From an archaeon (GTDB taxonomy: Archaea; Nanobdellota; Nanobdellia; Pacearchaeales; GW2011-AR1), in contig JABHLR010000004.1 in assembly GCA_018693315.1 (NCBI GenBank), positions 34,138 to 98,137 of the forward strand: DNA of 64,000 nucleotides, in the 5' to 3' direction. How positions within the stretch are numbered: position 1 is the stretch's first letter; every line of letters begins with the position of its first letter. Positions 1 through 64,000 of the stretch are shown one piece after another. The position numbers and the translations under genes were made by a program. The notes beneath the pieces were generated by a model. It did not search any database. It had not been told where the DNA came from and saw only the letters and a list, made by a program, of their open reading frames with translations.

Positions 1-89
1 TAAATAAAAATCACCCTATAAATTCACACCCAACTCCAAAACATATTTCCCAAACCAACAATTATATAAAACCAGCTTCACTTTCAATA

Positions 90-842
90 CTATATTTTCC
101 CACTCTTACAAAACTCATCAACAATCTTCGCCGCAACCTTCACAGTCCGAAAATCATACCTCTCATCCTTCACAACATCAACCTCGACGACATCAATCGC
201 CCTCAAGCTCTTAACACAAAAAATTCTCCTAAGCAAATAAAACAATTCCTTAGAACTCAAACCATTAGGCTCAGCATAACTAACACCCGGCGCAACCGCA
301 GGATCCAAAACATCAATATCAACCGAAACATAAACATCTTTCCCATTCGCATTCTCAGTAACATAATCCCCAATCGCTTCCACGTCGTAAACCTCAGAGA
401 AAACCTTAATCCCCTTCTCCTTCAAAAATTTCCTCTCAACATCCCACATCTTCCTCGCCCCAATCAAAACAATATTCTCCGGCTTAAACCCAGAATCAAC
501 AACTCCCCGCAACCACTCCTCATGCGTAGGCTCCTTCGCACAATAATCACAATCAGCATGCGCATCAAACACAATCAAAAAAGAATTCTCAAGACTTTCA
601 TTAAACGCCTTCACAATCGGATACGAAATAGAATGATCTCCACCAACAAACACTGCTCTCTCATTATCCTCAAAAACCTCTCTAGCCTTCTCATAAATAA
701 TCTTCCCACTTTCTTCAACATTAGAATTATCAACAATAATTTCCTCAGCCTCGACACCAAGCTCAGCAACAATCTTATCCGCCGCGCCCTCAGGCCCACT
801 CTTCCCAAGCGCACTAACTCCCGCAACTTTCAAAATCTTCAT
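90..842 (-). CDS. arginase/agmatinase-family ureohydrolase
   Basis: ORF 90..890 (-). Mn-ureohydrolase motifs GGDHSISYP, VFDAHADCD and SVDIDVLDPAVAPG. Start trimmed to MKILKVAG. Confidence 0.8.
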   Translation of the reverse strand: MKILKVAGVSALGKSGPEGAADKIVAELGVEAEEIIVDNSNVEESGKIIYEKAREVFEDNERAVFVGGDHSISYPIVKAFNESLENSFLIVFDAHADCDYCAKEPTHEEWLRGVVDSGFKPENIVLIGARKMWDVERKFLKEKGIKVFSEVYDVEAIGDYVTENANGKDVYVSVDIDVLDPAVAPGVSYAEPNGLSSKELFYLLRRIFCVKSLRAIDVVEVDVVKDERYDFRTVKVAAKIVDEFCKSGKI

Positions 843-965
843 TAGAAAAAATCTCCCGATTTTTGACAAGCAAGGGCTCCGCCATTGCAATATCTAAAAA
901 CCTGTGCTTCAGCACATTTATACATCATTAAAATACATAAAATTCACAGCTATTAAAGCTTTAGA

Positions 966-3350
966 TTAACCAATATATCTCCACAGAGAACCATCTGAAT
1001 CTCTAGAAAAGAGACTACCTTGGTGCAACACACCATATTCACTAACCCCAGTGTCTACCCAATCACTTCCATCATAATGATAAACATGCGTTCCATTCGA
1101 AACAAAATCACCCTCAAAATGACTAACACTGGATAACTCAGAAGGAAATCCTATTGATTCCCAACTATAACCATTATCATAATAATAACGGTGAATATCA
1201 TTATCTGCCTCCATAACATAAAGTGCACTGTTGGCATACGAAATATACGACATAGAATTAATAGTCTCCCCCGTATAACCCTTAGAGTCCCATTCACTGT
1301 TACCATAATCATAAGCAAACACATCACTTCCATCAGTAATATAACGACCAGCAACACTATCAACATCCCCTCCATCATAATCTCCTAACACCCACGCACC
1401 ACCACTATAATAATAAACACGATCATCATTCGCAGCGATACCATCCCCTAAAACATCAACCTCAGATTCATGCTCAGAATAATCTGTAGTTTTCCACGTG
1501 TAGCCACCACCCTGCCAAGTATGATAATAAATATCTCCAGCACTGTCTGCAACATAGTAACCATATCCAGTCTTATCAACATCCGAAGAATAGGATGTAT
1601 CACTACAAGAAGAGCTTCCTCCCCCCGACTGACAACGATAAATACTGTCACCATTAAAAAGATAGCCATTTTCAACCTTATCAATAGATCCGGAATAACT
1701 AAAAGGAGTAAAACCACTCCCGCTATTATAATATACTTCATTACTACTTCCATACACATAATAAGTATCATTAGACACGCCATAAACAGACGACATTCCA
1801 GGATAATTTACATTTTCCCAATTAGGCCCAATACTAAGGCCAGAGTTACAATAATCATAAGTTGAAGAGGAAAGCCAACTACCACAAGTACCACCTACAG
1901 TATCAAAAGTATTATCACTACCTCCTTGACTGTCTGTACTTGATTCACAATAAACATCACTTTCAAGACTAGCTCCCTCGCAGAAATAATTGTTATTAAT
2001 TCTGTTGTAATTGCTGCTAGAAGCCAAATAAATACCAAAATCATTAAAGGATAAGCTATTATTATATATGTCAACATAATTACTCCCCTCAATCTTAATT
2101 CCATAACCATAGTTGTTTTGACCATTTCTGGAAATATTATTATACTGAATATAATCATAATGGTTAGAATTATCTCCATCACTATAAACCATATGAACTC
2201 CATAACCAGAATTATCCGAAATATTATTCCCCTCTATCTGATCAGTAGTATAACTGCCACCATCACTTCCCATAGAAGCATAATAGGAAGAAACACCCGC
2301 ATAATTATCCTTTATCTCAATCCCATAAATATAAGCCCCACGACTATAAGAAAGAAGTACTCCCTCGGTAAACCCATTTATATTTCCGGGGCCGTAAATA
2401 TAAACATTATTCACATTATTCACATAAATCCCAGAATCATCTCCGTTGGTATAAGAACCACCTTGGCTCCCAGATCCACTAATCGAATGCCCATTCAAAT
2501 TAATATTAACATCATCAGCAGTAACCGTGAGACACGTACCCGAACTAGTCGAAATACTTCTATCCAAATCATACGTTCTACCAGAAACATCCAAATCATC
2601 TCCGCCACAATCCTGAATCACATAATCATAACTACACAACCCATCAGAACACCCATTATAACAATAATTTTCTGTTTCGTTAATAATCTCATCCACCCCA
2701 CAAACACCAGCGCCAATATCACAACGAGGATTCGTAGATTGATACACCGCATAACTACCAATACATTTATCCTCATAACTCACAAGACCACAATCAATAT
2801 CAGCAGCACAAATAGAAGGAACCAAATATTCGCCATCCAGCTGGGCCCCTTCATAATTTCCCTCAAGAATAGAAGGCGCGCTAATCGACGACGAGAAAGA
2901 ACAAACAGTCTCTCTGTTTCCATCAATTGAAACTGGCGCAATCTTTATCGTACTCGGAGCAATATATGAACCACCCTCCATTCCCTTACCTGTCAAATTA
3001 AAACATTTTTTCTTCATCGCACTAGAAACAGGAATATCATCACCAGAAAAATTCCCCTTCATTTCAATCGAAGATCCACCATAATCAAACAAAACATCAA
3101 TCCTACTCAAATTAGATTTCCCACTCACTTTCTTAACCTGCACACAAGCAACCCCATCAGCATAATCAAAAAAAGTATAACCATCAGCGTTATTGATAAT
3201 CACAGTCGCATCACAATCTCCTGCACCAAACCCATTCTGAATCATTGGAATAATAAGCGTCCAAACAATCGCAACCCCAGCAACAGTTATCAAAATAGTC
3301 AAAATCGTAGCGACAATCGCAGAAACACCCTTCTTATCACCAAATCTCAT
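966..3350 (-). CDS. large secreted surface protein with archaeal class III (pilin-type) signal peptide and beta-helix-like repeats
   Basis: ORF 966..3368 (-). The N-terminus MRFGDKKG/VSAIVATILTILITVAGVAIVW resembles an archaellin/pilin N-terminal signal. The middle has NNISDNSGYGV / NNISRNGQNNYGYGI type parallel-beta-helix repeats. The C-terminal half is Y/G/D/S-rich repeats. Confidence 0.7.
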   Translation of the reverse strand: MRFGDKKGVSAIVATILTILITVAGVAIVWTLIIPMIQNGFGAGDCDATVIINNADGYTFFDYADGVACVQVKKVSGKSNLSRIDVLFDYGGSSIEMKGNFSGDDIPVSSAMKKKCFNLTGKGMEGGSYIAPSTIKIAPVSIDGNRETVCSFSSSISAPSILEGNYEGAQLDGEYLVPSICAADIDCGLVSYEDKCIGSYAVYQSTNPRCDIGAGVCGVDEIINETENYCYNGCSDGLCSYDYVIQDCGGDDLDVSGRTYDLDRSISTSSGTCLTVTADDVNINLNGHSISGSGSQGGSYTNGDDSGIYVNNVNNVYIYGPGNINGFTEGVLLSYSRGAYIYGIEIKDNYAGVSSYYASMGSDGGSYTTDQIEGNNISDNSGYGVHMVYSDGDNSNHYDYIQYNNISRNGQNNYGYGIKIEGSNYVDIYNNSLSFNDFGIYLASSSNYNRINNNYFCEGASLESDVYCESSTDSQGGSDNTFDTVGGTCGSWLSSSTYDYCNSGLSIGPNWENVNYPGMSSVYGVSNDTYYVYGSSNEVYYNSGSGFTPFSYSGSIDKVENGYLFNGDSIYRCQSGGGSSSCSDTSYSSDVDKTGYGYYVADSAGDIYYHTWQGGGYTWKTTDYSEHESEVDVLGDGIAANDDRVYYYSGGAWVLGDYDGGDVDSVAGRYITDGSDVFAYDYGNSEWDSKGYTGETINSMSYISYANSALYVMEADNDIHRYYYDNGYSWESIGFPSELSSVSHFEGDFVSNGTHVYHYDGSDWVDTGVSEYGVLHQGSLFSRDSDGSLWRYIG

Positions 3351-3381
3351 AAAAAACATTAGAAACAATACTATTTAAAAC

Positions 3382-4584
3382 TTAAGGCCCGAGGCTAAAA
3401 CTAGAAAACTTAGAGATCTTCGCTAATCTCTTAATATCAGCCAAACTCACAGCCATAATTTTCTTTCCATAATTATAATAATCTTTAGAATCCCCACTGA
3501 TTTCTTCCAAAATCAAATTAAGCGCCGTAGCCTCCGATCCCTCAGACTCAACATGCCGATTCCCAACAACCTGAACCTTCGCCGCTTCCAACTCCTCACT
3601 AGTTATCGAACCCATTTTCCCAAACTCCTCCAAACAAACATCAAGAACCTCTTGCCGCTTTTCCTCATCAGTTCCTGCATAAATAATCATATAACCATAT
3701 TCCTTACCTAAATCAACATCACTCTTAACAGCATAAACCAACCCCCTCTTCTCACGAACTTCTGTAAACAGCTTCGACGACATCCCCTGCCCCAAAATCG
3801 CAGAAAATAACTCAGCAGCATAACGCCCATTCTCTTTGGCAAAAGGGAAATGGAATCCAATCGCCAAATTAGTCTGCTCAACCCCTGGCCGACTCTCACT
3901 ATCTTTCAAAATCTTCTCAGAAATTTTAGGAACCGAAACCTTAACCACATCTTTCTTCTCACTAAACTTCTCAGCAATCTCAACAACCTCCTCAAAATCA
4001 TTACTCCCAACAACACACAAAATCGAATTACTCGGAACGTAAGCTTCACGATGCTTATTATATAGGGTATCCCTACTCATCCCTTTAACATTCTCCGCGC
4101 TACCAGCAATCGACATACCAAATGGAGCCTCATACAAATTCTCCTTAATCTTCTCAATCGTGTGCCTAATCGGATTATCCTTATACATCTTAATTTCCTC
4201 ACAAATCACATTCCCTTCTTTCTCAACTTCCTCCTCAGGAAAAATAGCATTAAAAAAAACATCCGAAATAACACTCATGGCAATATCCAAATGCTCAGAC
4301 GGCAACTTCACATGATAAGCCGTAACCTCTTCGTGAGTAAAAGCATTCAAATCACCACCAACCCTCTCGACCTCTTCAGCAATCTGCTTAACAGTTCTAT
4401 TCGCGGTTCCCTTAAAACACAAATGCTCAATAAAATGCGCCATACCCTTTTCCTCAACCGATTCATAAGCTGAACCATACTTCGCCGCCAACATCACAGT
4501 GGTCACCGGGACATCTCTCTTCTCAAACAAAACAGTCAAACCATTTTTCAAAACTTTTTTCTTAAAATTTATCATACAATTCAA
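3382..4584 (-). CDS. M16 (pitrilysin/insulinase) family zinc peptidase
   Basis: HxxEH zinc motif HFIEHLCFKGT near the N-terminus. The 400-aa two-lobe length is typical of the family. Confidence 0.8.
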   Translation of the reverse strand: MNCMINFKKKVLKNGLTVLFEKRDVPVTTVMLAAKYGSAYESVEEKGMAHFIEHLCFKGTANRTVKQIAEEVERVGGDLNAFTHEEVTAYHVKLPSEHLDIAMSVISDVFFNAIFPEEEVEKEGNVICEEIKMYKDNPIRHTIEKIKENLYEAPFGMSIAGSAENVKGMSRDTLYNKHREAYVPSNSILCVVGSNDFEEVVEIAEKFSEKKDVVKVSVPKISEKILKDSESRPGVEQTNLAIGFHFPFAKENGRYAAELFSAILGQGMSSKLFTEVREKRGLVYAVKSDVDLGKEYGYMIIYAGTDEEKRQEVLDVCLEEFGKMGSITSEELEAAKVQVVGNRHVESEGSEATALNLILEEISGDSKDYYNYGKKIMAVSLADIKRLAKISKFSSFSLGP

Positions 4585-4642
4585 AAACGCAACCTACTTA
4601 AATAACTTTCTCCTCGTAATTACAACTAAAAAGAGGTATAAC

Positions 4643-4984
4643 ATGGAATTAGACTTAATCGGGAAGTGGGCATTTATCATTGGATTAGTTATCGCTGTCC
4701 TTGCCGCATTTGTTACTCAAGTTGAAACATCTACTATTCTACTGATCCTATTCATCTTAGGTTTGATAGTTGGTGCTTTAAACATTAACAAAAAGAACAC
4801 TACTGAATTTCTGGTTTCTGTAATCGCTCTACTCGCAGTAGGAAGTCTCGGTGCATTAGCAGTCGGACAACTTATAGAAGTAGTAGGATACCTAGAAGCA
4901 ATCTTGGGCAACTTTATAGTATTTGTCGCAGCTGCTGCTCTAGTCGTATCTATTAAAGCAATTATAGTTACATCAAAGAAATAA
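4643..4984 (+). CDS. small integral membrane protein
   Basis: 113 aa with about three hydrophobic helices. aagaggt (SD-like) lies 7 nt before ATG 4643. The track ORF from 4499 overlaps the neighbouring gene and is too long. G/C are roughly balanced, unlike neighbouring + strand genes. Confidence 0.55.
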   Translation: MELDLIGKWAFIIGLVIAVLAAFVTQVETSTILLILFILGLIVGALNINKKNTTEFLVSVIALLAVGSLGALAVGQLIEVVGYLEAILGNFIVFVAAAALVVSIKAIIVTSKK

Positions 4985-4994
4985 ACAAAAAAAA

Positions 4995-5744
4995 TTATTT
5001 TTTATTTTTTAATATTATTATTCTTTCTCCGAACATCGGGAACTCTTTCTCGATCAAAAACTCTTCCATCAAAAAATCCATTATCCACTTTCTCTGAACT
5101 GCAAATTTTTTCCTACCACCCAAACTCTCCGTCGGCAAACTCAAAACAATCCATTCACACTCCTTAGAAATATCCAATAAAAACTTCTTAGAAAAATCCT
5201 TCTCTAAATTCTCCAAAGCATCAACAACCTGAAACAAAAAAACAACTCTATCTCTACCCTGCTTCTTCAAAACATCTTTAATTTTTTCAACATCAAATAA
5301 ATCCAAGCAAAAAGCCTCAGCATTAAAATCATTCTCCTCAAAATAATTATTCATATGATCAACCTCTTGCCCAGCCGCCTCGACCGCCACATATTTAACC
5401 GGACCAATCGCATCCTTCAAATATTCATAACTAAACCCATTAACTCCCGCGCCCAAATCAACCACAGAAGAAATATTCCTCATATACTCTGGGGCCATTC
5501 CCTCCTGCGAAAAAATCTCTCCATAAAATTTCTCATAATCCCTCTTTTTACTAGACATATGATGACCCAGTAAATCATCTTTCCCCTTCAAAACCCTATT
5601 CGTCAAAAACACACCAAAGTATTTTCTCAACAAAGCCCTAACTTCCTTAACATCATCACCCGCAATTCCAACCGCTCGCTCAACAACCGAATCCGGCAAC
5701 TTAGAAAACTCACGCTTCTTCTTAACTTCGTCAACTAAACTCAT
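4995..5744 (-). CDS. FmrO/ArmA/Rmt-family 16S rRNA (guanine-N7) methyltransferase-like protein
   Basis: SAM motif VVDLGAGVNGFSYEY. SLPTESLGGRKK..KWIMDF and VKKKREFSKLPDSVVERAV line up (from memory) with ArmA/RmtB FPIKSLSGKEKG / FPTRSLGGRGKG and KKYENLDSDIVEKVV. Confidence 0.6.
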   Translation of the reverse strand: MSLVDEVKKKREFSKLPDSVVERAVGIAGDDVKEVRALLRKYFGVFLTNRVLKGKDDLLGHHMSSKKRDYEKFYGEIFSQEGMAPEYMRNISSVVDLGAGVNGFSYEYLKDAIGPVKYVAVEAAGQEVDHMNNYFEENDFNAEAFCLDLFDVEKIKDVLKKQGRDRVVFLFQVVDALENLEKDFSKKFLLDISKECEWIVLSLPTESLGGRKKFAVQRKWIMDFLMEEFLIEKEFPMFGERIIILKNKK

Positions 5745-6436
5745 TTTACAACCACATCCTTCATCAAATGCCTAAACTCCCCCTCACTCTCAACATCAAA
5801 ATCGATATCAATCCTCGAACTATATCCCGGCATATTCAAAACCGTCGTCTCAGCCTCGCCCCCCTCAAAATCCAACCTAAACTTAAACTTCTCCGACAAC
5901 TTCCTTAACTCGCCAAGAGCCTTCTCGTCAATAACCCGGCCAAGCCACTCCTTCCCAATCCCGTCACAAGCAATCTTAATCATAATAACCTCAAAACCGG
6001 GCTCACCAGAGTCATGCCCGCCGAGGGCCTCGCCAATCAACTCGTCCCAAAGTTTCTCCGGCTCATAATCCCAAAGCGGCGCAACAAACTCCAACCCAAA
6101 ATCATCACAAATTTTCTTAACCCGTTTCCCCTGATAACTTGAGGCAATTCCACCGACGACAATTCCATCAACATCATCCTTAACTTTTTCAATCAACCTA
6201 CTCAAATCATCCAACTCCTCATTCTCAACACCCTCGCTCTCAACAGAAACCATCTCAATCCCCAACCTCTCAACCTGCGCATCCAACAAACCCTTATCCT
6301 GCTTATGAAACATAAAACTATCAATATTCCTCGGATTTATGTTCAACAAATATTTGACATCCCGCCCCTCCTCCAAAACCTTATGCAAAGCTAAACACGA
6401 ATCCTTCCCTCCCGAAAACAATACTCCCAGCTTCAT
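5741..6436 (-). CDS. PP-loop ATP pyrophosphatase, MJ0570/Dph6 (diphthine-ammonia ligase) family
   Basis: N-terminal MKLGVLFSGGKDSCLAL (SGGKDS PP-loop). 231 aa. 4-nt overlap with the methyltransferase gene downstream. Confidence 0.7.
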   Translation of the reverse strand: MKLGVLFSGGKDSCLALHKVLEEGRDVKYLLNINPRNIDSFMFHKQDKGLLDAQVERLGIEMVSVESEGVENEELDDLSRLIEKVKDDVDGIVVGGIASSYQGKRVKKICDDFGLEFVAPLWDYEPEKLWDELIGEALGGHDSGEPGFEVIMIKIACDGIGKEWLGRVIDEKALGELRKLSEKFKFRLDFEGGEAETTVLNMPGYSSRIDIDFDVESEGEFRHLMKDVVVK

Positions 6437-6470
6437 AAATACTTAACAAAAAATCAATTTAACAACCTTA

Positions 6471-6866
6471 CTACTTCTTATTTTTCCACTTATTTCTCGG
6501 TTTCCGCAAAAACAAATAAGCAAAATAAGCAACTAGCAAAACAAATATCACTCCGAAAACAAGAGCAAGATAAAAATTAAGCGTGTACTTCTCATCAGCC
6601 TCACCGCCAGAATAATCCGGAGCAGTATAACCGTAATCATAAGGAACATCGGTCACATCATCATCACTATCATTATTAGTGTCGTTAATAACAATTGGAT
6701 CAACATCAACATCGGTATCGTTAATATCAGTATCATTATCACTTTCGTTATTGGAATCCCTATCCGAATTAATATCCCCCCAATCTCCTGCAGCACAAAC
6801 TAATCCAATCGCAAAAACAAAAACAAACAGCCACACAAATCCTTTTCCTATAAATTTCTTTAGCAT
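6471..6866 (-). CDS. membrane-anchored acidic D/N-rich protein
   Basis: Signal/anchor MLKKFIGKGFVWLFVFVFAIGLVCAAG, a D/N-rich middle, and a C-terminal TM plus KPRNKWKNKK. Start trimmed from 6989 to avoid overlapping the divergent GTPase gene. Confidence 0.5.
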   Translation of the reverse strand: MLKKFIGKGFVWLFVFVFAIGLVCAAGDWGDINSDRDSNNESDNDTDINDTDVDVDPIVINDTNNDSDDDVTDVPYDYGYTAPDYSGGEADEKYTLNFYLALVFGVIFVLLVAYFAYLFLRKPRNKWKNKK

Positions 6867-6935
6867 TTTCTCGCAAGAAAATGATTCATGAAAGTTTTCC
6901 ATAACTTTCTTAAACCAAGTTACTTTAATAATCTT

Positions 6936-7850
6936 ATGGCGTCGACAAACCAATCCCCATTCTACCAAAGAGCTGAAGAAGAATTCCACAAAGCAACAAC
7001 AGACGAAGAAAGAATCGCATGCCTAGAGATAATGATGAAAGAGGTCCCAAAACACAAGTCCTCAGAAAACATGCGAAAAAATCTAACCAATCGTTATAAA
7101 AAATTAAAATCTGGACTCGCAAAACAAAAAAAAGCTGGAAAATCATCACAACAGGGAATAAAAAAAGCTGACATGCAATGCGTCCTAGCTGGATTCCCAA
7201 ACGTCGGCAAATCAACAATTTTCAAAACCCTAACAAAACTAAATCCAAAAATTTCCCCCCACCCATTCACAACATACAAACCACAACTCGGAACATTCAA
7301 ACACGAAGATGCACCAATTCAAATCATCGACATCCCATCATTTCCAGGCCACGAAAAATCCTTAGTCAACTCAACCGACACATTGCTACTAGTCGTGGAT
7401 AATATCGAACAAATCAAAGAAGCCGAAAAACACACATACAGAACAAAAGCAAAAATAATTCTAATATTCAACAAAGAAGATATTCTTTCAGAAAACGAAA
7501 AACGAAAAATTGAAGCAACCCTAAAATCAAAATACAAAAAATTAGATTACATATTTTTTTCAACAAAACCAACAAAAGACAAACTGAACAAACTTACAAA
7601 AAAAATATTTGACACATTTCCAATAATTAGAATTTACACCAAAGAACCAAAAAAAGCTGCAAGCAAAGATCCAATGATAATGAAGGAAAAGTCAACCTTC
7701 AAGAACGCAGCGGAAAAAATCCTAAAAGGTGTATCTAAAAAAATCAAACGAGCAAGAATTTGGGGTCCATCCTCAAAATTCGGCGGGCAAGTGATAGGAC
7801 TAGAGCACGTACTAAAAGACAAAGACATCATTGAATTCCAAACCAAATGA
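6936..7850 (+). CDS. DRG/Obg-family GTPase with C-terminal TGS domain
   Basis: P-loop GFPNVGKST, IIDIPS (G3-like) and a TGS-like end KDKDIIEFQTK. ATG 6936 lies 22 nt after a TTCTTAAA box. Confidence 0.8.
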   Translation: MASTNQSPFYQRAEEEFHKATTDEERIACLEIMMKEVPKHKSSENMRKNLTNRYKKLKSGLAKQKKAGKSSQQGIKKADMQCVLAGFPNVGKSTIFKTLTKLNPKISPHPFTTYKPQLGTFKHEDAPIQIIDIPSFPGHEKSLVNSTDTLLLVVDNIEQIKEAEKHTYRTKAKIILIFNKEDILSENEKRKIEATLKSKYKKLDYIFFSTKPTKDKLNKLTKKIFDTFPIIRIYTKEPKKAASKDPMIMKEKSTFKNAAEKILKGVSKKIKRARIWGPSSKFGGQVIGLEHVLKDKDIIEFQTK

Positions 7851-8137
7851 GACTCCATAAAATAACTTTCATTCTCTCACTCTTCGGAATTCTACTCCTA
7901 ATCTTCCTAACACAAACGACAAAACAAACTCAAATCGCCACAATAGAATCAATCCAATCCTCAAGCAACAAAATAATAATCCAAATCGAAAACAGCTCAG
8001 CGGAACTAATTATATTCGACACACCCTTCACAAATCTCAAAAAAGGCGACACAATAGAATTCCAAGGACGTCGAGACACTTACAAAAACAAAACACAGAT
8101 TATAGTAGACAAACTACACTTAGCGCCACCACAATAA
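7847..8137 (+). CDS. membrane-anchored OB-fold protein
   Basis: 96 aa. An N-terminal TM helix is followed by an OB-like core (KIIIQIENSSAELIIFD..GDTIEFQGRRDTYKNKTQIIVDKL). ATGA overlap with the upstream gene. Confidence 0.5.
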   Translation: MRLHKITFILSLFGILLLIFLTQTTKQTQIATIESIQSSSNKIIIQIENSSAELIIFDTPFTNLKKGDTIEFQGRRDTYKNKTQIIVDKLHLAPPQ

Positions 8138-8168
8138 TTCTTATAAGCTCAATAACAGCTATCTTAAT

Positions 8169-8861
8169 ATGACAACCAAACCGACTCTCTCAATAATTAT
8201 TCCAATATACAACGAAAAAACGACAATCAGAAAAATCTTAGAAAAAATCCAAACTCAAGAAATACCAAAAGAAATAATTATCATAGATGACGGCTCAACT
8301 GATGGAACAAGAGAAATTATCCAAAACATAAATTACCCAAACATCAAAAAAATATTTCTCAAAAAAAATTACGGGAAAAGCGCCGCAATAAGGTGTGGGA
8401 TAAAAAGAGTGGAAGGAAAAATAACACTAATTCAAGACGCAGATCTCGAATACTCCCCAAACGACTACCACAAACTAATAGATCCAATTATTCAAAACAA
8501 AACACGAGTCGTCTACGGAACACGATTCCCAAGAAAGAGAAGACCAAAAAACATTTCCCTCTTCTATTTGGGAATCAAACTCCTAACGCTCATAACAAAC
8601 ATCTTATACAAAACAAAACTCACAGATGAAGCAACCTGCTACAAAGTCTTCGACACAAAACTCCTAAAAAGCATTAACCTAAAATCCCGAAGATTTGAAT
8701 TCTGTCCAGAAGTCACAGCAAAACTATCAAAAAAAGGACATAAAATAATGGAGATCCCAGTCTACTATAACCCAAGATCAAAAAAACACGGCAAAAAAAT
8801 AAGATATCGCGACGGAATCTCCGCAATCGCCACTTTAATAAAATACAAATTCGTCGATTAA
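8169..8861 (+). CDS. family 2 glycosyltransferase (dolichyl-phosphate sugar synthase-like)
   Basis: IIIPIYNE, IIIDDGSTDGT and DADLEY (DxD) motifs. CTTATAAG box 22 nt before the ATG. Confidence 0.85.
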   Translation: MTTKPTLSIIIPIYNEKTTIRKILEKIQTQEIPKEIIIIDDGSTDGTREIIQNINYPNIKKIFLKKNYGKSAAIRCGIKRVEGKITLIQDADLEYSPNDYHKLIDPIIQNKTRVVYGTRFPRKRRPKNISLFYLGIKLLTLITNILYKTKLTDEATCYKVFDTKLLKSINLKSRRFEFCPEVTAKLSKKGHKIMEIPVYYNPRSKKHGKKIRYRDGISAIATLIKYKFVD

Positions 8862-8863
8862 CC

Positions 8864-10300
8864 ATGAATAAGAAAAAAATCCTAATCGTCATCGCAATTT
8901 TAATAGCGACGTTCTTCTTTGTTTATTCTCCCCATATAAACTACAGGTTCCCAATCCACATCGACGAATGGCATCACATAACCGAGACACTAAAACTAGG
9001 AAGCGGAGAATATCAAATTCAAGGAACTGACGGAATAAGAACAATGGGTTTCGAGCTCGGATTCCATGCAATACTTCTTCCAGTCTCTCGAATAACAAAC
9101 CTAGTCCAAACCTACCAATTCTTCCCAGCAATATGGGCAATGGTTTCAGCCCTCACCTTATTTTTACTCGTCTATAAAAAAACCAACAAATTTCTGATTG
9201 GAATTATAGCAATGATATTCTTCGCCTCAATAAAAACAAACACAAACCTCGCCGGCCCATGGTTCTTCACACCCCTAACATTCTCAGTCCCGTTCATATT
9301 CCTATATCTCTATCTCTTCACCGAAGGAATCGAAAAACAAAACAAAAAATTCATAATATGGAGCTTAATCATCATGGCGTTCCTTCTCCCGATCCACGCA
9401 ATCGCCGTCCTATTCGCAATCCCATTCCTAATAATCCACGCACTATTCTACCTCGACTACATCAAAAAAGAGAAAAAATTCTTCCTATCATTTCTCGCCA
9501 TCCCGATCATCGGCGCAATCTTCTACAGCATCATGACACAAACAAACATTTTCACATCGATAATCTCAATCCTAAAAGACCTCCAATTCAAAACAGGTTG
9601 GGGCGTCGTCGAAATAAAAAACTCATTCTTTGAACTCTACAGCCCAATAGGATATATTCTCGCAGCATTCGGAGCAATAGGTATCTTCTTATTCCAGGTC
9701 AAGCCAAAAAAATTCATTCCATATATCATCCTACCACTTACCATCCTAATCTCAATTTTCATCTACAGACTAACCGGAACATCATTCCTATCCCCTTATC
9801 AAAGAAACATGTTTTACCTCGCAATTAGCCTCCCTATACTAAGCGCCTTCGGAACATTTTACATAATCGAAATAATCTCGCTAAAAACAAAAAAAGAACT
9901 GACAAAAAAAATATTAACGATTTTAATAATTGCAATCGTCGCATTTTTCACATTCCAATCATATTTCTTTGTACCAGAACGCTTCCCAATATATCACGCC
10001 ATCGAAGAAAAAGATTACGCCACAGTAGACTTTCTCTCAACGCTGCCACCAAACTCAACCATAATGGGCTGGGCTTTCATTTCCACAACAATCTACCCAA
10101 TCTCTCAACAAAACCCAGTCGCCACAATATTCTTCTACGGAAATCGCTCAAAAATAAGAGAATTCTATGGTATTCCAAACTGCGTCAATCAAGAAAAAAT
10201 CATGAAAGAGGAAAATGCAACATACGCAATTTTCAATTCACAAGTACCGTGTAACTGGGAACTGATATACAACGGAGAAAACGTTGTTTACAAAATTTAA
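8864..10300 (+). CDS. polytopic membrane protein, possible GT-C (ArnT/PMT-like) glycosyltransferase
   Basis: 478 aa with at least 10 hydrophobic helices. Follows the GT2 gene by 2 nt. Called on architecture and context only; no motif verified. Confidence 0.4.
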   Translation: MNKKKILIVIAILIATFFFVYSPHINYRFPIHIDEWHHITETLKLGSGEYQIQGTDGIRTMGFELGFHAILLPVSRITNLVQTYQFFPAIWAMVSALTLFLLVYKKTNKFLIGIIAMIFFASIKTNTNLAGPWFFTPLTFSVPFIFLYLYLFTEGIEKQNKKFIIWSLIIMAFLLPIHAIAVLFAIPFLIIHALFYLDYIKKEKKFFLSFLAIPIIGAIFYSIMTQTNIFTSIISILKDLQFKTGWGVVEIKNSFFELYSPIGYILAAFGAIGIFLFQVKPKKFIPYIILPLTILISIFIYRLTGTSFLSPYQRNMFYLAISLPILSAFGTFYIIEIISLKTKKELTKKILTILIIAIVAFFTFQSYFFVPERFPIYHAIEEKDYATVDFLSTLPPNSTIMGWAFISTTIYPISQQNPVATIFFYGNRSKIREFYGIPNCVNQEKIMKEENATYAIFNSQVPCNWELIYNGENVVYKI

Positions 10301-10701
10301 TTCTTTCTAAAAGCCCATAAAAGCAACCCCAAAAAGCTAAACGGAATCGCAACAACAATACCAATCACCGAAGCTATATTAGCCTGAATCACGCCAGGAC
10401 CAAGTAAACTCACCGCCAAAAAACCAGCCAAAACATTAATAGTTGAAGAAACCGCATAAACCACAAGGTACTTCGGAATCTGCCCTCTCACCGAACGCCC
10501 TCTCGCAGAAAACGAAACATTCCTATTCATAGAAAAATTAAATATCATAGAAACCAAAACCCCAAAAATTCTAGCAAAAATAAAACTAATCCCTACAAAA
10601 AAGGCCAGATTAAAGAAAGCCAAATCCACAACAGCACTAGCTCCACCAACAAAACAAAACACAATAAATTTCTGATACCCTTTCATATTATTCACCAACA
10701 A
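10297..10701 (-). CDS. GtrA-family membrane protein
   Basis: 134 aa, 4 TM. The FCFVGGASAVVDLAFFNL N-terminus is typical of the GtrA-like family. Confidence 0.7.
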   Translation of the reverse strand: MLVNNMKGYQKFIVFCFVGGASAVVDLAFFNLAFFVGISFIFARIFGVLVSMIFNFSMNRNVSFSARGRSVRGQIPKYLVVYAVSSTINVLAGFLAVSLLGPGVIQANIASVIGIVVAIPFSFLGLLLWAFRKN

Positions 10702-10735
10702 AACAAATTTATATTCTTTACCCTATCACCAATCA

Positions 10736-11926
10736 ATGTTCCAGATAATAATTTCATTTTTCCTAGGCATCCTAGCCGGCACATTCACCGGCCTCGTCCC
10801 AGGAATCCACATAAACCTCGTCGCTATTTTCCTAATTTCTCTAACTTTCATCACATCCCTCCCAACCACAATCCTCCTAGTCTTCATAACAGCAATGGCA
10901 ATCACTCACACATTCATCGACTTCATCCCATCAATTTTTCTCGGCGCTCCAGATGAAGATACAGGCCTTGGAATTTTACCAGGCCACGAACTTCTAATAA
11001 ACGGGCAAGGTCACCAAGCTCTCAAGCTCACACTTCTCGGGTCAACGATCGCAGTAATTTCCCTAATCCTAATCATCCCAATCTTCATAACTTTCATGCC
11101 AACAATTTTCCCATTCCTAAATCGCCTGATGGCATTCTTCCTAATCTGGATTTCAATCTTCCTAATCTATAACGAAAAGGAATCCAAAACAAAAGCGATC
11201 CTAATTTTCATCCTCGCCGGATTCCTCGGGCTCGCGGCTCTAAACCTACCAATCAAACAACCAATGCTTCCTTTGCTAACCGGACTCTTCGGAACCTCAA
11301 CAATAATCCACTCAATAAAATCCAAAACAATTGTCCCCGAACAAAAAATCGAAAGACTCGGCATCTATAAATCAGAACTAATCAAACCAACCCTCGCGAC
11401 AATAATAGTCTCCCCAATCTGCTCATTCTTTCCGGGACTCGGCTCATCTCAAGCAGCAATCATTGGATCCGAAGTCACAGGCAAACTAAATCGTGAACAA
11501 TTCCTAATTCTCCTCGGCTCAGTAAACACAATCATCATGTCAATATCTTTCGTCACACTCTTCCTCTTCCAAAAATCAAGAACCGGCGCAGCATTCGCAA
11601 TCTCACAAATCACAGAATTATCCTCGACAAATCTCACAACAATCATAATTACAATTCTACTCGCAGCAATTATCGCAATCCCACTCTCTATCGCAATCTC
11701 AAAATTCATAGCCAAACGAATCCACAAATTCTCCTACACGAAAATCTCAATCCTAATCCTAATATTCCTAATCGCAATCATAACTTACTTCACCGGAATA
11801 CTTGGGCTAACAACTCTAACAATTGCAACATTATTAGGACTAACCGCCATCGAATTCCAAACCCGCCGAAGCTTCCTCATGGGCGCAATCCTCATCCCCA
11901 CAATAATATTTTATATCCCCTTCTAG
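10736..11926 (+). CDS. polytopic membrane protein, TctA/DUF112-like
   Basis: 396 aa. GLVPGIH and PGLGSSQAAIIGS motifs match the TctA/DUF112 family from memory. TTTATATT box 21 nt before the ATG. Confidence 0.5.
   Translation: MFQIIISFFLGILAGTFTGLVPGIHINLVAIFLISLTFITSLPTTILLVFITAMAITHTFIDFIPSIFLGAPDEDTGLGILPGHELLINGQGHQALKLTLLGSTIAVISLILIIPIFITFMPTIFPFLNRLMAFFLIWISIFLIYNEKESKTKAILIFILAGFLGLAALNLPIKQPMLPLLTGLFGTSTIIHSIKSKTIVPEQKIERLGIYKSELIKPTLATIIVSPICSFFPGLGSSQAAIIGSEVTGKLNREQFLILLGSVNTIIMSISFVTLFLFQKSRTGAAFAISQITELSSTNLTTIIITILLAAIIAIPLSIAISKFIAKRIHKFSYTKISILILIFLIAIITYFTGILGLTTLTIATLLGLTAIEFQTRRSFLMGAILIPTIIFYIPF
11072..11926 (+). repeat. 855-bp direct repeat, copy 1 (3' two-thirds of the DUF112-like gene)
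   Basis: Aligns base for base with 12792..13646, starting at atcatcccaatcttcataactttcatgcc. Roughly 85-90% identity by eye. Confidence 0.9.
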
Positions 11927-11929
11927 AAA

Positions 11930-12736
11930 TCAATCTTCCCCACGAATCTTCTTATTATAATCAAACATAGACCTCAAAAACGCAGGTTCATGCCCAGCTT
12001 TCTTCGAAGCAGCAATAATCGCAGAAATATCTTTTGGCAAACACTTTCCACCAAACCCAGGAGAACCTTCCTTATTTGGAAAAGTATGAGATGGATTAAT
12101 TCTCGGATCCAATAACCACCCCTCCCTCACATCATAATAATCAACATTAAACGCATCACAAATCCTAGCGAACTCCTCACAAAAAATCACCTTCGTAGCC
12201 AAAAAACTATTCTCCATATACTTGATAACTTCAGCCGTAGTCGAATCAACCAAATGAAACTTCACATCAGCCTGAAGAATATCTTTAAACAACTCAACAA
12301 GCCTCCTTCTAACCTCAGGCCTTCCCCCGATAACAAAAAAATTCCTAACATTCAAAGAATTCAATGGATGATTAAGCGTCTCTCCAAAATACTCTGGCGT
12401 AAATAAAATATCCTTCCCAGTCGCATTCTCTAATCTCTCAGTTGTCCCAGGGGAAATCGTACTCTCCAAAACAATCGTCTTCGCATCAATCCTGTTGATT
12501 ACATCTTCAGTAATAGAAACATTACACTCCCCATTTTCGCCCATCGGAGTAGGCACGCAAATAAAAGCAAAATCCAATCCAAACTGGTTCAAATCCTCCA
12601 ACTTCTCCACATCACTTTTTTCACGATCAACATCAAAAGAATACACATCATAACCATTCGACTTAAAAAAATCATAAATCTTATCGCCAACATAGCCACG
12701 GCCAACAACTGCTATTTTTTCATTTTGATTCGCCAT
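11930..12736 (-). CDS. nucleotide-sugar (UDP-glucose/GDP-mannose) dehydrogenase family protein, short form
   Basis: Rossmann N-terminus IAVVGRGYVGDKI and catalytic-Cys region GFGGKCLPKD. At 268 aa it lacks the usual C-terminal domain. Confidence 0.65.
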   Translation of the reverse strand: MANQNEKIAVVGRGYVGDKIYDFFKSNGYDVYSFDVDREKSDVEKLEDLNQFGLDFAFICVPTPMGENGECNVSITEDVINRIDAKTIVLESTISPGTTERLENATGKDILFTPEYFGETLNHPLNSLNVRNFFVIGGRPEVRRRLVELFKDILQADVKFHLVDSTTAEVIKYMENSFLATKVIFCEEFARICDAFNVDYYDVREGWLLDPRINPSHTFPNKEGSPGFGGKCLPKDISAIIAASKKAGHEPAFLRSMFDYNKKIRGED

Positions 12737-12791
12737 GAAATTAAGAAAACTCTCTCTCTTTTAAGCCTTTGTGTAATAAAACATACACATT

Positions 12792-13646
12792 ATCATCCCA
12801 ATCTTCATAACTTTCATGCCAACAATCTTCCCATTCCTCCAACGAATGATGGCATTCTTCCTAATCTGGATATCAATCTTCCTAATATACAACGAAAAAG
12901 AATCCAAAACAAAAGCAATTCTAATTTTCATCATGGCAGGCTTCTTAGGGCTTGCGGCTCTCAACCTACCAATAAAACAGCCAATGCTACCATTACTAAC
13001 CGGCCTCTTCGGAACATCAACAATCATCCACTCAATAAAATCAAGAACAATAATCCCTGAACAAAAAATAGAAAAACTAAACCTAAAAAAATCAGAACTA
13101 ATCAAACCAACTCTCGCAACAATAATCGTCTCACCAATCTGTTCATTCTTTCCAGGACTCGGTTCAAGCCAAGCAGCAATCATCGGCTCCGAAGTCACAG
13201 GCAAACTAAACCGCGAACAATTCCTAATCCTCCTCGGCTCAGTCAACACAATCATCATGTCAGTCTCATTCGTCACACTCTTCCTCTTCCAAAAGTCAAG
13301 AACTGGCGCTGCTTTCGCAATCTCACAAATCACCGGGCTTTCCTCGGGTAACTTAATAACAATCCTAATAACAATCTTACTCTCAGCAATCATAGCAATT
13401 CCAATTTCGCTATCCATATCAAAGTTCATAGCCAAACGAATCCACAAAATATCCTACACAAAAATCTCAATTCTAATCCTAATCTTCCTAGTCTCAATCA
13501 TAACCTACTTCACCGATGCACTTGGATTAATAATCCTAGTTACTGCAACACTATTAGGACTAACCGCCATCGAATTCCAAACAAGAAGAAGTTTCTTAAT
13601 GGGCGCAATCCTCATCCCCACAATAATATTCTACCTACCGATTTAA
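12792..13646 (+). repeat. 855-bp direct repeat, copy 2
   Basis: Second copy of 11072..11926, 1720 bp downstream. The two copies bracket the oppositely oriented dehydrogenase gene. Confidence 0.9.
12816..13646 (+). CDS. N-terminally truncated paralogue of the DUF112-like membrane protein (possibly a pseudogene)
   Basis: 276-aa ORF about 90% identical in protein to residues about 121-396 of the 10736..11926 product. It starts at the internal MPTIFPFL methionine. No phased TATA box was seen upstream. Confidence 0.55.
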   Translation: MPTIFPFLQRMMAFFLIWISIFLIYNEKESKTKAILIFIMAGFLGLAALNLPIKQPMLPLLTGLFGTSTIIHSIKSRTIIPEQKIEKLNLKKSELIKPTLATIIVSPICSFFPGLGSSQAAIIGSEVTGKLNREQFLILLGSVNTIIMSVSFVTLFLFQKSRTGAAFAISQITGLSSGNLITILITILLSAIIAIPISLSISKFIAKRIHKISYTKISILILIFLVSIITYFTDALGLIILVTATLLGLTAIEFQTRRSFLMGAILIPTIIFYLPI

Positions 13647-13677
13647 AAGAATAACAACAATTCTAACTAAAATATTC

Positions 13678-16272
13678 TCAAACAAATGCTAGAGAAATAT
13701 CAGAATAATGTGAATCATACCAAACTAACTTATTCTTATAAACAGAAGGATTTTTTTGTTTATATTGGTCAGTTGTCATTCTTATTTTTTGGTCTTCACT
13801 CAAGCATCCGCCACCCTGACCATTTAAACTCAATCTACACATATAAATATCCGTATTATAACTCACACTGTCACTCCAGAAAATATTATCTCCATAGATT
13901 TTGGGATATGTTGCCACAGTCCCCTTAATGGTTGCAACTTTTATTTTCTCGTCAGCGTTCAGACAACCTCCATTTTGGCCATTTAAACTCAAATTGCAAA
14001 ATTTAACACTATCATAACGAACACTACTAGCAGAATCAAGATAAAACTCCTGCCACAGAATAACATTATCAAAAATATAGGCACGATTTTGTCGAGGAAA
14101 ATCCGAAGTGAGACGTGTTTTTTTATCAAAACTCGCACATCCACCATCCTGGCCATTGAGGCTAAGATCACACATAATAATCTCAGAATTGGAATCAAGA
14201 AGTTCAGTCCAAACCAAAACATCCTCAAATACAGAAAGGGATTCCCTATAAGGGCTATCAATTGTAACCCGCGAATGAGTATCAGTTTTCAAACACCCTC
14301 CGTGTTGACCATTAAGCCACAAATCACAAGTATAAACATCATATTTAGAACGCCTATTATGAATCCATGCAATCCTATTCCCGTAAATTACAGGAGGCAA
14401 TTCGTTTTCATAATCTCCCGCAATCATAGTTTTATTATCTTCCTCCAAGCATCCCCCAGATTGGCCATTGAGGCTAAGGTCGCACATATAGATATCTGAT
14501 CCCCTGCCAGCATTCTTATTGCGATAATCGCGCCACACAATTATATCCTCAAATACTTTTGGAGAATCCTGAATAGATTCCTCGGTAGTAACTCTCGTTT
14601 TATCATCATCCTTCAAGCATCCCCCAGATTGGCCATTGAGGCTAAGGTCGCACATATAAATATCGGTTCCCTGGCTATTAGATCTTGACCAAACAATCTT
14701 CTCCCCATAAACACTGACACCGCTATCAGAATCTTGATGGGAAGATGTAACCTCAATATAACAATCAGCTTCACAATTAAAGAATGTTTCAGTGAATTCA
14801 CAAACACCATCTCCACAAATCGCCGCCTCAACACAGGCCCCGTCAACACACCCATTTTCACACACATGAATATCACTTTGCGCATAATCAGATAGATTAG
14901 AATAACAACTATATTCTACTAATATACTATCATTCTCTTCTTCGCAATAATCGGTAGACTGATAACCCTTCCCAGCACCAGTAACAGTTCCTCGAACAGA
15001 ATAATCAACTCCCCAGTCAGTATCAATACACAAAGAATCTGGCTGCGTAGAAAGACATCTTCCGTCATCACAAACCATATGTATACCATAATCCGTACAA
15101 GGAGAACCACCATTATGCATTGAAGCAATTCCCACGCTCCCATCAGCATTACAAAGATATTCAACTATAGAGCTTCCATTGCAATAATCAATATATGAAG
15201 TAAAATTATGTTGGACTGTCCCTTTTATGCTAATATCAATTCCCCCATCACTATCACTACATATCACTGTGACATTCGGTTCAACATCTCCAACACAAGC
15301 ATCATTAACACACCCATTAGGGCAATCATAAACTCGTCCGCCAGCCATACCATCAACATAACAAAATCTCTCCTCCAGTGTTATGTTGCTTCTACAATAA
15401 TCATGAGCAGTAGAACTTCCCCTCAAATTAATAGTTTTTCCCTTCACTGCAAAATTAACCCCACCGTCCGTATCATTACAAACATCTCCATCATCTCTAC
15501 AAACACTACCCTTATCCATGTGCCAATTAACCGAATCAAGATCTGACCTATCAACCCTTCCATCACGATTTGCATCCCCTATACTAAATGTAGCATTCAT
15601 TACTCCCATGTTTGCTTCAACAATACCAACATCTGTAGCATCAACAACACAATCTCCATTAATATCTCCCCAAATAAATAATGCCCCATTCTCATCAACC
15701 CCATTAACCTCTCCACCAGCATCTATATTAGCCGCCGCAATCTTCCTCATCTCATCAACAGAATTAAAAATCTCTCCACTAGGATCAACTTTCCCAACAT
15801 CCAAACCAGAAACACCATAAACAGAATTCCCAGTAATAGGTGCAATCACATTTGGCGCAAGAATAATCTGTGGCATATCCTCCAATTCAACAACCGGGAA
15901 AACATCAACAGACTCAGGCTCACCATAAACACTCAAATTAAACTTAATCAACTTATGTGTACCCGGCGCAGGAACAGACCCCGCAGGAACCAAAAATTCA
16001 ACCGAAGTTCCATTCACAACAAAAACAACCTTAATCCCAAAAAGCTCAACCTCGTCATCCCCCCTCTTTACCTGAACACTCGCAAGCCCATTACTAGAAT
16101 CATAAACAGTATAGCCCTCTGCCTCCATAATTGTCAAATCAACATCACTCGCATCTAAACCAAAATCAGAAACCATCGGAACAACAAAACTCCAAACAAG
16201 CGAAACACCGATGACAACAATCAAAATAATAAGAACAGTCGCAACAATACTACTCATCGCCTTCTTTTTCAT
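13678..16272 (-). CDS. large secreted surface protein: pilin-type signal, dockerin-like repeats, Cys-rich modules, 6-7 blade repeat region
   Basis: ORF 13678..16287 (-). MKKKA/MSSIVATVLIILIVVIGVSLVW class III signal. GDINGDCVVDATDV and GDANRDGRVDRSDLD dockerin-like pair. Repeated CxDSDGG / YCxxx Cys modules. C-terminal repeats contain (D/E)IYMCDLSLNGQSGGCL. Confidence 0.7.
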   Translation of the reverse strand: MKKKAMSSIVATVLIILIVVIGVSLVWSFVVPMVSDFGLDASDVDLTIMEAEGYTVYDSSNGLASVQVKRGDDEVELFGIKVVFVVNGTSVEFLVPAGSVPAPGTHKLIKFNLSVYGEPESVDVFPVVELEDMPQIILAPNVIAPITGNSVYGVSGLDVGKVDPSGEIFNSVDEMRKIAAANIDAGGEVNGVDENGALFIWGDINGDCVVDATDVGIVEANMGVMNATFSIGDANRDGRVDRSDLDSVNWHMDKGSVCRDDGDVCNDTDGGVNFAVKGKTINLRGSSTAHDYCRSNITLEERFCYVDGMAGGRVYDCPNGCVNDACVGDVEPNVTVICSDSDGGIDISIKGTVQHNFTSYIDYCNGSSIVEYLCNADGSVGIASMHNGGSPCTDYGIHMVCDDGRCLSTQPDSLCIDTDWGVDYSVRGTVTGAGKGYQSTDYCEEENDSILVEYSCYSNLSDYAQSDIHVCENGCVDGACVEAAICGDGVCEFTETFFNCEADCYIEVTSSHQDSDSGVSVYGEKIVWSRSNSQGTDIYMCDLSLNGQSGGCLKDDDKTRVTTEESIQDSPKVFEDIIVWRDYRNKNAGRGSDIYMCDLSLNGQSGGCLEEDNKTMIAGDYENELPPVIYGNRIAWIHNRRSKYDVYTCDLWLNGQHGGCLKTDTHSRVTIDSPYRESLSVFEDVLVWTELLDSNSEIIMCDLSLNGQDGGCASFDKKTRLTSDFPRQNRAYIFDNVILWQEFYLDSASSVRYDSVKFCNLSLNGQNGGCLNADEKIKVATIKGTVATYPKIYGDNIFWSDSVSYNTDIYMCRLSLNGQGGGCLSEDQKIRMTTDQYKQKNPSVYKNKLVWYDSHYSDISLAFV

Positions 16273-16346
16273 ACTAATTCTATACAATTAATTCTATTTA
16301 AACATTTCCCTAAAAAACTTTATAAACTCAAAAGATAAATATCAAT

Positions 16347-16517
16347 ATGACAAAAGAATCAATCTTCCTCGGTATCGCAGGAATCGTCATCGGTATCGCA
16401 ATATATATTAAGACACAATCCTTCTTACCAGCACTAGTCCCAACAATAATCGGACTCGCATTAATATTCTTCGCCAACGAAGAAAATAAAATCGAAAAGA
16501 GGAACGATCGAAAATGA
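16347..16517 (+). CDS. small membrane protein (56 aa; below the ORF-track cutoff)
   Basis: Hand translation: MTKESIFLGIAGIVIGIAIYIKTQSFLPALVPTIIGLALIFFANEENKIEKRNDRK. TTTATAAA box (16319..16326) 21 nt before the ATG. ATGA overlap with the ybjQ-like gene. Confidence 0.5.
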   Translation: MTKESIFLGIAGIVIGIAIYIKTQSFLPALVPTIIGLALIFFANEENKIEKRNDRK

Positions 16518-16840
16518 AAAAGGAAATAATCACAACCACAACAATGGATATCCCTGGAAAGAAAGTAGCTAAAATTCTAGGAATCGCAAAAGGGAACACA
16601 ATTCGGGCACGACACGTCGGACGAGACATCCTAGCAGGATTCAAAAATCTAGTAGGTGGGGAAATCAAATCCTACACCCACATGACAACCCAATCTCGAG
16701 AAGAGGCATTTAACCGAATGGTAAACGAAGCACTAGATATGAAAGCCGACGCAATAATCGGAATCCGATACGCAACTTCTATGATAATGCAAGGTGCTGC
16801 CGAAATGCTAGTCTACGGAACCGCAGTCAAACTAAAATAA
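16514..16840 (+). CDS. YbjQ/UPF0145 family protein
   Basis: 108 aa. TTTTMDIPGKKV..GNTIRARHVGRDILAGFKNLVGGEI..EAFNRMVNEA..ADAIIGIRY matches the YbjQ_1 family pattern. Confidence 0.8.
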   Translation: MKKEIITTTTMDIPGKKVAKILGIAKGNTIRARHVGRDILAGFKNLVGGEIKSYTHMTTQSREEAFNRMVNEALDMKADAIIGIRYATSMIMQGAAEMLVYGTAVKLK

Positions 16841-16869
16841 AAGCAAAGTTTCGTAATGATATATTTCCA

Positions 16870-16905
16870 ATGTTTCTTCACGGCACAGCTGTCAAGTTAA
16901 AATAA
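16870..16905 (+). pseudogene. 3'-terminal stub of a lost ybjQ paralogue
   Basis: atgtttcttcacggcacagctgtcaagttaaaataa encodes MFLHGTAVKLK*. The intact gene ends MLVYGTAVKLK*. Differences in the shared GTAVKLK part are all synonymous. Confidence 0.5.
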
Positions 16906-16953
16906 AGCTTCATAGTAAAACTAAAATAATTCTAAATCAAGAAATTAAGTTCT

Positions 16954-17109
16954 CTAAAGTAACCAAAATAAAAGACCCACAACGACGACGACCGCCACTG
17001 CAATCCCTACCCAAAGCCACATCTTAGAACCACTCTTTTTTTCAGCCGGAACCTCAACTGCAGTCGGAGCCGCAGCCTCAGGAGCCATTTGTGTTTCAAC
17101 CTCTGCCAT
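16954..17109 (-). CDS. small tail-anchored membrane protein (51 aa; below the ORF-track cutoff)
   Basis: Hand translation: MAEVETQMAPEAAAPTAVEVPAEKKSGSKMWLWVGIAVAVVVVVGLLFWLL. The minus-strand box TTTAAATA (17131..17138) ends 22 nt before the ATG. Confidence 0.45.
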   Translation of the reverse strand: MAEVETQMAPEAAAPTAVEVPAEKKSGSKMWLWVGIAVAVVVVVGLLFWLL

Positions 17110-17139
17110 AAAAAACATAACAAAACCAATTATTTAAAC

Positions 17140-20100
17140 CTACTCTCTCTCATCATCAACAGGCTTACAAACCATAATATTCTTCGCAATAAACGCATCC
17201 CCAAATTCCTCATTCTTCTTAAATTTCCCACTAATCCTGATCCCATCCCCCTCCTTAACCGGCGCCTCTCTCAAGCACTCATTATAATCCCTCGGGAAAA
17301 CCGTCACCTTCAAATCTCCATCACGAGAACCAATATCCATAAACGCCATATCATCCCCATTCTTCGTCACAATATTACTAACTCTCTTAACCAAACCAAA
17401 AACCTCAGCCTCCATATCATCCTTCAAACTACTATAAGGTGTGAAATCCCCATTCTTAGATTCGGCAAAAGCATCAGTCGCATGCCCCGAAACGCAAACC
17501 CCCAAAAGCTCCTCTTCCAAACTCAACTTATCCTTCATCTTCATTGGCGGCAAATCCGGATACTCAACAACATCAGCAAATCCCTCCCCAAACAATGTCT
17601 TCTGCCTCTCCGTAGAATTAACCGAAGGCGTCACCCTATCATAAACCTCCAACAAACTCGCACGATTGATCCCAAGCTCATCAAAAGCCCCAACAGAAAT
17701 CAACGAATGACAAACTCTCTTATTCACCTTCGACAAATCAACCCTATTCACAAAATCCTGATATGAATTATACGGCCGTTTCTCCATAATCTTAACCATA
17801 GCCTCACCACCAACATTTTTTACTCCACTCAAACCAACCCTAATAACCTTCTCACCATCAACCTCAACAACACCGAAATCCTCTCCAGATGTATTAATAT
17901 CAGGATGTAAAATTTTAATCCCTTCCTGCCTTGCCGATTCCAAATAAAACGCCAACTTATCAGGATCCCTAGTCGCCGACGAAATAGTCGCAGCAAAAAA
18001 CTCAACAGGATAATATTTTTTCAAATAAGCCGTCCTATAACTAATCAAAGCATAGGCAGCCGCATGAGATTTATTAAAAGAATACTCAGCAAACTTCACA
18101 ATATCATCCCACAACTTATCAACCTTAACCGGATCCATCCCAGAATGCTCAACACAACCCTCCTTAAACTGAACCTCCATCTTATTCATCAAATCAATCT
18201 TCTTCTTACCAATCGCCTTCCTCAAAACATCAGAATCACCCCGTGTAAAACCAGCCAAAGCCCTAGCCAGCAACATAACCTGCTCCTGATAAACCATAAT
18301 TCCATAGGTCGGCGCCAAAATCTTCTTAACTTTTTCATGCGGATAACTAGCCTCATCCTTCCCATGCTTCCTATTCGCATAAACCTCCAAATACTGCATC
18401 GGCCCAGGACGATACAAAGCAACAATCGCAATAATATCATCAAAACAAGTCGGCTGCACATTCCGCAACGTCTTTCTCATCCCCTCACTCTCAACCTGAA
18501 AAACCCCAATACTCTTAGCCTCACGCAACATCTCATAAACGGCATCATCATCCATCGTAATATTTTCCAACCAATCACCATCTTTCCCGATCATATTCAA
18601 AACATTCTTAATCACATTCAAAGTCTCCACTCCCAAAAAATCAAACTTAACCAAACCATAAGTCTCAACATCACCACCCTCAACTTGCGTAATCACATCA
18701 CCCTTCTTCGCATAAGTCGGAATATATTCACTAATCCCCTCCCTTCCCCAAACAACCCCACAAGCATGAACACCCTTATGTCGAACACAACCCTCAAGTC
18801 TCTCCGCAACCTCAAAAATTTTCTCGTGCTTCCTCTTAAAGTTTTGAAGCTTGGCGGCATCATCTTTCAAGTCACCTTCTTTTATTGTTCCGTCTTCGTT
18901 CTCTATTCTTAATCTAGCATTCAAACTCTTTTGAATCGTCTTCTCCGTAACCAACTTCGTAATCGCATTCGCCTCATCAAACGGAATTCTAAAAACTCTC
19001 ATCACATCCTTCAAAACAGCCTTCGCTTTCATTGTCCCAAAAGTCCCGATCATCGCAACCTTATCCTCCCCATATTTCTTTCGAACATAATCTATAATCG
19101 CGCCCTTATCCCCAAAATCAATATCAAGATCGGGCAACGAAATTCTATCGGGATTCAAAAATCTCTCAAACAACAAATCCAAAGCCAACGGATCCAACTG
19201 GCTAATCCCTAAAGAATAAGCAACAATAGATCCAGCACCAGAACCACGAACAGCCCGCTCAACATTCAACCTCTTAGCCTCTTTCATAAAATCCCACACA
19301 ATCAAAAAATAAGTCTCAAAACCCATATTACCAATCACCTTCAATTCAAAATTCATCCGCTCAATCGCATCGTCATAACTACTCTTCCCTTTGTATCTCT
19401 CATCCAAACCGGCCTTACATAACTGATACAAATAATCCTTATGGCTCATATCATCTGGCGTATCAAAATGCGGGAAAATCGTCTCGCTCATATCTAACTC
19501 AACATTGCATCTCTCCGCAATCTCCGTCGACAAATCAACAAACTCGGGATTATCCGGAAAGGTATTTTTCATCTCCTCCTCGCTCTTAACCCAATATCCA
19601 CTCCCATCAAACTTAAACCGATTCTCGTTCGCCATATCTCCATTCGTTTGAATCGCCAACAAGACCTCATGTGAATAAGCATCCTCTTCCTTCAAAAAAT
19701 GAGAATCGCAAGTCGCCACAATTTTCAATCCCATCTCCGAACCAACCCTCTTATAAAAATCAATAACCTTCGCCTCCTCAGGAATCCCATGGTCCTGAAC
19801 CTCCAAATAATAATTCTCCTTCCCAAAAATATCAACATACTCCTCAATCAATTTCCTCGCCCTTTCCTCGTCATCATTAATCACAGCCTGCGCAACATCA
19901 TTCCCAATACAGGCACTCATACAAATCAATCCCTTCGAATATTTCCTCAAAGTCTCCTTATCCAAACGAGCTCTGTAGTAAAACCCCTCACCATTCGCAA
20001 TCGAAACCAACCTCACCAAGTTTTTATATCCCTCCAAATCCTTCGCCAACAAAATCAAATGATAATTCCGGTCATCCTTGTTCTTCTCTTTGATATCATT

Positions 20101-20310
20101 ACATATATAAGGTTCAAACCCAAAAATCAACTTAACCCCAGCTTTCTTCGCCAACTCATATTTCTTAATCACCGCGCCCATATTCCCATGATCCGTAATA
20201 GCAACAGCATCCTGACCCATCTCCTTCACCCTATCAAACAACTCCGAAATCTTAGTCGCACCATCCAACAAAGAATACTCCGAATGTAAATGCAAATGAA
20301 CAAATCCCAT
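17140..20310 (-). CDS. dnaE: DNA polymerase III alpha subunit (bacterial C-family replicase, DnaE-type)
   Basis: PHP motif HLHLHSEYSLLDG, palm motif SLPDLDIDF, GTFGTMKAKAVLKDV, and a C-terminal OB-like region (VFGLVKRVSNIVTKNGDDMAFMDIGSRDGDLKVTVFP). Start set to ATG 20310 (MGFVHLH), which is 22 nt after a phased TATA box. The track ORF starts at TTG 20325. Confidence 0.9.
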   Translation of the reverse strand: MGFVHLHLHSEYSLLDGATKISELFDRVKEMGQDAVAITDHGNMGAVIKKYELAKKAGVKLIFGFEPYICNDIKEKNKDDRNYHLILLAKDLEGYKNLVRLVSIANGEGFYYRARLDKETLRKYSKGLICMSACIGNDVAQAVINDDEERARKLIEEYVDIFGKENYYLEVQDHGIPEEAKVIDFYKRVGSEMGLKIVATCDSHFLKEEDAYSHEVLLAIQTNGDMANENRFKFDGSGYWVKSEEEMKNTFPDNPEFVDLSTEIAERCNVELDMSETIFPHFDTPDDMSHKDYLYQLCKAGLDERYKGKSSYDDAIERMNFELKVIGNMGFETYFLIVWDFMKEAKRLNVERAVRGSGAGSIVAYSLGISQLDPLALDLLFERFLNPDRISLPDLDIDFGDKGAIIDYVRKKYGEDKVAMIGTFGTMKAKAVLKDVMRVFRIPFDEANAITKLVTEKTIQKSLNARLRIENEDGTIKEGDLKDDAAKLQNFKRKHEKIFEVAERLEGCVRHKGVHACGVVWGREGISEYIPTYAKKGDVITQVEGGDVETYGLVKFDFLGVETLNVIKNVLNMIGKDGDWLENITMDDDAVYEMLREAKSIGVFQVESEGMRKTLRNVQPTCFDDIIAIVALYRPGPMQYLEVYANRKHGKDEASYPHEKVKKILAPTYGIMVYQEQVMLLARALAGFTRGDSDVLRKAIGKKKIDLMNKMEVQFKEGCVEHSGMDPVKVDKLWDDIVKFAEYSFNKSHAAAYALISYRTAYLKKYYPVEFFAATISSATRDPDKLAFYLESARQEGIKILHPDINTSGEDFGVVEVDGEKVIRVGLSGVKNVGGEAMVKIMEKRPYNSYQDFVNRVDLSKVNKRVCHSLISVGAFDELGINRASLLEVYDRVTPSVNSTERQKTLFGEGFADVVEYPDLPPMKMKDKLSLEEELLGVCVSGHATDAFAESKNGDFTPYSSLKDDMEAEVFGLVKRVSNIVTKNGDDMAFMDIGSRDGDLKVTVFPRDYNECLREAPVKEGDGIRISGKFKKNEEFGDAFIAKNIMVCKPVDDERE

Positions 20311-20329
20311 ACATAAAAAACTCAAAACC

Positions 20330-20339
20330 GCTTTAAATC
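20330..20339 (-). promoter_or_regulatory. TATA box of dnaE
   Basis: The minus strand reads GATTTAAAGC, ending about 21-22 nt before ATG 20310. This is the same phasing as about 18 other genes in the window. Confidence 0.5.
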
Positions 20340-20369
20340 TTTTATTGTAACCTAGACAATAGTAACGGC

Positions 20370-20750
20370 CTACAACACAACCCCATGTTCCCTAACTTCT
20401 TTATCGCCCATTTCTTCAAAAGAAAATCCATACAAATCCTTCTTGCCCATATAAGCAAAAACCTGCCTATCTATTAATTCCTCAAGCTCAACCCCCGCAG
20501 TCAATTCACCAACCCTAAAAACATAATCTATGTCCGCTCTATCAGGTATCGCCAAAACAGAATTATCGCCAGCATTCAAAAATTTCAAAACCAAAACATC
20601 TCCAGACCAACTTGCATCTTCAATTCTATTCCCAACAGAAAACGTTCCTGCGGGTGTATTTTCTGAAAGAAGTCCTGTCTCTATGTGGACATATTTAACC
20701 AATCCCTTATCGTCTCCAGAAATTCTCGCAGCACTCGTACTATCTCCCAT
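20370..20750 (-). CDS. hypothetical protein between PolD DP2 and DnaE
   Basis: 126 aa from ATG 20750. No recognisable motif. Its own minus-strand box (TTTTTAAATA, about 20772..20781) ends 22 nt before the ATG. Confidence 0.6.
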   Translation of the reverse strand: MGDSTSAARISGDDKGLVKYVHIETGLLSENTPAGTFSVGNRIEDASWSGDVLVLKFLNAGDNSVLAIPDRADIDYVFRVGELTAGVELEELIDRQVFAYMGKKDLYGFSFEEMGDKEVREHGVVL

Positions 20751-20784
20751 CAAAAATACTACAATCCACCCTATTTAAAAATTA

Positions 20785-23700
20785 TTATACTAAAGTAGTC
20801 TGCTCCTCACCCTTCCCAAAAATTCCCTCAATATATTCCTGCGTCAACTCCATCCCCTCCTTCGTATAGCTCGAAATATCATAATCCCTCATCAGCTCCA
20901 ACGCCGGCTCCAAATATTTCTTAATCGACCCCTCACTAATCGTAAAAATAATCTTACCCTCACACTTCGTACAACTCCCTTTCAATGGCGGCCGCCTAAA
21001 CTTCTCATTACACTTACTACACCTAAAACCCTGCCTCGCAAACTTCCTCAAATTCCCACGAATATCCCGAATAAAATGCCTCTCCAAAACCAACCTCGCA
21101 ACATCATCTTCATCAACCGCCCGAATCTTCCCGACCAACTCCATCTGTGCCGCAACCTTTTCCTTCATTGTCGGCAAAACCTTGTAAGCCCCATTCGTCT
21201 CGCCCAAATTAATATCACTCGTATCATGCGTAAAACCCGCCCCAACAAATGGCTCAAACTCACCACCCTTCAACCTATCTCTAACCAACTCAACCTTCGC
21301 TTCACTCGAATGCCGCCCCTCCTCGGCCATCTTATAAAACTCCAACGGATATTTATCACAAGTCTCGAAAAACAAAATCTGGTCATCAACCTCACCGGCC
21401 CTAATCCTCGCATTCAAAACCAATGGTGCATCCTGACTACCACCCCTATGACTCGGCAAAAACTTTCTAGAAAAATTCAACAACACATCCATCAACATCA
21501 TAACCGCAGCCTCATCCCCGTCACAATCCCTCCTCATCGCAGCATGCATATAAGGCGAAGCAACCAAACCCTGCATCTCACTAAAACCGATAATCCTACC
21601 AACAACTCCTGCACAATTATGCGGCGCCATACAAACAACCAAATGCCCAACCAAATCAGACTTATTCTTCAAATTATAATGCCGCGGCAACTTGTAAAAT
21701 CTCTCCAACTCCTCATCAATAAAATTCGCAATATTAAAAAACACATCATCAGCCTTCTCATCCTTAGTCTTAGAGCAACTCGGCATCACAACATCATGCG
21801 GCTTCAACTCCAAAACCTGATTCTCATTCACCAAATCTTTTCCATCAATATCCTTATTATAGCCCAACTCTTTCAACTTATCAACACTCGTACGAATCTC
21901 CTTAGGTTTAAAATGTGTCAACGGAATCTCAGTCCCATCATATCTCACAGTCCCATCCTTATTCACACTCAAATTAAACTTCGCCCTCAAAATTCCCTTC
22001 GCCAAATTCTCAACATCCTTCCCATCACTATTCAAATCACGCACACCCTTAACCATCGGCGGAACCTCATGCTCCTCATATCCCAACCTCTTAACAGCCA
22101 CATCAAAATATTTCCCAATCTCAATTTTCTTGTTCATATAATCAAAGGTCACATCATGCAATTTACAATCTCCACTCTTCACCTCACGACACCCTCGACA
22201 AAACTTAAACCTTTTAGGTTTTGCCCCACACTTTTCACAAGTCCGATAAACACCTTCGTTCCCACACTCACATTTATAGATGGGACTATCAACTTTGACA
22301 TAACCAGTCGACACCGCTTCCTGCACACTCCTCAACCGACCACCCTGATTCGAAACAGGAAACAAACTATTTGGGCTCCCGGTCAAAGCACGCAACTTCG
22401 CTTTCTCAGGTCGCCCCATCCTAGCCCCAACAAAACTTCCAGCCTTATCGCGAATCTCAAACTCACTCATCGAATTCACAATTTCCAAAACACTCCGCTC
22501 ATCAACCTCATCAACTTTCAAACTCAAAACTTCCCCATTATACATTTCCTTAATTCCCAAATTAACCAACAGTGCCTTCGCATCTCCATCAATCACAATA
22601 TTATCCAAAACAACATCATGCTCAACTCCCAAAATCTCCAAAGCTCTTTTTCCTTCTCCAAACTTCTCACGAACAGATTCCTCCCACGGCAAAACCAACT
22701 TCCCCTCTCGCCAAACCCCATTATTCAACCATTTCGACAACTCAAAAAAATCCTCATTAGAAATCTCTATCCAATAAAAAATAAACTTTGGATGCAACGC
22801 AACCCCCGTTTTCCTACTAATCTCAATCGCTCCGTCAATTCCAATCTCATTTTCCACGAGAAATGCGGGGTCAAGGACCCCGTGATTTTGCGTGGAATAA
22901 TCCTGAACCTCCAACCCCCAAATTTCCTCAACATAACCAGGCTTCAACAAATCCGCATTCCGATCGATCACATCGCCAACCGGAAACAACATATCACCCA
23001 AATAAATAATCTCCTCAGTATCTTTATACAAACTCTTGGCCTCATCAAAAGTTTTCAATTTCCTCACAGACCCATTCTTCAACTTAACAATCGGACCATC
23101 AATCGAATCACAAGAAGTAATAATACAACCTTTCGTCGGCCTCTCAATTTTCAACTGCGTCCCATGTGACAAAAACCCATTAGAAATTCCCATCGTCGCA
23201 GGATGAATAGAAACCGCACTAAAACCAGCAGTCCTCCCTCTACCGTATCTAAATCTAAACCCACCACTCCGAGACGGATGCCCATAAACCGGACGCCCCG
23301 CAACCAAATCCTTAATATAAGTCGCAACAGTATCATCACTCCCGACCTCCCTCTTCTTATGAACCTCCAAATAATCACTCAACCAATCAAACCCCGTACA
23401 CTTCAATCCATTATTTTTACAAGATCTCAAACGACCCAAAGCCTTTCCCGCCTTCTGTGCCAACCCCTCAGAAAAAGTCAAACACATCCCGCCACGAATC
23501 CGATTCGTCCCGACCCTCTTCAGGTCTTTATAATTCGAAACCTCCAATCTCTCAGTTGGATCCCCATCAATCTGAATCGGCAACCTCTCCGCCAAAAAAA
23601 CCATCTCTTCCTCCGTCGGAAAATACTGCAAATTCGTAACCCGCTCCTGATAATCCGTATTCTCCTGAACATAACGCTTAACCTCCTCCTCTGTCGGATC

Positions 23701-24246
23701 ATATTTCGCAAATCCAAAATGCTCCCGTAAATAATCAATCAGCATCAAACAAACACAAATCGAAGTCGTCCCAGCCGCACGAATCGGCCCACTAAAACTC
23801 GCAACAAAATAATCCTTGCCACCTTTAGTCTTCTCCAACTTCAATCCAGTATAACCCTCAATCGGACACGAAACAACACCAAGCGTAATATAAGCAAACC
23901 CAACACGAATCCCAGCATCAATCGCCTCCATCCTATCTTTAAACTTACAAAATTTCTCCTCAGCAATCTCACGCGCAATCACAAAACTCACAGTCGTATC
24001 CAACTGCCCATATTCAGATTCAAGTTCCAAAATCCTAGCCGTAATTTTTTCCACCGGCAACTTGGGGTACACCGTACTAATCAGAGCAACCGACTTCTCC
24101 GCCATCGTCATCGCCAACGGAATCTCAACACCATCAACAGGATCCAACCCCAAAGCTCTCGCAGACTTCGCAACATCATACTCCCTATCAACCCCAACTT
24201 TCAAATCTCCAAAATATTTCTCAACATCCCACTTATACATTCTCAC
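20785..24246 (-). CDS. polC: DNA polymerase II (PolD) large subunit DP2
   Basis: 1153 aa. The N-terminus YFGDLKVGVDREYDVAKSARALGLDP, C-terminal Zn-finger clusters (CECGNEGVYRTCEKCG; CSKCNEKFRRPPLKGSCTKCEG) and length fit DP2. 14-nt overlap with DP1. Confidence 0.9.
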   Translation of the reverse strand: MRMYKWDVEKYFGDLKVGVDREYDVAKSARALGLDPVDGVEIPLAMTMAEKSVALISTVYPKLPVEKITARILELESEYGQLDTTVSFVIAREIAEEKFCKFKDRMEAIDAGIRVGFAYITLGVVSCPIEGYTGLKLEKTKGGKDYFVASFSGPIRAAGTTSICVCLMLIDYLREHFGFAKYDPTEEEVKRYVQENTDYQERVTNLQYFPTEEEMVFLAERLPIQIDGDPTERLEVSNYKDLKRVGTNRIRGGMCLTFSEGLAQKAGKALGRLRSCKNNGLKCTGFDWLSDYLEVHKKREVGSDDTVATYIKDLVAGRPVYGHPSRSGGFRFRYGRGRTAGFSAVSIHPATMGISNGFLSHGTQLKIERPTKGCIITSCDSIDGPIVKLKNGSVRKLKTFDEAKSLYKDTEEIIYLGDMLFPVGDVIDRNADLLKPGYVEEIWGLEVQDYSTQNHGVLDPAFLVENEIGIDGAIEISRKTGVALHPKFIFYWIEISNEDFFELSKWLNNGVWREGKLVLPWEESVREKFGEGKRALEILGVEHDVVLDNIVIDGDAKALLVNLGIKEMYNGEVLSLKVDEVDERSVLEIVNSMSEFEIRDKAGSFVGARMGRPEKAKLRALTGSPNSLFPVSNQGGRLRSVQEAVSTGYVKVDSPIYKCECGNEGVYRTCEKCGAKPKRFKFCRGCREVKSGDCKLHDVTFDYMNKKIEIGKYFDVAVKRLGYEEHEVPPMVKGVRDLNSDGKDVENLAKGILRAKFNLSVNKDGTVRYDGTEIPLTHFKPKEIRTSVDKLKELGYNKDIDGKDLVNENQVLELKPHDVVMPSCSKTKDEKADDVFFNIANFIDEELERFYKLPRHYNLKNKSDLVGHLVVCMAPHNCAGVVGRIIGFSEMQGLVASPYMHAAMRRDCDGDEAAVMMLMDVLLNFSRKFLPSHRGGSQDAPLVLNARIRAGEVDDQILFFETCDKYPLEFYKMAEEGRHSSEAKVELVRDRLKGGEFEPFVGAGFTHDTSDINLGETNGAYKVLPTMKEKVAAQMELVGKIRAVDEDDVARLVLERHFIRDIRGNLRKFARQGFRCSKCNEKFRRPPLKGSCTKCEGKIIFTISEGSIKKYLEPALELMRDYDISSYTKEGMELTQEYIEGIFGKGEEQTTLV

Positions 24247-25768
24247 CCCTCCTCAAATCACAAACCAAATCATCACCCTCTTCCCACTTAACAGCATCCT
24301 CACTAAAATCAATTATCTTAACCTCACGTGTCTTCAAATTAAACAAAGGCACCTTACATGGATCAGGAATATTCCCAATCTTTTCCTCGAACGGCGTAAT
24401 CGACTGCCAACACGAACCAGCAACCAACAAAATATTATTATAACTATCAACCTCCGCCCGATGCTGATCTCCCGTCACAACAATATCCGGCACATCACCA
24501 ATAACTAAACCATCCTTCTCCTCACACGGCACATAATCCATCAACCCATGAGTCGGCGCAATATGTCTCCGCTTCAACATTTCCTTAACAACCCGAGTCG
24601 GATTCCCATGCCCAACACTCGTCCGAATATCACTCATCTCATCAATAAACCGATTAATACTCGCCCCATGATACATCAAAATCTTGAATCCATCAACATC
24701 AACCATAGAAGGATTCGTAACCAAACGCACATTTTCCATACGATGCAAACCCGGAGCCCATTTATCAGAAACGGTCCTCTGTGGCTCACCAACCCAAACC
24801 GCATCATGCTGCCCAGCACACATCACAATCTGCACATCACTCCGAATCTTCCGCAAAATCTCCTCCAACTTCCGATACTGCCCCCGACAACTCTTAATAT
24901 TCAAAAACCTCTCCTGCCCCGGATGATTCCCAATCCCATCAACACAATCCCCCGCCAAAAACAAATACTTCACCTTCCTCGCAATCGCCTTCTGCCTCTC
25001 GTCACCAACCTCGCCATTCAACCAATCAATAAACTTCAAAGCACTACTCTCCAAAAAATTCTTCGACCCAACATGAAAATCCCCACTAAACGCGACATAC
25101 TCATCCGCATCCCCAAATCTCTCGCTCTCCAACTTCGCATCAGGAAAAATAATCTCATTCGCAAACAACATATCACTCGAACCCGAAACACGAAAAACAA
25201 CAATATCATCCAACATCAAATTCCTCGCCTCCTCAAACAAAACCCTATTCTCCTTATTTACAAGCACAATCGAATTCCCAGTCAAATCCTCAACCTCCAA
25301 AAGCAAATTTTTATTCTTCGTAATCCTCTTAGATGTCACCATCGCAATAATCGAATAAACCCCACTATTAACCCCAATCCGACGAATCGAACTCAGATTA
25401 CCTGCTTGCAGGTTCTTGTGCTGCGAAGCAGTATCAAAATTACTAATAAAAATCTCCCGAATCGCCTCATACCTCGCACGAAAATGCCGAACAAAATCAC
25501 CAACCTCAACTTTCCCAGATTTAAACTTAATATCCGACAACAGCTTCACATCCCCACTCTTCACAACCTCAACCTTCCCAAAATATTTCCCAAACTTATC
25601 AGGATGCTCATCAAAAATCTTCCTCGTCACAACCCTAACGCCAACTCCATCCAAAATCCCAACAACCTCCAAAGCAACATCCTCACCCAAGCCACTCAAC
25701 ATCCCAAATACCTCTTTATCCAAAAGAAGACCCTTCTTCATACACTCCTCCAATATCAAATTCACCAT
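24233..25768 (-). CDS. polB: DNA polymerase II (PolD) small subunit DP1
   Basis: 511 aa. Calcineurin/Mre11-like phosphoesterase motifs (FSGDFHVGS, LFLAGDCVDGIG, VTGDQH) plus an OB region. Sits directly upstream of DP2. Confidence 0.9.
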   Translation of the reverse strand: MVNLILEECMKKGLLLDKEVFGMLSGLGEDVALEVVGILDGVGVRVVTRKIFDEHPDKFGKYFGKVEVVKSGDVKLLSDIKFKSGKVEVGDFVRHFRARYEAIREIFISNFDTASQHKNLQAGNLSSIRRIGVNSGVYSIIAMVTSKRITKNKNLLLEVEDLTGNSIVLVNKENRVLFEEARNLMLDDIVVFRVSGSSDMLFANEIIFPDAKLESERFGDADEYVAFSGDFHVGSKNFLESSALKFIDWLNGEVGDERQKAIARKVKYLFLAGDCVDGIGNHPGQERFLNIKSCRGQYRKLEEILRKIRSDVQIVMCAGQHDAVWVGEPQRTVSDKWAPGLHRMENVRLVTNPSMVDVDGFKILMYHGASINRFIDEMSDIRTSVGHGNPTRVVKEMLKRRHIAPTHGLMDYVPCEEKDGLVIGDVPDIVVTGDQHRAEVDSYNNILLVAGSCWQSITPFEEKIGNIPDPCKVPLFNLKTREVKIIDFSEDAVKWEEGDDLVCDLRRGENV

Positions 25769-25849
25769 CTTACAACCGAGAGATCTACAGACTTATGAGC
25801 CTTGCCCTCCATCACAAAAAACCAATACCCCTTTATAAGAATTTATATC

Positions 25850-27076
25850 CTAAATCCCCAAACTATCAACCAAAATAGCCTCAACCTTATCAAACAAATT
25901 AGTAGGAACCGACAACCTAATCTCCCGAGTCCGACCATGCCGCCCCTTAGAAATCACCTTAGCATTTATCAAACCCAACATATCAATCTCAGCCAAAATA
26001 TCAGAAATCCTCCTCTGAGTTAAAGCATCCGTCTTCGTCCGATCACAAACATCCTGATAATAATTATAAACATCCCCTGTATAAAACCGCTCCTTACTAT
26101 CCTTAGCCGCCTTCGTCAATTCCATAATCGAATACAAAACCAACTTAAACTGCTTCGGCTCACCCTCAACAATATCCAAAATCTTATCCCGCTCCATCTT
26201 CAAATTCGCCAAATCAATATAATCCTCCCCAATCGCCTTCTCCCCATCCCTCTCCGACAGCTCCGCAGCAATCCTCAACAAATCCAAAGCCCTCCTCGCA
26301 TCCCCATGCTCCCGAGCCGCATAAGCCGCACACTTCGCAATCACCCCGTCAGCAACAACATCCTCCTTAAACGCCGCCTCACACCTCTCATTCAAAATAT
26401 CCTGCAACTGAATCGCATTATAAGGATGAAAAACAAACTCCTCCTCCCCAAGAGAACTCCGAACCCTCGGATCAATATTCTCCAAGAAAGTAACCTCATT
26501 AGAAATCCCAATCAACGAAATCTGCGCCTGACTCAACTCCTGATTCAACCGAGTAAACGAATATAAAAAGTTACTATCCATTTTCTTAATCATTTGATCA
26601 ACCTCATCAAAAACAAAAACAATCAACTGCTTCTTAGAATCAACCAACTCAATAAACTTCGCCCAAACCTGATCAGTCGGCAAACCCGTCGATGGAATCT
26701 CCCCACCAAGCTGCCGAATCAAAGCCGCCAAAACCCTATACTCCGTATCCGCAACCTTCTTCAACTTACAATTCAAATATTCAAACTTCACATCAACACC
26801 AAGTTCCTTAGATTTCTTCAAAATCTCATCACTAACATACTGCACCGACAAAGTCTTCCCAGTCCCAGTCTTCCCATAAACAAACAAATTACTCGGCCTC
26901 TCACCCCTCAAAGTCGATGCCAAAATCGAAGCAATCGACTTAATCTGCTCATCTCTATGAGGAATCGAATCCGGAGTATGCCGAACCTGCAAAACCCCTT
27001 TATTCTTAAAAAGACTATTATTCACCGCCGAATTAAAAATCTCGCCCAATTCAACTCCCATTTCCAATATCACCAA
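25850..27076 (-). CDS. cdc6: Orc1/Cdc6 replication initiator
   Basis: Walker A VYGKTGTGKT, Walker B VFVFDEVD, and a C-terminal winged helix. Start is uncertain: TTG 27076, GTG 27073 or ATG 27061. Confidence 0.9.
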   Translation of the reverse strand: MVILEMGVELGEIFNSAVNNSLFKNKGVLQVRHTPDSIPHRDEQIKSIASILASTLRGERPSNLFVYGKTGTGKTLSVQYVSDEILKKSKELGVDVKFEYLNCKLKKVADTEYRVLAALIRQLGGEIPSTGLPTDQVWAKFIELVDSKKQLIVFVFDEVDQMIKKMDSNFLYSFTRLNQELSQAQISLIGISNEVTFLENIDPRVRSSLGEEEFVFHPYNAIQLQDILNERCEAAFKEDVVADGVIAKCAAYAAREHGDARRALDLLRIAAELSERDGEKAIGEDYIDLANLKMERDKILDIVEGEPKQFKLVLYSIMELTKAAKDSKERFYTGDVYNYYQDVCDRTKTDALTQRRISDILAEIDMLGLINAKVISKGRHGRTREIRLSVPTNLFDKVEAILVDSLGI

Positions 27077-27146
27077 ATTTCATAAAACAATCAACTTTCA
27101 AAACTATTTAAACTTTCATATACTCGAAAATATATTCTGACACCTC

Positions 27147-27466
27147 CATTTCCTATAGAACTTTATAATAATAACACTCTTCTCTAATTAATTAAATTTT
27201 AGTAAATCTCCGTCGACAAACCCCTTTTCCACAGGAAACCCTCCCCCTCCCCTATTTCCACTCCAAGAGAAATCAATCTCAAAAGAATTCTAAAAAAGAA
27301 TCACCTCATTCCTATTATACACTACAATACATACTATTACAACATATATAATACAATATATACATTATAATATATATAATATATAATATAAATACTTATA
27401 AATGAAAATTAAAAACCTCAAACCCAAATCTTCCCAAAACCCTTAAAAAACTTTCCATAAGAAACC
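27147..27466. other. candidate replication origin (ORB-like boxes flanking a G-free AT-rich unwinding element)
   Basis: TTTTCCACAGGAAACC (27225..27240), CTTTCCATAAGAAACC (27451..27466) and CATTTCCTATAGAAC (27147..27161) flank a G-free stretch of about 100 nt (27301..27403) rich in TATA/ATAA. The position directly upstream of cdc6-DP1-DP2 matches the Pyrococcus-type replication island. Confidence 0.5.
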
Positions 27467-27584
27467 ATAGGGTCACACCCAAAATCACAAAAAAAGGTAA
27501 TAAAGTTCGCACAATCCAGACAACATAATTAACAAACAATTCCCCTCTTCACTACTAAAAATCAATAAAAATCCCAAAGAAAGA

Positions 27585-27592
27585 TTTATAAA
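27585..27592 (+). promoter_or_regulatory. TATA box (TTTATAAA) of the PRC-barrel gene
   Basis: Ends 22 nt before ATG 27614. Confidence 0.5.
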
Positions 27593-27613
27593 CATTTCAT
27601 ATCTAAACATACC

Positions 27614-27868
27614 ATGGATAAAAAACCTTTCAAAGCTCTTCTAGGAAAACAAATAGTTACCAAAGAAGGAAAGAAACTCGGCGTCGTTAAAGACATAACT
27701 TTCGAAGCAAGAACAGGAGAATTAATCCACATTGTTCTACGAGATCTAACAACATACACTGCAAATTTATCCCTAGAAAGAACAAAAGACAGGGAGGCAC
27801 TAATTCCTTATAACGCAGTAATCGCCGTCGGCGACTTCATAGTAGTTTCAGAAGAAGATCTACTATAA
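27614..27868 (+). CDS. PRC-barrel domain protein
   Basis: 84 aa. LLGKQIVTKEGKKLGVVKDITFEARTGELIHIVL matches the PRC-barrel pattern. Confidence 0.7.
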   Translation: MDKKPFKALLGKQIVTKEGKKLGVVKDITFEARTGELIHIVLRDLTTYTANLSLERTKDREALIPYNAVIAVGDFIVVSEEDLL

Positions 27869-27902
27869 CAAACCTTATAAACCACTTTTATCAAAACTTA
27901 AC

Positions 27903-28307
27903 ATGACAAACCTAAAATTAGCAGGATCACGATTCACAAAAATCGACGCAGAAAGAAACGATGATTTTAGCGGCAAGCTAGAAATGACAACAAATATCAA
28001 AATAACTTCTATAGAAAAAATTAAAGAAACAAAAGATTCAATAAAATTAAAATATGTTTTCGCAGTAGACTACAAAGAATTAGGAAAAATCACAGTTGGC
28101 GGAATATTATTTCTATCAGGGGATTCAAAAACAATTAAAGAGATACTAAAATCACACAAAGATAAAAAATACGAAACCCCAGAATACATATCAATAACAA
28201 ACGTAATTATTCAAAAAGCATCAATCAAAGCTTTCGAAATCGAAGAGGAATTATCCCTTCCTATTCATATAAAGCTTCCAGCCCTCTCGATGAAAAAAGA
28301 TAACTAA
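27903..28307 (+). CDS. hypothetical protein
   Basis: 134 aa. CTTATAAA box 22 nt before the ATG. No motif recognised. Confidence 0.55.
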   Translation: MTNLKLAGSRFTKIDAERNDDFSGKLEMTTNIKITSIEKIKETKDSIKLKYVFAVDYKELGKITVGGILFLSGDSKTIKEILKSHKDKKYETPEYISITNVIIQKASIKAFEIEEELSLPIHIKLPALSMKKDN

Positions 28308-28335
28308 TTAAACGAAGTTCTTCATTAATTTTCAA

Positions 28336-28360
28336 GCCCATATCACATAACAGTATTGCC
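28336..28360 (+). pseudogene. decayed copy of the tRNA-Ser 5' acceptor/D-arm segment
   Basis: gcccatatcacataacagtattgcc versus tRNA gcctgtatcgcataacggtattgca: 20/25 identical. Differences are G>A (x3), T>C (x1) and one A/C at the 3' end. Confidence 0.5.
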
Positions 28361-28495
28361 GAACAATTCACTTCGAGCAAAACAAAAACATGCCTGTATC
28401 GCATAACGGTATTGCACGCGGCTCGAACCCGCGGCCCTTACGGGCGTCCCCGTTCGATTCGGGGTACAGGCGTTTTGTGAGATGTAAATTGTGAG
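28361..28495 (+). repeat. A-B hairpin element copy 1, with the intact tRNA-Ser in its loop
   Basis: A arm gaacaattcacttcgagcaaaac (28361..28384) and B arm ttttgtgagatgtaaattgtgag (28473..28495) bracket the tRNA. They are homologous to the contiguous copies at 28544, 48141 and 48495. Confidence 0.6.
28392..28472 (+). tRNA. tRNA-Ser (anticodon CGA)
   Basis: Hand fold: GCCTGTA/TACAGGC acceptor, 3-bp D stem, CGCGG-CTCGAAC-CCGCG anticodon arm, 14-nt variable arm (GCCC..GGGC), CCCCG-TTCGATT-CGGGG T arm, discriminator G. 81 nt, no encoded CCA. Confidence 0.85.
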
Positions 28496-28498
28496 TCA

Positions 28499-28538
28499 GG
28501 CTCGAACCCGCGGCCCTTACGGGCGTCCCCGTTCGATT
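28499..28538 (+). repeat. perfect 40-bp direct repeat of tRNA-Ser positions anticodon loop to T loop
   Basis: ggctcgaacccgcggcccttacgggcgtccccgttcgatt is identical to 28420..28459. The tRNA 3' end ggtacaggcg (28463..28472) recurs at 28602..28611. Confidence 0.9.
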
Positions 28539-28543
28539 TAAGC

Positions 28544-28597
28544 ATCTTCGCTTCGAGAAAAACAACTTTAAGATATTTTCGAGATGCAAAGTGCGAG
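28544..28597 (+). repeat. A-B hairpin element copy 2
   Basis: catcttcgcttcgagaaaaacaactttaagatattttcgagatgcaaagtgcgag lies between the 40-bp tRNA-Ser fragment and the 10-bp 3'-end fragment. Confidence 0.7.
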
Positions 28598-28614
28598 CAG
28601 AGGTACAGGCGTAA

Positions 28615-30231
28615 TTATTCTTTAGGTAAATTAAGATTGTTCAAATAATTATTAACAGGATTTTCTGACACAGGTTGCGCCGGTTGTCCATTAACTGGAG
28701 CAGAAGGTCCACCAGGACTAACAGGAGCGCTAATAACCCCACTACCAGGAGCGACAGGCCCGCCACTAAAAAAGATGAAATAAAGTATAACACCAAGGAC
28801 CACAAAAAACCCAACAATACCCAAAGTAATCCAAACCCACAAACCAACACCCTCACCCTCTCCCCCATCTTCACCCTGCTGGTCCTCATTCACAGAAGCA
28901 CTATCAGGTGCATTATCAGAACCATCTATAGAAGTATCAGGCGATTCGTTCACAGCAATAAAAGCGGACCCATTCGCAGTACCCTCAATAACACTAACAT
29001 AATTACTAGACGTCTCAAATTCATCATCACTAGCATAAACCCGAAACCTCTCATAATTACTAAAATTCTCCCCCAAACTAACATCCATACTATCCCCACT
29101 AAACCCAACAACAACATTTTCCAAAACAGAAGTCCTATAGGTCAAATTATCATCATCAGGATCACTAAAATAAGATTTCAAATCCACAGTCAAATTATCA
29201 TCCATAACTAAAGAAAGCGTCCCAAAATTCCTTTCCAAAACAGGCGCATCATTAATATTTTCAACAATACTCACATTAAAATAATTAGAAGTGGCAGTAC
29301 CAGCAGGAGAAGACACCCACACACTAAACATTCTTTGCCCCAAAAACTCATCAGCAGGCATAAACAAAACCTCATCCCCATCAATACTGGCATTAATCCA
29401 TTCCCCACCAGTATTATTAATATCACCACTAAAATCCACAGAAAACTCAGCGCCAGAAGGATAATCAAAATGATTATCAAAACTAAATCCAAAATTCCAA
29501 CTACTATTTTGCTCAAAAACAAAATTACTAATATTAGTAACCAAAACAGGCGCAGCAGGAGGGCTATAATCACTAGTGTCAAAACTAATATGCGAATAAC
29601 TAGCACTATCTACCTCAGAGAAAACAAGCCCGTAATTATCCCCTTCAATATTAGGGCCAGACACATGTGTTTCAAAATCAAAATAATCACTTTTTTCATC
29701 CCAAGTACCATCCTCAACCAAATACACAGAAGAAAAAGCCGTAGGAATATCATCAATATCAAAAGAAATAAATCGATTTTGTGCTGTATTGATATCACCA
29801 AGCACCGAAGTTAGTAATGCAACGTTAGAATCACTAAATTCACTAATACTACTAATATTAGAAACCCATTCCGGCAACAAACGAGAATAAGAAGACCAAT
29901 AAAGTTCAGTTACTTCACCATAAATACCAACTTTATTTTCATAAGAAATACCCCAAACATCATTTCCATCAATTTTATACCCAAGAAATCCAGAACACGA
30001 GCCATCAACACCAGAATCATTAACAAAGAACACGGCGCCACTAGAACTTTCAACAAAAACATCACTCCAAGTCATAACAAGCTGCAATTCTTCACAAGTA
30101 TATGGAGAATGAATCCCAACTGCATTCCCCGTAATGCCAACATCATCAAAATTTACATCGACACCAATAAAACTTACCAACAAAACCACAGCCAAAAAAA
30201 CAATCACAACCCACCTCTTCGAAAATTCCAT
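28615..30231 (-). CDS. secreted/membrane-anchored surface protein with cadherin-like segment and Pro-rich tail
   Basis: N-terminal anchor MEFSKRWVVIVFLAVVLLVSF. INDAPVLERNFGTLSLVMDDNLTVDLKSYFSDPDDDNLTY resembles a cadherin/dystroglycan-type repeat. C-terminal TM (WVWITLGIVGFFVVLGVILYFIFF) followed by a P/G/S-rich tail. Confidence 0.6.
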   Translation of the reverse strand: MEFSKRWVVIVFLAVVLLVSFIGVDVNFDDVGITGNAVGIHSPYTCEELQLVMTWSDVFVESSSGAVFFVNDSGVDGSCSGFLGYKIDGNDVWGISYENKVGIYGEVTELYWSSYSRLLPEWVSNISSISEFSDSNVALLTSVLGDINTAQNRFISFDIDDIPTAFSSVYLVEDGTWDEKSDYFDFETHVSGPNIEGDNYGLVFSEVDSASYSHISFDTSDYSPPAAPVLVTNISNFVFEQNSSWNFGFSFDNHFDYPSGAEFSVDFSGDINNTGGEWINASIDGDEVLFMPADEFLGQRMFSVWVSSPAGTATSNYFNVSIVENINDAPVLERNFGTLSLVMDDNLTVDLKSYFSDPDDDNLTYRTSVLENVVVGFSGDSMDVSLGENFSNYERFRVYASDDEFETSSNYVSVIEGTANGSAFIAVNESPDTSIDGSDNAPDSASVNEDQQGEDGGEGEGVGLWVWITLGIVGFFVVLGVILYFIFFSGGPVAPGSGVISAPVSPGGPSAPVNGQPAQPVSENPVNNYLNNLNLPKE

Positions 30232-30306
30232 AACAACCCCAACAAAACACACAATATAAACCTTACCAATCCAAAAGAATATAAAACAACTTAACTTATT
30301 TACAAC

Positions 30307-30576
30307 ATGCCAAAAATATCAGACCAAAAAATCGAAAAAATCTCAGAACAAATCCTATTTCATCTATACTCAGTCTTCCCAAAACAAGTTTTCACATCAG
30401 ACATAGCAAAAGAGCTCGCAAGAGATGAAGAATTTATGAAAAAACTCCTAGAAAAGCTAGAAAAAAAAGAATTAGTTATAAAAATCGACAAAAACCCACA
30501 AGGATTCCAATATTCCCGCAGACTAAGATGGAGAATCTCAAACAAAGCTCACGAAATCTACAAAAAACACCAATAA
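30307..30576 (+). CDS. small winged-helix DNA-binding protein
   Basis: 89 aa. DIAKELARDEEFMKKLLEKLEKKELVIKIDKNPQGFQYSRRLRWRIS has an HTH-plus-wing pattern. AATATAAA box 22 nt before the ATG. Confidence 0.55.
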   Translation: MPKISDQKIEKISEQILFHLYSVFPKQVFTSDIAKELARDEEFMKKLLEKLEKKELVIKIDKNPQGFQYSRRLRWRISNKAHEIYKKHQ

Positions 30577-30671
30577 CAATAAACAAATTGAAAATTTTCT
30601 AAAAACCACAATCTCAGAACTATATTTCCCAAAACAACTATAATTATAAACTAAAAAGCACTCATGTCAAC

Positions 30672-31331
30672 ATGGATCCAATAAAAGAGGCATTCTCCAA
30701 AATTAAAGAAGATATCCAGTCTTTAAGAGACGAAATAACACAGCTGAGACTCCAACAGACAGACATTCAGACACATAACCAGACAACTCCCACACATAAC
30801 ATGCCGCAAATACCCCAACAGACAGACATTCAGACACATAATCAAGCATATTCTGCACAAAATCACCACATACAGCCCCCATACAGTCCAAATATACAGA
30901 GTTCCATAGGAAATGAAGGGGTTCCAACAAACAGACAAACAGACATACAAACACACCAACAGACACATAATTACACCCAAAATACACCAAATTCAGACTT
31001 CAAGCAAGCAAATAATATATTATCATCACTTGACAACATAAAGAAAGGGATACGCCTAAAATTCAAACGCCTAACCCCCCAAGAAATGCTAGTTTTTAGC
31101 ACATTATACGCCCTAGAAGAGCAAAATTACGACGAAATCACCTATCGCACCCTCGCCACACAACTCAAGCTCAGCGAGTCCTCAATCCGCGATTACATCA
31201 ACAAACTAAGCAAAAAGGGCGTTCCAATAGACAAAATCAGACAAAACAACAAAACAATACTACTGCAAATATCCCCAGATCTAAAAAACATAGCCACTTT
31301 GGCCACAATCCAAGACCTCAGAGAATTATAA
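30672..31331 (+). CDS. coiled-coil / Q-T-H repeat / C-terminal wHTH protein
   Basis: 219 aa. N-terminal heptad-like KEAFSKIKEDIQSLRDEITQLRLQ, three QTDIQTH(N/Q)Q repeats, and a C-terminal LTPQEMLVFSTLYALEE..SESSIRDYINKLSKKGV wHTH. ATTATAAA box 22 nt before the ATG. Confidence 0.6.
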   Translation: MDPIKEAFSKIKEDIQSLRDEITQLRLQQTDIQTHNQTTPTHNMPQIPQQTDIQTHNQAYSAQNHHIQPPYSPNIQSSIGNEGVPTNRQTDIQTHQQTHNYTQNTPNSDFKQANNILSSLDNIKKGIRLKFKRLTPQEMLVFSTLYALEEQNYDEITYRTLATQLKLSESSIRDYINKLSKKGVPIDKIRQNNKTILLQISPDLKNIATLATIQDLREL

Positions 31332-31470
31332 AATCACAAACATTAACTTTTAATATTTATTTTACCGTCGATAAAATGATTTCTACAGATAAATCTAGCA
31401 AACTTTTTGCGGAACTATCAATAAAGATACACGTTATTCGGTTAAACGATTATTAAGTTACATCTAATTA

Positions 31471-31633
31471 ACTCACTTTTCCACCAAAAACCACCCTCTA
31501 AAACCCCGAATCTCACATATTCGAGTCCGTTTTTATTTTGAATTTAATACACCAACATACTCACTTTTCCACCAAAACCCCCACATTATCGACACTCACT
31601 TTTCACCTTTTTGATAACCACTCACTTTTCGCC
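31471..31633 (+). repeat. iteron-like array of ACTCACTTTTC(N)CC
   Basis: Copies start at 31471, 31559, 31594 and 31620, with a degenerate copy at 31672. They lie in the intergenic region between the two convergent wHTH genes. Confidence 0.8.
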
Positions 31634-31676
31634 CAAAAAAGCACTGAATTTCTAGTCAAAATACACCCTCTAACTC

Positions 31677-32282
31677 TCACTTTTTCGATTTTGACCCTTT
31701 TATCTTAACTTTTACACTTTTAATGATCACTGACCTAACCTCATCAGGGATATATAGCCTTTTTTTGCCATTTGACTCCCTAACTTCCATAATAATACCC
31801 TCTTTCTTCTGCTTTATAGTGTTAATTTGACCCCTTATCGTACTCCTATCTTTACCAAGTAACGCAGCTAGATCTTCATAGCTAAGCTTCATCTCAGAGT
31901 TTAACAGAGCCCACACGATGGCCCTCTCCATTACTGTAAAGTTGTCCAAAATACCTGATTGAACACCTGTTTGCGCAACTGTTTGGACAGCGCCCATGGA
32001 CGGTTGTTTTACAACAGCTGTTGGTGCTTGTTTGGACAATGTACCAGAAAGCTGCGGACCAAAGAAAGAAATGAAGTCTTTTATCTCAACAAGGTCCTCA
32101 TGGACAAGTAAAAGTTGATCTTTTATCATAGAGATTTCATCAGCATGTGACACGTGTTTATCGTCGAGGTGCTTAATCCATTCACCAACTTTATTGAAGT
32201 CTTTCTTTACATGATTGAAAGAATCTTGCACTTCACCTCTTAATTTTTCAACCTTTTTTTTGTGTCCAAATAAACCAAACAT
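31677..32282 (-). CDS. coiled-coil / C-terminal wHTH protein (same architecture as 30672..31331)
   Basis: 201 aa. N-terminal helical region, a Q/T/V-rich linker, and C-terminal FTVMERAIVWALLNSEMKLSYEDLAALLGKDRSTIRGQINTIKQKKEGII wHTH. Base composition is atypical for a minus-strand gene here. Confidence 0.6.
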   Translation of the reverse strand: MFGLFGHKKKVEKLRGEVQDSFNHVKKDFNKVGEWIKHLDDKHVSHADEISMIKDQLLLVHEDLVEIKDFISFFGPQLSGTLSKQAPTAVVKQPSMGAVQTVAQTGVQSGILDNFTVMERAIVWALLNSEMKLSYEDLAALLGKDRSTIRGQINTIKQKKEGIIMEVRESNGKKRLYIPDEVRSVIIKSVKVKIKGSKSKK

Positions 32283-32337
32283 CTTATTAATTTTTAATCA
32301 ACTTTCTTTATAAATGTTTCGCGTTTTTGGACAGCCA

Positions 32338-32390
32338 ACACCCGTTTAAACAGCAAAACGCCAAAAAAACACCCGTTTAAACAGCAAAAC
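32338..32390. repeat. two 22-bp direct repeats ACACCCGTTTAAACAGCAAAAC upstream of the 31677..32282 gene
   Basis: Copies at 32338..32359 and 32369..32390, with a degenerate third near 32474. TGTCCAAA/TTGGACAG words recur nearby. Confidence 0.7.
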
Positions 32391-32603
32391 ACCACACCTG
32401 TCCAAAGCATAAACACTAACTTTTATCGTCGGTAAACAACAAAACAATTATAAAATTTTTAAACAAGCAACCCACACCCACTTAAACAGCTAAAAAACAC
32501 TGTTTTAGCACCAAACACGTCCAAATACTGTCCAAACAACACCCCTCAAACACCCCAAAATCCACGCCAAAAAGATTATAAACTTCGAATTCTATAAAGA
32601 AAC

Positions 32604-32897
32604 ATGCTGTTCAAAAAGAAGTTGATGTACGCCGGAATCATTTCTGCGGCCACATTAGTTGCCTCAATTTTTATGCGATTAGTTCCATGTAGGGTATCGC
32701 CAAATCTTCCAAATCCACTCTACAAATGGACACTCTGTTCCCTAAATCCAGACACATATCAAGCCACTGGATCTATCACAGAATATTTTGGATACACAAC
32801 AGCACTAACCGAATCATACATTCTCACACTCTTACTAACATTCGTCGTGGTAATGATATTTTTTCATTTCACCACAAAGAAAAAAAGAAAAGATTAG
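32604..32897 (+). CDS. small membrane protein
   Basis: 97 aa with two hydrophobic helices. ATTATAAA box 22 nt before the ATG. Confidence 0.5.
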   Translation: MLFKKKLMYAGIISAATLVASIFMRLVPCRVSPNLPNPLYKWTLCSLNPDTYQATGSITEYFGYTTALTESYILTLLLTFVVVMIFFHFTTKKKRKD

Positions 32898-32913
32898 AAG
32901 GAGGTAAACAAAA

Positions 32914-33105
32914 ATGAGCGGAAACAATTTAGTATCAGTCCTAACATGGATCGTCGGTGTCATCGTAGCACTTGCAGTCGGTTCAGGTATGATTGATGGC
33001 GTATTAGCAGTTCCAGGAATCCCAGGAATTGTAACTGTTGTAGCTGGTTGGATCGTAGTTGTCGGTGCAATCATAAGCATAATCCTAGCTATCTTCAGCA
33101 AATAA
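32914..33105 (+). CDS. small membrane protein
   Basis: 63 aa with two G/V/I-rich helices. Strong SD ggaggt 8 nt before the ATG. Confidence 0.5.
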   Translation: MSGNNLVSVLTWIVGVIVALAVGSGMIDGVLAVPGIPGIVTVVAGWIVVVGAIISIILAIFSK

Positions 33106-33279
33106 GTCCACAAATTTTTTATTATTTTTTCTTTTGTCCGGGCAATCCGGACATCCCAATTTTTTAATTACCTCTTTTCACTTAGCTAACCTTAGTGCAC
33201 AATCGCCGGGTACGGAGACAGATTTTAGCAAGCCCAAGACAACAATAATCCTTAAAAACCATCCTTCAAATTAACTATT

Positions 33280-33639
33280 ATGTCAATTCCACACGTAACA
33301 TTATCCACTAAAGATTTAAGACCCGGAACAATTCTCCACGACGTTGCTGACAGTATGCCAATAAAAATTCTAGAAGCAAACTTCACAGGATCCTCAGACG
33401 AACACTACGTAAAATACCGACTCCCAGGGCCAAAGAGATCTGAAATAACAACAAGAGGCGCTCTTAAAATCCACGACACTTTTCTAACCAGATACGAAGT
33501 CGTCAAGGATTCAGAGCTCGAACAAAAAGCACTCCAAAACCAACAAGACGCAATCAGACAAACAGCACAAGGCGAAATAGACCAACTCCAAGTTTACGCA
33601 GATTTTTTAAGAGATAATGCCAATTCCAAGCAAAAATAG
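33280..33639 (+). CDS. hypothetical protein
   Basis: 119 aa. CTTAAAAA box 22 nt before the ATG. Confidence 0.5.
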   Translation: MSIPHVTLSTKDLRPGTILHDVADSMPIKILEANFTGSSDEHYVKYRLPGPKRSEITTRGALKIHDTFLTRYEVVKDSELEQKALQNQQDAIRQTAQGEIDQLQVYADFLRDNANSKQK

Positions 33640-33746
33640 CCCAAAGTTCGCACAACATAGATTGTATGACGTTCTTCCATGCCTAAACGAACGGAAATGA
33701 CCCGTTTGCACAAACTTTATAATGTGCGAACGCCTTTTTATTGAAA

Positions 33747-34244
33747 ATGGTGATAAAGAAATGTAGCAACTGCTCTGAAGAAAAAGAACATCATGCCAAG
33801 GGTCTCTGTTACGCATGTTACAAGAAGCTAAAGTGGCAACCGAAAATCTCAAGCTGTAAAAGATGCAAGCGAAAAATGGCCCTCCATGCTAAAGGATTAT
33901 GTGCCGGCTGCTACAATTACATCTTTCACCTCGATAAAAACAAGGCCTACAGCCAGCGAAAATCCAACAATGTGGATCTCAAAACATTCCGAAAAGTCAC
34001 AAAATCCTGCGCTATCTGCGACTTCGACAAAATCGTAGACATACATCATATCGACGCCAATAAACAAAACAATTCACAAAAAAACCTAATTGGCCTCTGT
34101 CCAAATCATCATCGCATGATCCACAATTTCAATTTCCGAAACGAAATCTTCCAAGCCCTCAAAGAAAAAGGCTTTGATCTTCCATTTGACGAAAAAATGG
34201 CCTTCCATAAGACCCCTCAGACCCCAAACTCAGACAATTTCTAA
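33747..34244 (+). CDS. HNH endonuclease-domain protein with N-terminal CxxC zinc-finger repeats
   Basis: CSNCSEEKEHHAKGLCYACY and CKRCKRKMALHAKGLCAGCY repeats, then CAICDFDKIVDIHHID..NLIGLCPNHHRMIH (HNH). Confidence 0.75.
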   Translation: MVIKKCSNCSEEKEHHAKGLCYACYKKLKWQPKISSCKRCKRKMALHAKGLCAGCYNYIFHLDKNKAYSQRKSNNVDLKTFRKVTKSCAICDFDKIVDIHHIDANKQNNSQKNLIGLCPNHHRMIHNFNFRNEIFQALKEKGFDLPFDEKMAFHKTPQTPNSDNF

Positions 34245-34396
34245 CCAAACTCAAATCAATCCTAACAAATTTTAAACAATTCTACAACAATTCCCCCAAC
34301 TTCTTAAAAAACGCTTCTCAAAACCGCTAAAATCCCCAAATTGCCCATTTTTCCATCATTTTTTGCCAAAAATCGCCAAAATCAACAATTCGCAAA

Positions 34397-34565
34397 GTGA
34401 AAAAGTGAGAGTTAGCTATTTTACTAAAAAAGGTTGATCAAAAGAGAAAAAGAGAGATCGTAAAAAATCAGACAAAAAGAGCCAAAATCAGCAAAAAATT
34501 AAGGAAATACATTAGAAAATAGAGAGTTGGTAAAACCAACCCCACACAAAAGAAAAGTGAGAACG
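34397..34565 (-). repeat. inverted copies of the CTCACTTTTC motif
   Basis: gtgaaaaagtgagagt (34397..34412) and gaaaagtgagaac (34553..34565), with degenerate copies near 34441 and 34518. These are reverse complements of the 31471..31633 array. Confidence 0.6.
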
Positions 34566-34680
34566 CAAAATCAGCCCATATCCTTACAAAATCCAAACAC
34601 ACAAAACATAAAACAGCGACGACAAACACAAACACAAACACAAAGATAATAGTTATTCGGTTAACCGAAATTCAAATTAA

Positions 34681-35016
34681 TTACTTACTAGCTCTAAAAC
34701 AATCCCTACATAAAACTGGCTTACCGCCTGGAGTCGGTTTAAACGGTACAGTCGTGTTTTTCCCACATTCAGCGCAAACAACTGCAACATCCTTTCTGTT
34801 GTCGTTTCTATTGTTATATCCGCCTCGATTACCACCACGATTACCACCTCGGTCGCCGCCTCGGTTCCCACCAAATCCACGATTATCATTTCTAGGTCTC
34901 CCCTTTCTAAAACAATCATTACATTTCACAGGCCTTCCTTCTTTTGGCTCAAACGGAATATCGCACTCCTTACCACAGTCAGAACAAACCGCTTTGAACA
35001 TTTTTCTATCTTCCAT
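34681..35016 (-). CDS. double zinc-ribbon protein with RGG-repeat linker
   Basis: CSDCGKECDIPFEPKEGRPVKCNDCF and CAECGKNTTVPFKPTPGGKPVLCRDCF flank GFGGNRGGDRGGNRGGNRGG. Start ATG 35016 follows a minus-strand TTTTTATAGG box. Confidence 0.65.
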   Translation of the reverse strand: MEDRKMFKAVCSDCGKECDIPFEPKEGRPVKCNDCFRKGRPRNDNRGFGGNRGGDRGGNRGGNRGGYNNRNDNRKDVAVVCAECGKNTTVPFKPTPGGKPVLCRDCFRASK

Positions 35017-35059
35017 ACAAAATGAATCGAAACGCCCTATAAAAACCTTTGCCCCAAAA

Positions 35060-35067
35060 TCTATAAA
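35060..35067 (+). promoter_or_regulatory. TATA box (TCTATAAA) of xerA, followed by the AAAGTTCGTACAA motif
   Basis: The box ends 22 nt before ATG 35089. The 13-nt motif (35071..35083) fills the TATA-to-ATG gap. Confidence 0.5.
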
Positions 35068-35088
35068 CCAAAAGTTCGTACAATCTAA

Positions 35089-35913
35089 ATGCAAAAAGAG
35101 GACTTTTTGAAAAAACTTGAGACAGAATTAAAGATAGCTAAAAATTCAGAATACACAATCCGAAATTACATCAACGCAAACGAAAGATTAATTGACTTCA
35201 TAGAAAAATCACCGGATCAAATCACAACAGATGACACAAAACTCTTCATCGCAGAAAATCTAACAGACAAAGCCGCAACATCAATCATACTTTTCCTAGC
35301 CGCAATCAAATACGCAAGCATCACAATTTTCAACACAGACATCACCGCCCCAATCAAACGACCAAAAAAAGAAAAACGACTTCCAATAACTCTTTCAAAA
35401 GACGAAATCAAAAAATTACTCGCAGAACTCAAAACTGAAAAGTCAAAACTCATGATAAGCCTAATGTACGCCTGCGGATTCCGAGTTTCAGAATTAGCAA
35501 ACCTAAAAATCCAAGACCTAAACTTCCCAGAAAAGATCGGACACATCAGGCAAGCCAAAGGGAACAAAGATAGGCTGTTTAATATTCCCGAGTTTCTCGT
35601 CGACGAATTACAAGATCTGGTTGTTCTACAAAAAAATCACCAACAAGAATTTTTATTTTCAGGAAGAAGCGGAAAAATCTCAACAAGGAACCTACAAAAA
35701 ATTGTTTCATCAGCCGCAAAACGCGCAGGATTAGATGGCGTCCACTGCCACCCCCTCCGCCACTCTTTCGCAACCCATCTTTTAGAAAATAATATAGACA
35801 TCAGAAAAATCCAAGAACTTTTAGGCCACGCCGATCTCTCGACAACCCAAATCTACACTCACGTCTCAACTGAAGAACTCAAAAAAATCAAATCCCCCCT
35901 AGATAATTTATAA
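35089..35913 (+). CDS. xerA: tyrosine recombinase, XerA/XerC/D-like
   Basis: 274 aa. C-terminal HPLRHSFATHLLENNIDIRKIQELLGHADLSTTQIYTHV (R..HxxR..Y catalytic pattern). Confidence 0.8.
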   Translation: MQKEDFLKKLETELKIAKNSEYTIRNYINANERLIDFIEKSPDQITTDDTKLFIAENLTDKAATSIILFLAAIKYASITIFNTDITAPIKRPKKEKRLPITLSKDEIKKLLAELKTEKSKLMISLMYACGFRVSELANLKIQDLNFPEKIGHIRQAKGNKDRLFNIPEFLVDELQDLVVLQKNHQQEFLFSGRSGKISTRNLQKIVSSAAKRAGLDGVHCHPLRHSFATHLLENNIDIRKIQELLGHADLSTTQIYTHVSTEELKKIKSPLDNL

Positions 35914-35937
35914 AAAATAAAATAAAATTTCGAAGAA

Positions 35938-36171
35938 TCACTTCTTCTTTTTCTTAGTAGTCTTTTTCGCAACAGCCGCATTAACAGGGCAACTTCCACC
36001 ACCAATTAACAGAACCAAAATCACAAACGCTCCAACAAACCACCAAACATTTGTAGCCTGCACCCAACTAGCAAGTCCAGTCCAAAGATTCAGAACAATA
36101 AAGACAAAAGCGATAACAGCAAGCTTGCCAAAAAACATCTTACTACCATCCACACCTTCACATTTAATCAT
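35938..36171 (-). CDS. small membrane protein with Lys-rich tail
   Basis: 77 aa with two helices, ending KKTTKKKKK. Confidence 0.4.
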   Translation of the reverse strand: MIKCEGVDGSKMFFGKLAVIAFVFIVLNLWTGLASWVQATNVWWFVGAFVILVLLIGGGSCPVNAAVAKKTTKKKKK

Positions 36172-36213
36172 ATAGCACCTCCAAAAATAACAAACACTTC
36201 TACTATAAAAACC

Positions 36214-36651
36214 TCACGCATTCCGAGCCTTCATCCATTCCAAAACTTCCAATCCCTCTTTCCCCCGAATATCCACAGCAAACTCAACCTCACCATCTTC
36301 ACAATTCTCCAACATTTCCAATTCCTGTGTCTCGGGATCAATACCACGAACTTCCTTGACAAAACAAGTCCCATCACAATAAACAGCCTCATCTAAAATC
36401 GCATCAAAATTATCACGAATAAAATCAGGCGCATCACCCAAATCAACACTCATCCCATTCTCCTCAGCCAAATCAACACAATTCTGCACATTTTCACAAA
36501 GAGCCTCGGTATTACTCGCCTCACCAACACAAACCCTCACGGTCTTAAAAACATGAAAATTATAAAAATAAATCGCAGCAATTCCAGCAATCAACAAAAT
36601 CGCAATTATCACAATCAAAATAATCTTCCCAATCAAACCCTTCTTTTCCAT
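36214..36651 (-). CDS. membrane-anchored Cys-containing protein
   Basis: MEKKGLIGKIILIVIIAILLIAGIAAIYF anchor followed by an acidic ectodomain with 6 Cys. Confidence 0.5.
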   Translation of the reverse strand: MEKKGLIGKIILIVIIAILLIAGIAAIYFYNFHVFKTVRVCVGEASNTEALCENVQNCVDLAEENGMSVDLGDAPDFIRDNFDAILDEAVYCDGTCFVKEVRGIDPETQELEMLENCEDGEVEFAVDIRGKEGLEVLEWMKARNA

Positions 36652-36700
36652 CAAGAACCAAACACAAATCATTTTATAAATTCTTCCACCCTAAACTTGT

Positions 36701-37231
36701 ATGACATGCAAAAAGTGCGGGTACCAAGATCACAAAGAAACAATACTATTCGGAAGCCCACTCTGCCAAGTCTGCGCAACATTCGCCCCAGAAAAAGTCC
36801 ACGACTTCCAAGACTACATCTCGGAAAAAATCGATTGGAAAAAACTAGACACCTTCAGAAAATTCGATCAATCTCCAGGCAGAAAGCAAAAACAAGGAAT
36901 GCAAAAAATGGCAACAATCGGCAGGCTTCAAACAAGACCACCTCTAGGCTACGACGTCCAAAACGGAAACCTAATCCCAAACGAAGACGCAGTCCGAGTT
37001 CACTCACTCTTCAAAACATTCCTAGCCAGAACCTACTCACTAAACTCCCTAGCAAAAAACTTCTCACTCTCAATCAACGGCCTCAAAAAAATCCTAACAA
37101 ACCGAACCTACCTAGGCGAAATAAAATTCGACGGCAAAATCCACAAAGGCGACCACCCACAACTAATCAACTCAGAAATTTTCTACGCCGCCCAAAGAAA
37201 ACTCAAAGACTATCTAAGACCAAGAAAATAA
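36701..37231 (+). CDS. zinc-ribbon + 'recombinase' domain protein (serine-recombinase middle domain without the resolvase catalytic domain)
   Basis: MTCKKCGYQ..CQVC. PPLGYDVQNGNLIPNEDAVRVHSLFKTFLARTYSLNSLAKNF..LKKILTNRTYLGEI..HPQLINSEIFYAAQ matches the large-serine-recombinase 'Recombinase' domain pattern. TTTATAAA box 21 nt before the ATG. Confidence 0.6.
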   Translation: MTCKKCGYQDHKETILFGSPLCQVCATFAPEKVHDFQDYISEKIDWKKLDTFRKFDQSPGRKQKQGMQKMATIGRLQTRPPLGYDVQNGNLIPNEDAVRVHSLFKTFLARTYSLNSLAKNFSLSINGLKKILTNRTYLGEIKFDGKIHKGDHPQLINSEIFYAAQRKLKDYLRPRK

Positions 37232-37588
37232 CTATTTTCTTTTAAATCCTTTCACACCTAATAGTCTTGTCAACTCATTAGGAAGTTTTCCGTCCCCAGA
37301 AGCACTCTCTACGTAAACACTAACAGAATATTCAGAAGATGTCTGATTTTCAGATACTCTGCGGGATTTTGGATCTTCGATAGGTGGCTGGACAACAGCA
37401 ATAGTTTTATCAAAATCCTGAAAAAGATATCTTCCATCGCCAACATGAGCAGACCTACTAATTATATCTCTACGAATTGTATCATTAGCGGAAGGGCTCA
37501 GCATTCTAAAGCGTCCATGCGTCTCATCTCTATCAGGCTCACCCAAAGCACCAACATAATTTCTTTTAAATACAATTCCTGGAGCCAT
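37232..37588 (-). CDS. hypothetical protein
   Basis: 118-aa ORF. Base composition is atypical for a minus-strand gene in this region. Confidence 0.4.
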   Translation of the reverse strand: MAPGIVFKRNYVGALGEPDRDETHGRFRMLSPSANDTIRRDIISRSAHVGDGRYLFQDFDKTIAVVQPPIEDPKSRRVSENQTSSEYSVSVYVESASGDGKLPNELTRLLGVKGFKRK

Positions 37589-37635
37589 AAAAAATCAACC
37601 AAAACCCACTTTATAAAAATTTATATCCTGCAGAA

Positions 37636-38037
37636 CTACCTAAACGAAGTCTGCCTATTCGCCCGAGCCTTAGAATCCCCTGGCTTACAAGCCTCTTTCC
37701 TTCGAGTATCAGCAATCAACATATTCCTATCATACGCCAAAAACGCATTCTTCAAATCATCATTCTTCGTAAACTTAACAATAGCCTTAGCAATAGCCAA
37801 ACGACCAGCTTCAACCTGGCAAGCAAGCCCGCCACCCTTAACATTCAAAGCAATATCAAACTTCAACTCTCCCAAAACATCACTCGCAATAATCAAAGGC
37901 TCATTAATCTCCAACTGCTGCAAATCACTCAAAAAACTAAGCGGCCTCTTATTAAAACTAATCTTCCCAGCCCCATCCTCAATAGTCGCCTTAGCAACCG
38001 CAGTCTTTCTCTTTCCAGCAACAACCATTTTATCCAT
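37636..38037 (-). CDS. rps9: 30S ribosomal protein S9 (uS9)
   Basis: GKRKTAVAKA.. near the N-terminus and a C-terminal end ..KPGDSKARANRQTSFR. Position in the conserved cluster. Confidence 0.9.
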   Translation of the reverse strand: MDKMVVAGKRKTAVAKATIEDGAGKISFNKRPLSFLSDLQQLEINEPLIIASDVLGELKFDIALNVKGGGLACQVEAGRLAIAKAIVKFTKNDDLKNAFLAYDRNMLIADTRRKEACKPGDSKARANRQTSFR

Positions 38038-38038
38038 T

Positions 38039-38440
38039 TTATTTCAATATCCTCACGATTTCTTTAATTGTCGAAAACTTCATCGGCTTCTTATGCGTCA
38101 ACTTAATAACATCCTTAGCTTCGTCAGGATTTCCAACATAACATTTCAATCTCCTAAAAGCATCCTGCCCTTTCATCCTATCCCGAGGCAACATCCCCCT
38201 AATCATTCTCTTAACCAAACGATCAGCAACTCTAGGATACTTAGGACCCTTCATAGAACCACCAGAACCCATATCCCTCTTAGTCAAAACCTTCTTCGCG
38301 AAAACCTTCTTATCCCCAGAAACAATTATCGCCTCACAATTAATAAGATCAACAGAATTCCCCTTCAACAATTCCTTAGCCACAACACTCGCAATCCGAC
38401 CAAAAACACAGTCAGTCCCATCATAAACTAATTTACTCAT
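38039..38440 (-). CDS. rpl13: 50S ribosomal protein L13 (uL13)
   Basis: The N-terminus VYDGTDCVFGRIASVVAKELLKG is typical. Cluster position. Confidence 0.9.
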   Translation of the reverse strand: MSKLVYDGTDCVFGRIASVVAKELLKGNSVDLINCEAIIVSGDKKVFAKKVLTKRDMGSGGSMKGPKYPRVADRLVKRMIRGMLPRDRMKGQDAFRRLKCYVGNPDEAKDVIKLTHKKPMKFSTIKEIVRILK

Positions 38441-38811
38441 CGTAAAATATCATAACCATTTAATTCAGGATTCTTCTTCATCTCATCAACAATAGAAACA
38501 AACGTTCCCTTCGCATTCTTAATCTTATCAAGCGCCTTTTCCGAAGCTGTCCAGGCAACAATCTTTTTTGCCCCACTCAAATCACCAGCACTCAAAATTT
38601 TCCCAGCAACCAAAACATCGCCCTTAATCATATCAACATCCTTCAAATTCACAGCAGGCCATCTCCTCTTCGGCCGAGCAAGCTCCTTCGCCACAACAGG
38701 ATTCGTCTTCTTCAACTTAATTATAGTATCAACCAAAGAGACTTCCATCTTGTTCTTCATTCTCTTCTCAATCTTAGTTTTGTTTATACCAAATTCCATA
38801 TTATTAATCAC
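38437..38811 (-). CDS. rpl18e: 50S ribosomal protein L18e (eL18)
   Basis: RPKRRWPAVNL..VLVAGKILSAGDL pattern. Lies between rpoD and L13, as in other archaea. Exact start uncertain. Confidence 0.8.
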   Translation of the reverse strand: MINNMEFGINKTKIEKRMKNKMEVSLVDTIIKLKKTNPVVAKELARPKRRWPAVNLKDVDMIKGDVLVAGKILSAGDLSGAKKIVAWTASEKALDKIKNAKGTFVSIVDEMKKNPELNGYDILR

Positions 38812-38814
38812 CGA

Positions 38815-39522
38815 TTACTTCAGTGCTTTACTAACTTCAGAAAGATTCCCTTTCAAAGCCTTACATGCCTCACTAAAAATTTCCTTAGCCTCAATCTGCC
38901 CCCACGACTCAATCGTGAAAACCAAATCATCACCAAACGAAATATCAACACCAGGATACTCCTTCATATCACTCTCATCCAAATCACAAGCCGCAGCACT
39001 CTTAACTTTCAACTTCTCACCAAACATCTCAAACGCGTCCGGATAAATCTCAGCCAACTCAGTTTGTTTCTCACCATCACCAGAAATTTTAATCTTAGCC
39101 AAATGCTTGTAATAAACCAAGCCCGGCATAAATTTCGCATGATCATTACCCTTACCCATCTTAGCCCTAGCAACAACCTCAACAACCTGATCCTTGCCCA
39201 ACAAAACAATCGGCGTCTCAGGATAAACAACATCATCTCCAAGCTCACCAGCCAAAACCTCAGTAATATCATCCTTGCCCTTAACCTTCAACTTCATCTC
39301 AACACTATTATCGCCCTTCAACTTCTGATTCTTCAAGCTCACAAGTCCCAATCGGTGTGCAATAACCTCATCATACAAAGCAGAGTCATTCTTATAGATA
39401 TCAGCCTCGACAACCGCCAAAATCGGAATCTCACCAACACTCCTTCGAATAGCATTAGCCAAACTCACATTCATATCACTAATAAAACTAATCTCTTCCG
39501 CGGTTTTTGTTATTGTTTCCAT
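38815..39522 (-). CDS. rpoD: DNA-directed RNA polymerase subunit D (Rpo3)
   Basis: 235 aa. ANAIRRSVGEIPILAV motif. Cluster position between S11 and L18e. Confidence 0.85.
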   Translation of the reverse strand: METITKTAEEISFISDMNVSLANAIRRSVGEIPILAVVEADIYKNDSALYDEVIAHRLGLVSLKNQKLKGDNSVEMKLKVKGKDDITEVLAGELGDDVVYPETPIVLLGKDQVVEVVARAKMGKGNDHAKFMPGLVYYKHLAKIKISGDGEKQTELAEIYPDAFEMFGEKLKVKSAAACDLDESDMKEYPGVDISFGDDLVFTIESWGQIEAKEIFSEACKALKGNLSEVSKALK

Positions 39523-39552
39523 TTTATTATTTCTTGTTTTTAATTTATAAAG

Positions 39553-39942
39553 TTATACTCTTCGACCCCTTCGTCCACCTTTCTTCTTTGGTCCGCCTCG
39601 AGCAACACAAGTCGTCTCAGCCATACTCAAAATCTTAAATCCTTCCTTCGTCAAAGTCCTAACAATCGCGTGCGCCCCAGGCCCAATACCAGTCGCTCCA
39701 GTCTTTCCCTTCATCCGAACATACAATTCCTTAATCCGATAATCCTTACAAACATCCTGCACCCTCTTCGCAATAAACATAGCAATAGTAGGATTCGCCC
39801 TCATTCGATCATGCTTCGTAATCTGCCCACCAGAAATCCGCCCAATCGTATTCCCAGCCAAATCCGTCACAGTCGCAATCGTATTATTGAAACTCGCATA
39901 AATATTCAAAATCGCAACATTACTCTCTTCGCCTTTCGCCAT
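39553..39942 (-). CDS. rps11: 30S ribosomal protein S11 (uS11)
   Basis: Ends GGPKKKGGRRGRRV. IYASFNNTIATVTD motif. Confidence 0.9.
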   Translation of the reverse strand: MAKGEESNVAILNIYASFNNTIATVTDLAGNTIGRISGGQITKHDRMRANPTIAMFIAKRVQDVCKDYRIKELYVRMKGKTGATGIGPGAHAIVRTLTKEGFKILSMAETTCVARGGPKKKGGRRGRRV

Positions 39943-40514
39943 TATTCTCCAGCCTCCTCAGGTTTAACTTCTTCAACTTTTCCTTCAACCACTTCCTCAG
40001 CCTTCTCTTCCACAGGAGCAGCCTCTTCAGTTTTCTCTTCAACTTTCTTAACTTTTACCCTCTTTTCCTTCAAAGCAATCTTATCTTCCAAATCCAAAGT
40101 CACAACAAAAGACGGAATGTTAACAATTTTCCCATCAACCAAAACATTCTTATGAACAATCAACTGCCTCGCACCCTTAGGAGTAGTCGCCAACTTTTTC
40201 CTAACCAACATAGTCTGCAATCGCCTCTCAAAAACATTCTCTTCAGTCAAAGCCAAAACATCAGAAACATCAGTAACCTTCATCCCAACTTTATTCAACT
40301 TATCAAAAAATTTCTGCTGCTCTTCCATATCCGCACCAATCAAAGTCTTAGCTCTTCGCCTCAACTTAGAAACCGCAGTCTTCGCTTTCCAAATCTCACG
40401 CTTATTCTTCAAACCATAACGCTTAATCAAAATATTCTCCTCGTCCATTCTAGCCCTATCAAACAATTTCTTCGGCCGATTAAACAGCTTCCGTTTTCTC
40501 TTAATATCTCCCAT
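39942..40514 (-). CDS. rps4: 30S ribosomal protein S4 (uS4) with acidic/Lys-rich C-terminal extension
   Basis: MGDIKRKRKLFNRPKK..RYGLKNKREIWKA. An extra tail of about 35 aa: KVKKVEEKTEEAAPVEEKAEEVVEGKVEEVKPEEAGE. Confidence 0.9.
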   Translation of the reverse strand: MGDIKRKRKLFNRPKKLFDRARMDEENILIKRYGLKNKREIWKAKTAVSKLRRRAKTLIGADMEEQQKFFDKLNKVGMKVTDVSDVLALTEENVFERRLQTMLVRKKLATTPKGARQLIVHKNVLVDGKIVNIPSFVVTLDLEDKIALKEKRVKVKKVEEKTEEAAPVEEKAEEVVEGKVEEVKPEEAGE

Positions 40515-41014
40515 TATTTCTTCTCCTTCTTTTTAGCAGCAGCAACAGACGGCTTCCTATTCTTCCTAAAATTCGCTTTAGTTCTCTGGCCACGCACAGG
40601 CAAATTCGCAGAATGTCGAACGCCCCTGTAAGCCTTAATTTTCTTCAATCTCTTAATATCAAATTCCTTCCTCAACTTCAAATCAACACCACTCATATGC
40701 ATATCCTCACCACTATCCAAATCCTTCCTTCGATTCTTCAAAAAAACCGGCACCTCAGGATTCGTAATAAACTCCTCAATCTTCTTCAAGTCTTCCTTGC
40801 TAACATCCTGCAAGGTCACAGACCTATCAAGTTTCAAAATCTTACAAACAGCATTAGAAAAAGCCCACGAAATTCCATTAATCTTAGTCAAAGCAGACCC
40901 AATCTTATGATCCCCTCGAATATCCTTCCCCAAAACCCTAATCAAATTAACATGAACTTCTTTCTTCGGCACATAAGCCTTTTTCTCAGTTTCTTTATTT
41001 TCTTCTTTAGCCAT
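40514..41014 (-). CDS. rps13: 30S ribosomal protein S13 (uS13)
   Basis: RVLGKDIRGDHKIGSALTKINGI..YRGVRHSANLPVRGQRTK. Confidence 0.9.
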   Translation of the reverse strand: MAKEENKETEKKAYVPKKEVHVNLIRVLGKDIRGDHKIGSALTKINGISWAFSNAVCKILKLDRSVTLQDVSKEDLKKIEEFITNPEVPVFLKNRRKDLDSGEDMHMSGVDLKLRKEFDIKRLKKIKAYRGVRHSANLPVRGQRTKANFRKNRKPSVAAAKKKEKK

Positions 41015-41015
41015 T

Positions 41016-41552
41016 TTACGATATAAACAGATTATGCCTTTGCATTTCCGTCAATTCCTCCATAATTCTTTTCTCGACAACCTTCTCGGGCGACGGCATA
41101 TTATGAACACGTTCCTTGATATCTTCAAAAGATACAAAGTCCTTCTCTTCCCTCGCTTCAAGAATCGCAGCAGTGTGCTTTTTACCCAAACCAGGAAGTA
41201 ATTCAAACTGGTGAAGTCGGGTATTTATAGCTTGCGCTTCGTTAAAGAACTTCACAAACCTCTCCTCGTCCTTCTCAACAACCTTAATAATGAAAGTCTC
41301 AAGCTCAACCTTTGCAGTCTCTGTCAACTTTTCTCGAGGGCAACGACCCAAAATATACTGAACCTTATCCCGCTTCCCGTCCCCAATATAAGCAACCTCT
41401 CCAATCTCAAACTTCTCTCCTCGCCTTGGAACCAATTGCAAAAGCGTCAAACCAGTTGTCCCAATCGCTTGAGCCAAAGGCATTCTTTTATTTTCCAGAG
41501 GATACCCATAAGGTAAAAAATCTAATACAATAGCGTTTTCTTCTTTACTCAT
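41016..41552 (-). CDS. DUF655 (COG1491) HhH-containing nucleic-acid-binding protein
   Basis: AIVLDFLPYGYP..FFNEAQAINTRLHQFELLPGLGKKHTAAILEAR. Conserved archaeal neighbour of rpoF/L21e. Confidence 0.75.
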   Translation of the reverse strand: MSKEENAIVLDFLPYGYPLENKRMPLAQAIGTTGLTLLQLVPRRGEKFEIGEVAYIGDGKRDKVQYILGRCPREKLTETAKVELETFIIKVVEKDEERFVKFFNEAQAINTRLHQFELLPGLGKKHTAAILEAREEKDFVSFEDIKERVHNMPSPEKVVEKRIMEELTEMQRHNLFIS

Positions 41553-41556
41553 TTTG

Positions 41557-41862
41557 CTACTTGTATTTTTTAGTTACATCTAAAATTTTAGTTATCTCGT
41601 CCGCGTCCAGAGACACCTCTATAATCACTTTGTTCAGCTCAGAAACATCAGTCGGAACAAAATCAACAATCTTCACAATATGTCCATCTTTCAACTTAAT
41701 CAAATCCAAAGCCTTCAGTTCTTCCTTCATCTCAATCGCCTTCTTCACATCCATTTTATTAAAACCCTTAATAAACTTCTTCATAGCCTCAGACTTTTCA
41801 GAATCTCCAGCTGTAGCAACAACCTCAGCCATAGTAATCGGAGTCTCTTCTGTTACAACCAT
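41557..41862 (-). CDS. rpoF: RNA polymerase subunit F (Rpo4)-like protein
   Basis: 101 aa. Position between L21e and DUF655, as in many archaea. Helical, acidic composition. No motif verified. Confidence 0.55.
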   Translation of the reverse strand: MVVTEETPITMAEVVATAGDSEKSEAMKKFIKGFNKMDVKKAIEMKEELKALDLIKLKDGHIVKIVDFVPTDVSELNKVIIEVSLDADEITKILDVTKKYK

Positions 41863-41863
41863 T

Positions 41864-42112
41864 TTATAATTTCCTCAAATGAACAGGGTGAACGATCAAT
41901 GTCTTCAACTTGTTCCCATCTTTAATTTCAACTAACTTAAATCGTCCTCGGCTTCCAGTAACCTTCCCACTCATTCCCTTCATTCTTTGCGGGTACGAAC
42001 ATCGAACACCAGCATCAGTAACCAAAGCAACACTAGCACCATCCTCAACTTTCTTAAAGTAAGAACTAAGCCTCAACTTTCCTTTCTGTCTAACTCGTTT
42101 TCCTTTTGCCAT
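41864..42112 (-). CDS. rpl21e: 50S ribosomal protein L21e (eL21)
   Basis: MAKGKRVRQKGKLRLS..GMSGKVTGSRGRFKLVEI. Start trimmed from TTG 42202 to ATG 42112. Confidence 0.8.
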   Translation of the reverse strand: MAKGKRVRQKGKLRLSSYFKKVEDGASVALVTDAGVRCSYPQRMKGMSGKVTGSRGRFKLVEIKDGNKLKTLIVHPVHLRKL

Positions 42113-42198
42113 CTTAATTTTACAGAACCATCGCGCTGTTTCCAACTCGAACAATACTGTCCTAACAAAACAAGAAAAATTCCCCTTATAAAGTTTTC

Positions 42199-42579
42199 TC
42201 AAGAAAGAAAACTCTCTGCATTCCCAACTTCCGACTCAATCATACTACTATCTTCTCTAGGAATCACCCTAGGAGACTCGGCAACCAATCCCTCTGGCTC
42301 AATTTCATGCTCAACAATCTCGTCAATAACCAGTTCCATCGGAGTCTCTTCCCTAAAAACCTCCCCCTCTTTCAAAACAGCCACAGGTTCCTGAATAGCA
42401 ACATTGCTTTCTCCAACTTGTCCCAATTCCAAATTCCCAGCGTCCCGCTCCTTCTCCATATTTTCAACAATCGCCTTCGCCATCTTCTCACCCCAAACCT
42501 GATACATACAACCCTGACACATATCGACGACACAGTCAGAAGCAACCTCAGCAGAACAATAAATACACTTTTTCACCAT
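42199..42579 (-). CDS. Cys-rich (zinc-finger-like) acidic protein
   Basis: N-terminal [20 protein letters not shown] followed by an acidic tail. Confidence 0.45.
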
Positions 42580-42717
42580 CTTTTTTTATTTTACCCAAGT
42601 AAAATGAAAACATGGAAGTTTTCAACTTACTTAGAAAACTCTACCAACTTTCCTTTTTAAATATTTATGAGGTCAAGCAATAAGAACTTTTAAAAACAAA
42701 ACATCCCAATATATATT

Positions 42718-43554
42718 ATGAAAAAGTGTGTGGTGTTATTGCTATTGGTTTTATCTTTCACTGTAGTTAGTGCAGAGGTGATATGCGACCTCGACGTCAC
42801 TCTTCTAAACCAGGACCCATACCCAGCGATCCCAGGAGATTACGTCAAGCTGGTTTTCCAAGTAGAGGGAATCGATAGCCCAGATTGCAATGATATAACA
42901 GTAAGCCTCCTAGAAAGTTATCCAATAGAATTTGACCCAGGAGAATCAGGAGTTAGGACATTCAAGAAAGTAGATTACGTAAAAGATTTCGAATCAAATT
43001 TATTAGTGCCATTCGAAGTTAGAGTAAACGAAGATGCGCTAGATGGCACAAACCCAATAGAAGTTAGAGTACAAAGCAAACATGACGCACCTCTACTAAA
43101 AACTCTTGATCTAGAAGTAGATGATGTAAAGGCCGACTTTGAAGTATATGTGAAAGATTACAGTTATGCAACAAACGAACTAACCCTGGAAATATTAAAC
43201 ATCGAATCCTCAGACGTTGAGGCATTAACAGTCGAAATTCCAAAACAAGACAGCATAAACGTAAAAGGAGCAAAGCGAATCGTCGTCGGAGATTTAGATT
43301 CAAACGAATATACTTCAGCAGATTTCGAGGCAATGCCAAAAGATGGTGATTTCAAGATAAACCTTATCTATTCAGACACAATAAATACGCGAAGAATGGT
43401 AGAAAAAACAGTATCATTTGATTCATCATATTTCACAAATAGAAAAGCGGATGAGTCGACAACAGGCATGGGAACATATATTTTCTGGGCAGTAATAGCA
43501 ATAATAGTTATTTGGTGGATCGTCAAGAAGTTCACCAAAAAGAAAAAGAAATAA
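42718..43554 (+). CDS. secreted S-layer-like/CARDB-like (COG1361-type) protein with C-terminal TM anchor
   Basis: Signal MKKCVVLLLLVLSFTVVSA. LLNQDPYPAIPGDYVKLVFQVEG. C-terminal IFWAVIAIIVIWWIVKKFTKKKKK. Adjacent to FtsX-type permeases, as is common for this family. Confidence 0.6.
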   Translation: MKKCVVLLLLVLSFTVVSAEVICDLDVTLLNQDPYPAIPGDYVKLVFQVEGIDSPDCNDITVSLLESYPIEFDPGESGVRTFKKVDYVKDFESNLLVPFEVRVNEDALDGTNPIEVRVQSKHDAPLLKTLDLEVDDVKADFEVYVKDYSYATNELTLEILNIESSDVEALTVEIPKQDSINVKGAKRIVVGDLDSNEYTSADFEAMPKDGDFKINLIYSDTINTRRMVEKTVSFDSSYFTNRKADESTTGMGTYIFWAVIAIIVIWWIVKKFTKKKKK

Positions 43555-43606
43555 TTCTACTCGTAACGTAAGCAAAAATCTTTGATCTTTGATAATCTTA
43601 TGAATT

Positions 43607-44821
43607 TCATTCGTAACGTAAAGCATCAACAGTATTAATCTTACTCGCTCTCCACGCCGGAATCATCCCAGAAATCGCACCAGTTAATGTCGCAAACAAA
43701 ATCAAGCCAGCAAATAAAACCCAAGAATAATGCGGACTCAAAAATCCATAACCAAGATTATCCAAAATGCCAGCTCCTATATCTGTCGCAAGCCACCCAA
43801 GCGTAACCCCAATCACACCAGCAACAAATCCTAAAAACCCAGACTCAAATAAAAATATCTTAAAGATTTCTGAATTCCTCGCACCAATAGATTTCAAAAC
43901 TCCAATCTCCTTAAACCTCTCAAGCACCGAAGTAATCATCGTATTCGCAGTATTCACCGCCGACACAACAACCGAGATAAAAGCAATCAAAAGAATAAAC
44001 CCAATAATAATATCCAAAACAACAGTAAAATTCTCTAGCAAGTCGCCATAAGACTGGACAGAAAAATCCTCCTTTCCCTCGTCCAAGTCCCTATGCTGCC
44101 GAAGTTTCTTTGTAACTCTATCTACAACGCCATCAATATTATCCTTATCGGCTCTGGCCAAAATCATTCCGTAGGAAAGATTGTCGCCAGGATAAAGCTC
44201 CGACATAAAATCATTAGTAACATAAATATTAGAATCATCTTGAGGATTCCCGACCTTCTCATAAAAGCCAACAACTCGAAGGTCCTGTCCCTGAACTTCA
44301 ATCTTACTGTTAAGAGCATAGGCCTTAGGAAAAATCTTATTTTTCACCATATAATTATAACCCAAAGTAACCTTGCCAGAATCAGAAGATCGAAGCTCAC
44401 GTCCCTCCACAACTTCAACATCAGAAAGCTCCATTATCATCGGAAACTCAGGATCATAACCCACGACAAAAGCATACTTCTTTTCGTCATCTTGAATAAC
44501 TTCCCCAGCACCCATATACAACCCAGTCGCTTCAAAAATACCAGGTGTATTTTCAATCACCCGCACATCATCATCCAATAATTTAAACGTCGTGTCAAGT
44601 CCAGGGACCCCAGCCCCACCCTTCGGCTGAATCAATAGCTTATCCGCAGAAGATGAAGATGTAAAATCATCAATATAATCATAAAGGCCCCAACCATAAC
44701 TAACAAAAATAAAAATCGTAGCAATCCCAACAAAAATCGACAACACAGTAAGAATACTCCGAGCCTTACTCTGCTTAATATTGTTCAACGAATACTTTAT
44801 ACTTTCTTTACTGATAACCAT
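43607..44821 (-). CDS. ABC transporter permease, MacB/FtsX family
   Basis: 404 aa. N-terminal TM, large extracytoplasmic domain, and a C-terminal FtsX 3-TM module (LERFKEIGVLKSIGA). Confidence 0.85.
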   Translation of the reverse strand: MVISKESIKYSLNNIKQSKARSILTVLSIFVGIATIFIFVSYGWGLYDYIDDFTSSSSADKLLIQPKGGAGVPGLDTTFKLLDDDVRVIENTPGIFEATGLYMGAGEVIQDDEKKYAFVVGYDPEFPMIMELSDVEVVEGRELRSSDSGKVTLGYNYMVKNKIFPKAYALNSKIEVQGQDLRVVGFYEKVGNPQDDSNIYVTNDFMSELYPGDNLSYGMILARADKDNIDGVVDRVTKKLRQHRDLDEGKEDFSVQSYGDLLENFTVVLDIIIGFILLIAFISVVVSAVNTANTMITSVLERFKEIGVLKSIGARNSEIFKIFLFESGFLGFVAGVIGVTLGWLATDIGAGILDNLGYGFLSPHYSWVLFAGLILFATLTGAISGMIPAWRASKINTVDALRYE

Positions 44822-44822
44822 A

Positions 44823-46040
44823 TTATCCTCTCAGCGCCTCCACAGGATTTTGTTTAGCAGCATTCATGGCCGGAACAATACCAGCAACAGCACCTACAAC
44901 AAAGCTTCCCAATAGCGCACCGCCAATCAAGAAGAAGTCAACAGACGGAGAAAGCTCTGCTCCAATAAAGCTATTAATAGCAAGGGTTCCAGTAACACTG
45001 GCCAAAGTTCCCAAAATAATTCCAACTAAACCACCAACAAATCCAAGCATCCCAGACTCAAAAAAGAACTGTAAAAAAACCTGAAAGTTTGTTCCGCCAA
45101 TAGCCTTCATAATCCCAATCTCCTTTCGCCTCTCCAAAACAGAGGTAGTCATTGTGTTAACAATTCCCAGCGCGCCAACCAAAATCGAAATCGAAGCGAT
45201 AATCACAATAAAAGCTTTTACTCTACCAAGAACACTGTTCACCGTTTCCAAAATCGCGTCAGGAGTAGAAACCTCAAAATCCTCCTCGCCCTCTTTAACA
45301 TCTCTACGCTTCCTCAATAGCCTCTCAATTTCCTCCTTTGCTCGGTCCATCAAATCAGGATGCTTTACCTTAACCCCAATAACATCTACCTCATCGCCAA
45401 CTTCAAACAAATCATCCAAATCATCCTGATACATAAGAACAATATTATCAAACATAAAACTCCCTTTTTTCTTAAGGATGCCAACAACCTTAAATCGCTC
45501 ATCTTGAACCAAGATATTATCACCAGTCATGATATCTTTATCAAACCCATTCTTACTTCCATCAGCCAGGCCGTCACCAATGACAATCCTTCCCAAAGCA
45601 TCATTCAAAAGCATTGTCCCCCTATCGGCCTCCAAGTCCATCGTCTCATACATCTCTCTTTCCATCTCATCATCGACACTAACAGCCATACTAAAAACAA
45701 CAACATCATTATATTCTATTTTAGCCGTCTCAAGATTTCGAGGCGTAGCAAATTCAATAGTGCCGAGTCTGCCAATTGCATCACTATCATCCCTGGTTAA
45801 CTTGTTGACAGCCCCACTTCCAGGAGGACCAAAAGCATTAAGCCCACCAGCCTGAACAGTTAAAGCTTGAGTAGAACTGACCCCAAACTGAGCGCCAACC
45901 GCAGCTTGCAAGCCATTCCCCAAGCCAATCAAAGCAACAACAGCAGTAACACCAATAAAAATCCCAAGCAAAGTCAGCCAAGATCTAATTCCCCTATGCT
46001 TCAAATTCTTCAAGGCCAGAATCAAATAATCAAGCTTCAT
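44823..46040 (-). CDS. ABC transporter permease, MacB/FtsX family
   Basis: 405-aa paralogue of the previous gene (LERRKEIGIMKAIGG). Confidence 0.85.
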   Translation of the reverse strand: MKLDYLILALKNLKHRGIRSWLTLLGIFIGVTAVVALIGLGNGLQAAVGAQFGVSSTQALTVQAGGLNAFGPPGSGAVNKLTRDDSDAIGRLGTIEFATPRNLETAKIEYNDVVVFSMAVSVDDEMEREMYETMDLEADRGTMLLNDALGRIVIGDGLADGSKNGFDKDIMTGDNILVQDERFKVVGILKKKGSFMFDNIVLMYQDDLDDLFEVGDEVDVIGVKVKHPDLMDRAKEEIERLLRKRRDVKEGEEDFEVSTPDAILETVNSVLGRVKAFIVIIASISILVGALGIVNTMTTSVLERRKEIGIMKAIGGTNFQVFLQFFFESGMLGFVGGLVGIILGTLASVTGTLAINSFIGAELSPSVDFFLIGGALLGSFVVGAVAGIVPAMNAAKQNPVEALRG

Positions 46041-46813
46041 CAGCGCCGTCCATTAGATTTAGCTTCTTTCTTCTTCTTCTTCGTAACATCAATAAACTTT
46101 TTCCCGACCCTCTTCGTAACCTTATCAAGCCGGCCATCCAACAACCAATAAACAACATCCGCATACTCCTTCGCCAAATCTGGATCATGAGTAACCATAA
46201 TCACAGTCTTCCCTTGTTTATTCAGCTTCTCCAAAAACTCCATAACAATCGCACCAGTCTTCGTATCCAAATTTCCCGTCGGCTCGTCCGCAAGAATAAC
46301 CTCAGGGTCATTCGCCAAACTCCTCGCAATCGCAACTCTCTGCATCTGCCCACCAGAAATCTCCCCAGGATAATGGTCCATCCTATCATGCAACTCAACC
46401 AACCTCAACAGCTCCTCAGCCTTATCGCTCCTCTCCTCAAGACTCGTCCCCTGAAACATCATCGGCAACATAACATTCTCCTTAACAGTAAGATTCGGAA
46501 TCAAATTAAACGACTGAAAAATAAACCCAATCTTCTTTCCCCTAATCTGCGCCAAATCAGATTCACTCAACTCAGAAATATCACCATCATCCAAATAAAC
46601 CTGACCATGCGTCGGCACATCCAAACTCCCAACCAAATTCATAGCAGTAGATTTCCCAGAACCACTCGGCCCCATAATCGCAATAAACTCCCCCTCATAA
46701 ACCTTAAAATCCAAATGCCTCAACGCCTTAACAACAGAATCCCCCATCGGATAATGCTTCGACACATTCCTCAATCTAATCACCTCACTCTTAGCAGCAC
46801 TCACCTTTTTCAT
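46040..46813 (-). CDS. ABC transporter ATP-binding protein (MacB/LolD type)
   Basis: Walker [10 protein letters not shown], signature [13 protein letters not shown], Walker [12 protein letters not shown]. Unusual K-rich C-terminal tail. Confidence 0.9.
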
Positions 46814-46955
46814 ACACAAAATACACAAATCTCCTATATAAATTTAGCCATAAACTTTACATCTCACCAGAGATACCTACTGGGTAAACCAAAACAAAAT
46901 AAGTTTGTGAAACTTGCACAGTAAGTTTTATAAACCAAAAATTCGCTACTCAAGT

Positions 46956-47153
46956 ATGATAATCCCAATAAGATGTTTCAGCTGCGGAAAACCAATCGCG
47001 CACCTATATCCAAAGTACAAAAAACTAGTCGAAGACGGCAAGTCTCAAAAAGAAGCCCTCGACGAACTAGGCATCAAGCGATACTGCTGCCGAGCACAAA
47101 TTCTAGGACAAACAGACACACTAGAGCTAGTCAACAAATTCAAAAAATTCTAA
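46956..47153 (+). CDS. rpoN: RNA polymerase subunit N (Rpo10)
   Basis: MIIPIRCFSCGKPI..KRYCCRAQIL. TTTATAAA box 22 nt before ATG 46956. Confidence 0.9.
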   Translation: MIIPIRCFSCGKPIAHLYPKYKKLVEDGKSQKEALDELGIKRYCCRAQILGQTDTLELVNKFKKF

Positions 47154-47185
47154 ACATTTATATATTCTCCAAACCAAGTTACTCA

Positions 47186-47326
47186 ATGGAAAACCCAGAA
47201 GATACTTTCCACCAAAACTATCAAACACCAAGACTAATATTCCCACAAGAGTCAATTATAACAAGAGAGGAAGTTCAAAAAGAATGGAACGAAGCAACAC
47301 GATATATTCTAAAAAAAATAAAATAG
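47186..47326 (+). CDS. small hypothetical protein (46 aa)
   Basis: MENPEDTFHQNYQTPRLIFPQESIITREEVQKEWNEATRYILKKIK. Supported only by a TTTATATA box ending 22 nt before the ATG. Confidence 0.4.
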   Translation: MENPEDTFHQNYQTPRLIFPQESIITREEVQKEWNEATRYILKKIK

Positions 47327-47432
47327 ACAGCTCCGTGCGTTCCCATCATAGACAGTACAAACACGAACATAACAAGCTTAACTTCTGAGTTCGGAACGGG
47401 ATCAGGTGTTACCAAGTTATTATGGCCGTCTA
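47324..47432 (-). rRNA. 5S rRNA (orphan, about 109 nt)
   Basis: The reverse complement reads tagacggccataataacttggtaacacctgatcccgttccgaactcagaagttaagc..gggaacgcacggagctgtcta. It has the conserved CCCGTTCCGAACTCAGAAGTTAAGC core and a terminal helix TAGACGGC/GCTGTCTA. Confidence 0.85.
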
Positions 47433-47505
47433 ACATTACAGCCCATTTTCCATTTATAAATCTTCCTAACAATAATTTTATAAACAATAATCACCAGAAT
47501 AAAAC

Positions 47506-47997
47506 ATGAAGAGGTTCTTTGCAATATCAGCTTTAGTTCTTGCAGCCCTAGTGTCATCATCTAAAGCAGACATAATTCCACCAACATCAGGGGTATGGAC
47601 CCAGCCGAGAGCATACATTGGGACAACGGTCGCACCAGAGCCATTAGAAACTGGAGAAATCTATAAATTCAAAACAAAACTAATCAACGATGGGGCAGCC
47701 TCAGCACAAGCACACTTGATTGGCAGAGTATCAGGGACGACAGAACCCTTCTACAACTCAACATTCTCAATTCCAGCAAACGACGACACAATAAGAGGAG
47801 CAACATTTGGGCAGTTCTCAAACCCAGGAATATACACAGTAGATTTCGAAGTCAATGGGCAGCCATACCTAAGCAAAGATTTCAACGTAACCCCCGAACC
47901 ATCAGCTCTAGCGATAACAGCTCTTGGGGGACTCACACTTCTCAAACGAAAAAGAAGACTCAATGACGCTAACGACCAACAAAGAAAAGCCACATAA
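47506..47997 (+). CDS. secreted protein with PEP-CTERM-like sorting signal
   Basis: Signal MKRFFAISALVLAALVSSSKA. C-terminus VTPEPSALAITALGGLTLLKRKRRL (PEP motif, TM helix, basic cluster). TTTATAAA box 22 nt before the ATG. Confidence 0.65.
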   Translation: MKRFFAISALVLAALVSSSKADIIPPTSGVWTQPRAYIGTTVAPEPLETGEIYKFKTKLINDGAASAQAHLIGRVSGTTEPFYNSTFSIPANDDTIRGATFGQFSNPGIYTVDFEVNGQPYLSKDFNVTPEPSALAITALGGLTLLKRKRRLNDANDQQRKAT

Positions 47998-48036
47998 CCC
48001 CAACTCTTTTATAGCCAAAATTTCTAATTAATTTAT

Positions 48037-48112
48037 GCTCTCGTAACTCAGCCTGGATTAGAGTGCTTCCCTCCTAAGGAAGAAGTCGCAAGTTCAAATC
48101 TTGCCGAGAGCG
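48037..48112 (+). tRNA. tRNA-Arg (anticodon CCT)
   Basis: Hand fold: GCTCTCG/CGAGAGC acceptor, ACTC..GAGT D stem, CTTCC-CTCCTAA-GGAAG, GCAAG-TTCAAAT-CTTGC, discriminator G. 76 nt. Confidence 0.85.
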
Positions 48113-48140
48113 TCCAGATTTGAACTAAGACTGTCGCAAG

Positions 48141-48200
48141 CGAACAACTCGCTTCGAGCAAAACAAAGTTCTTAATTTTTTGCGAGATGCAATTTGTGAG
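48141..48200 (+). repeat. A-B hairpin element copy 3
   Basis: cgaacaactcgcttcgagcaaaacaaagttcttaattttttgcgagatgcaatttgtgag. Inner stem GCAAAA/TTTTGC, outer stem CTCGC/GTGAG. Confidence 0.7.
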
Positions 48201-48202
48201 TA

Positions 48203-48220
48203 AAATCTTGCCGAGAGCGT
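48203..48220 (+). repeat. 18-bp direct repeat of the tRNA-Arg 3' end
   Basis: aaatcttgccgagagcgt is identical to 48096..48113. gtcgcaag (T-stem 5' strand) is also repeated at 48133..48140. Confidence 0.85.
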
Positions 48221-48260
48221 TTCATTAATTTTAAAAACCCTTCAATACTCCTCATTTTAA

Positions 48261-48331
48261 GCGTGGATAGTATAATGGTAGTATAATTGGTTTCCAACCA
48301 ATTGGCCTGGGTTCAATCCCCAGTCCGCGCA
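48261..48331 (+). tRNA. tRNA-Gly (anticodon TCC)
   Basis: Hand fold: GCGTGGA/TCCGCGC acceptor (one G-U pair), ATTGG-TTTCCAA-CCAAT, CTGGG-TTCAATC-CCCAG, discriminator A. 71 nt. Confidence 0.8.
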
Positions 48332-48334
48332 TAC

Positions 48335-48417
48335 GAGGGAATGCCGGAGCGGTCAAACGGGGCAGACTCAAGATCTGTTAGCTTATGCTTACGGGGGTTC
48401 GAATCCTCCTTCCCTCA
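48335..48417 (+). tRNA. tRNA-Leu (anticodon CAA)
   Basis: Hand fold: GAGGGAA/TTCCCTC acceptor, GCAGA-CTCAAGA-TCTGT, 14-nt variable arm, GGGGG-TTCGAAT-CCTCC, discriminator A. 83 nt. Starts 3 nt after tRNA-Gly. Confidence 0.8.
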
Positions 48418-48494
48418 TGTATGGTTTCAAAGAAACCATTCAATAAGTAGAATTCTAAGGCTGGAGAGAAGCCAAGAAATTGAATAGTCGGGGA

Positions 48495-48556
48495 CGAACA
48501 ATTCGCTTCGAGTAAAACTAATATCGAAGATATTTTTACGAGATGCAAATTGCGAG
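48495..48556 (+). repeat. A-B hairpin element copy 4
   Basis: cgaacaattcgcttcgagtaaaactaatatcgaagatatttttacgagatgcaaattgcgag. Inner stem GTAAAA/TTTTAC, outer stem TTCGC/GCGAG. Followed by ggaatctccttccc, a near-repeat of the tRNA-Leu 3' end. Confidence 0.7.
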
Positions 48557-48615
48557 GGAATCTCCTTCCCCCCAAGCCCCACAAACTTTAAAACACACAA
48601 TTCTCTAAATATAAC

Positions 48616-49629
48616 ATGAACTTCGAACCCTGGTACAACAAAAACTACAAAAAACTCCTAATCATCCCAGCAATAGTCCTAGCGCTCTCCCTAATATATA
48701 TAGGAATCTTCTACATCCAAAACGGCGACATAATCAATAAAGACGTATCCCTAACAGGCGGAACAACAATAACCCTCCAAACAGACATCGCAGCACAAGA
48801 CCTGGAGGCCGAAATATCAAAAACCATAACAGATTTCGAAATCACGACCATATCAAACAATGCAGGAACACAAATTCAACTAGCGATAATCGTCGGAGAG
48901 CACAATACAGAAACCCTGGAAGTGGCGCTAGAAGAATTCCTTGATTACGAACTGACATCAGCGAACGGGGTTTCAAAAGAAACAACAAGCGCATCATTAT
49001 CCGCAGACTTTTACAAACAATTAATCGTCGCAATTCTCATCGCATTCTTCTGGATGGCCGCAGTAGTTTTCCTAATTTTCTCCAAGGGCAAAAAAACAAA
49101 ATTCTGGGTAATAATTTTGAACGTCTTATTAGGATTCTTCATGGGAAACTTTTTTCTAAAAAGTAATCCAGTAATATCAGGAATAATTTTCATCGCATTC
49201 GCAGCAGTTCTAATCAGAATTTACATCAAAAATTCCGTCCCAGCTTTCGCGGTTATGCTCGCAGCTTTCGCGAACATCATAATGGCACTAGCAGTCGTCG
49301 ACCTAATCGGAATCAAATTGTCAACAGCCGGAATCGTCGCCTTCCTGATGCTTATCGGTTATTCCGTAGACACTGATATCCTTCTAACAACAAGAATGCT
49401 GAAAAAACACGAAGCCACAAACACGGCACTTTTCGGAGCTTTCAAAACCGGGACAACAATGACAATCACATCCATCATCGCAATTACGGCAGCACTAATC
49501 GTCGTCTTCCCTTTCGCATCGGTTCTAAATCAAATCTTCACAATTCTGCTAATCGGTTTAGCTTTTGATCTTTTCAATACATGGATCACAAACGCCTCAA
49601 TAATTAAATGGTATGTCGAAACAAAATGA
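48616..49629 (+). CDS. secF: protein-export membrane protein SecF
   Basis: 337 aa. N-terminal TM, periplasmic-type domain, and a C-terminal 5-TM block with LMLIGYSVDTDILLTTRM. TTTAAAAC box 22 nt before the ATG. Confidence 0.8.
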   Translation: MNFEPWYNKNYKKLLIIPAIVLALSLIYIGIFYIQNGDIINKDVSLTGGTTITLQTDIAAQDLEAEISKTITDFEITTISNNAGTQIQLAIIVGEHNTETLEVALEEFLDYELTSANGVSKETTSASLSADFYKQLIVAILIAFFWMAAVVFLIFSKGKKTKFWVIILNVLLGFFMGNFFLKSNPVISGIIFIAFAAVLIRIYIKNSVPAFAVMLAAFANIIMALAVVDLIGIKLSTAGIVAFLMLIGYSVDTDILLTTRMLKKHEATNTALFGAFKTGTTMTITSIIAITAALIVVFPFASVLNQIFTILLIGLAFDLFNTWITNASIIKWYVETK

Positions 49630-51167
49630 AAATAACTTTCAAAATCTGGATATTATTAATTGCAGTAGTTCTATCGCTGATTTCAATATTTTCAATCCCA
49701 CCAATGATGTTCGAGAATGGGGTATCTGTGACTGCAGTTGAGCAGAATTCAACAATATTCCAGGACGGACTAAGAGAAGGAATGATAATACAAGAAATAA
49801 ATGAGCGACAAATTAATACCCTAGAAGATTATTCATCGGCGCTATCTGTTTTTGAAAACTTAGAAATAAATGGAACACAAAAACTAATAATAAAAACAAA
49901 GGAACTAGAAATCATAAATCTTTTTACAAGAAATATAATTAATGACATATCAGTCGAAGAAATCTCATCCACTAGAATAAAAACAGGATTAGATCTTCGT
50001 GGTGGAGCAAGGGCATTTATCAAGGCAGACATTCCTCTAAATGACGCACAGCTAAATGACCTAATCGCAATTTCGGAACAGAGATTGAATGTATATGGGT
50101 TGTCAGATGTAAAATTCTTCAAGGTAGAAACATCTTCAGGAGAAAATCTCATGGGAATAGAAATCGCGGGATCGTCACCAGACGAGCTAGAAGAGTTAGT
50201 CGCAAAGCAGGGAAAGTTCGAGGCAAAAATCGGAAATGAAACGGTTTTTGTTGGCGGCAACGAGGATGTAACCCACGTCGGCAGGACGGGGCAGGACGCA
50301 CTGATTACAGAATGCAACCCAAGCGGAGAAGAAGAATATTGTAATTTTAGATTTACGGTTTTCTTGAGCGAAGCAGCAGCCCAGAGACACGCAGACATAA
50401 CAGACAAATTAACAATCAATGGATCTTACTTAAGCAAAAAATTAGATTTCTTCATAGACGGAGAGGCAACCTCCTCATTAAACATAGGGACCTCGCTTAA
50501 GGGAACAGTAACAACACAGATCGCAATTTCTGGCTCAGGTTCAGGGCCAACAAGAAATGAAGCAATCGAAGCGGCACAGACAGAAATGAAAAAACTCCAA
50601 ACAATTCTAATAACAGGATCACTCCCGTTCAAACTGGAAGTAGTAAAGATTGATAAAATATCCCCAAACTTAGGAGAACAATTCACAAGACAAATTCTAA
50701 TCGCAGGACTCTTTGCAATACTCGCTGTTTCAATTGTAGTATTCGTAAGGTACAGAAGATTAAAAATTTCATTGGCATTAGTATCAGTTTCGCTATCCGA
50801 AGTATTAATTATTCTAGGGGTCGCAGCTTTAATAGGATGGAATTTAGATCTCCCATCGATAGCCGGAGTGATAGCAGCGATAGGAACAGGTATAGATTCA
50901 CAACTAATTATTTTAGATGAAGCACGGGACAAATTCGAATCAATCAAGCAACGAATCAAGAAGGCCCTGTTTATTATCGTGACAGCTTTCGCAACAACAT
51001 TCGTAGCAATGATTCCACTAACAGGATTCTTAGGATTCATGGGAATCGGCGCAGCATCGGCAGGACTTCTAAAAGGTTTCGCTGTAACAACCTTAATAGG
51101 TATCACAACAGGTGTTCTAATCTCACGGCCAGCATTCGCAGACATAGCAAGACAACTCGAGGAATAA
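49626..51167 (+). CDS. secD: protein-export membrane protein SecD
   Basis: GLDLRGGA motif, a large extracytoplasmic domain, and a C-terminal TM block with IAAIGTGIDSQLIILDE. ATGA overlap with secF (start set to ATG 49626). Confidence 0.8.
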   Translation: MKITFKIWILLIAVVLSLISIFSIPPMMFENGVSVTAVEQNSTIFQDGLREGMIIQEINERQINTLEDYSSALSVFENLEINGTQKLIIKTKELEIINLFTRNIINDISVEEISSTRIKTGLDLRGGARAFIKADIPLNDAQLNDLIAISEQRLNVYGLSDVKFFKVETSSGENLMGIEIAGSSPDELEELVAKQGKFEAKIGNETVFVGGNEDVTHVGRTGQDALITECNPSGEEEYCNFRFTVFLSEAAAQRHADITDKLTINGSYLSKKLDFFIDGEATSSLNIGTSLKGTVTTQIAISGSGSGPTRNEAIEAAQTEMKKLQTILITGSLPFKLEVVKIDKISPNLGEQFTRQILIAGLFAILAVSIVVFVRYRRLKISLALVSVSLSEVLIILGVAALIGWNLDLPSIAGVIAAIGTGIDSQLIILDEARDKFESIKQRIKKALFIIVTAFATTFVAMIPLTGFLGFMGIGAASAGLLKGFAVTTLIGITTGVLISRPAFADIARQLEE

Positions 51168-51168
51168 A

Positions 51169-51630
51169 ATGGAATTCAAATGGCATATCCTAGTAGGTTT
51201 CGTTGCTTCCTACATTTTAATACAGTTTTTCGATTTCAGCTTGCTTACAGGGCTGATAATTTTTCTATCCTCATGGTTAATAGACGTAGACCACTATTTC
51301 TGGTATTCGGTCGAAATGAAAGATTGGAATCCATTTCATGCGATAAAATGGTATCAAAAATCAATTCCAAAATGGTTTTCTTTGGCACCAAAAGAAAGGG
51401 CTAGGTTTAAACGAGGAGTTTTTGTTTTTCATGGAATAATATTTTTGGCACTACTATTTGCATTATCTTTTTCGAACAAAATATTTCTCTGGATATTAGT
51501 AGGTGTCGGAATTCATATGGTTATGGACTGGATTGATGAGATCGGAAAAGGTGAGCCATTCTATGGTAAGACATTCCCTTGCTATGTCATAAGAAGAAAT
51601 AAAAACAAGAAAGCACTAAAAGAGTTATGA
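51169..51630 (+). CDS. membrane protein (possible YdjM/DUF457-like)
   Basis: 153 aa, 4 hydrophobic helices, conserved-looking IDVDHYFWY. Assignment is weak. Confidence 0.4.
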   Translation: MEFKWHILVGFVASYILIQFFDFSLLTGLIIFLSSWLIDVDHYFWYSVEMKDWNPFHAIKWYQKSIPKWFSLAPKERARFKRGVFVFHGIIFLALLFALSFSNKIFLWILVGVGIHMVMDWIDEIGKGEPFYGKTFPCYVIRRNKNKKALKEL

Positions 51631-53036
51631 AGGGCCCAATTAGAAAAGAAGCAAGAAAAGCAGTAAGATTAGTAAGAGGTGAAGCTCGTGAGGTAAGGGG
51701 AATATTGGGAAGAATAAAGAGAAGAAATTTTTCAGGCAACGAGGGGCAAGCAATAAAAAATAGTACATACAACTTTCTAACTAATGTGGTCGCCAAAGTA
51801 GGATCACTCGCATTTACAATTATACTAGCAAGGATCCTGATGCCAGAATTTTTTGGACTATATTCGTTGGCACTATCAACATTGGTCATGTTTGTTAGCT
51901 TCACAGATTTAGGACTAGAATCAGGGATGGTATTCTTCCTTTCGAGAGCATTAGCAAAGAAAAATCAAACAAAAGTAAAATCCTATTTTGTGTATTTGTC
52001 AAAGATAAAACTAATTCTAACACTGGGGGTAGTTTCAGCACTTTTAATTTTATCAGATTTTCTAGCCAACACTTATTATCAAAAACCAATTTTTATCGCG
52101 CTAATTGCAGGTTCACTGTATGTTTTTCTTAGAAGCTTTTTCTCATTTTTTAAGTCGGTGTTTTTCGCGCTCAATAGGTTCGACAAACCACTTGTATGGG
52201 AAACAACATTCCAAATATTAAGATTACTTTTGGTCCCGGCAATAACACTAATGTTCATAAAATCAATACACAGTAGCGCATCAAATATTTATTTAGTGAT
52301 TATAGCACTATCCCTAGCATGGCTAATAACAATATTATTAGTAATCCTCTCTTCGTTAAAAACATTAGATTTCATGAAGGAGCCATACAAAAAAATTCTA
52401 CCAGAAGATAAAAAATTCATAAGAAAAACAATACTACCACTTTCCACAATAGCGCTATCAGGAATTTTCTTTGGGTACATTGACATGTTTGTGCTAGGGA
52501 GGGCAGTCTCCTCAGAATTTATCGGATTTTACCAGGCAGCATTTTCTCTAGTTGGGGCGATTGTTGCAGTAACAACTTTTTCAAACGCGTTGCTTCCGAT
52601 TTTCAGCAGAATGAAGGGAGAAAGGTTTAAGCGCGCCCTAATGAAAGCAATTAAGAATAACGCATTACTCTCGACATTTGTCGCAATTCTAGCATTCGCG
52701 CTAGCCCCACTCATAATAAAAATAGCATTCGGAGAAGCTTATCATAATGCAATTATTCTACTCAGAGTATTTTCGATTCTTGTAATTGTTCTTCCGCTAA
52801 ATGCGCTTTACTCATCAAGTCTAGTGTCCCAAGGAAAAACAGGCACCTTAGCGAAACTATTAATTTTCACAACCTCAATAAATTTGATATTAAACTACCT
52901 GGCGGTGATTATTTTTAGAGGAATGGGAGACATGACAATAGTTATTGGGATTTGCCTAGCAACAATCTTGAGTAAATTCGTATATTTGCTTATGTTATTT
53001 ATATCAAATAAAAAACTAACGTCCAAACTTCAATAA
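51627..53036 (+). CDS. oligosaccharide/polysaccharide flippase (MOP/Wzx family)
   Basis: 469 aa, about 12-14 TM, N-terminal basic stretch. Sits at the head of the glycosyltransferase cluster. Confidence 0.7.
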   Translation: MKGPIRKEARKAVRLVRGEAREVRGILGRIKRRNFSGNEGQAIKNSTYNFLTNVVAKVGSLAFTIILARILMPEFFGLYSLALSTLVMFVSFTDLGLESGMVFFLSRALAKKNQTKVKSYFVYLSKIKLILTLGVVSALLILSDFLANTYYQKPIFIALIAGSLYVFLRSFFSFFKSVFFALNRFDKPLVWETTFQILRLLLVPAITLMFIKSIHSSASNIYLVIIALSLAWLITILLVILSSLKTLDFMKEPYKKILPEDKKFIRKTILPLSTIALSGIFFGYIDMFVLGRAVSSEFIGFYQAAFSLVGAIVAVTTFSNALLPIFSRMKGERFKRALMKAIKNNALLSTFVAILAFALAPLIIKIAFGEAYHNAIILLRVFSILVIVLPLNALYSSSLVSQGKTGTLAKLLIFTTSINLILNYLAVIIFRGMGDMTIVIGICLATILSKFVYLLMLFISNKKLTSKLQ

Positions 53037-53864
53037 AAATCTTCTGAATAGATTTGGGGAAAAGTTTGTCAATATCAAATAAGTTTTTGCCAACAAGAAA
53101 TTATTTTTAGATTGAATAGATTTTTTAAGATATATTTTAGCTTCATTGAAATTTCCATTTTTCAAAAATAATGAGCCAAGATTAAAATAATGGCCATGCA
53201 ACATCCCCCCCCTCTTCAGGTCAAACCTGTTTTTCTCGATAAAATACTTTTCAGATTCTATTTTTTTATCAATATCAGAACTAATTTGACCCTTGTGGAT
53301 ATAATGCTTGGCCAGAACCTTGTCAACAAAACACTTTTTATATTTTTTTAAAATTCTCTGGTACAAATCCCTATCCTCTGCGCACGTTAGTTTTTCATCA
53401 AAAAGGCCAACATCTTTCAAACACTTCGCCGTAACCATTACAGTAGATGTTCCGACACCATTGCGTTCCATTTTTTTGTTTCCGGACACATCAATATATT
53501 TCGTAGAACACAATCCTATTCTATTATCTTTCATCATCGCTTTCAACTGCAATTTGATCTTTGGGGAAAACCATTCATCATCATCATCAAGAAAAGCGAT
53601 ATATTTACCATTCGCTTTTTTTATACCGTCATTTCTTGTTGCTCCGGGATTGTGTGGATCGCGAGATTTATGGACATATTTTATGTTTTTGTACTTCTTC
53701 TTCAGTTTATCGACAACCTGCTTGGTGTTATCTTTAGAGAAATCATCAATAACAATAATTTCCATATTCCCATATGTTTGACTCACTACGCTTAAAATCG
53801 CCTTTTTTAGAAGAGCGGCCCGATTATGAGTAGGGATTATTACACTTACAAGAGCTTCTTTCAT
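53016..53864 (-). CDS. family 2 glycosyltransferase with C-terminal TPR-like region
   Basis: VSVIIPTHNR, IIVIDDFSKDNT and FLDDDDEW motifs. Tail has NLGSLFLKNGNFNEAKIYLKKSI. Confidence 0.85.
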   Translation of the reverse strand: MKEALVSVIIPTHNRAALLKKAILSVVSQTYGNMEIIVIDDFSKDNTKQVVDKLKKKYKNIKYVHKSRDPHNPGATRNDGIKKANGKYIAFLDDDDEWFSPKIKLQLKAMMKDNRIGLCSTKYIDVSGNKKMERNGVGTSTVMVTAKCLKDVGLFDEKLTCAEDRDLYQRILKKYKKCFVDKVLAKHYIHKGQISSDIDKKIESEKYFIEKNRFDLKRGGMLHGHYFNLGSLFLKNGNFNEAKIYLKKSIQSKNNFLLAKTYLILTNFSPNLFRRFLLKFGR

Positions 53865-54719
53865 TTATTTTCTCCCAGCCACAACAGCCATGGATGACCC
53901 CTGATTTATCAAAAATCCAATTATCGATAATGGCATAAACAACACAGTATAAAAAAATCCACCAACACTTTTATGCAAACTTCTTGCCCTAAAATTCGCG
54001 ACAGGGCCCTCTATCTTGAATGGCGTCCTAAAAAATGTAATTTTCTGAAAGCCATGCCCGGATAAAAGATTTTTTATTGTTTTTTTAGAAAATTGAAACA
54101 GATGCGCAGGAGGGTCCGCATGTGTCCAAATCCCAAAAAGCTGAGAAAAATTCTTAGACACCCTGGGAGATAATCCCCCAGAATTAGGAGTAGTGAGAAC
54201 AAGAACACCATTTTTCTTTAGAAAACTCTTCAGAATACCTATGGTTTTTTTTGGATCAGGAACGTGTTCGATATAATCACCCAAATGAATAACATCAAAT
54301 TCTTCTTTAGGGTAAGAGTTCTCAGCAATCACACCCTCTTTAACATCAAGTCCAAAATCATCTCTCGCAACCTTAAGTGCGTCTTTGGATATATCTAGCC
54401 CCCTAACATCCCACCCGTCCTTTTTTGCAAAATCCAAAAGAAGTCCAACGGAGCAACCAACATCAAGGAGCTCCCCCTTTTGTCCGTGTTTGTTTATAAA
54501 TTTCAATTGAGCCATTGCCCGCTCAATATCCCTTTTTTTCTTGGCGGCATTTTTTCGATATCCATTCTCAAAGGAATACAAATTTTTCATTTCTTTTTTG
54601 GACGGAGGATTTCTGAGATAAACCAATCCGCAGTTCAAACACTCTACAACTAAGTACCCATTATCTGAAATTATTTTTTTAAATTCCTTGGCGCCACAAA
54701 GATTGCATTTATTCACCAC
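53865..54719 (-). CDS. class I SAM-dependent methyltransferase with N-terminal zinc ribbon
   Basis: CNLCGAKEF..CLNCGLVY, then LLDVGCSVGLLL (motif I). Confidence 0.8.
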   Translation of the reverse strand: MVNKCNLCGAKEFKKIISDNGYLVVECLNCGLVYLRNPPSKKEMKNLYSFENGYRKNAAKKKRDIERAMAQLKFINKHGQKGELLDVGCSVGLLLDFAKKDGWDVRGLDISKDALKVARDDFGLDVKEGVIAENSYPKEEFDVIHLGDYIEHVPDPKKTIGILKSFLKKNGVLVLTTPNSGGLSPRVSKNFSQLFGIWTHADPPAHLFQFSKKTIKNLLSGHGFQKITFFRTPFKIEGPVANFRARSLHKSVGGFFYTVLFMPLSIIGFLINQGSSMAVVAGRK

Positions 54720-55674
54720 AAGAACTCCTTTTCATGTGCTTCAAAATATTTTTTATCCTTTTGATATTAAAATCAAAAACACCCCTACGTGCAACACTAG
54801 ACAATTCATTCAGCAACAAGTAAAAACAAATATCTTCCCTAACCACGGCAGGATATATTTTCAACAAGCGAGAAAAATCTTCATTTCCTAAAAGATCCTC
54901 CTCTTCTCTAAAAAAAGAAGCCAAATCCCGAATCACCAAATCTTTTTCAAAGCCAGCGTCATCAGACCAGTCAATAAAAACATAGGAATCATCCTTCATT
55001 AAAATTTGCTCTTTAGAAAAAGATCCATGAAGATCTGAAAAAATTAAATCCTTATCTTTCTTTCCCAGGTCACTTAGCAGTTTTTCTATAAATCTACTTT
55101 TTACTTTTTTCTTCCTGATTTTTTCAGCCAAAAATTTTATATGTTTTTTAGAATTAATTTTCTTAAATCCTCTTTCCTTATACCAGGAATAAATTCTCTT
55201 AAAAACACCAATGTCATCATCACCCTTATACTCTTCAAGAAGTTCTTCGGTCATAAAAGGAATTTTTTTATTTATAGAAAATACCGCCGGAGAATATCCC
55301 TCTTCCCCCCTTTTCTTTTTAAAATTAGCCCAGTCCATAAAATCTTTTTTCAGGTGTTTATATCTCAATAAAGATAAAACCGTATTTTTATCCAAATTAA
55401 AACATTTAACACTATTGGCGACAAAGACGACATCACCAAATTCTTCGGCGAGTTTAATTTTTTTCAAGAATGGCTGCAATAGCCCAATTTTTATTAAAAA
55501 ATAAACAATTCTTTTTGGAAAAGAGTTAAATTTAATTTTAATAAAATCAATAGCTTTTTTATTATTTTTAAAATAAATCTCTCGCAAGTTATCTCGATTA
55601 GTAAGTATGCAAAATTCTTCAGATGAGGTGTTCTTAAAATCCTTAGACAGTTCCTTTATTCTTTTTTCAAACAT
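54709..55674 (-). CDS. kinase-like (APH/choline-kinase fold) protein
   Basis: LIFSDLHGSFSKEQILMKDDSYVFIDWSDD resembles the HxDxxxxN...IDW catalytic/activation segment of the aminoglycoside/choline kinase family. Start trimmed to MFEKRIK. Confidence 0.45.
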   Translation of the reverse strand: MFEKRIKELSKDFKNTSSEEFCILTNRDNLREIYFKNNKKAIDFIKIKFNSFPKRIVYFLIKIGLLQPFLKKIKLAEEFGDVVFVANSVKCFNLDKNTVLSLLRYKHLKKDFMDWANFKKKRGEEGYSPAVFSINKKIPFMTEELLEEYKGDDDIGVFKRIYSWYKERGFKKINSKKHIKFLAEKIRKKKVKSRFIEKLLSDLGKKDKDLIFSDLHGSFSKEQILMKDDSYVFIDWSDDAGFEKDLVIRDLASFFREEEDLLGNEDFSRLLKIYPAVVREDICFYLLLNELSSVARRGVFDFNIKRIKNILKHMKRSSCGE

Positions 55675-55867
55675 TTTACCAACTAAAGCCCATACTAACG
55701 AGCAAAGCCCTCCCTGACAAAACCAAAAATCCCATATCAAACAAAATGGGATTCATTATAAAAACTTATCCCTTGCCAAAACAGGTTTCGAGAAGAACAG
55801 CATAAACATTAAAAAGCCGACTATATATTAACTAAGAGTTTAAATTTAAACAAAACAAAACATTAAA

Positions 55868-56629
55868 ATGTCAACCAAAGCAAAAGCATATGTATGGAGA
55901 GCGCCAAAAATTTTCGAAGCGTATAAACTATACGGCAAACACGGATTTTACAAAAGCCTGTTGTTTTCTACAATTTTTTACCCAATCCCAGTATTACTAA
56001 AACTTCCAACGGTAAAAATTAGGAAATATAAAAACAGGCTCCTTAGAAAAGAGGTTGTTAATTATCTTGATAAAAAAAAGGGAATAAAGGTTCCAGAGGT
56101 AAGCGGGCCATTTGCGCTTATGGGGCTAGTAGAAATATTTCTCATGAGGTTGTATGATTTTTTCGATGTAACAAAAAACGACACAGTATATGATCTTGGA
56201 GCAACGGTGGGAGAATATAGTTTAAAATGCGCAAAAATGGGAGCGAATGTGGTCGCGGTTGAACTAGAAGAGGATCCTTATCTTTCAATGAAAAAGAATA
56301 TTACTGCAAACAAGTTTGAACAAAAAATAATTCCATTCAATTGTCGAGTAGATGGAAAAGAAAATTCTATAGACGCGTTTGCAAAAAAGACAAATACAAT
56401 CCCAACAATTATAAAAATGGACATTGAGGGCGATGAGGAAAAAGCACTTGAAGGCGCGAAAAACACATTAAGAAAACATAAGCCAAAAATAATACTAGAG
56501 ACACATTCAAAAAAACTAGAGGAAGGATGTATGTCTATACTTGGACCAGAGGGATACAGAATCCTAAAGAAGATTGATATGGGTGCCAAAAATAAAGAAA
56601 CAAATCTATTGTTCGTAAGCGCAGAATAA
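55868..56629 (+). CDS. FkbM-family methyltransferase
   Basis: VYDLGATVGEYSL and IIKMDIEGDEEKALEGA motifs. TTTAAATT box 22 nt before the ATG. Confidence 0.8.
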   Translation: MSTKAKAYVWRAPKIFEAYKLYGKHGFYKSLLFSTIFYPIPVLLKLPTVKIRKYKNRLLRKEVVNYLDKKKGIKVPEVSGPFALMGLVEIFLMRLYDFFDVTKNDTVYDLGATVGEYSLKCAKMGANVVAVELEEDPYLSMKKNITANKFEQKIIPFNCRVDGKENSIDAFAKKTNTIPTIIKMDIEGDEEKALEGAKNTLRKHKPKIILETHSKKLEEGCMSILGPEGYRILKKIDMGAKNKETNLLFVSAE

Positions 56630-56630
56630 A

Positions 56631-57704
56631 TCACCTTTTAGTCATATCTTCAAAAACCTTTTCATAAATTTCCATGTGCTTCTCTATGCATTTATCCCAA
56701 GATAGCTCCTTAGCCCGAAGCCTAGCTTTTTTTTGATATCCAGATCTCAGCTTTTTATCCAATATTAGTTTTTTTATTGCACCATAAAAACCATTCACAG
56801 AATTCTCAACAAGCACACCACCATTACCAATAACACCAGGCAGGGACGCCACATTACTCGAAACCACAGCGCAGCCAGAAGCCATAGCTTCTAAGGGAAT
56901 CAGCCCAAAACCTTCATTATCCGTTTTATATACAAAAATATCCGAATCGCGATAATATTTTGGAAGTTCTTTATCGCCGACAAAACCCTTAAGCTTTATA
57001 CCATTGATTTTTTTAAGATCGGCAGTTTCTTCGGGACGCATACGCCCGCCAAGAGTAATATTAACACTCTTGCCAAATTTATCGGCAATTTTTTTAAAAA
57101 CATCACTTAAATCTGGATCAAGATTTCCGAGTATTCTAATATTTATCACACTCTTCTTTTTGGTTTTGGGATAAAACCTTTCCAGGTCGACGCCAAGGGG
57201 GATTGTTATAATCTTTTTGGCAAGATTAGGAAAACTTTTTTTTAACATATCACCAGTATTATCAGACACTACAATTATGTATTTCGCATGATTCAGGCGA
57301 TTGTACAAAACCCTAAATACAATATTAAAAGGAAATCGAGAGTCAAGAGGGCACATATCATGCACGGTAACAACAGAAGGGCGATTGAGAAAGCTAACAA
57401 CAGCGCCGATTCTCTCATCAAAGGAATGTAATATTTCAGAACGACCTCGGAACATCAACTTAAAAAATAACGGAACATAGTACCCAAGCCCGGCGAGCAA
57501 TCTAATTTTTGTTTTGATAGTTTTTACCTTTAAGACATCCTTAGAATCATAAGGTGCAGTGTCCCTTAGGAATAATTTTGCGTCAATACCAGCTTTATTT
57601 TTAACGCCCTCAAATATTTTTGTGATATACAAACCTTTTCCAGAAGCACCATAGCTTTCACCCAAAATTGCTACATTTTTTGAGGCAGGATTTTTATGAA
57701 CCAT
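56631..57704 (-). CDS. GT4 (GT-B, glycos_transf_1) glycosyltransferase
   Basis: YKTDNEGFGLIPLEAMASGCAVVSSN (E-x7-E region). Start trimmed to MVHKNPAS. Confidence 0.85.
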   Translation of the reverse strand: MVHKNPASKNVAILGESYGASGKGLYITKIFEGVKNKAGIDAKLFLRDTAPYDSKDVLKVKTIKTKIRLLAGLGYYVPLFFKLMFRGRSEILHSFDERIGAVVSFLNRPSVVTVHDMCPLDSRFPFNIVFRVLYNRLNHAKYIIVVSDNTGDMLKKSFPNLAKKIITIPLGVDLERFYPKTKKKSVINIRILGNLDPDLSDVFKKIADKFGKSVNITLGGRMRPEETADLKKINGIKLKGFVGDKELPKYYRDSDIFVYKTDNEGFGLIPLEAMASGCAVVSSNVASLPGVIGNGGVLVENSVNGFYGAIKKLILDKKLRSGYQKKARLRAKELSWDKCIEKHMEIYEKVFEDMTKR

Positions 57705-58599
57705 TCTTATAATACTTCCCCAAAAACCCAACAAGCTCCTTGGCTTTGTCTTTCCAGGTAAATTTATTTTCAATCAGCCAATCCCGATAATTAATCTTCA
57801 CAGGTTTTTTTATTATTTTCTCAACCTCTTTAGGCATATCATCATCATCCGATATTTTATCAAAAGGAAGAAAGGATCCAGCCCCCCTTTTATTTCCAAT
57901 CACAATTGGAACACCGGCAGCCATAGCCTCCAGCCACGCCAGATTAAATCCAGCAGTACGCGGGATATCAACAAACACCTTACATTTATTATAAAACTCA
58001 TTCATCTTTTCCGGACGAATTCCCTCGGCAACACAGAACTTTAATTTTACATTTTTACAAACACCATCAAGCTCATCCCTGGAAATCAACTCGATATCTT
58101 TATCAATCCATCCCAAGCAGGACCTTTTCTTTTTCATCGGTTTAAACTTCTTCAGATTAACACCACGATATATTAATTTCGCCTTAGGAAAAATTTCCTT
58201 AAGCTGATCTCCAATCACAACCAATTTCTTTCCAAATATTCTACCAGTAAACCTCTGCAAGAATTTTTGATGCCACTGGACAAGCTCAGGATGTTTCCCA
58301 GACTTCACACCACAAAAACAACAAAAATGCTTCTTCCAAAAAATAGGATACGGAAAAATGAGAGGTATAGCACAACTATAATCCTGCGTATAAATAAAAT
58401 CATAATTATTCTTTTCCATAAGCTCAGAAACTTTTTTCCTCATCGGAAAAACACTCTTGGCCAAAGAAAAAATCTTAAGGTCATCCTCCCTAGAAAGAAT
58501 ATCAACTTCATGCCCCATCTCCCTTAGCGCCTCAGCTATTTCTCCATTAGCCCGGCCAACACCGCCAGATTTCCGCAGCAAAACAATAAGTATTTTCAT
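57694..58599 (-). CDS. GT-B fold glycosyltransferase (short)
   Basis: MKILIVLLRKSGGVGRANGEIAEAL N-terminus and AGFNLAWLEAMAAGVPIV. Confidence 0.7.
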   Translation of the reverse strand: MKILIVLLRKSGGVGRANGEIAEALREMGHEVDILSREDDLKIFSLAKSVFPMRKKVSELMEKNNYDFIYTQDYSCAIPLIFPYPIFWKKHFCCFCGVKSGKHPELVQWHQKFLQRFTGRIFGKKLVVIGDQLKEIFPKAKLIYRGVNLKKFKPMKKKRSCLGWIDKDIELISRDELDGVCKNVKLKFCVAEGIRPEKMNEFYNKCKVFVDIPRTAGFNLAWLEAMAAGVPIVIGNKRGAGSFLPFDKISDDDDMPKEVEKIIKKPVKINYRDWLIENKFTWKDKAKELVGFLGKYYKNGS

Positions 58600-58622
58600 C
58601 CTAAATCTATTTCACAACTTTG

Positions 58623-59525
58623 CTATTTAAAAGTTGCTCCCAAAATATAACTAACCCTTTTCGTCATAAGAAGAATCGGAACCCAAAATAACGAAGAGAT
58701 TTTTCCAGTTCTCGCGAATAACTTAAATGCATATAACTCCAATATTAATAGCGGAACAAGAACGAGAGCCAAGCCCAAAAATGGATACACAAAAAGAGAC
58801 GCAATAAAAATAAAAAGATAAGCCCAAAATCCAAGAACCATAACAAGATTCTTTTTAATAGTCGATTTTACCAAATTGCCTTGAACTCTATCGCCTCGCC
58901 CATATCGATAATACTGAAGAGAAAATTTAGATAGCGTTGGTCGCATTTCCCAAGACACCTGCCTCTTAGGGTTTATCGCAATTTTATAACCCTTTTCGGC
59001 AAAATTAATCATAAGTCGATTGTCCTCTCCAGTCAAACTCTTTTCAGGATATCCGCCAACCGCGTTAAAACATTTTTTCTTAAAAGCAACATTTCTCGAA
59101 GACATCCTAGAGGGTCGGTCAACTTTTTTGATTGTTATGAGCCCCTGAAAATATTCAAAATTATTTTTTACTAAAGCCTTATAGCTTCCGGCTACAACAT
59201 CTTCTTTTGGGAAAAACTTCAAGGTATCCTTAGCCCAATCCTTATTAACAACACACCCAGCATCAGAAATTAACATAACTTCCCCACTCGCCTTATCAAT
59301 TGCAATATTCCGCCCCTTCGCAATATTCACACCCTTATCCTGGTAAACTTTTACTAAGTCATATTTTTTATCATATTCGAGAAGAGTTTCATACGTTCCA
59401 TCCGTAGAGCCACCGTCAACGATAATAATTTCATCAGGCTGCCGACTTTGATTTAATATAGAATCAATAAATTTTCCTATATTCCCCCCCTCGTTAAGAA
59501 CAGTAGTTATGAAGGAGGCCTTCAT
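58623..59525 (-). CDS. family 2 glycosyltransferase with C-terminal TM helices
   Basis: IIIVDGGSTDGT and LISDAGC motifs, plus C-terminal hydrophobic helices. Confidence 0.8.
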   Translation of the reverse strand: MKASFITTVLNEGGNIGKFIDSILNQSRQPDEIIIVDGGSTDGTYETLLEYDKKYDLVKVYQDKGVNIAKGRNIAIDKASGEVMLISDAGCVVNKDWAKDTLKFFPKEDVVAGSYKALVKNNFEYFQGLITIKKVDRPSRMSSRNVAFKKKCFNAVGGYPEKSLTGEDNRLMINFAEKGYKIAINPKRQVSWEMRPTLSKFSLQYYRYGRGDRVQGNLVKSTIKKNLVMVLGFWAYLFIFIASLFVYPFLGLALVLVPLLILELYAFKLFARTGKISSLFWVPILLMTKRVSYILGATFK

Positions 59526-60658
59526 TCAAGCGCTTCCTCGTAGATTTCTCTCAGCCTCTTATTTCTACAATTAATATTAAGCTTATTATTCACATCTTCA
59601 ATCTTCGCCCTAGCAGTCTTCCCCATTTTCTCTCTCAATTCACTATCTTCAATCAATATAGACAATTTTTCAACCAGCTGCTTAACAATATTCATATTAA
59701 CCTTACGAATATCTTTATTATACTGGTCAACCCTATCATAGTAATTCTCGTGAGTTAAGTTCGTCTTTATCAAAAAGCCAGTCACTCCATCATCTACCAA
59801 CTCAGGAACTGTAAAACTTGTGGTCGCGACGATAGGTAAACCTGCAGACATAGCCTCCAGAAAGACAACACCATAATTATCTTTATTTGTAGGCATAACA
59901 TAAACATCAGCAGTAAGATACATCTTATCAAACAACTCATCTCTTGAAAGATGCTTGCTTGTTACATGCTCAAACCCAGGAAGACTCTTGGCAAAATCTT
60001 CCCACTTGGGAGGAAGTGTACCCTTGTATCTAAAAACAAGATTATCATACTTCTTTGTTAGAATCTCATAAGCCTTCAGCATGTGAGTCATTCCTTTTCC
60101 ATAGAAGCTTTTTCCAAGAAGAGACAGGACAACCTTCCCATCATTTCTCTCAACTTTCTTTTTGTCACAAGGTCTTATCGCAAGATAAAGAACCTCAACC
60201 TTATCCTTAATTTTCGCATAATTCTTAGGCCCAATCGCACGAACAAAACTCCTTCTTGCTGCATCACTCTGAGGAAGAATCCTCTTGCATTTTTTAGACA
60301 TCAAGGAATTCATAATTATTTTCCTAACAACAGGGCTTTGGATAGCCTTCCAGTTAAAACTAGTAAATATGTGCCCACATTCTAAGTCAACAATCCAAGG
60401 CTTTTTTTGCATTACCTGTATGATACCTCTAGTAGAGTGAACGACATCAGCATCAGTTTTTGTATGAGCCATCCTAGGAATTGGCAAAATTTTCATTAAT
60501 CTTTTATGCCAAGTTATCCGATTCTCACAAACCCAACCATGATATTTAGCTTTTATTCTATTGACTTTATACTGCACACCCTCAGGAGGATTATCTATAA
60601 CTTCATCAAACTGCGGATGTGGACTCGCGAGAAGCTGAACCTTTATTTTTTTCTTCAT
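59522..60658 (-). CDS. GT4 glycosyltransferase
   Basis: MPTNKDNYGVVFLEAMSAGLPIVATT (E-x7-E region). Confidence 0.85.
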   Translation of the reverse strand: MKKKIKVQLLASPHPQFDEVIDNPPEGVQYKVNRIKAKYHGWVCENRITWHKRLMKILPIPRMAHTKTDADVVHSTRGIIQVMQKKPWIVDLECGHIFTSFNWKAIQSPVVRKIIMNSLMSKKCKRILPQSDAARRSFVRAIGPKNYAKIKDKVEVLYLAIRPCDKKKVERNDGKVVLSLLGKSFYGKGMTHMLKAYEILTKKYDNLVFRYKGTLPPKWEDFAKSLPGFEHVTSKHLSRDELFDKMYLTADVYVMPTNKDNYGVVFLEAMSAGLPIVATTSFTVPELVDDGVTGFLIKTNLTHENYYDRVDQYNKDIRKVNMNIVKQLVEKLSILIEDSELREKMGKTARAKIEDVNNKLNINCRNKRLREIYEEALE

Positions 60659-61161
60659 TTTTTCTTCACCACCTTAAATTTAAAATAAACTTCATACTTT
60701 AGAAAAGGGAATAGGTAAAAAAACAACTTTGTCAACTTAGACGGATTCCTTTTTAGATTAACCAACTTCAAGTCAGCATAGTATTCTCGCAAACCATCCT
60801 CTTTTAGCTGATCGAAACTATGCCAGGAGAAAGTTCTGTAATGATCACAATTAGTTCTTTGCCCAACATTATCAAACGGGAGCTTCATCTCTAAAACACA
60901 TCCATTTTTTGAAACTCTAGCAATTTCATTAAGAACAAATTTCCAATATTGTGGTCTTATGTGCTCCAAGCAATGATAAGAATATATCTGGCTAAAAGAA
61001 TTGTCGGGAAAAGGCAAACCCTCCTCTATGTTAACTACAAAATCAGGTTTCACTTCAGATGCCTTATCGATATTAACAACACCACTCATTTTATTCCAAC
61101 CACAACCAATTTGCAACTTATCGTATTTCGGTTTTTTATATGCAGATTTCTTCATGCACAT
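60655..61161 (-). CDS. small SAM-dependent methyltransferase-like protein
   Basis: 168 aa. KLQIGCGWNK..VNID..FSQIYSYHCLEHI resembles the Methyltransf_11-like core. Confidence 0.55.
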   Translation of the reverse strand: MCMKKSAYKKPKYDKLQIGCGWNKMSGVVNIDKASEVKPDFVVNIEEGLPFPDNSFSQIYSYHCLEHIRPQYWKFVLNEIARVSKNGCVLEMKLPFDNVGQRTNCDHYRTFSWHSFDQLKEDGLREYYADLKLVNLKRNPSKLTKLFFYLFPFLKYEVYFKFKVVKKK

Positions 61162-61205
61162 TCAAAAAACAAGAGCTTTATAAATTTAATTACTGTGATA
61201 CAGGG

Positions 61206-62060
61206 ATGAAAACACAAAAAGGAATCTCAGGAATTATCGTTGTTCACAACGAAGACGGAATTATCGAAGAGGCACTCGTTAGCCTAAAGGGGGCAGTAGA
61301 TGAAATCATAGTCATACACGACGGGCCATGCTCCGACAATACAGTGAAAATTGCAAAAAAATACACAAAGAAAGTTTACATAACAAAACACAAAGGACGT
61401 TCAGCGTTCAATTTTATAACAGCGTTAGGAAAAACAAAATATGATTGGATATTTAAGCTCGACGCTGATGAGTCATTATCTGAAGATTTAAGAAAAAATG
61501 TAAAAAAACTTATCCAAGAAAAAAATATCGACGCCTTTAGTTTCATACACCCATTATGGAATGGGAAAAGAGCCTTCACAAAAACCTGGCCAAGAAAATC
61601 AGTCCTTGTTAGAAAATCCAAAATATCATACCTAGCATTTCCTGGGTTCGACGCAAACATTTCAACCACAGGAAATGAAAAAAGAACCAATTATGTTATT
61701 TATCATAAGCCAGTAAAAAATCAAGACGTTGGGTGGAAGGGATTTAAAGAAAAGGTAATAAACAGATATGCACCAAGCCAAGCTAGATTCTTACTCAAAG
61801 ATTTCAAAGAATTTGAAACTTATCAATACCCAGGAAAAGATTTCCCATTAAGGATAAGGATAAGAAGGCATTTCCCAATTTTCACAAACTTCGCATTTTC
61901 AATTTTGGCATTTTTTAAGCAAATGTTTTTTGAGGGAGCATGGAGGGAAGGCTTAGCAGGATTTAATGTGGCGGCTAAAACATTAGTCTACAACATATAC
62001 TTAGGATTTTTAATACAAGAAGAAAAGTGGAAACAAAAAAGAGAAGCTAGTTCAAAATAG
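61206..62060 (+). CDS. family 2 glycosyltransferase
   Basis: ISGIIVVHNEDG, IIVIHDGPCSDNT and KLDADE motifs. Start set to MKTQKG. Confidence 0.8.
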   Translation: MKTQKGISGIIVVHNEDGIIEEALVSLKGAVDEIIVIHDGPCSDNTVKIAKKYTKKVYITKHKGRSAFNFITALGKTKYDWIFKLDADESLSEDLRKNVKKLIQEKNIDAFSFIHPLWNGKRAFTKTWPRKSVLVRKSKISYLAFPGFDANISTTGNEKRTNYVIYHKPVKNQDVGWKGFKEKVINRYAPSQARFLLKDFKEFETYQYPGKDFPLRIRIRRHFPIFTNFAFSILAFFKQMFFEGAWREGLAGFNVAAKTLVYNIYLGFLIQEEKWKQKREASSK

Positions 62061-63192
62061 AATTAATTTCTTCAATAAAGTTCTTAGTTTTAATTTTCTG
62101 AACTTTCTTGGGAGCCTTATATCCAGATACAAATTTACCCAAAGAACTTTCAATTTCACTAACCATTTCCTTCCGGTCATGCCGCTCTTTGATTTTATAG
62201 AATGCTTTGTTGTCTTTAATCAAATCAACATAACCACCCTCGTCAACAGCCAAAAGAGGTTTACCCAAAGCGAGAATTTCTAAAGGAACAATCCCAGCAT
62301 CCTCTTGGTATCCCAAGAAAATCCCAGCCATCGAACTCCCGATCAATTTCCCAAGCTCTTTATCAGGTAAATGATTTTTAATCTGTATAGAATTTTCATC
62401 TCCAACCAATTTGTGAAGCCGCTTCAAATACTTCTTGTTGTCAGGTGTCCCAACCAAGACCAACTCGTATCCAGGATGTTTTTTTACGAATCCTTTCCAC
62501 GCCTCTATTAAAAGATCCTGTCTCTTTGGTGGGTTAAGCCTCGAAACATAAAAAAACTGCTTCTTCTGTTTAGCCCGAGAGCCCTTCAATCTCTTAAAAT
62601 CAACCGGAGGAGAAACGACGTGACTTTTTTGCCCGCTTAATAAATTCCGTCTCTTTGCCCGAGAAAGAGTAAGTTCAGAATTAAATATAACAACATCTAA
62701 ATTTTTCCAAGCCATCTTCTCAAAAACCCGATAAACTTTTACGGCGGCAAGATACAAATACTTAGAAAAAAACTTCCCACGATAACGATTTTGCAAATTC
62801 CATTCTATGATTTTTTGATCAGCTTCTCTTAGTGGAGTATGCACATAGGCGTAAGCCTGGCCTTTTTTATAATTCCTAAAAGTAATAAATTCTGCTAAAC
62901 CAGAGGTAGAAATAAGAAATTTATCATAATTTTTCAGAGGAATCTTTTTCAAAAAACTCAAAGGAAAAAACAACCCACGTAAAAGATGACTTCTCGCCAG
63001 CCATCTAAAATATTTTGGGACTAAAACATTAATGTTATATTTTTTGAATTCAGGGAAAGTATTTTCAGGATCATAAGCCCAAGTATAAATATCAATATCA
63101 AATTTTTTCGACTTCGCAATTTCTAAAACAACTTTTTCAGCTCCACCCTGGCTTTTTATCCACGGGTGAAAAAGGGCAACCTTTTTTTTCAT
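62047..63192 (-). CDS. GT4 glycosyltransferase
   Basis: MKKKVALFHPWIKSQGGAEKV N-terminus and EDAGIVPLEILALGKPLLA. Confidence 0.8.
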   Translation of the reverse strand: MKKKVALFHPWIKSQGGAEKVVLEIAKSKKFDIDIYTWAYDPENTFPEFKKYNINVLVPKYFRWLARSHLLRGLFFPLSFLKKIPLKNYDKFLISTSGLAEFITFRNYKKGQAYAYVHTPLREADQKIIEWNLQNRYRGKFFSKYLYLAAVKVYRVFEKMAWKNLDVVIFNSELTLSRAKRRNLLSGQKSHVVSPPVDFKRLKGSRAKQKKQFFYVSRLNPPKRQDLLIEAWKGFVKKHPGYELVLVGTPDNKKYLKRLHKLVGDENSIQIKNHLPDKELGKLIGSSMAGIFLGYQEDAGIVPLEILALGKPLLAVDEGGYVDLIKDNKAFYKIKERHDRKEMVSEIESSLGKFVSGYKAPKKVQKIKTKNFIEEINSILN

Positions 63193-64000
63193 TACTCAAA
63201 TCTCCAGTCCATATCCCCATAACTCGTTTGAGGTTTCAAAAATTCTTCATAAACAGGAGTATCGGTAGGATAGTCAACGTCCCAAATTTTAATTGGCCCC
63301 CTAAATCCCTGATAGTAAACAAAGTCGCTCACAGCGCCGCCCTGCGCTTTTACAGCCTTAACAAAAGGACTATCCTCGGAATGAACAAGGGAAATATCCT
63401 CATATTCATCAAGCGGATCATCCATCAAATAAAGCTTAGCGAATAATGTATTAAACGTACGCGGAGACAAATAAATACCGGCACCAAGAGGATTGATAGA
63501 CATGCCCTGTCCGGATTGCCCAACTGAAGGGATTAGGCGAATAGCACTTTCTAGCCCACTACCAAAATCATGAATATCTCCATTAATATAAACATACCTC
63601 AAAGGAATCCTATGCTGAACATTATTATAAATATAAACGGCCTCAGGTTGCTCAATACCCCCATCAGAAGATCGAATTTTCAATATAATACCACCAATGT
63701 ATGCTTTATACGAGGGCCTTCCTCTGTCATCATAACTAGGACCAGGTAAGAAAATATCTTCGTAGTAAATATCTTCATCAACAACGCCATTAAGTTGATA
63801 AACAGTTGTGATCCCAGCAGCAGTTTCCTGAGTATTCTTTTCATCAACCGCCCCGACAGGAATCATCGAAAATCTATCCCAATTGTCATCAGAACCAATT
63901 TTAGAATAGGCAGCATATTTTCCCAAGTCAGTAGGATCTATCAACAGATAAGAAATTTCCTGTGTCTTTAGAAAACTATAAGCACTAGCTGGCTTATCCG
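63192..64000 (-). CDS. aglB: C-terminal part of an oligosaccharyltransferase AglB/STT3-like protein (partial; continues past the window)
   Basis: The frame stays open to position 64000. EISYLLIDPTDLGKYAAYSKIGSDDN resembles the STT3 segment DVDYVLV..GYSGDDINKF (from memory). Sits at the end of the glycosylation cluster. Confidence 0.5.
   Translation of the reverse strand, partial: DKPASAYSFLKTQEISYLLIDPTDLGKYAAYSKIGSDDNWDRFSMIPVGAVDEKNTQETAAGITTVYQLNGVVDEDIYYEDIFLPGPSYDDRGRPSYKAYIGGIILKIRSSDGGIEQPEAVYIYNNVQHRIPLRYVYINGDIHDFGSGLESAIRLIPSVGQSGQGMSINPLGAGIYLSPRTFNTLFAKLYLMDDPLDEYEDISLVHSEDSPFVKAVKAQGGAVSDFVYYQGFRGPIKIWDVDYPTDTPVYEEFLKPQTSYGDMDWRFE

Follow-up and report, generated by a model that had tools for sequence, protein, structure and literature searches.

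The DNA analyzed here, a 64-kb window from the chromosome of a Pacearchaeote (DPANN), raises the question of why one strand is so strongly depleted of G and T irrespective of which strand carries the genes, and why this asymmetry fades abruptly within a single operon near 49.6 kb. An earlier reading of the sequence alone (hereafter, the sequence-only reading) had taken the fade as a sign that the active replication origin lies to the right of it, and had suggested a link between the size of the skew and an unusual replicase set.

The + strand of the window comprises A 22399, C 16818, G 7965 and T 16818. Between position 1 and 49.6 kb its GC skew is −0.41, which corresponds to about 164 excess C per kb; in 2-kb windows, the skew varies from −0.24 to −0.58 over 1–47 kb and from +0.10 to −0.33 past 49 kb. 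The five G/C hand counts underlying the sequence-only reading (0/19 at 1–60, 4/23 at 121–180, 3/19 at 7201–7260, 18/11 at 50221–50280 and 17/8 at 56101–56160) were found to be exact. The asymmetry is strand-wide and not related to coding, just as had been proposed: left of 49.6 kb, the + strand GC skew at four-fold degenerate sites is −0.67 for minus genes and −0.56 for plus genes, and the AT skew is +0.61 and +0.62, respectively. The pooled four-fold sites left of 49 kb gave C 420 vs. G 120 in plus genes (binomial p = 5e-40) and, read on the + strand, C 1215 vs. G 238 in minus genes (p = 7e-158). With ORFs picked by homology, strand-wide four-fold values of 0.72 and 0.67 were obtained, as compared with 0.03 for the coding component. 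Left of 49 kb, plus-strand genes also have a strongly negative GC3 skew, as expected from the sequence-only reading (−0.42 to −0.78 in most of them), and the skew of intergenic DNA has the same sign as that of four-fold sites. The preference flips between the strands in every four-fold codon family and in two-fold families, C/(C+T) being 0.10 vs. 0.68 and G/(A+G) 0.73 vs. 0.14.

Within the core domain (Table 1), most genes, on either strand, have a four-fold + strand GC skew between −0.4 and −1.0, and the domain runs at least 10 kb further left of the window (extension L094), where nearly all genes, again in both orientations, have a four-fold GC skew of +0.5 to +1.0 in the minus-strand sense. 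The plus-strand genes from the GTPase to the partial TctA show GC skews of −0.55 to −0.73 and AT skews of +0.66 to +0.84 at four-fold sites, and their codon usage is a mirror image of that of minus-strand genes. In the ribosomal-protein operon, C has almost gone from the four-fold sites of the minus strand, and the four-fold sites of orc1/cdc6 read A68 C70 G1 T4 on the + strand. The minus strand, about 81% G+T at four-fold sites, accounts for 73–78% of coding bases, among them those of PolD, DnaE, cdc6 and ribosomal proteins, in line with the earlier view of a G+T-rich strand bearing nearly all essential genes. Depletion of G and T in one strand reaches a degree normally confined to mitochondria. 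Skews of such size are unusual for archaea (PMC12999951), as the sequence-only reading had also noted.

Relatives carry the same kind of skew, though usually a weaker one: the strand-wide four-fold GC skew is 0.58–0.68 in L005, L013, L019, L027 and L045, and −0.64 in L074. The best public homologue of PolD is 90% identical, and many others are named Pacearchaeota or Nanoarchaeota; in the 90% sister lineage, PolD has the same composition as in the window. Judging from these sequences, strand skew appears to be a trait of the lineage.

Table 1. Features of the 64-kb window discussed in the text.
Feature	Position	Strand	Evidence or remark
Core with extreme strand-wide skew (A+C-rich + strand, G+T-rich − strand)	1..42500		GC skew −0.44, 173 excess C per kb
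Plus-strand genes: GTPase, GT2, 478-aa membrane protein, TctA, partial TctA	6888..13646	+	Four-fold skews, codon tables
Two minus-strand genes interleaved among the preceding plus-strand genes	10297-10701, 11930-12736	−	
Bacterial-type DNA polymerase III alpha (DnaE)	17140..20325	−	Pfam PHP, DNA_pol3_alpha, finger, HHH_6
PolD large (DP2) and small (DP1) subunits	20785..25768	−	Pfam
orc1/cdc6, the most skewed gene of the window	25850..27076	−	Pfam Cdc6_C, Cdc6_lid, AAA
Three ORB-like motifs, predicted oriC-like cluster	27140..27475		Motif matches; AT-rich 27330-27400 within
tRNA-Ser(CGA) locus: gene, decayed 5′-half copy and exact 40-nt copy of the 3′ part	28330..28612	+	ARAGORN, repeats, alignment
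tRNA-Ser(CGA) gene	28391-28473	+	ARAGORN
Ribosomal-protein operon	37636..42579	−	Public gene calls S11, S4, S13, L21e; four-fold GC skew −0.5 to −1.0
Reduced G/C asymmetry, A/T asymmetry kept	42501..64000		Two-change-point likelihood fit, four-fold G/C sites
secF	48616..49629	+	Pfam SecD_SecF_C
secF/secD overlap, sharp GC3 step, putative recombination breakpoint	49608..49629	+	C3 27–38% to 8–15% within ~150 bp
secD, 513 aa as called in public assemblies (P0121)	49626..51167	+	Pfam
Divergence tract, co-occurring strain L089	51027..51426		~13% divergent, flanks nearly identical
N-glycosylation/surface glycan gene island	51169..64000		Pfam; public gene calls; GC content 0.33–0.37

The GC3 skew of + strand genes steps at 49.5–49.65 kb, i.e., at the overlap of secF and secD, so the switch does fall inside this co-oriented pair, as had been read by eye. 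Here the GC skew of + strand genes goes from about −0.4 to ~0, and the raw GC skew is even positive for a short stretch (50–52 kb). Four-fold sites to the left and right of the junction differ (Fisher test, p = 4e-15 in + genes and p = 6e-21 in − genes). The fade that had been placed at ~49 kb holds for G/C but not for A/T, since at four-fold sites the + strand keeps an excess of A over T (+0.47 to +0.56) as far as 64 kb. Nor does the reduced skew simply begin at ~49.6 kb: the step is there, but the two-change-point fit gave a domain of ~42.5–68.3 kb, with a C fraction of 0.60 inside vs. 0.92 outside (LLR 66.8), sharpest from 49.6 kb and heterogeneous over 42.5–49.6 kb. GC content is 0.36–0.37 inside this domain vs. 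0.39–0.40 outside. At ~68 kb, in the 10 kb to the right of the window, extreme GC skew of the same polarity resumes: the genes for L18, S5, L30, L15, SecY and a YidC-like protein (68–73 kb) have four-fold GC skews of +0.78 to +1.0 in the minus-strand sense. On both flanks the skew is graded, being −0.33 in secF on the left and, in the minus-strand sense, +0.41 in SpoIIM and +0.57 in IF-2B (68–73 kb, oriented opposite to the L18-to-YidC-like genes) on the right. Misassembly had been named as a possible source of the switch, but nine contigs from other assemblies and samples (various ENA, JGI and Logan data sets, put together with more than one assembler) span the junction with 99.97–100% identity to the window, so the switch is not an artefact; a 97% strain variant likewise spans it.

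What lies to the right of the junction is a gene island for surface glycans, with YdjM-like, Wzx-type flippase, GT2/GT4/GT1 glycosyltransferase, methyltransferase and STT3/AglB C-terminus genes (Pfam), followed just past the window by public gene calls for STT3, a Glycos_transf_4 enzyme and SpoIIM. In the sister lineage, for which contigs L097 and L178 were taken as one lineage by assumption, secF-secD are followed in L097 by CTP_transf_like and other unrelated genes in place of the YdjM/Wzx/GT cluster. The secF stop overlaps the secD start in both, and the four-fold GC skew is −0.33 (window) vs. −0.84 (L097) for secF and +0.05 vs. −0.52 for secD. Protein identity to the sister is equal for SecF and SecD, 89–90%, and the four-fold identity is 0.65 for secF and 0.50 for secD (chance level for secD 0.44). 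At equal protein identity, secD shows an excess four-fold identity of 0.12 with the sister, as against 0.40 for secF and 0.50–0.53 for PolD; the four-fold sites of secD are near saturation. An identical SecD protein was found on 22 contigs, and in the co-occurring strain L089, 53 of the 80 differences from the window fall within the 400-bp divergence tract. Together, the different content of the island in the sister, the tract and the synonymous jump at secD indicate that the island is flexible and recombining. Substitutions in secD polarised between the window and L089, with L097 as an outgroup, did not show the G>A/T>C excess predicted from import, the count being small and biased by the outgroup composition. 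Neither integrase nor transposase was detected by a Pfam scan of ORFs of at least 100 aa over 42.7–60.7 kb and in public gene calls to 68 kb; exchange by homologous recombination requires neither mobility genes nor att sites.

Surface-glycan islands, such as bacterial O-antigen and capsule loci and archaeal aglB-linked clusters, are swapped by homologous recombination in conserved flanks. The island described here resembles them in having a lower GC content, an odd skew and recombination tracts in the population, and also in its mosaic flanks and in a gene content that is not the same in the closest lineage. It differs in that apparently no integrase or att site is involved and in that, given so extreme a host bias, the contrast lies chiefly in strand skew rather than in GC content. 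We therefore read the weak-skew stretch as a swapped-in surface-sugar gene island and not as a replication boundary. For the short G/C-balanced patches scattered over the left part, which had been regarded as recent arrivals or inversions, inversion does not fit, since the AT skew of the patches keeps the host sign; import or recombination fits better.

Taken together, the data make it probable that a deamination-type leading/lagging mutational asymmetry acts in one replichore and that the fade marks an exchanged surface-gene island. Very strong strand-specific mutation pressure would have pushed neutral sites near equilibrium, the minus strand losing C to T and A to G, a change in the same direction as the classical leading-strand bias. 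A single replichore would then hold the window together with 10 kb or more to its left and right, and forks would travel leftward through it, leaving the minus strand exposed as lagging-strand template. This fork direction is suggested by the independence of the bias from transcription together with the location of most genes, including essential ones, on the G+T-rich strand. If the usual leading-strand rule holds, the origin is beyond 73 kb. The island (secD and the N-glycosylation cluster, ~49.6–68 kb, with mosaic flanks from ~42.5 kb) would have come by homologous recombination from relatives with less G/C skew, and may not yet be worn to the host equilibrium. The A/T asymmetry of the island, as strong as that of the core, speaks against this explanation: symmetric foreign DNA ameliorating by transitions cannot give such an AT skew, so the donors should have been same-oriented and strongly AT-skewed, or else a process not understood is at work. 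In addition, SecD is at least as similar to its sister counterpart (90%) as core proteins are, which implies either import from a fairly close lineage or strong constraint on SecD.

Bacterial GC/TA skew of the type described by Lobry splits codon usage by replication strand in its strongest forms, e.g., in Borrelia burgdorferi. The present skew is alike in showing more G than C and more T than A on one strand whatever the gene orientation, at synonymous and intergenic sites, with genes enriched on the G-rich strand and with strand-dependent codon and amino-acid usage. It differs in its size (~164–173 excess bases per kb, vs. ~25 typical of bacteria and 7–8 in archaea; PMC8941118, PMC12999951), in its archaeal host with a eukaryote-like replisome plus DnaE, and in that a switch at an origin or terminus has so far not been observed. 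No polarity switch was found in ~83 kb (the window plus 10 kb to its left and right) of a scaffold that is 181 kb long or more, and the link to replication, which would be the cause, thus rests on the analogy with bacteria.

The cdc6 locus is where a switch might be looked for. Upstream of cdc6 lies the predicted oriC-like cluster, with an ORB-like motif, TTCYANNRGAAA, followed in two or more of its three copies by a run rich in G or C; the window contains six matches vs. 1.35 expected, three of them in this cluster (27149–27464), and relatives have similar inverted motif pairs upstream of cdc6. In Pyrococcus abyssi, the skew is described as switching at the oriC-cdc6-PolD locus (Myllykallio 2000, as cited in PMC5905446), and in the DPANN archaeon Forterrea, the skew-defined origin adjoins cdc6 (PMC5905446). 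The window shares with them the order of cdc6, DP1 and DP2, the ORB-like inverted motifs and the AT-rich stretch. Unlike in those species, no sign change of the skew was seen at the cdc6/ORB cluster in the window, in 10/10 strongly skewed relatives, or in 27 of the 31 testable loci overall, in agreement with the earlier claim that the switch is not at cdc6. An oriC-like cluster (27.1–27.5 kb) lacking the switch that Pyrococcus and Forterrea have is a point against the replichore explanation favored above.

The size of the skew had been tied to the replicases, and one form of this idea is not an alternative to replication asymmetry but would be layered on it: DnaE copying the exposed strand would fix deamination damage, as a bacterial-type DnaE is not expected to stall at uracil or hypoxanthine in the template, bases that inhibit archaeal PolB and PolD (PMC3627576, PMC2794169). 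DnaE has been reported for two Pacearchaeota (PMC8204110). In the window it lies within the PolD operon, is fully ameliorated with a host-like skew of −0.81, and its orthologues adjoin PolD in L001, L050 and L098. Four of the five DnaE-bearing loci (the window, L001, L098 and L099) have a strand-wide four-fold GC skew of ~0.5–0.75; however, the fifth, L050, has only ~0.04, and L013, L027 and L045 reach 0.58–0.66 with no DnaE less than 10 kb away from PolD. Since all DnaE loci belong to a single clade, the association amounts in effect to one or two observations, and a metagenome scan yielded only two further archaeal-type DnaE loci. The replicase link is therefore suggestive only, and we regard such a role of DnaE as unlikely.

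Less likely still is that the weak G/C skew over 42.5–68 kb stems from mutation, repair or selection acting differently there (e.g., lower expression, or a different chromatin or replication context) rather than from import. This would suit the unchanged AT skew of the island, the ordinary distance of SecD to its sister homologue and the gene-by-gene variation within one operon, where values range from −0.87 in the ABC ATPase to −0.51 and −0.14 in the two FtsX genes. It does not suit the strong skew of the sister secD at the same position, the different island genes of the sister, the jump in synonymous divergence at the secF/secD boundary, or the recombination tract, which is seen directly. 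Moreover, four-fold C on the minus strand is at twice the core level, and a faster-than-average C>T change should have erased such C in old DNA.

Quite improbable, too, is unidirectional or strand-displacement replication from the cdc6-adjacent ORB cluster, which would expose one strand chromosome-wide with no origin switch, as in mitochondria. The skew resembles that of the heavy and light strands of vertebrate mtDNA in its four-fold size, in the amino-to-keto direction (the exposed strand going from C to T and from A to G) and in a single polarity over the whole region examined. The ORB cluster is AT-centred with equal polarity on both sides, here and in 10/10 strongly skewed relatives, and the polarity to its left fits a leftward fork. 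Unlike mtDNA, this is a cellular chromosome, and among core genes the skew showed no trend with distance from the putative origin. We know of no cellular chromosome replicated by such a route. In L074, L079, L080 and L068, cdc6-PolD lies on the C-rich strand, a polarity opposite to that of the window, which is natural if the origin is elsewhere but awkward for a fixed unidirectional one.

That the fade is a replichore edge, with an active origin or terminus at or just right of ~49 kb, as the sequence-only reading had it, accounts for the step in GC skew and the briefly positive raw values, but an origin should invert the skew and not abolish it. The unchanged sign and size of the four-fold AT skew through 64 kb and the return of same-sign extreme GC skew at 68–73 kb refute it, and the step falls on a gene boundary next to an island that differs in the sister, all of which makes the edge very improbable. 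Gene orientation, transcription or translational selection is an even less credible source of the skew: archaeal skews have been argued to follow mostly gene strand bias (PMC12999951), and the window does have its genes unevenly distributed between strands and a coding-sense G excess at first codon positions, but the reversal of synonymous codon preference in plus vs. minus genes and the negligible coding component refute this cause for the window, as one tRNA pool cannot select opposite codons. Finally, a chimera with DNA of another organism right of 49.6 kb, to which the fall in GC content from 0.39 to 0.36 and the abrupt change in skew might point, has next to no likelihood given the concordant contigs of different assemblers, the sister-like secF/secD overlap, the continuing host-type AT skew and the host-type core genes that follow on the same contigs.

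The bias also leaves its mark on proteins. In plus-strand proteins, T, Q and I are about twofold enriched, and V, G, D and C are about half as abundant; the earlier claim of shaped proteomes thus stands for the rise of T, Q and I and the fall of V, G and D, but A and N showed no such shift. Across 73 orthologues, the amino-acid make-up of PolD DP2 correlates with the four-fold keto skew (rho 0.75). The decayed 5′ half at the tRNA-Ser(CGA) locus differs from the live gene by three G>A and one T>C, as had been spotted, which indicates that relaxed sequence decays in the direction predicted by the bias. A tRNA cluster is also present at 48.0–48.4 kb.

The window contains 22399 A, 16818 C, 7965 G and 16818 T, the exact equality of the C and T counts being taken as a coincidence. 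Between 1 and 47 kb, the GC skew of the plus strand in 2-kb windows ranged from −0.24 to −0.58 and the AT skew was mostly +0.1 to +0.39; over 1–49.6 kb the GC skew is −0.41, which amounts to 164 excess C per kb, and there are also 101 excess A per kb. Five hand counts of 60-nt lines made in the sequence-only reading were reproduced exactly, and at third codon positions of the genes left of 49 kb the GC skew was mostly −0.42 to −0.78 on the plus strand and +0.4 to +0.96, in the coding sense, on the minus strand, as that reading had led us to expect. A typical bacterial GC skew is about 2.5% in SkewDB (PMC8941118), and a 2026 survey gives an excess of 23–25 G per kb for bacteria and 7–8 for archaea (PMC12999951). 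The strand-dependent skew at synonymous sites, here and in several relatives, is about 7 times the bacterial norm and about 20 times the archaeal one.

The results clearly showed that the asymmetry belongs to the strand and not to the coding sequence. Left of 49.6 kb, the plus-strand composition of four-fold degenerate sites was A 2019, C 1215, G 238, T 486 in minus-strand genes (GC skew −0.67, AT skew +0.61) and A 895, C 420, G 120, T 209 in plus-strand genes (GC skew −0.56, AT skew +0.62); binomial tests of G vs. C gave p values of 7e-158 and 5e-40, respectively. The skew is alike in both orientations, which bears out the earlier claim that it holds whichever strand a gene is on. When ORFs were picked by cross-genome homology alone, the strand-wide component was estimated at 0.72 for GC and 0.67 for AT, and the coding component at 0.03; intergenic DNA has a skew of the same sign as the four-fold sites. 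All four-fold codon families flip, with T/G endings making up 67–90% in minus-strand genes and A/C endings 70–91% in plus-strand genes, and among two-fold families minus- and plus-strand genes have C/(C+T) ratios of 0.10 and 0.68 and G/(A+G) ratios of 0.73 and 0.14, respectively. Since a single tRNA pool is unable to select opposite codons, we consider this reversal mutational.

The bias also reaches the proteins: T, Q and I are about twofold enriched in plus-strand products, and V, G, D and C are about half as abundant. With function held constant, in a comparison of 73 orthologues of the large PolD subunit DP2, the excess of G/V/W/C/F over T/P/Q/H/N/K tracks the four-fold keto skew (Spearman 0.75, p=3e-14, a generous value because the orthologues are related); the window lies at one end, and at the other lies a relative (L074) whose PolD is on the opposite strand type. 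The skew is therefore strong enough to reverse codon usage by strand and to shift amino acids even in a replicative polymerase. Stop codons TAG and TGA are absent from the G-poor strand, leaving very long antisense ORFs, such as one of 697 aa at 21076–23169 (plus) antisense to DP2. Left of the window, public gene calls on identical DNA are discordant, giving either an ERCC4 nuclease of 232 aa or several small antisense ORFs (10853–11835 of L094, the contig extending the window leftwards, vs. 883–1858 of another contig, L096); we rejected a presence/absence polymorphism of ERCC4 here, as two gene callers simply differ. In such genomes, gene callers are confused by stop-poor antisense frames, and composition-based binning and the detection of horizontal transfer behave oddly.

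At the secF/secD overlap, third-position C in plus-strand genes drops from 27–38% to 8–15% within ~150 bp, so that the fade of the skew noticed at this junction is real and abrupt. A misassembly was rejected: across the junction, the window matches nine contigs, of diverse samples and assemblers, at 99.97–100% identity, a 97% strain variant also spans it, and the exact SecD protein is present on 22 public contigs. Fading is limited to G and C, since the four-fold AT skew of the plus strand from the step to the window end is still +0.47 for minus-strand and +0.56 for plus-strand genes; there is therefore no polarity change at 49.6 kb. Reading 10 kb beyond each window end, we found values of +0.5 to +1.0 for nearly all genes left of position 1, whichever their orientation. 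On the right, STT3/AglB, a Glycos_transf_4 enzyme and SpoIIM have a weak GC skew of +0.2 to +0.4 (minus-strand sense), and from ~68 kb IF-2B, a YidC-like protein, SecY, L15, L30, S5 and L18 are back at +0.57 to +1.0 with the sign unchanged. A two-change-point fit delimits the reduced-skew domain at ~42.5–68.3 kb, with a C fraction of four-fold G+C of 0.60 inside and 0.92 outside. The fade was thus wrongly read as a replication boundary.

The core of this domain is secD with an N-glycosylation or surface-glycan cluster, where the GC content is lower. In L097, the closest lineage available for the locus (SecF 89% and SecD 90% identical), unrelated genes follow secF-secD, and the four-fold GC skew of secF and secD is −0.84 and −0.52 vs. 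−0.33 and +0.05 in the window. The excess synonymous similarity to ~90% sisters is 0.50–0.53 for PolD (vs. the sister contig L178) and 0.40 for secF (vs. L097), both far above chance, and only 0.12, near saturation, for secD vs. L097 despite equal protein similarity; the evolutionary history therefore shifts at the gene boundary. SecF was compared via the L097 contig, as a fused SecF+SecD query matched SecD alone. The skew is graded at both flanks of the island, in secF on one side and in SpoIIM and IF-2B on the other. In the co-occurring ~97% strain variant L089, 53 of the 80 differences from the window fall within 400 bp (51027–51426, the end of secD and a YdjM-like gene), where the divergence is ~13% compared with near identity in the remainder, so that a recombination tract is seen directly. 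Polarised against L097, the 29 changes in secD between the window and L089 are without G>A or T>C excess, the outgroup being A/C-rich and most differences lying in the recombination tract. Taken together, the sister's different content and skew, the synonymous break, the graded flanks and the 400-bp tract allow us to conclude that the weak-skew domain is a flexible surface-glycan island swapped by homologous recombination in conserved flanks. Its DNA would have had a shorter exposure to the lineage's bias.

The patches of balanced G and C had been taken for recent arrivals or inversions. Import agrees with their weak four-fold GC skew; inversion was rejected because the AT skew retains the host sign. 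The AT asymmetry of the island is as strong as that of the core, and transition-only amelioration of symmetric AT-rich DNA, which cannot yield the island's T excess, was rejected as a full account. Donors may have been relatives with AT-dominated skew (e.g., loci L050, L075 and L035) in which the island is oriented as it is here. What looks like a fade is a flexible island of an ordinary sort, conspicuous because the background is so extraordinary, and in such genomes skew serves as a sensitive clock of how recently DNA was imported. In the ABC-transporter operon (43607–46828, minus), the four-fold GC skew is −0.87 for the ATPase, −0.51 for FtsX permease 1 and −0.14 for FtsX permease 2, which suggests mosaicism on the scale of genes.

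With its richness in G+T and 73–78% of the coding bases, the minus strand would by the bacterial rule be the leading strand, with forks running right to left from an origin to the right. That origin would lie beyond 73 kb; the site at ~49 kb proposed in the sequence-only reading was not borne out. Upstream of cdc6, three ORB-like motifs are arranged about an AT-rich stretch (27149–27464, cluster span 27140–27475); the window has six matches vs. 1.35 expected, and relatives have comparable inverted pairs upstream of cdc6. Judged by its motifs and neighbours, the cluster together with cdc6 and PolD is a putative oriC-cdc6-PolD arrangement. The best ORB-like copy, GTTCCATAGGAAATGAAGGGG, is 3.7 kb off at 30895–30922, within an HTH-protein gene (30672–31331) which also holds CAGACA-type repeats of 47–63 nt. 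In Forterrea, another DPANN archaeon, the skew-defined origin lies beside cdc6, as it should in archaea according to the Pyrococcus work cited there (PMC5905446), whereas in the window the same locus has no sign change. Among 80 relatives' PolD loci searched for a switch of skew sign at cdc6-PolD, none was found in the 10 of 10 strongly skewed relatives with sufficient sites on both sides, nor in the window, and 27 of the 31 testable loci keep their sign. A fixed unidirectional origin at cdc6 fits less well than an origin elsewhere: in four more distant relatives (L068, L074, L079, L080) the C-rich strand is the one that carries cdc6-PolD, with strand-wide GC skews of −0.27 to −0.64 at four-fold sites. 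In these four, the inferred forks would meet the genes of the replicative polymerase head-on.

The large PolD subunit has hundreds of homologues with 65–90% identity, the named ones being from Candidatus Pacearchaeota, Nanoarchaeota or "archaeon", and the related loci among species genomes belong to Pacearchaeota or Woesearchaeota MAGs; these came from an alignment-based scan of a genome collection, as a single DP2 protein query had no matches. A strand-wide four-fold GC skew of 0.45–0.68 occurs in at least 9 other species-level loci across the order and one of 0.1–0.3 in many others, the window being the extreme. With fair confidence we infer a deamination-type mutational asymmetry between replication strands, because of the amino-to-keto direction, the gene orientation, the presence of the skew as a lineage trait and the decay of a tRNA-Ser fragment, which differs from the live gene by three G>A and one T>C, in the direction of the bias as noticed earlier. 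The asymmetry is of the same kind as the leading/lagging asymmetry of bacteria, and its size is comparable to that in vertebrate mitochondrial DNA. Our literature search (Pacearchaeota, Woesearchaeota and GC skew) found no published report of such skew in this group. A recent generalisation holds that archaea are without strand-specific mutational skews, DPANN being unmentioned there (PMC12999951); it is clearly contradicted by the present Pacearchaeote and several of its relatives.

PolD DP1/DP2 and a 127-aa ORF are followed directly by an intact gene for a bacterial-type DNA polymerase III alpha (DnaE), whose skew is fully host-like; DnaE beside PolD was already known from two Pacearchaeota (PMC8204110). 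Proteins of 67–76% identity are encoded at four further loci, adjoining PolD in L001, L050 and L098, and in L099 on a contig fragment with PolD outside the view. Strong skew is found at four of the five DnaE loci, L050 being the exception, and strong skew also occurs in L013, L027 and L045, where the 10 kb around PolD contain no DnaE; we regard the association as suggestive and phylogenetically confounded. In a metagenome scan for DnaE relatives, two of 80 loci were archaeal-type, the rest being ~40% identical and probably bacterial. Template uracil or hypoxanthine inhibits archaeal PolB and PolD (PMC2794169, PMC3627576); if the exposed strand were copied by a DnaE, such lesions would presumably become fixed C>T and A>G changes. 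It is conceivable, albeit improbable in our estimation, that this clade copies its chromosome in a grossly asymmetric way, one strand being exposed or mis-copied because PolD shares the work with a uracil/hypoxanthine-blind DnaE, or through unidirectional or strand-displacement replication from the ORB cluster. If so, a strand bias resembling that of mitochondria would occur in a cellular chromosome, and polarity would no longer switch at the classical archaeal origin locus. The switch-less ORB/cdc6/PolD locus with its co-located DnaE makes the mode of DPANN replication testable from existing metagenomes by marker frequency and whole-genome skew.

Features of the window, mapped from Pfam matches and public gene calls
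Feature	Position	Strand
Arginase-family protein	90–842	−
NosD-like surface protein	966–3368	−
M16 peptidase	3382–4584	−
Diphthamide synthase	5741–6436	−
Block with GTPase, GT2, TctA	6888–13646	+
Dockerin-like surface protein	13678–16287	−
Bacterial-type DnaE	17140–20325	−
PolD DP2 and DP1	20785–25768	−
cdc6	25850–27076	−
Patchwork: tRNA-Ser, HTH proteins, tyrosine recombinase, recombinase fragment	~27.5–37.6 kb	mixed
Ribosomal-protein operon	37.6–42.6 kb	−
ABC/FtsX transporter	43.6–46.8 kb	−
5S rRNA	47322–47433	−
Three tRNAs (Arg, Gly, Leu; 48036–48417)	48.0–48.4 kb	+
secF, secD	48616–51167	+
Glycosylation cluster	51–64 kb	mixed

The 5S rRNA gene is solitary, adjoining the tRNA cluster away from any 16S/23S; an ORF at 46973–47326 that overlaps its edge is probably no gene, and public calls place a 65-aa RpoN at ~46956–47153. 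The UDP-glucose/GDP-mannose dehydrogenase match at 11930–12736 (minus) covers the N-terminal NAD domain only in part, and a second TctA at 12816–13646 (plus), adjoining the full-length one, matches the Pfam model in its C-terminal two-thirds; the two genes may be in decay. The tyrosine recombinase of 274 aa (35089–35913, plus), with a phage-integrase fold and an N-terminal SAM-like domain, could be a chromosomal XerA instead of an element integrase; beside it lies a recombinase-domain fragment (36701–37231, plus), and as both genes are strongly skewed, they have been resident for long. The tRNA-Ser(CGA) gene, found by ARAGORN and below the Rfam gathering threshold, is flanked by copies of its own parts (28330–28612): before it stands its 5′-half in decayed form, after it 40 nt of its 3′-part, copied exactly, and its last 10 nt recur ~64 nt past the latter. 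An integration scar might account for these duplications, as might a partial copy bearing an intron.

Follow-up and report, generated by a model that had tools for sequence, protein, structure and literature searches.

Within the 64 kb of contig from a small-celled archaeon that was analysed (the window), an intact tRNA-Ser(CGA) gene lies between the two arms of a hairpin, which itself interrupts an older, decaying tRNA-Ser of which pieces are left on either side. This hairpin, together with a second one in the T loop of the same outer copy, is a member of a conserved family of ~60-nt sequences ('A-B elements') that is represented by four copies in the window and by at least 36 distinct copies overall, and related genomes carry the locus in a graded series of states. 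On balance we think it probable that a non-autonomous hairpin element hits tRNA genes at the DNA level, and that this is followed by recombination between the repeated tRNA segments.

Anatomy of the tRNA-Ser locus

The pieces of the locus (Table 1) span 277 nt and have one putative promoter. A preliminary description of the sequence had recognized all of these pieces and placed them correctly, and the intact tRNA-Ser(CGA) is confirmed by ARAGORN (call at 28391-28473). At related loci, boxes of the TTTAAAA or TTATAAA type are found at around -33 to -24 of the tRNA genes. The intact tRNA-Ser has no TATA-like box 33-24 nt upstream, where the sequence reads ccgaacaatt (28359-28368), and the putative TATA box ahead of the outer 5' fragment would probably be the promoter of the old gene, today driving the entire locus.

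Table 1. Features of the tRNA-Ser locus and the other family members in the window. The three complete hairpin copies, for which covariance model scores are given, were part of the training alignment of that model.
Feature	Position	Strand	Basis
Putative archaeal TATA box, ctaattaaac	28304..28313	+	found by eye; at -32 to -23 of the outer 5' fragment
Outer 5' fragment: positions 1-25 of an older tRNA-Ser, acceptor GCCCATA, decaying	28336..28360	+	20/25 against the intact gene
A arm of hairpin 1, cgaacaattcacttcgagcaaaac, and short linker	28361..28391	+	homologous to the family's A arms; the MFE fold pairs it with 28473-28498
Intact tRNA-Ser(CGA), acceptor GCCTGTA/TACAGGC, at the hairpin-loop position	28392..28472	+	ARAGORN; cloverleaf fold
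B arm of hairpin 1, ttttgtgagatgtaaattgtgag	28473..28498	+	pairs with the A arm in the MFE fold
Outer middle fragment: positions 30-58, anticodon loop to T loop	28499..28538	+	40/40 against the intact gene (28420-28459)
Hairpin 2: complete A-loop-B, left-arm variant GCATCTTCGCTTCGAG, in the T loop of the outer gene	28539..28600	+	covariance model, 62.5 bits, E = 6e-14
Outer 3' fragment: T-stem end and 3' acceptor strand	28601..28612	+	repeats the 3' end of the intact gene
Family member downstream of tRNA-Arg(CCT)	48116..48220	+	hairpin 48140-48203, 75 bits
Family member downstream of tRNA-Leu(CAA)	48494..48574	+	hairpin 48494-48559, 76.4 bits

The match between the outer 5' fragment and the live gene is as given in the preliminary description; the chance of such a match is ~1e-7 per offset by a binomial estimate, and four of the five differences are transitions. 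Two G-to-A changes within the fragment hurt the D stem and the G18/G19 pair. The intact gene, which is the only intact tRNA-Ser copy at the locus now, has a perfect cloverleaf with a long variable arm as its MFE fold, and locus L012 and the simple gene of L073 share its exact sequence; it is missing from the output of the Rfam pipeline. When both arms are included in the MFE fold, A and B pair in the usual register of the family with the cloverleaf in the loop. The last three nucleotides of the B-arm segment (tca), where L071 has ggcgg, probably represent what decay has left of outer-gene positions 27-29.

The perfect 40-nt copy and the complete A-B element that follows it were likewise borne out, the latter by its fit to the family covariance model. 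The copy of the 3' acceptor end is present, but its length is 11-12 nt (ggtacaggcgt, ~28602-28612, equal to 28463-28473) and not the 10 nt that had been reported. In the window this outer 3' fragment has the TACAGGC of the intact gene, whereas that of L012 reads TATGGGA and pairs with the outer 5' GCCCATA. The A- and B-arm motifs are commoner in the window than in any of 100 shuffles, and considering the fact that L012, an independent metagenome contig, shows the same architecture, the arrangement is not an assembly artefact.

The hairpin family and its link to tRNA genes

Members of the family were found in assemblies of Woesearchaeota, Pacearchaeota and Nanoarchaeota, and all 20 matches to a stricter pattern among 185,579 species genomes belonged to these three groups or to an unclassified archaeal MAG. 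In an alignment of 29 copies, eight pairs change on both sides and 92% of the cells are paired; none of 500 shuffles reached these values and slid controls were far lower. A tandem G.A (CGAG opposite CGAG) is conserved and has Watson-Crick pairs on either side, and at the position following the inner tandem G.A all four Watson-Crick pairs are seen. As to the strand, G-U pairing speaks for the tRNA sense, but the C.A mismatches that are conserved would turn into G-U pairs on the opposite strand, and energy-based folding has a slight preference for the minus strand. A kink-turn (L7Ae-binding) reading of the tandem G.A was rejected by inspection, given that the 3-nt bulge is lacking, and C/D-box, terminator and promoter readings of the loop were rejected as well, as the T run varies and some copies have CCGTT instead.

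The structured element is widespread in Woesearchaeota and Pacearchaeota and is described neither by Rfam, where the hairpins had no match at the gathering thresholds or at E up to 10, nor in the literature that our searches recovered. The full hairpin pattern gave no match in the 2.9 million viral contigs of IMG/VR; 21 viral matches to a 16-mer of the A arm were judged to be chance, being unrelated, mostly GC-rich phage sequences without a nearby B arm. A covariance model search of the window returned no additional copies, and a marginal match at 32310-32367 is a different repeat.

Nearly all copies lie within a decayed tRNA copy that adjoins an intact gene for the same tRNA, and at least 12 isoacceptor types carry the hairpin. 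The usual order is intact tRNA, spacer and 5'-truncated copy with the hairpin; on the A-arm side, at most 152 nt away, 27 of the 36 distinct copies have an intact tRNA in the same sense, and their right flank matches the 3' end of that tRNA. The polarity is fixed, with the intact gene on the A-arm side and the B arm abutting the displaced target. Among the tRNA-linked copies 27 of 29 are in sense, the antisense ones being located in the tRNA-Cys pseudo-copies of L054 and L056. At the junctions, 3-4 nt of the tRNA are replaced without target-site duplication, and the junction position varies (26/27, 37-41, 53-57, 58-63 and 65/66). Successive units are stacked downstream of the intact gene in L001, L002, L010, L021, L055 and L057, and one copy follows tRNA-Ala in a 16S-23S spacer, which is presumably transcribed together with the rRNA. 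There are also copies away from tRNA genes, such as that of L064, which follows a protein gene.

The window has two other members. Downstream of tRNA-Arg(CCT), a reverse-complement copy of the T loop (48116-48126) comes first; a decayed copy follows that begins with the anticodon loop and extends as far as the T-stem 5' strand, the hairpin takes the place of T-loop nucleotides 54-56, and a copy of the final 17 nt of the tRNA closes the unit. Downstream of tRNA-Leu(CAA), a decayed tRNA-Leu copy has the hairpin in its T loop, and a diverged copy of the tRNA 3' end comes next. The tRNA-Gly gene of the window has no hairpin. A 'tcgaac' in unit 2 of L002, L010 and L076 was initially taken for a Ser(CGA) anticodon loop that had moved between loci, a reading that was dropped because the reverse-complement T-loop motif proved general. 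None of the fragments carries CCA and an origin as retro-copies was therefore rejected. A scan of genomes for more nested copies (gap of 70-100 nt) gave one spurious bacterial match, the pattern being too strict for diverged arms.

States of the locus in related genomes

The comparison with related genomes that the preliminary description had proposed as a check was made on ten syntenic tRNA-Ser loci and supports the structural reading. L070, L074, L077 and L080 have a single uninterrupted tRNA-Ser(CGA) with the acceptor GCCCATA/TATGGGC, which is the outer type as opposed to the inner GCCTGTA/TACAGGC; their 5' acceptor strand is identical to that of the outer 5' fragment in the window, and the outer 3' piece of L012 fits the same acceptor. 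The earlier suggestion that the outer pieces derive from one tRNA-Ser is upheld by these genes and by L012 and L071, in which the outer 5' and 3' ends are mutually complementary and differ from the intact gene. Going by these sequences, the two outer ends belong to one gene.

The two insertions that had been proposed, near 26/27 and in the T loop, can be told apart in the relatives. L071 has the first only: a 5' piece, the A arm, the intact tRNA, the B arm and an uninterrupted copy of positions 27-76, the 3' end of which pairs with the outer 5' piece, so that the insertion between 26 and 27 is clean and nothing is missing. Both insertions are present in the window and in L012, which matches the window architecture exactly, and in all three it is the first hairpin whose arms enclose the intact gene. 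At L075 the 5' side has collapsed into a hybrid gene; L073 is fully collapsed with an acceptor of the intact-gene type; L076 has the hairpin 2 unit alone; and L078 and L079 retain a decayed 5' piece with the A arm, or just an A-arm remnant. The variant of hairpin 2 is found at the same place in L012, L075, L076 and L010 and is absent from L071, L073 and L074. In a tree of the neighbouring gene the states are scattered among lineages, which fits a single origin with several collapses and repeated insertions alike.

Comparison of the window, L012 and L071 revealed three double substitutions that preserve the pairing of the arms around the intact tRNA, and hence the A-B stem is under selection. 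The middle fragment in L012 and L071 matches the intact gene of its own genome, including the lineage-specific variable arm. This tracking points to gene conversion, which on the same ground would most likely account for the perfect 40-nt copy in the window. In L012 a T8 run directly follows the tRNA and may stop transcription ahead of the B arm.

Origin of the nested arrangement

According to the reading that we favour, the resident tRNA-Ser(CGA) would have been broken by two members of the hairpin family. Hairpin 1 would have come to lie between positions 26 and 27, holding a complete tRNA-Ser gene between its arms, and hairpin 2, with its short loop, would later have entered the T loop of the outer copy, which was dead by then. 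Transcripts from the old promoter would carry the intact tRNA behind a leader made up of the outer 5' piece plus the A arm, and ahead of a trailer formed by the B arm, with the two arms forming the stem that is preserved by selection. Homologous recombination and gene conversion between the tRNA repeats would reshape the locus, conversion preventing the 40-nt middle copy from diverging from the intact gene and recombination collapsing the structure into hybrid or simple genes in the relatives. Insertion at the DNA level is indicated by the hairpins that are antisense to tRNA-Cys. Simple insertion fails to explain the usual arrangement, which needs an extra duplication or a collapse from the nested state; the evidence for either is confined to the tRNA-Ser locus.

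The hairpin is inferred to be a non-autonomous mobile element or a derivative of one. MITEs, REP elements, IS200/IS605-derived palindromes and Rickettsia palindromic elements are small palindromic non-autonomous repeats that would resemble the present family in being non-coding, around 60 nt long, present in many copies per genome and able to insert into genes, and in forming imperfect hairpins with conserved mismatches. As in MITEs, there are many dispersed similar copies of which the presence varies among close relatives; the arms are imperfect inverted repeats, but, unlike in MITEs, target nucleotides are replaced instead of duplicated. The family also differs from palindromic repeats in lacking terminal inverted repeats bounded by target-site duplications, in its tie to tRNA genes, in its fixed polarity and in having one member with a tRNA gene inside. 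A transposase or integrase was not linked to any hairpin copy, and no kilobase-size insert or free element was found among the copies or in IMG/VR. The sole tyrosine recombinase in the window (35089-35913) is 6.5 kb away and looks like a housekeeping Xer-type enzyme. An analogy, and no more than that, may be drawn with integron attC sites and the single-stranded att site of CTX phage, in which an imperfect hairpin with conserved unpaired features abuts a displaced target half and units accumulate at a fixed entry; here there are no integron integrase and no cassette genes, and involvement of Xer would be hypothetical.

More tentatively, the hairpin-flanked tRNA-Ser could be a self-rescuing mobile cassette that destroys the essential single-copy resident tRNA gene and supplies the replacement between its arms, so that the host would be unable to lose it. 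The short-loop hairpins would then be non-autonomous derivatives that survive only in already redundant tRNA copies.

It seems unlikely that the units are scars of integrase-mediated integration. The att site of a plasmid or virus would have been a hairpin-interrupted tRNA-like segment; a crossover in the 3' (or 5') part of the tRNA would have rebuilt an intact tRNA, displaced a partial copy and left a hairpin-bearing att remnant, and the element bodies would later have been deleted. The order of the parts is indeed that of a Campbell-type integration with the crossover 3' of the hairpin, and the right flank of the hairpin equals the 3' terminus of the adjoining intact tRNA in nearly all tRNA-linked copies. 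The partial copies have their start within or close to the anticodon loop, and the junctions are confined to that loop, the T loop and the 3' strand of the acceptor, which Williams reportedly described in 2002 as the classical crossover sublocations. The stacking of successive units downstream of the intact gene also agrees with integration, a partial gene beside a complete one is a recognized integration signature (PMC9897764; PMC3293823), and an att-site model with an intron-like insert that leaves a 5' tRNA fragment has been published (PMC3293823). On the other hand, the interval between tRNA and hairpin does not exceed ~150 nt (at ~29 placeable loci), and the 3-150 nt between the repeats contain no ORF, integrase or element body. 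The absence of the hairpin from the viral contigs, the tRNA nested between pieces that are displaced on both sides, which does not result from a single Campbell integration, and the occurrence of one hairpin at at least 12 isoacceptor types, where integrases are usually specific for one, also argue against it.

SSV1-type and pNOB8-type integration into archaeal tRNA genes, in which the tRNA is rebuilt by the integrase reaction, likewise leaves an intact tRNA adjoining a direct repeat of its own part, with similar junctions and stacking, but the present loci have no integrase or cargo and only a short distance between the repeats, carry a conserved hairpin inside the tRNA-derived repeat, share one hairpin across isoacceptors and, for tRNA-Ser, have fragments on both sides of the inner gene. 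For the tRNA-Thr of Caldiarchaeum subterraneum, part of the resident gene was proposed to be replaced by a mobile element bearing a stretch of tRNA with an extra insert (Sugahara et al. 2012, PMC3293823). There too, a 5' fragment is left upstream and population variants retain intermediate states, but the insert is a spliced BHB intron in a working gene and a 1.8-kb recombinase-encoding sequence separates fragment and gene (PMC3293823), whereas here the hairpin resides in a dead copy, a recombinase is lacking and the replacement gene is inside the hairpin.

The hairpin might instead be a cis-acting element that the host uses in tRNA expression, such as a processing stem for leader and trailer, a signal for 3'-end formation or termination, or a site to which a protein binds; recombination or slipped replication at such a structured site would then have produced the surrounding tRNA fragments as by-products. 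Between genomes in which the neighbouring protein is only 53-58% identical, the arms show about the same conservation as the tRNAs. At the vertically inherited tRNA-Ser locus, the stem that encloses the intact gene is maintained through double substitutions, nearly every copy has the orientation of its tRNA and one follows tRNA-Ala in the rRNA spacer; moreover, the conserved tandem G.A, U.U and C.A features suggest an RNA that binds protein. We nevertheless regard this as improbable, given that the close relatives L070, L073, L074, L077 and L080 have no hairpin at the same tRNA-Ser gene, that the tRNA-Gly of the window has none, that the hairpin is nearly always in the dead copy and not directly beside the intact gene, that it is antisense at the tRNA-Cys loci, and that transcription in L012 may end at the T8 run before the B arm is reached. 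Within the favoured reading, a service to the host could explain equally well why the hairpin was kept at vertically inherited loci.

The preliminary description was reminded of intron-containing and split tRNA genes, a likeness that found no support. It is very doubtful that the outer pieces are a working split or multi-intron tRNA-Ser from which the archaeal splicing endonuclease excises the hairpins, the locus then yielding two tRNAs. As with archaeal BHB introns and split or permuted genes, there are short structured inserts, mostly in sense, at 26/27, in the 37/38 region and in the T loop, positions that are known as noncanonical intron and split sites of archaeal tRNAs. The outer ends of L012 and L071 are still complementary and distinct from the intact gene, but this complementarity is explained by inheritance from the uninterrupted gene type (L070, L074). 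The arms can be drawn in a BHB-like register as well, but this register has no covariation of its own, its outer helix is paired in only 53% of the cells and the double changes fall in the extended-helix register instead. A conserved bulge-helix-bulge (BHB) motif, in which a 4-bp helix separates two 3-nt bulges at the exon-intron boundaries, was not found at the hairpins, strict scans giving only matches with 2-bp flanks (~14 per 236 nt), which is the rate in shuffled sequence. Furthermore, the outer gene is disabled: its 5' piece in the window has lost one D-stem pair and G18/G19, in L012 the middle piece has C56 changed to T and pair 1-72 is G.A, and the 5' strand of the anticodon stem has decayed in both. 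More generally, interrupted copies are 5'-truncated or have disabling changes and almost every one adjoins an intact uninterrupted copy, and the copies that host the hairpin are pseudogenes, whereas BHB introns interrupt the functional copy and do so in sense; antisense hairpins occur at tRNA-Cys, and some copies, as that of L064, are not in tRNA genes at all. Split tRNAs come from separate loci with their own promoters and with leader and trailer sequences that are complementary, whereas all pieces are found here within the 277 nt. Splicing of the outer pieces at the RNA level finds no support, as far as sequence can tell.

A plain tandem duplication of tRNA-Ser with random deletions and incidental A and B sequences would explain the direct repeats of tRNA segments but can practically be dismissed, considering that A and B belong to a strongly covarying family, that the 5' piece, intact gene and 3' pieces are nested and not tandem, that the insertion in L071 is clean and that none of the ten relatives shows such a pattern, which the preliminary description had named as contrary to its reading.

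The origin of interrupted, split and permuted archaeal tRNA genes is an old open question, for which disruption of the genes by tRNA-targeting mobile elements is the leading explanation, supported by very few natural intermediates. The locus described here is a natural record of tRNA gene breakage and replacement, as within one clade it offers a graded series of uninterrupted genes, genes broken by a replacement-carrying hairpin, a dead copy that was hit once more, a hybrid and fully collapsed forms. On the practical side, such arrays yield tRNA fragments that automated tools can misreport. Mobility of the hairpin, if proven, would make it a tRNA-gene parasite of a new kind, living in genomes whose tRNA genes are all single-copy and essential, and the enzyme that moves it would be worth finding. 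If the hairpin-flanked tRNA-Ser is a self-rescuing cassette, insertion and collapse would be a general route of tRNA allele replacement in reduced genomes, from which tRNA genes with introns or in split form could naturally arise.

The tRNA-Ser locus and the hairpin family

The preliminary description placed an intact tRNA-Ser(CGA) between the A and B arms of an element that interrupts a second, decayed tRNA-Ser, and this nesting holds for the pieces named when examined by ARAGORN, folding and repeat comparison. ARAGORN calls the intact gene at 28391-28473, which folds into a perfect long-arm cloverleaf. The reported 40-nt copy is exact (28499-28538 equals 28420-28459, no differences), and the outer 5' piece (28336-28360) indeed shares 20 of 25 nt with the gene start, four of the five differences being transitions. 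The 3' copy is likewise present, but spans 11-12 nt at about 28602-28612 rather than the 10 bp given. The Rfam tRNA model reported neither the window gene (28392-28472) nor the uninterrupted gene of the syntenic locus L070, even when 451 nt were searched with E-values up to 10 allowed; the closely similar gene of L071 receives 48.8 bits. The window gene is backed by ARAGORN, the cloverleaf fold and conservation, and pipelines based on the Rfam model may miss tRNA-Ser(CGA) in these genomes.

The A-B element is an imperfect hairpin of about 60 nt, whose A and B motif counts in the window exceed those of every shuffle. An alignment of 29 copies from the window and related loci yielded a helix of 23 positions in which a C.A mismatch is conserved, along with one U.U mismatch and two tandem G.A steps (CGAG facing CGAG); the invariant core columns were partly set by the search patterns, so that evidential weight lies only in the flanking columns. 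Eight pairs changed on both sides, and all four Watson-Crick combinations occur at the pair following the inner G.A step. Overall 92% of the cells pair, observed values that none of 500 shuffles reached, and the covariation signal was lost when partner columns were slid. The covariance model that recovers the three complete window copies was trained on an alignment including all three. An Rfam search gave no family resembling the hairpin, and we found no published description of it in the literature.

Location of features in the window and in related loci (L numbers, other archaeal assemblies)
Feature	Locus	Position	Remark
Complete hairpin copy	window	28539-28600	covariance model
Complete hairpin copy	window	48140-48203	covariance model
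Complete hairpin copy	window	48494-48559	covariance model
Split family copy, the window's fourth	window	around tRNA-Ser	arms flank the intact gene
TATA-like box	window	28304-28313	upstream of outer 5' piece; clearer in L010, L070
Reverse-complement spacer	window	48116-48126	
DnaE (DNA polymerase III alpha subunit)	window	17140-20325, minus strand	full-length, bacterial-type; PHP, NTPase, finger, HhH domains; adjoins archaeal polymerase D genes
Orc1/Cdc6	window	25850-27076	
cacccgtttaaacagcaaaac direct repeats	window	32339-32391, 32470-32500	looser third copy; intergenic, between two helix-turn-helix protein genes
Tyrosine recombinase	window	35089-35913	274 aa; N-terminal SAM-like domain
Uninterrupted tRNA-Ser	L070	1941-2024	
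LAGLIDADG-like ORF	L028	3608-4276, minus strand	free-standing; motifs GWHIGDGS, IFDTDGG
Antisense hairpin	L054	1383-1445	in dead tRNA-Cys copy
Two hairpin copies	L066	6210-6400	16S-23S rRNA spacer, downstream of tRNA-Ala
Other short elements (core cttacttcgttcgct)	L058	7420-7490	between intact tRNA and duplicated tRNA fragment
Other short elements (core cttacttcgttcgct)	L062	2270-2405	between intact tRNA and duplicated tRNA fragment

States and history of the tRNA-Ser locus

Ten syntenic relatives were fetched via the 134-aa gene just upstream and via DNA patterns.

States of the tRNA-Ser locus in related assemblies
Locus	State	Remark
L070, L074, L077, L080	single uninterrupted tRNA-Ser(CGA)	acceptor GCCCATA/TATGGGC
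L073	single uninterrupted gene identical to window intact gene (GCCTGTA/TACAGGC)	starts where window outer 5' piece starts
L071	5' piece (positions 1-26), A arm, intact gene, B arm, uninterrupted copy of 27-76	no second hairpin; 3' end of copy pairs with outer 5' piece
L012	as window	outer 3' TATGGGA pairs with outer 5' GCCCATA, unlike intact gene
L075	hybrid gene, B arm, middle copy, second hairpin, outer 3' piece	no A arm
L076	simple outer-type gene, then second hairpin unit	
L078	badly decayed 5' piece, A arm, intact gene	nothing downstream
L079	badly decayed 5' piece, A-arm remnant only, intact gene	nothing downstream
L010	decayed A arm	extra hairpin unit

Given these states, the outer pieces, earlier read as one broken tRNA-Ser, are the remains of the resident gene type that is still intact in L070 and L074. 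The relatives also place the first insertion, which holds the intact gene and had been put near position 26/27, between 26 and 27, and they identify the hairpin in the T loop as a separate, later hit in the dead copy. The hybrid gene of L075 combines an outer-type 5' end (GCCCATA strand) with an intact-type 3' end (TACAGGC strand), the product expected if the 5' piece recombined with the intact gene. It lies about 59-139 nt past the 134-aa gene (ena:ERZ27316312 k141_82477), carries two acceptor-stem mismatches and is apparently the sole copy; it is either a transient population recombinant or an assembly chimera.

Between the window and L012/L071, three helix positions differ on both sides with pairing kept (C-G/A-T, A-T/G-C and C-G/T-A), and the remaining arm decays where its partner was lost (L010, L075, L079). 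Selection therefore acts on the A-B stem around the tRNA-Ser, whether as RNA or as DNA. The middle fragment of each of three loci (window, L012, L071) agrees with the intact gene of its own genome, including lineage-specific differences in the variable arm, while the neighbouring arms and outer ends have diverged. The 40-nt copy is most simply explained by gene conversion, with the intact gene 79 nt away as donor. The outer 3' piece of the window, which also carries the TACAGGC of the intact gene, was probably converted as well.

On the tree of the neighbouring protein, lineages with simple and with complex states are intermixed, and three pairs of sisters, about 90% identical, differ in state. 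A single old insertion that later collapsed several times fits this distribution, and L075 beside L074 resembles such a collapse path; repeated insertion of the cassette fits too. The window clade and the distant L071 agree in having an intact-type acceptor stem and in the sub-variant of their arms, which fits either a common cassette or strong constraint.

In these genomes a TATA-like box lies about 33-24 nt upstream of the mature tRNA 5' end. Such a box precedes the outer 5' piece and none was found upstream of the intact tRNA-Ser. Transcription of the intact tRNA therefore probably starts at the old promoter, and its leader would comprise the 5' piece and the A arm. In L012 the tRNA is directly followed by a T8 run, at which transcripts may stop short of the B arm.

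Hairpin units at other tRNA genes and their genomic setting

The tRNA-Arg and tRNA-Leu genes of the window are each followed by a short spacer, a decayed mid-tRNA copy, a hairpin replacing T-loop nucleotides 54-56, and a copy of the tRNA 3' end. Other genomes have the same layout at Ile, Trp, Thr, Val, Gln, Pro, Lys, Asn, Ala, Leu, Arg and Ser genes. Around three quarters of the distinct copies (27/36) have a same-sense intact tRNA at most 152 nt away on the A-arm side, and the sequence past their B arm matches the 3' end of that tRNA; a few copies (L028b, L063, L064) lack a detectable adjoining tRNA. Junctions differ by tRNA family (53/57, 58/63, 65/66, and the anticodon loop in tRNA-Arg(TCG)). 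At the tRNA-Cys loci L054 and L056 the hairpin is antisense and occupies the anticodon loop of a dead but full-length copy; the live gene follows downstream, still on the A-arm side. The dead copy retains its own TATA box and the live gene has a separate promoter. Arrays of two or three units occur in L001, L002, L010, L021, L055 and L057, and the L066 hairpins are presumably transcribed within the rRNA precursor.

In 11 of the 28 units, a significant reverse-complement match of 7-11 nt to the preceding intact tRNA occurs in the spacer; exact matches of this kind lie in the window, L018, L065, L067, L007, L010, L002, L024 and L068. Ten of the 11 cover the T loop and T stem, against a chance expectation of about one; in the tRNA-Arg(TCG) units the inversion derives from the anticodon loop, the site of their hairpin. 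With the following sense copy it forms a second, tRNA-derived palindrome beside the A arm. These matches may be a trace left by the mechanism.

Several kinds of small insertion seem to strike tRNA genes in these genomes, including the cttacttcgttcgct families. In L062 the live tRNA-Thr(CGT) gene is preceded, at about 110 nt, by a 5' fragment (positions 1-21) that has a TATA box of its own. The L028 ORF probably encodes a homing endonuclease; tRNA-Ile and its hairpin unit follow directly downstream of it.

The window belongs to a DPANN archaeon (Woesearchaeota/Nanoarchaeota group). Its genes include those for Orc1/Cdc6, the two DNA polymerase D subunits, the bacterial-type DnaE, 5S rRNA and four tRNAs, and all close DNA and protein relatives found were from Woesearchaeota, Pacearchaeota or Nanoarchaeota assemblies. 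C strongly exceeds G on the plus strand, with an extreme GC skew of -0.3 to -0.58 (positions 1-50000) whose sign is unchanged at Orc1/Cdc6 and the intergenic region upstream of it. Decay of the outer tRNA-Ser pieces (G to A and T to C on the plus strand) has the same bias. The cacccgtttaaacagcaaaac repeats may be protein-binding sites. The tyrosine recombinase, Xer-like by size and domain content, is the sole recombinase candidate seen in the window, with no link to the hairpins observed.

Mechanism and relation to known systems

The hairpin inserts into copies of tRNA genes, its presence varies among close relatives, and the repeats recombine. We found no recombinase linked to any hairpin copy, saw no element body at the hairpin loci, and did not find the hairpin in viral contigs. 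Our preferred reading is that the hairpin would be a non-autonomous DNA element, surviving only where an intact tRNA copy remains; at the Ser locus the surviving copy would be the one between its own arms. The main rival, Campbell-type integration by elements with a hairpin-bearing attachment site whose bodies were since deleted, explains the common layout well, but leaves both the nesting and the complete lack of element bodies unexplained.

The likeness to intron-containing or split tRNA genes, suggested earlier, finds no support. The outer half of the hairpin can be drawn in a bulge-helix-bulge register, but this shows no covariation of its own, the outer helix being paired in only half of the copies, and strict scans matched at the rate of shuffled sequence. 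The outer pieces have disabling changes, a single plain gene suffices in relatives, and the hairpin can be antisense to the tRNA. An origin of the fragments as copies of mature tRNA is ruled out, as none contains CCA.

Among published cases the Caldiarchaeum tRNA-Thr model comes closest: there, part of the resident gene is replaced by a mobile element bearing an interrupted piece of tRNA, and a fragment stays behind (PMC3293823). The wider rule that a complete and a partial tRNA gene remain after integration (PMC9897764) applies here too. New are the existence of the conserved hairpin family, its confinement to tRNA-gene copies of many isoacceptors without a linked recombinase, the family member with a complete tRNA gene between its arms, and the population series of intermediate states at the Ser locus.

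Follow-up and report, generated by a model that had tools for sequence, protein, structure and literature searches.

The conserved two-armed hairpin (the A-B element) that recurs beside tRNA genes in the window, the whole 64-kb stretch of DNA analyzed here, is best read, by a modest preference on our part, as the core of miniature non-autonomous DNA elements that integrate into the tRNA genes of Woesearchaeota/Pacearchaeota-type DPANN archaea. The conserved arm of a mobile element, integrative or miniature, that targets tRNAs was among the candidates named in a preliminary description of this DNA, and it is the one favored by the evidence because the copies carry the signature of integrated islands, because close relatives exhibit filled, empty and stacked states, and because a tRNA-Ser allele has been replaced at one of the loci. 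As judged from sequence comparison, the hairpins form a repeat family that is restricted to one lineage, is flanked by tRNA-derived segments, occupies filled and stacked sites that are empty elsewhere, occurs in both orientations, and has termini in common with other hairpin families.

Copies and fold of the hairpin

The preliminary description placed four copies in the window, and all four are present, far beyond chance; a gapped A-B pattern matches the window 3 times, as compared to 0.00 expected matches. The compact copies at 48141-48200 and 48495-48556 lie where they had been placed, whereas the third extends over 28539/28540-28597 (previously 28544-28597). The split copy is also borne out, with its B arm at 28473-28495 and its A arm at 28360-28382 instead of 28361-28384. 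With a covariance model, the compact copies reach 58-78 bits (E 1e-15 to 1e-20) and no copy beyond the known ones is detected in the whole 64 kb; the split copy, which was scored in the related locus L099 (its sequence is the same as that of the window), reaches 58.4 bits. A tRNA gene adjoins each of the four copies, and the earlier argument that the element is non-coding is correct.

Beyond the window, at least 25 distinct copies were found, all of them in Woesearchaeota/Pacearchaeota-type (DPANN) genomes. Twenty-three of the 25 lie within 260 nt of an intact tRNA, representing 16 tRNA species (isoacceptors), and these are oriented sense to the tRNA in 18 cases and antisense in 5. Copies without a nearby tRNA occur in L083, where the hairpin is located between convergent genes, and in L210, while L086 contains a second copy in an rRNA spacer that has no tRNA-derived flanks. 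When genomes were searched with the gapped pattern, 98 matches were obtained, 11 of which are genuine, and all of these belong to MAGs labeled Woesearchaeota, Nanoarchaeota or 'archaeon'. Viral contigs scanned with two patterns yielded no genuine copy, just coincidences in coding sequences. Metagenomes were scanned with the A arm alone, and 112 of the 119 matches listed lack the B-arm core; on closer reading the listed matches are mostly due to chance, with genuine copies at at least about 10 loci. Fourteen contigs from other samples are 100% identical to the window over both of its loci; since all samples of this population are identical there, they are uninformative about polymorphism and give no sign of current mobility.

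The hairpin matches no Rfam family, either at the gathering cutoffs or at E<=10, and the only Rfam hits are to tRNAs and 5S rRNA. Consistent with the earlier statement that it contains no C/D or H/ACA boxes, no such geometry can be drawn by reading the sequence. Two helices had been proposed previously. The inner stem, G-N-AAAA/TTTT-N-C, covaries (pair 20:33 is CG 14 times, UA 6 times and GC twice); the outer stem, yTCrC/GyGAG, was drawn in the wrong register, as none of its pairs is altered on both sides and it needs G.U pairs. The supported fold is a single collinear rod in which the arms pair over ~23 nt. Its 17 pairs are 94.9% paired, 9 of them show compensatory changes, and none of 500 shuffles performs as well. 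Within the rod, four spots are conserved as non-Watson-Crick: two tandem G.A/A.G motifs (CGAG/CGAG), one C.A and one U.U. The core is an imperfect palindrome of about 60 nt with the consensus 5' YGARCAATTCGC...GCAAATTGYGAG 3', and other hairpin families that occupy the same slot have common termini, 5' (C)GAR...YGAG, followed on the 3' side by TA/CA.

These properties could also belong to a functional RNA or a transcript-level signal, either a protein-binding stem with tandem G.A pairs or a bidirectional transcription stop or processing signal, with the tRNA fragments being incidental. We consider this improbable. Covariation together with conserved non-Watson-Crick positions speaks for such an RNA, as do the strand asymmetry of the covariance model (58-83 bits on one strand versus 10-27 on the other, a gap of ~50 bits), the T4-T6 run in the 3' arm of each copy, the excess of sense copies, the copy between convergent genes in L083, and the conservation of the arms, which are the same in L027 and the window at all but 3 of 46 positions when the corresponding tRNAs are only ~78% identical. 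The conserved non-Watson-Crick positions, the asymmetry and arms that are more conserved than the tRNA count against an integrating element to the extent that they fit an RNA. However, the folding energy is unremarkable (z of -0.3 to -1.95) and is matched or surpassed on the opposite strand. In addition to the negative Rfam result, reading of the sequence reveals no K-turn, C/D, H/ACA or bulge-helix-bulge geometry; in the case of the K-turn, no 3-nt bulge lies beside the tandem G.A pairs, which have Watson-Crick pairs on both sides. Moreover, five copies are antisense to the sole nearby transcription units, and neither the tRNA-piece flanks nor the gain and loss of hairpins between close relatives would be explained. 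The new structured ncRNA suggested in the preliminary description thus retains the non-Watson-Crick positions and the strand asymmetry in its favor but leaves the antisense copies and the flanks unaccounted for, and it is not needed to account for the element.

tRNA-derived segments around the hairpins

The preliminary description overlooked the pieces of tRNA that flank every copy. In the window, each hairpin is positioned between parts of the neighboring tRNA, such that an intact tRNA and a short spacer are followed by a partial second copy that the hairpin interrupts. All features described here are on the + strand. The intact tRNA-Arg(CCT) (48037-48112; Rfam tRNA, 62.9 bits) is followed by a spacer, S (48114-48126), that is an inverted copy of its T-arm (the reverse complement of tRNA positions 55-67, with 12/13 matching; inverted repeat I1). 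Next is the segment n+W' (48127-48140), read from the sequence as a forward copy of the variable loop and the T-stem 5' strand (AAGACTGTCGCAAG). It abuts the compact hairpin that is the subject of this study (48141-48200; 74.4 bits, E 1e-19), and the module ends in TA and X (48201-48220), a displaced copy of the tRNA-Arg 3' end that begins in the T-loop, continues 1 nt past the discriminator base and contains an 18-nt exact repeat of 48096-48113. Spacers that resemble S also follow 10 other tRNAs in relatives, and the n+W' string recurs in L027 and in L255, where, apart from one additional base, it matches the variable loop of that locus (ATGTC). Neither the hairpin nor X is present in L255, which does have S and W', while L249 has a tRNA-Arg identical to that of the window and no hairpin.

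A related arrangement is found at the tRNA-Leu(CAA) gene (48335-48417; ARAGORN and Rfam), where W' (48487-48494; GTCGGGGA, read from the sequence as a copy of the T-stem 5' strand) precedes a compact hairpin (48495-48556; 77.6 bits) and X (48557-48573; GGAATCTCCTTCCCCCC) is a degenerate displaced tRNA-Leu 3' end that matches positions 72-82 at 10/11 sites. The flank directly 3' of X, ccccacaaactttaaaac, is conserved in L248 and L249, and the loop of the orthologous copy in L248 is identical to that of the window. To the same Leu arrangement, L248, L250 and L251 add one further module of 80 nt and an exact 17-nt copy of the tRNA 3' end.

Across the family, the modules are similarly constructed. 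An inverted copy of the arm that was hit begins +2 to +20 nt downstream of the intact tRNA, and most modules also have a forward, ~95-100% identical copy of the tRNA 3' end whose start is at +88 to +106 nt. The units are nearly constant in length (88-106 nt, ~100 nt) and have no ORF. Displaced 5' fragments are located upstream at the window's tRNA-Ser locus, in L095 and in L007/L013. Most hairpin junctions are in the T-loop, but the anticodon loop (L002, L144 and L007/L013) and the D region (the split Ser copy of the window, Ser-1, and L247) are also used; in the anticodon-loop cases, the inverted piece comes from the anticodon arm in L002 and matches just 3' of it in L144. L141 additionally duplicates 21 nt of non-tRNA flank, indicating that the copy derives from the target region. 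The c and X repeats are found on both sides of each unit, units are stacked in L248, L152, L024 and L032 (as tandem arrays in L152 and L024), and a hairpin loop in L152 holds a nested palindrome of ~70 nt.

Some of these traits are reminiscent of a MITE- or REP-like palindromic transposon, which may independently target the stem-loops of tRNA-like DNA, with the duplication of tRNA segments being a separate event. Hairpins would then be found only in redundant displaced tRNA fragments that duplications or other integrative elements had left behind, since insertions into functional genes would be lethal. Such a transposon is unlikely in our estimation, even though the 23-nt imperfect inverted arms (94.9% complementary at 17 positions) could serve as terminal inverted repeats, the element is small, multi-copy and nested (L152), both orientations occur, copies exist without a tRNA or its fragments (L083, L210 and L086), and L249 and L255 retain tRNA-derived remnants without a hairpin. 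No fixed-length target-site duplication was found and no direct repeat abuts the arms; instead, 3-4 loop nucleotides are lost where a hairpin is inserted. An uninterrupted W'-loop-X fragment was not seen in any relative, and when L248 is compared to the window, the only clean pair of filled and empty sites, the insert (a different element type) and the 17-nt tRNA copy arrive together. The near-constant module size also argues against this explanation, and no transposase was found in the window or related loci. As far as the window and these loci are concerned, no autonomous insertion sequence with the same ends was seen. Target-site duplications of 4 nt (YGAR) or TA were considered separately and rejected, as the YGAR/YGAG ends are not the same within a copy and form part of the stem pairing; a casposon-like fixed duplication of 14-15 bp was rejected because the repeats range from 9 to 40 nt or more.

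Allele replacement at the tRNA-Ser locus

The most elaborate arrangement in the window surrounds tRNA-Ser(CGA). Directly 3' of a conserved promoter-like sequence, ttcattaattttcaa, lies P' (28336-28359), a displaced 5' fragment containing positions 1-24 of the resident tRNA-Ser (20/24 identical to the intact tRNA). Its acceptor strand, GCCCATA, is the state of the functional tRNA-Ser in L242 and L245, whereas the intact gene of the window has GCCTGTA. P' is followed by the A arm of the split, cargo-bearing hairpin (28360-28382, an exact match to the A-arm pattern; 58.4 bits from A arm to B arm), the intact tRNA-Ser (28392-28472; ARAGORN) and the B arm (28473-28495, an exact match to the B-arm pattern). 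The split copy encloses the gene exactly; 9 nt separate its A arm from the 5' end of the tRNA, and none lie between the 3' end and the B arm, which is followed by TCA, the native 3' flank that is located directly after tRNA-Ser in L241, L242 and L243. Further downstream are Q' (28499-28538), a forward copy of tRNA positions 29-68 that is 40/40 identical to 28420-28459, the compact Ser-2 hairpin (28539-28597; 58.3 bits, E 8.6e-15), which sits at the T-loop of this partial copy, and R' (28600-28611), a 3' fragment comprising positions 70-81 (11/12 match to the tRNA 3' end).

The intact gene is 81/81 identical to the simple tRNA-Ser gene of L241, which is also of the GCCTGTA type, and the 3' fragments Q' and R' are of this incoming type as well, with the B arm between the intact tRNA and Q'. 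L243 and L244 have in common with the window the order of a 5' remnant, a degenerate ortholog of the split-copy A arm, and a GCCTGTA-type gene. In contrast to the 307-nt intergenic region of the window, the plain tRNA-Ser genes of L241, L242 and L245 are located in short ones (121-133 nt in L241/L242; 38 nt upstream in L245). At the level of sequence, these comparisons establish that an incoming allele has replaced the resident allele. The window and L243 are filled at this site and the closer relatives L241 and L242 are empty, which suggests that the hairpin cores spread horizontally. No derivation of the nested locus from a single event could be found, and that it does not follow from one simple event counts against the integrating-element reading.

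The interrupted copies might alternatively be real intron-bearing genes, or joined halves of split tRNAs with the arms as leader duplexes, and an intron or splicing-endonuclease processing stem had been entertained in the preliminary description. The hairpin positions coincide with known non-canonical intron sites (the T-loop, 37/38 and around position 25), the A arm is complementary to the B arm in the manner of split-tRNA leaders, and DPANN archaea are known for disrupted tRNAs (PMC3293823; bioRxiv 10.64898/2026.05.13.725050). In addition, a passage of PMC8371274 that cites Sugahara 2012 presents an intron-containing attP as a proposed intron vector. We nevertheless regard this origin as barely credible. 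The putative exons are degenerate or truncated, as most interrupted copies have no tRNA 5' half or have broken anticodon or acceptor stems (the outer Ser copy of the window and L007, whose pseudo-Cys anticodon is mutated to ACA), and an intact gene for the same tRNA, with no intron, always lies beside them. As stated earlier, there is no canonical bulge-helix-bulge; when drawn by hand in both registers on the Arg, Leu and L002 junctions, the required 4-nt segments are not complementary. Splicing would not restore the T-loop, given the 3-4 missing loop nucleotides, and antisense copies exist (5/23). With regard to a split tRNA, P' plus Q' is a pseudogene whose acceptor stem has 2 mismatches, and the two pieces are separated by an intact tRNA-Ser. 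An origin by reverse splicing or retro-copying, considered because the boundaries match mature tRNA ends, was rejected; it is contradicted by antisense hairpins in sense tRNA copies, by duplicated non-tRNA flank (L141 and L095) and by the absence of CCA.

Proposed integration mechanism and known systems

In the favored integrating-element reading, the element would enter the tRNA gene at a stem-loop, for the most part the T-loop but in some cases the D-loop, the anticodon loop or positions 24-28, and the inserted DNA would supply anew whatever lies past the crossover in the tRNA, as tyrosine-integrase islands do. An intact tRNA would result on one side, with the native fragment stranded across the hairpin. 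A typical unit would read S (the inverted hit arm), W' (the forward stem copy), hairpin, TA/CA and X (the displaced 3' end), and units would stack with the newest adjoining the tRNA. At the Ser locus, the two arms would bound a unit that carried a complete tRNA-Ser gene and replaced the resident allele. The reaction may be performed by a trans-acting tyrosine recombinase, possibly a XerA-like enzyme of the host, for which the hairpin could be a folded single-stranded or arm-type recognition site beside the crossover. The sole recombinase found in the window is a XerA-like tyrosine recombinase (35089-35913, + strand; Pfam Phage_integrase 1.4e-43; NCBIfam recomb_XerA_Arch 214.5 bits, cutoff 220) located 7-13 kb from the modules, and its protein is a candidate for this trans-acting role. 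A tblastn search with it against 156 kb of related loci revealed no recombinase inside or next to the modules, and no autonomous relative with a recombinase gene between the two arms was found among the copies. Neither excised circles nor restored junctions were observed. In a simple integrase reaction, attR would be W'-loop-X without interruption; here the hairpin is inside the loop, from which 3-4 nt are missing, so the reaction would depart from the textbook scheme. No att site described so far has an equivalent of the inverted spacer S, which also counts against the integrating-element reading.

More tentatively, the modules could represent an undescribed class of ~100-nt 'micro-integrative elements' in DPANN archaea, in which a strand-specific folded hairpin (termini 5' GAR...YGAG-TA 3', tandem G.A motifs) and short target-matching segments hijack a tyrosine recombinase of the host, such as XerA, to integrate into tRNA stem-loops. 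Such elements would carry replacement tRNA segments or whole genes and drive the turnover of tRNA alleles, and repeated excision and re-integration would keep their att copies matched. If the integrating-element reading is correct, some of the smallest archaeal genomes known have tRNA genes that serve time and again as insertion sites for elements ~fifty times smaller than any tRNA-integrating island described so far, and the strategy of regenerating the target and displacing a fragment works without an element-borne gene. It would also provide a concrete source of the tRNA fragments, the pseudo-introns and the unusual tRNA calls by which the annotation of DPANN genomes is complicated, as well as a mechanism for allele replacement, the tRNA-Ser of the window being a relative's gene with a remnant of the old allele upstream, and it would bear on the origin of disrupted tRNA genes (non-canonical introns and split genes). 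The hairpin, with its fixed non-Watson-Crick positions, would be a defined substrate for archaeal tyrosine recombinases that act on folded DNA.

The hairpin can be likened to integron attC and the attP(+) of CTX phage, which are imperfect hairpins with loops of variable length and conserved, strand-specific unpaired positions, are located immediately at the recombination junction, and produce no fixed-length target duplication. Unlike these sites, the DPANN element has no attC consensus, integron integrase or array platform, and its target is a tRNA stem-loop instead of attI or dif. An integron attC was itself tried and rejected, as the R''/R' boxes (RYYYAAC ... GTTRRRY) are both absent from the consensus and the only recombinase is the distant XerA-like one. 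MITEs and REP-like repeats are likewise short, non-coding and multi-copy, with co-varying imperfect terminal inverted repeats, nesting and, for the DPANN element, occasional tRNA-free copies. However, the element generates no target-site duplication, no related transposase or RAYT was found, it is near-exclusive to tRNA stem-loops, and forward and inverted tRNA-derived segments accompany its insertion.

A regenerated tDNA with a displaced fragment is the mark of integrase islands, which use T-stem and anticodon sublocations and leave 5' fragments in a minority of cases (PMC4383910), and a 7-nt loop with palindromic stems on either side fits the core site of a tyrosine recombinase (PMC8371274). 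Like the islands, viruses and plasmids that tyrosine integrases insert into tRNA genes (PMC4383910; PMC8371274), the DPANN modules have an intact tRNA and a displaced fragment in direct orientation, hairpin junctions in the T-loop or anticodon loop (islands cross over in these stem-loops or at the tRNA 3' end), an identity block that begins in one of these loops and ends with the tRNA, 5' fragments in a minority of cases, and tandem arrays. Those islands span kilobases, whereas the DPANN units are ~90-110 nt and contain no integrase or any other gene. The DPANN units also differ in that the hairpin within the loop parts the displaced fragment from its stem copy, an inverted copy of the hit arm lies beside the regenerated tRNA, and one hairpin family serves 16 tRNA species. 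In bacteria, integrase-less elements that keep their att sites undergo tandem accretion (PMC5704250). These CIMEs resemble the DPANN units, as both att copies are kept in the absence of integration genes and successive elements accumulate at one att site, separated by a copy of the target end, but they are decayed ICEs or IMEs of kilobase size in Firmicutes, while the DPANN units are two orders smaller and have a conserved palindromic core. Finally, the disruption of a Caldiarchaeum tRNA by a mobile element (Sugahara et al. 2012, PMC3293823) is organized like the Ser locus of the window, with a 5' fragment, an insert and a regenerated tRNA. The Caldiarchaeum insert is 1.8 kb, encodes a recombinase and yields a product with functional introns, whereas the Ser insert amounts to two 23-nt arms, one on either side, with 9 nt added to one of them, and its interrupted copies are pseudogenes.

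Structure of the A-B repeat

Four tRNA genes, for Ser(CGA), Arg(CCT), Gly(TCC) and Leu(CAA), as well as 5S rRNA are present in the window, and the preliminary description had proposed that four copies of the A-B element, an imperfect palindrome of ~60 nt with a 5' A arm and a 3' B arm, lie beside the tRNAs. This proposal is borne out, as reading of the sequence places all four on the plus strand: three compact copies with arms joined by a short loop (48141-48200 at the Arg locus, 48495-48556 at the Leu locus and 28539-28597 at the Ser locus), and one split copy at the Ser locus (A arm 28360-28382, B arm 28473-28495). A gapped A-B pattern matches the window three times, as compared to 0.00 expected matches. 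The covariance-model scan suggested in the preliminary description, run with a model trained on 16 copies, recovered the compact copies at 58-78 bits and the split copy at 58 bits (the latter on contig L099, which has the window's sequence), and with filters off revealed no further copies in the 64 kb. The A-B repeat is real, and chance is excluded.

The structure was evaluated on 22 distinct copies. The inner stem described previously is correct; in the proposed outer stem (yTCrC/GyGAG) no pair changes on both sides and most are G.U, and this helix is outperformed by a collinear pairing of the arms, 5' Y-GA-R-CAATT-C-GC-U-UC-GA-G-N-AAAA against UUUU-N-C-GA-GA-U-GC-A-AAUUG-Y-GA-G 3'. The resulting rod contains 17 pairs, is 94.9% paired and shows compensatory change at 9 pairs; its score was reached by 0 of 500 shuffles, and every slid register collapses. 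Four spots within it are never Watson-Crick: two tandem G.A/A.G motifs (in each, CGAG opposite CGAG), a C.A and a U.U. The folding energy is ordinary (z of -0.3 to -1.95) and no better than that of the complementary strand, and Rfam contains no match even at E<=10. A functional RNA would be consistent with the conservation of the mismatches and with the strand asymmetry of the covariance score (58-83 bits on one strand versus 10-27 on the other), but it would leave the flanks and the turnover of the hairpin unaccounted for, and we consider it quite unlikely.

tRNA-derived flanks

The flanks of the hairpin are pieces of the neighbouring tRNA, a key feature that the first reading missed. At the Arg locus, the segment after the intact tRNA-Arg (48037-48112) repeats its T-arm in inverted orientation (48114-48126, with 12 of 13 positions matching). 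The variable loop and the 5' strand of the T-stem then recur in forward orientation (48127-48140) ahead of the hairpin, and beyond the hairpin TA leads into an exact 18-nt repeat of the tRNA 3' end (48203-48220). The Leu locus is organised in the same way, its 3' copy being more decayed. The Ser locus begins with a 24-nt tRNA-Ser 5' fragment (28336-28359), then the A arm and 9 nt, the intact tRNA-Ser (28392-28472) and a B arm that directly abuts its 3' end; after TCA come a 40/40 copy of tRNA-Ser positions 29-68, the second hairpin, CA, and the last 12 nt of the tRNA.

A common architecture is observed at most tRNAs, in which an inverted copy of the affected arm lies 2-20 nt beyond the tRNA end, and in most tRNA-linked modules the forward 3' remainder begins 88-106 nt downstream. 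The tRNA is interrupted in the T-loop, the T-stem 3' strand, both sides of the anticodon loop, the D-loop or positions 24-28. In L002 and L144 (L-numbers denote loci from related genomes or metagenomes) the hairpin resides in the anticodon loop; the inverted piece derives from the anticodon arm in L002, and the inverted match is just 3' of that arm in L144. In L141 and L095 the duplication extends over 21-90 nt of non-tRNA flank. At the junctions 3-4 loop nucleotides are missing, and no target duplication of fixed length was found there. The main competing explanation, which we regard as unlikely, is that an independent palindromic transposon struck pre-existing tRNA fragments.

An inverted arm copy also lies directly 3' of many tRNA genes (window 48114-48126; L002, L011, L027, L032, L079, L152, L185 and L195). 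This spacer and the forward stem copy form a near-palindrome centred between GAC and GTC; in L152 and L185, GA replaces the expected TC, creating another tandem G.A.

The intron or processing stem suggested first in the preliminary description fails because the 'exons' are degenerate or lack parts, every one lies beside an intact tRNA gene, a bulge-helix-bulge motif cannot be drawn, and some copies are antisense to the tRNA; that the hairpin is an intron is extremely improbable.

Turnover among relatives

Orthologous loci were retrieved via flanking proteins. In L241, L242 and L245 (neighbour-protein identities of 89%, 84% and 74%) a plain tRNA-Ser without a hairpin directly follows the promoter. 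Its acceptor stem occurs as two alleles, GCCCATA/TATGGGC (L242, L245) and GCCTGTA/TACAGGC (L241, L243 and the intact gene of the window, identical to that of L241 at 81/81 positions). The upstream fragment in the window belongs to the GCCCATA type and occupies the native gene start position, and L243 and L244 share with the window a decayed GCCCATA-type fragment, a degenerate A arm and a GCCTGTA-type gene. Thus, an arm-bounded unit carrying a tRNA-Ser gene has displaced the resident gene. After tRNA-Ser in L243, a tandem repeat (acaacaaaaac, several units; ~1655-1760) stands in place of the B arm and downstream fragments, and in L245 an ORF of the LAGLIDADG homing-endonuclease family (3668-4138) lies 1.2 kb downstream of the simple gene.

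At tRNA-Leu, L248, L250 and L251 (SecF 91% identical) contain the whole window arrangement plus an 80-nt module and an exact 17-nt tRNA 3'-end copy between tRNA-Leu and the older module; they and the window are a clean filled/empty pair, which demonstrates stacking. L249, whose tRNA-Arg is identical to the window's, lacks the hairpin and has kept no more of the module than the spacer and a 3' copy of 11 nt; in L255 the spacer and stem copy are present, and the hairpin and the 3' copy are both absent. The window, L027 and L255 have Arg modules that look orthologous. All three contain AAGACTGTC, which copies the variable loop of L255 rather than that of the window, yet every window-specific tRNA-Arg substitution recurs in the window's 3' copy, stem copy and spacer (5/5 in the last 19 nt). 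Concerted evolution is seen at window 48127-48220 relative to L027 2265-2375 and L255, with the variable-loop-derived AAGACT remaining ancestral. Repeated excision and re-integration, with the downstream copy at times acting as the true 3' end, would account for the matched substitutions.

The slot between stem copy and displaced tRNA end is also taken by other short elements, of at least four families: type 2 (L032, L095, L152), type 4 (L248, L249, L252; a 5-bp mini-hairpin with the same ends and ~27 extra nt), and further families in L024, L252 and L247. The hairpin families have the same termini, 5' (C)GAR...YGAG, and TA or CA comes next. L152 and L024 contain arrays of at least three units, and L152 also has a second palindrome nested within a hairpin loop. 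A short perfect hairpin (atggtttc aaa gaaaccat, 48418-48442) lies directly 3' of the window's tRNA-Leu and is conserved in relatives such as L248; in L027 (2134-2178) a similar hairpin precedes 9 nt copied from the 3' end of tRNA-Leu. Relatives differ in how the Arg/Gly/Leu cluster is ordered and oriented. An intron of 17-31 nt at the canonical position interrupts tRNA-Gly(TCC) in L027 (2423-2510), L252 (1434-1537) and L255 (655-744); the gene has none in the window (48261-48331) or L249.

Distribution and relation to tRNA-gene integrative elements

A scan of one genome per species returned 98 matches, 11 with the whole element, all 11 in Woesearchaeota, Nanoarchaeota or unclassified archaeal MAGs; viral contigs gave chance matches only. 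Metagenomes contributed at least about ten further loci among the matches listed, bringing the distinct copies, on that basis, to 25. The tRNA association noted for all four window copies extends to 23 of these 25, which have an intact tRNA within 260 nt (16 isoacceptor species; 18 sense, 5 antisense). The other two are L083, between convergent protein genes, and L210. Two copies and a B-arm-like remnant in L086 (6211-6398 and ~6566-6593) lie 3' of tRNA-Ala in the 16S-23S rRNA spacer and, because of this location, are presumably transcribed with the rRNA precursor. L203 has an A arm without a B arm (812-829), 3' of tRNA-Pro and its inverted spacer; ~25 nt downstream of this arm is a small gene that may encode a ribosomal protein.

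In tRNA genes, tyrosine-integrase islands are conventionally recognised by a regenerated tRNA together with a displaced fragment, and the Islander survey lists 3760 3' fragments versus 159 5' fragments, with T-stem and anticodon sublocations common (PMC4383910). Integrase-less elements that retain att sites and accrete in tandem are described in bacteria (PMC5704250). The A-B units share features with these systems, but are only about 90-110 nt long and contain no gene. No recombinase was found near any A-B module, and no DDE, HUH or TnpB protein in the window. Given these island-like features, small geneless units and lack of a nearby recombinase, we favour, on balance, the second suggestion of the preliminary description, a tRNA-targeting mobile element, to which the tRNA fragments and the turnover in relatives also point: the A-B element is probably the core of miniature non-autonomous elements, a new variant of tRNA-gene integrative elements, whose integration would be served in trans. 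Against this reading, the hairpin sits inside a loop of the displaced copy, unlike the product of a textbook integrase reaction; the near-palindrome of spacer and stem copy has no known counterpart; no single simple event yields the Ser locus; and the window's own population shows no differences among its samples, giving no sign of present-day mobility.

The window's only recombinase is XerA-like (35089-35913) and lies amid ORFs without a family match (30672-38431), near an HTH protein (30672-31331) and a weak match to a RecA-dependent nuclease (33747-34244); this neighbourhood may be either a housekeeping one or an old integrated element. Elsewhere, this archaeal contig encodes a full-length bacterial-type DNA polymerase III alpha subunit (DnaE; 17140-20310, minus strand) with PHP, pol3_alpha, finger and HHH domains (1123.9 bits against the NCBIfam equivalog, cutoff 1002), directly beside PolD DP2 (20785-24240), DP1 (24233-25768) and Cdc6/Orc1 (25850-27061). 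The adjoining ~540-nt intergenic region (27077-27613) may be the replication origin; its distance from the tRNA-Ser locus is about 0.8 kb.

The 7-nt loop, together with the stems on either side of it, matches a recombinase core site (PMC8371274). The topology of the Ser locus is similar to one described in Caldiarchaeum (PMC3293823), where, however, the insert is 1.8 kb long and encodes a recombinase.
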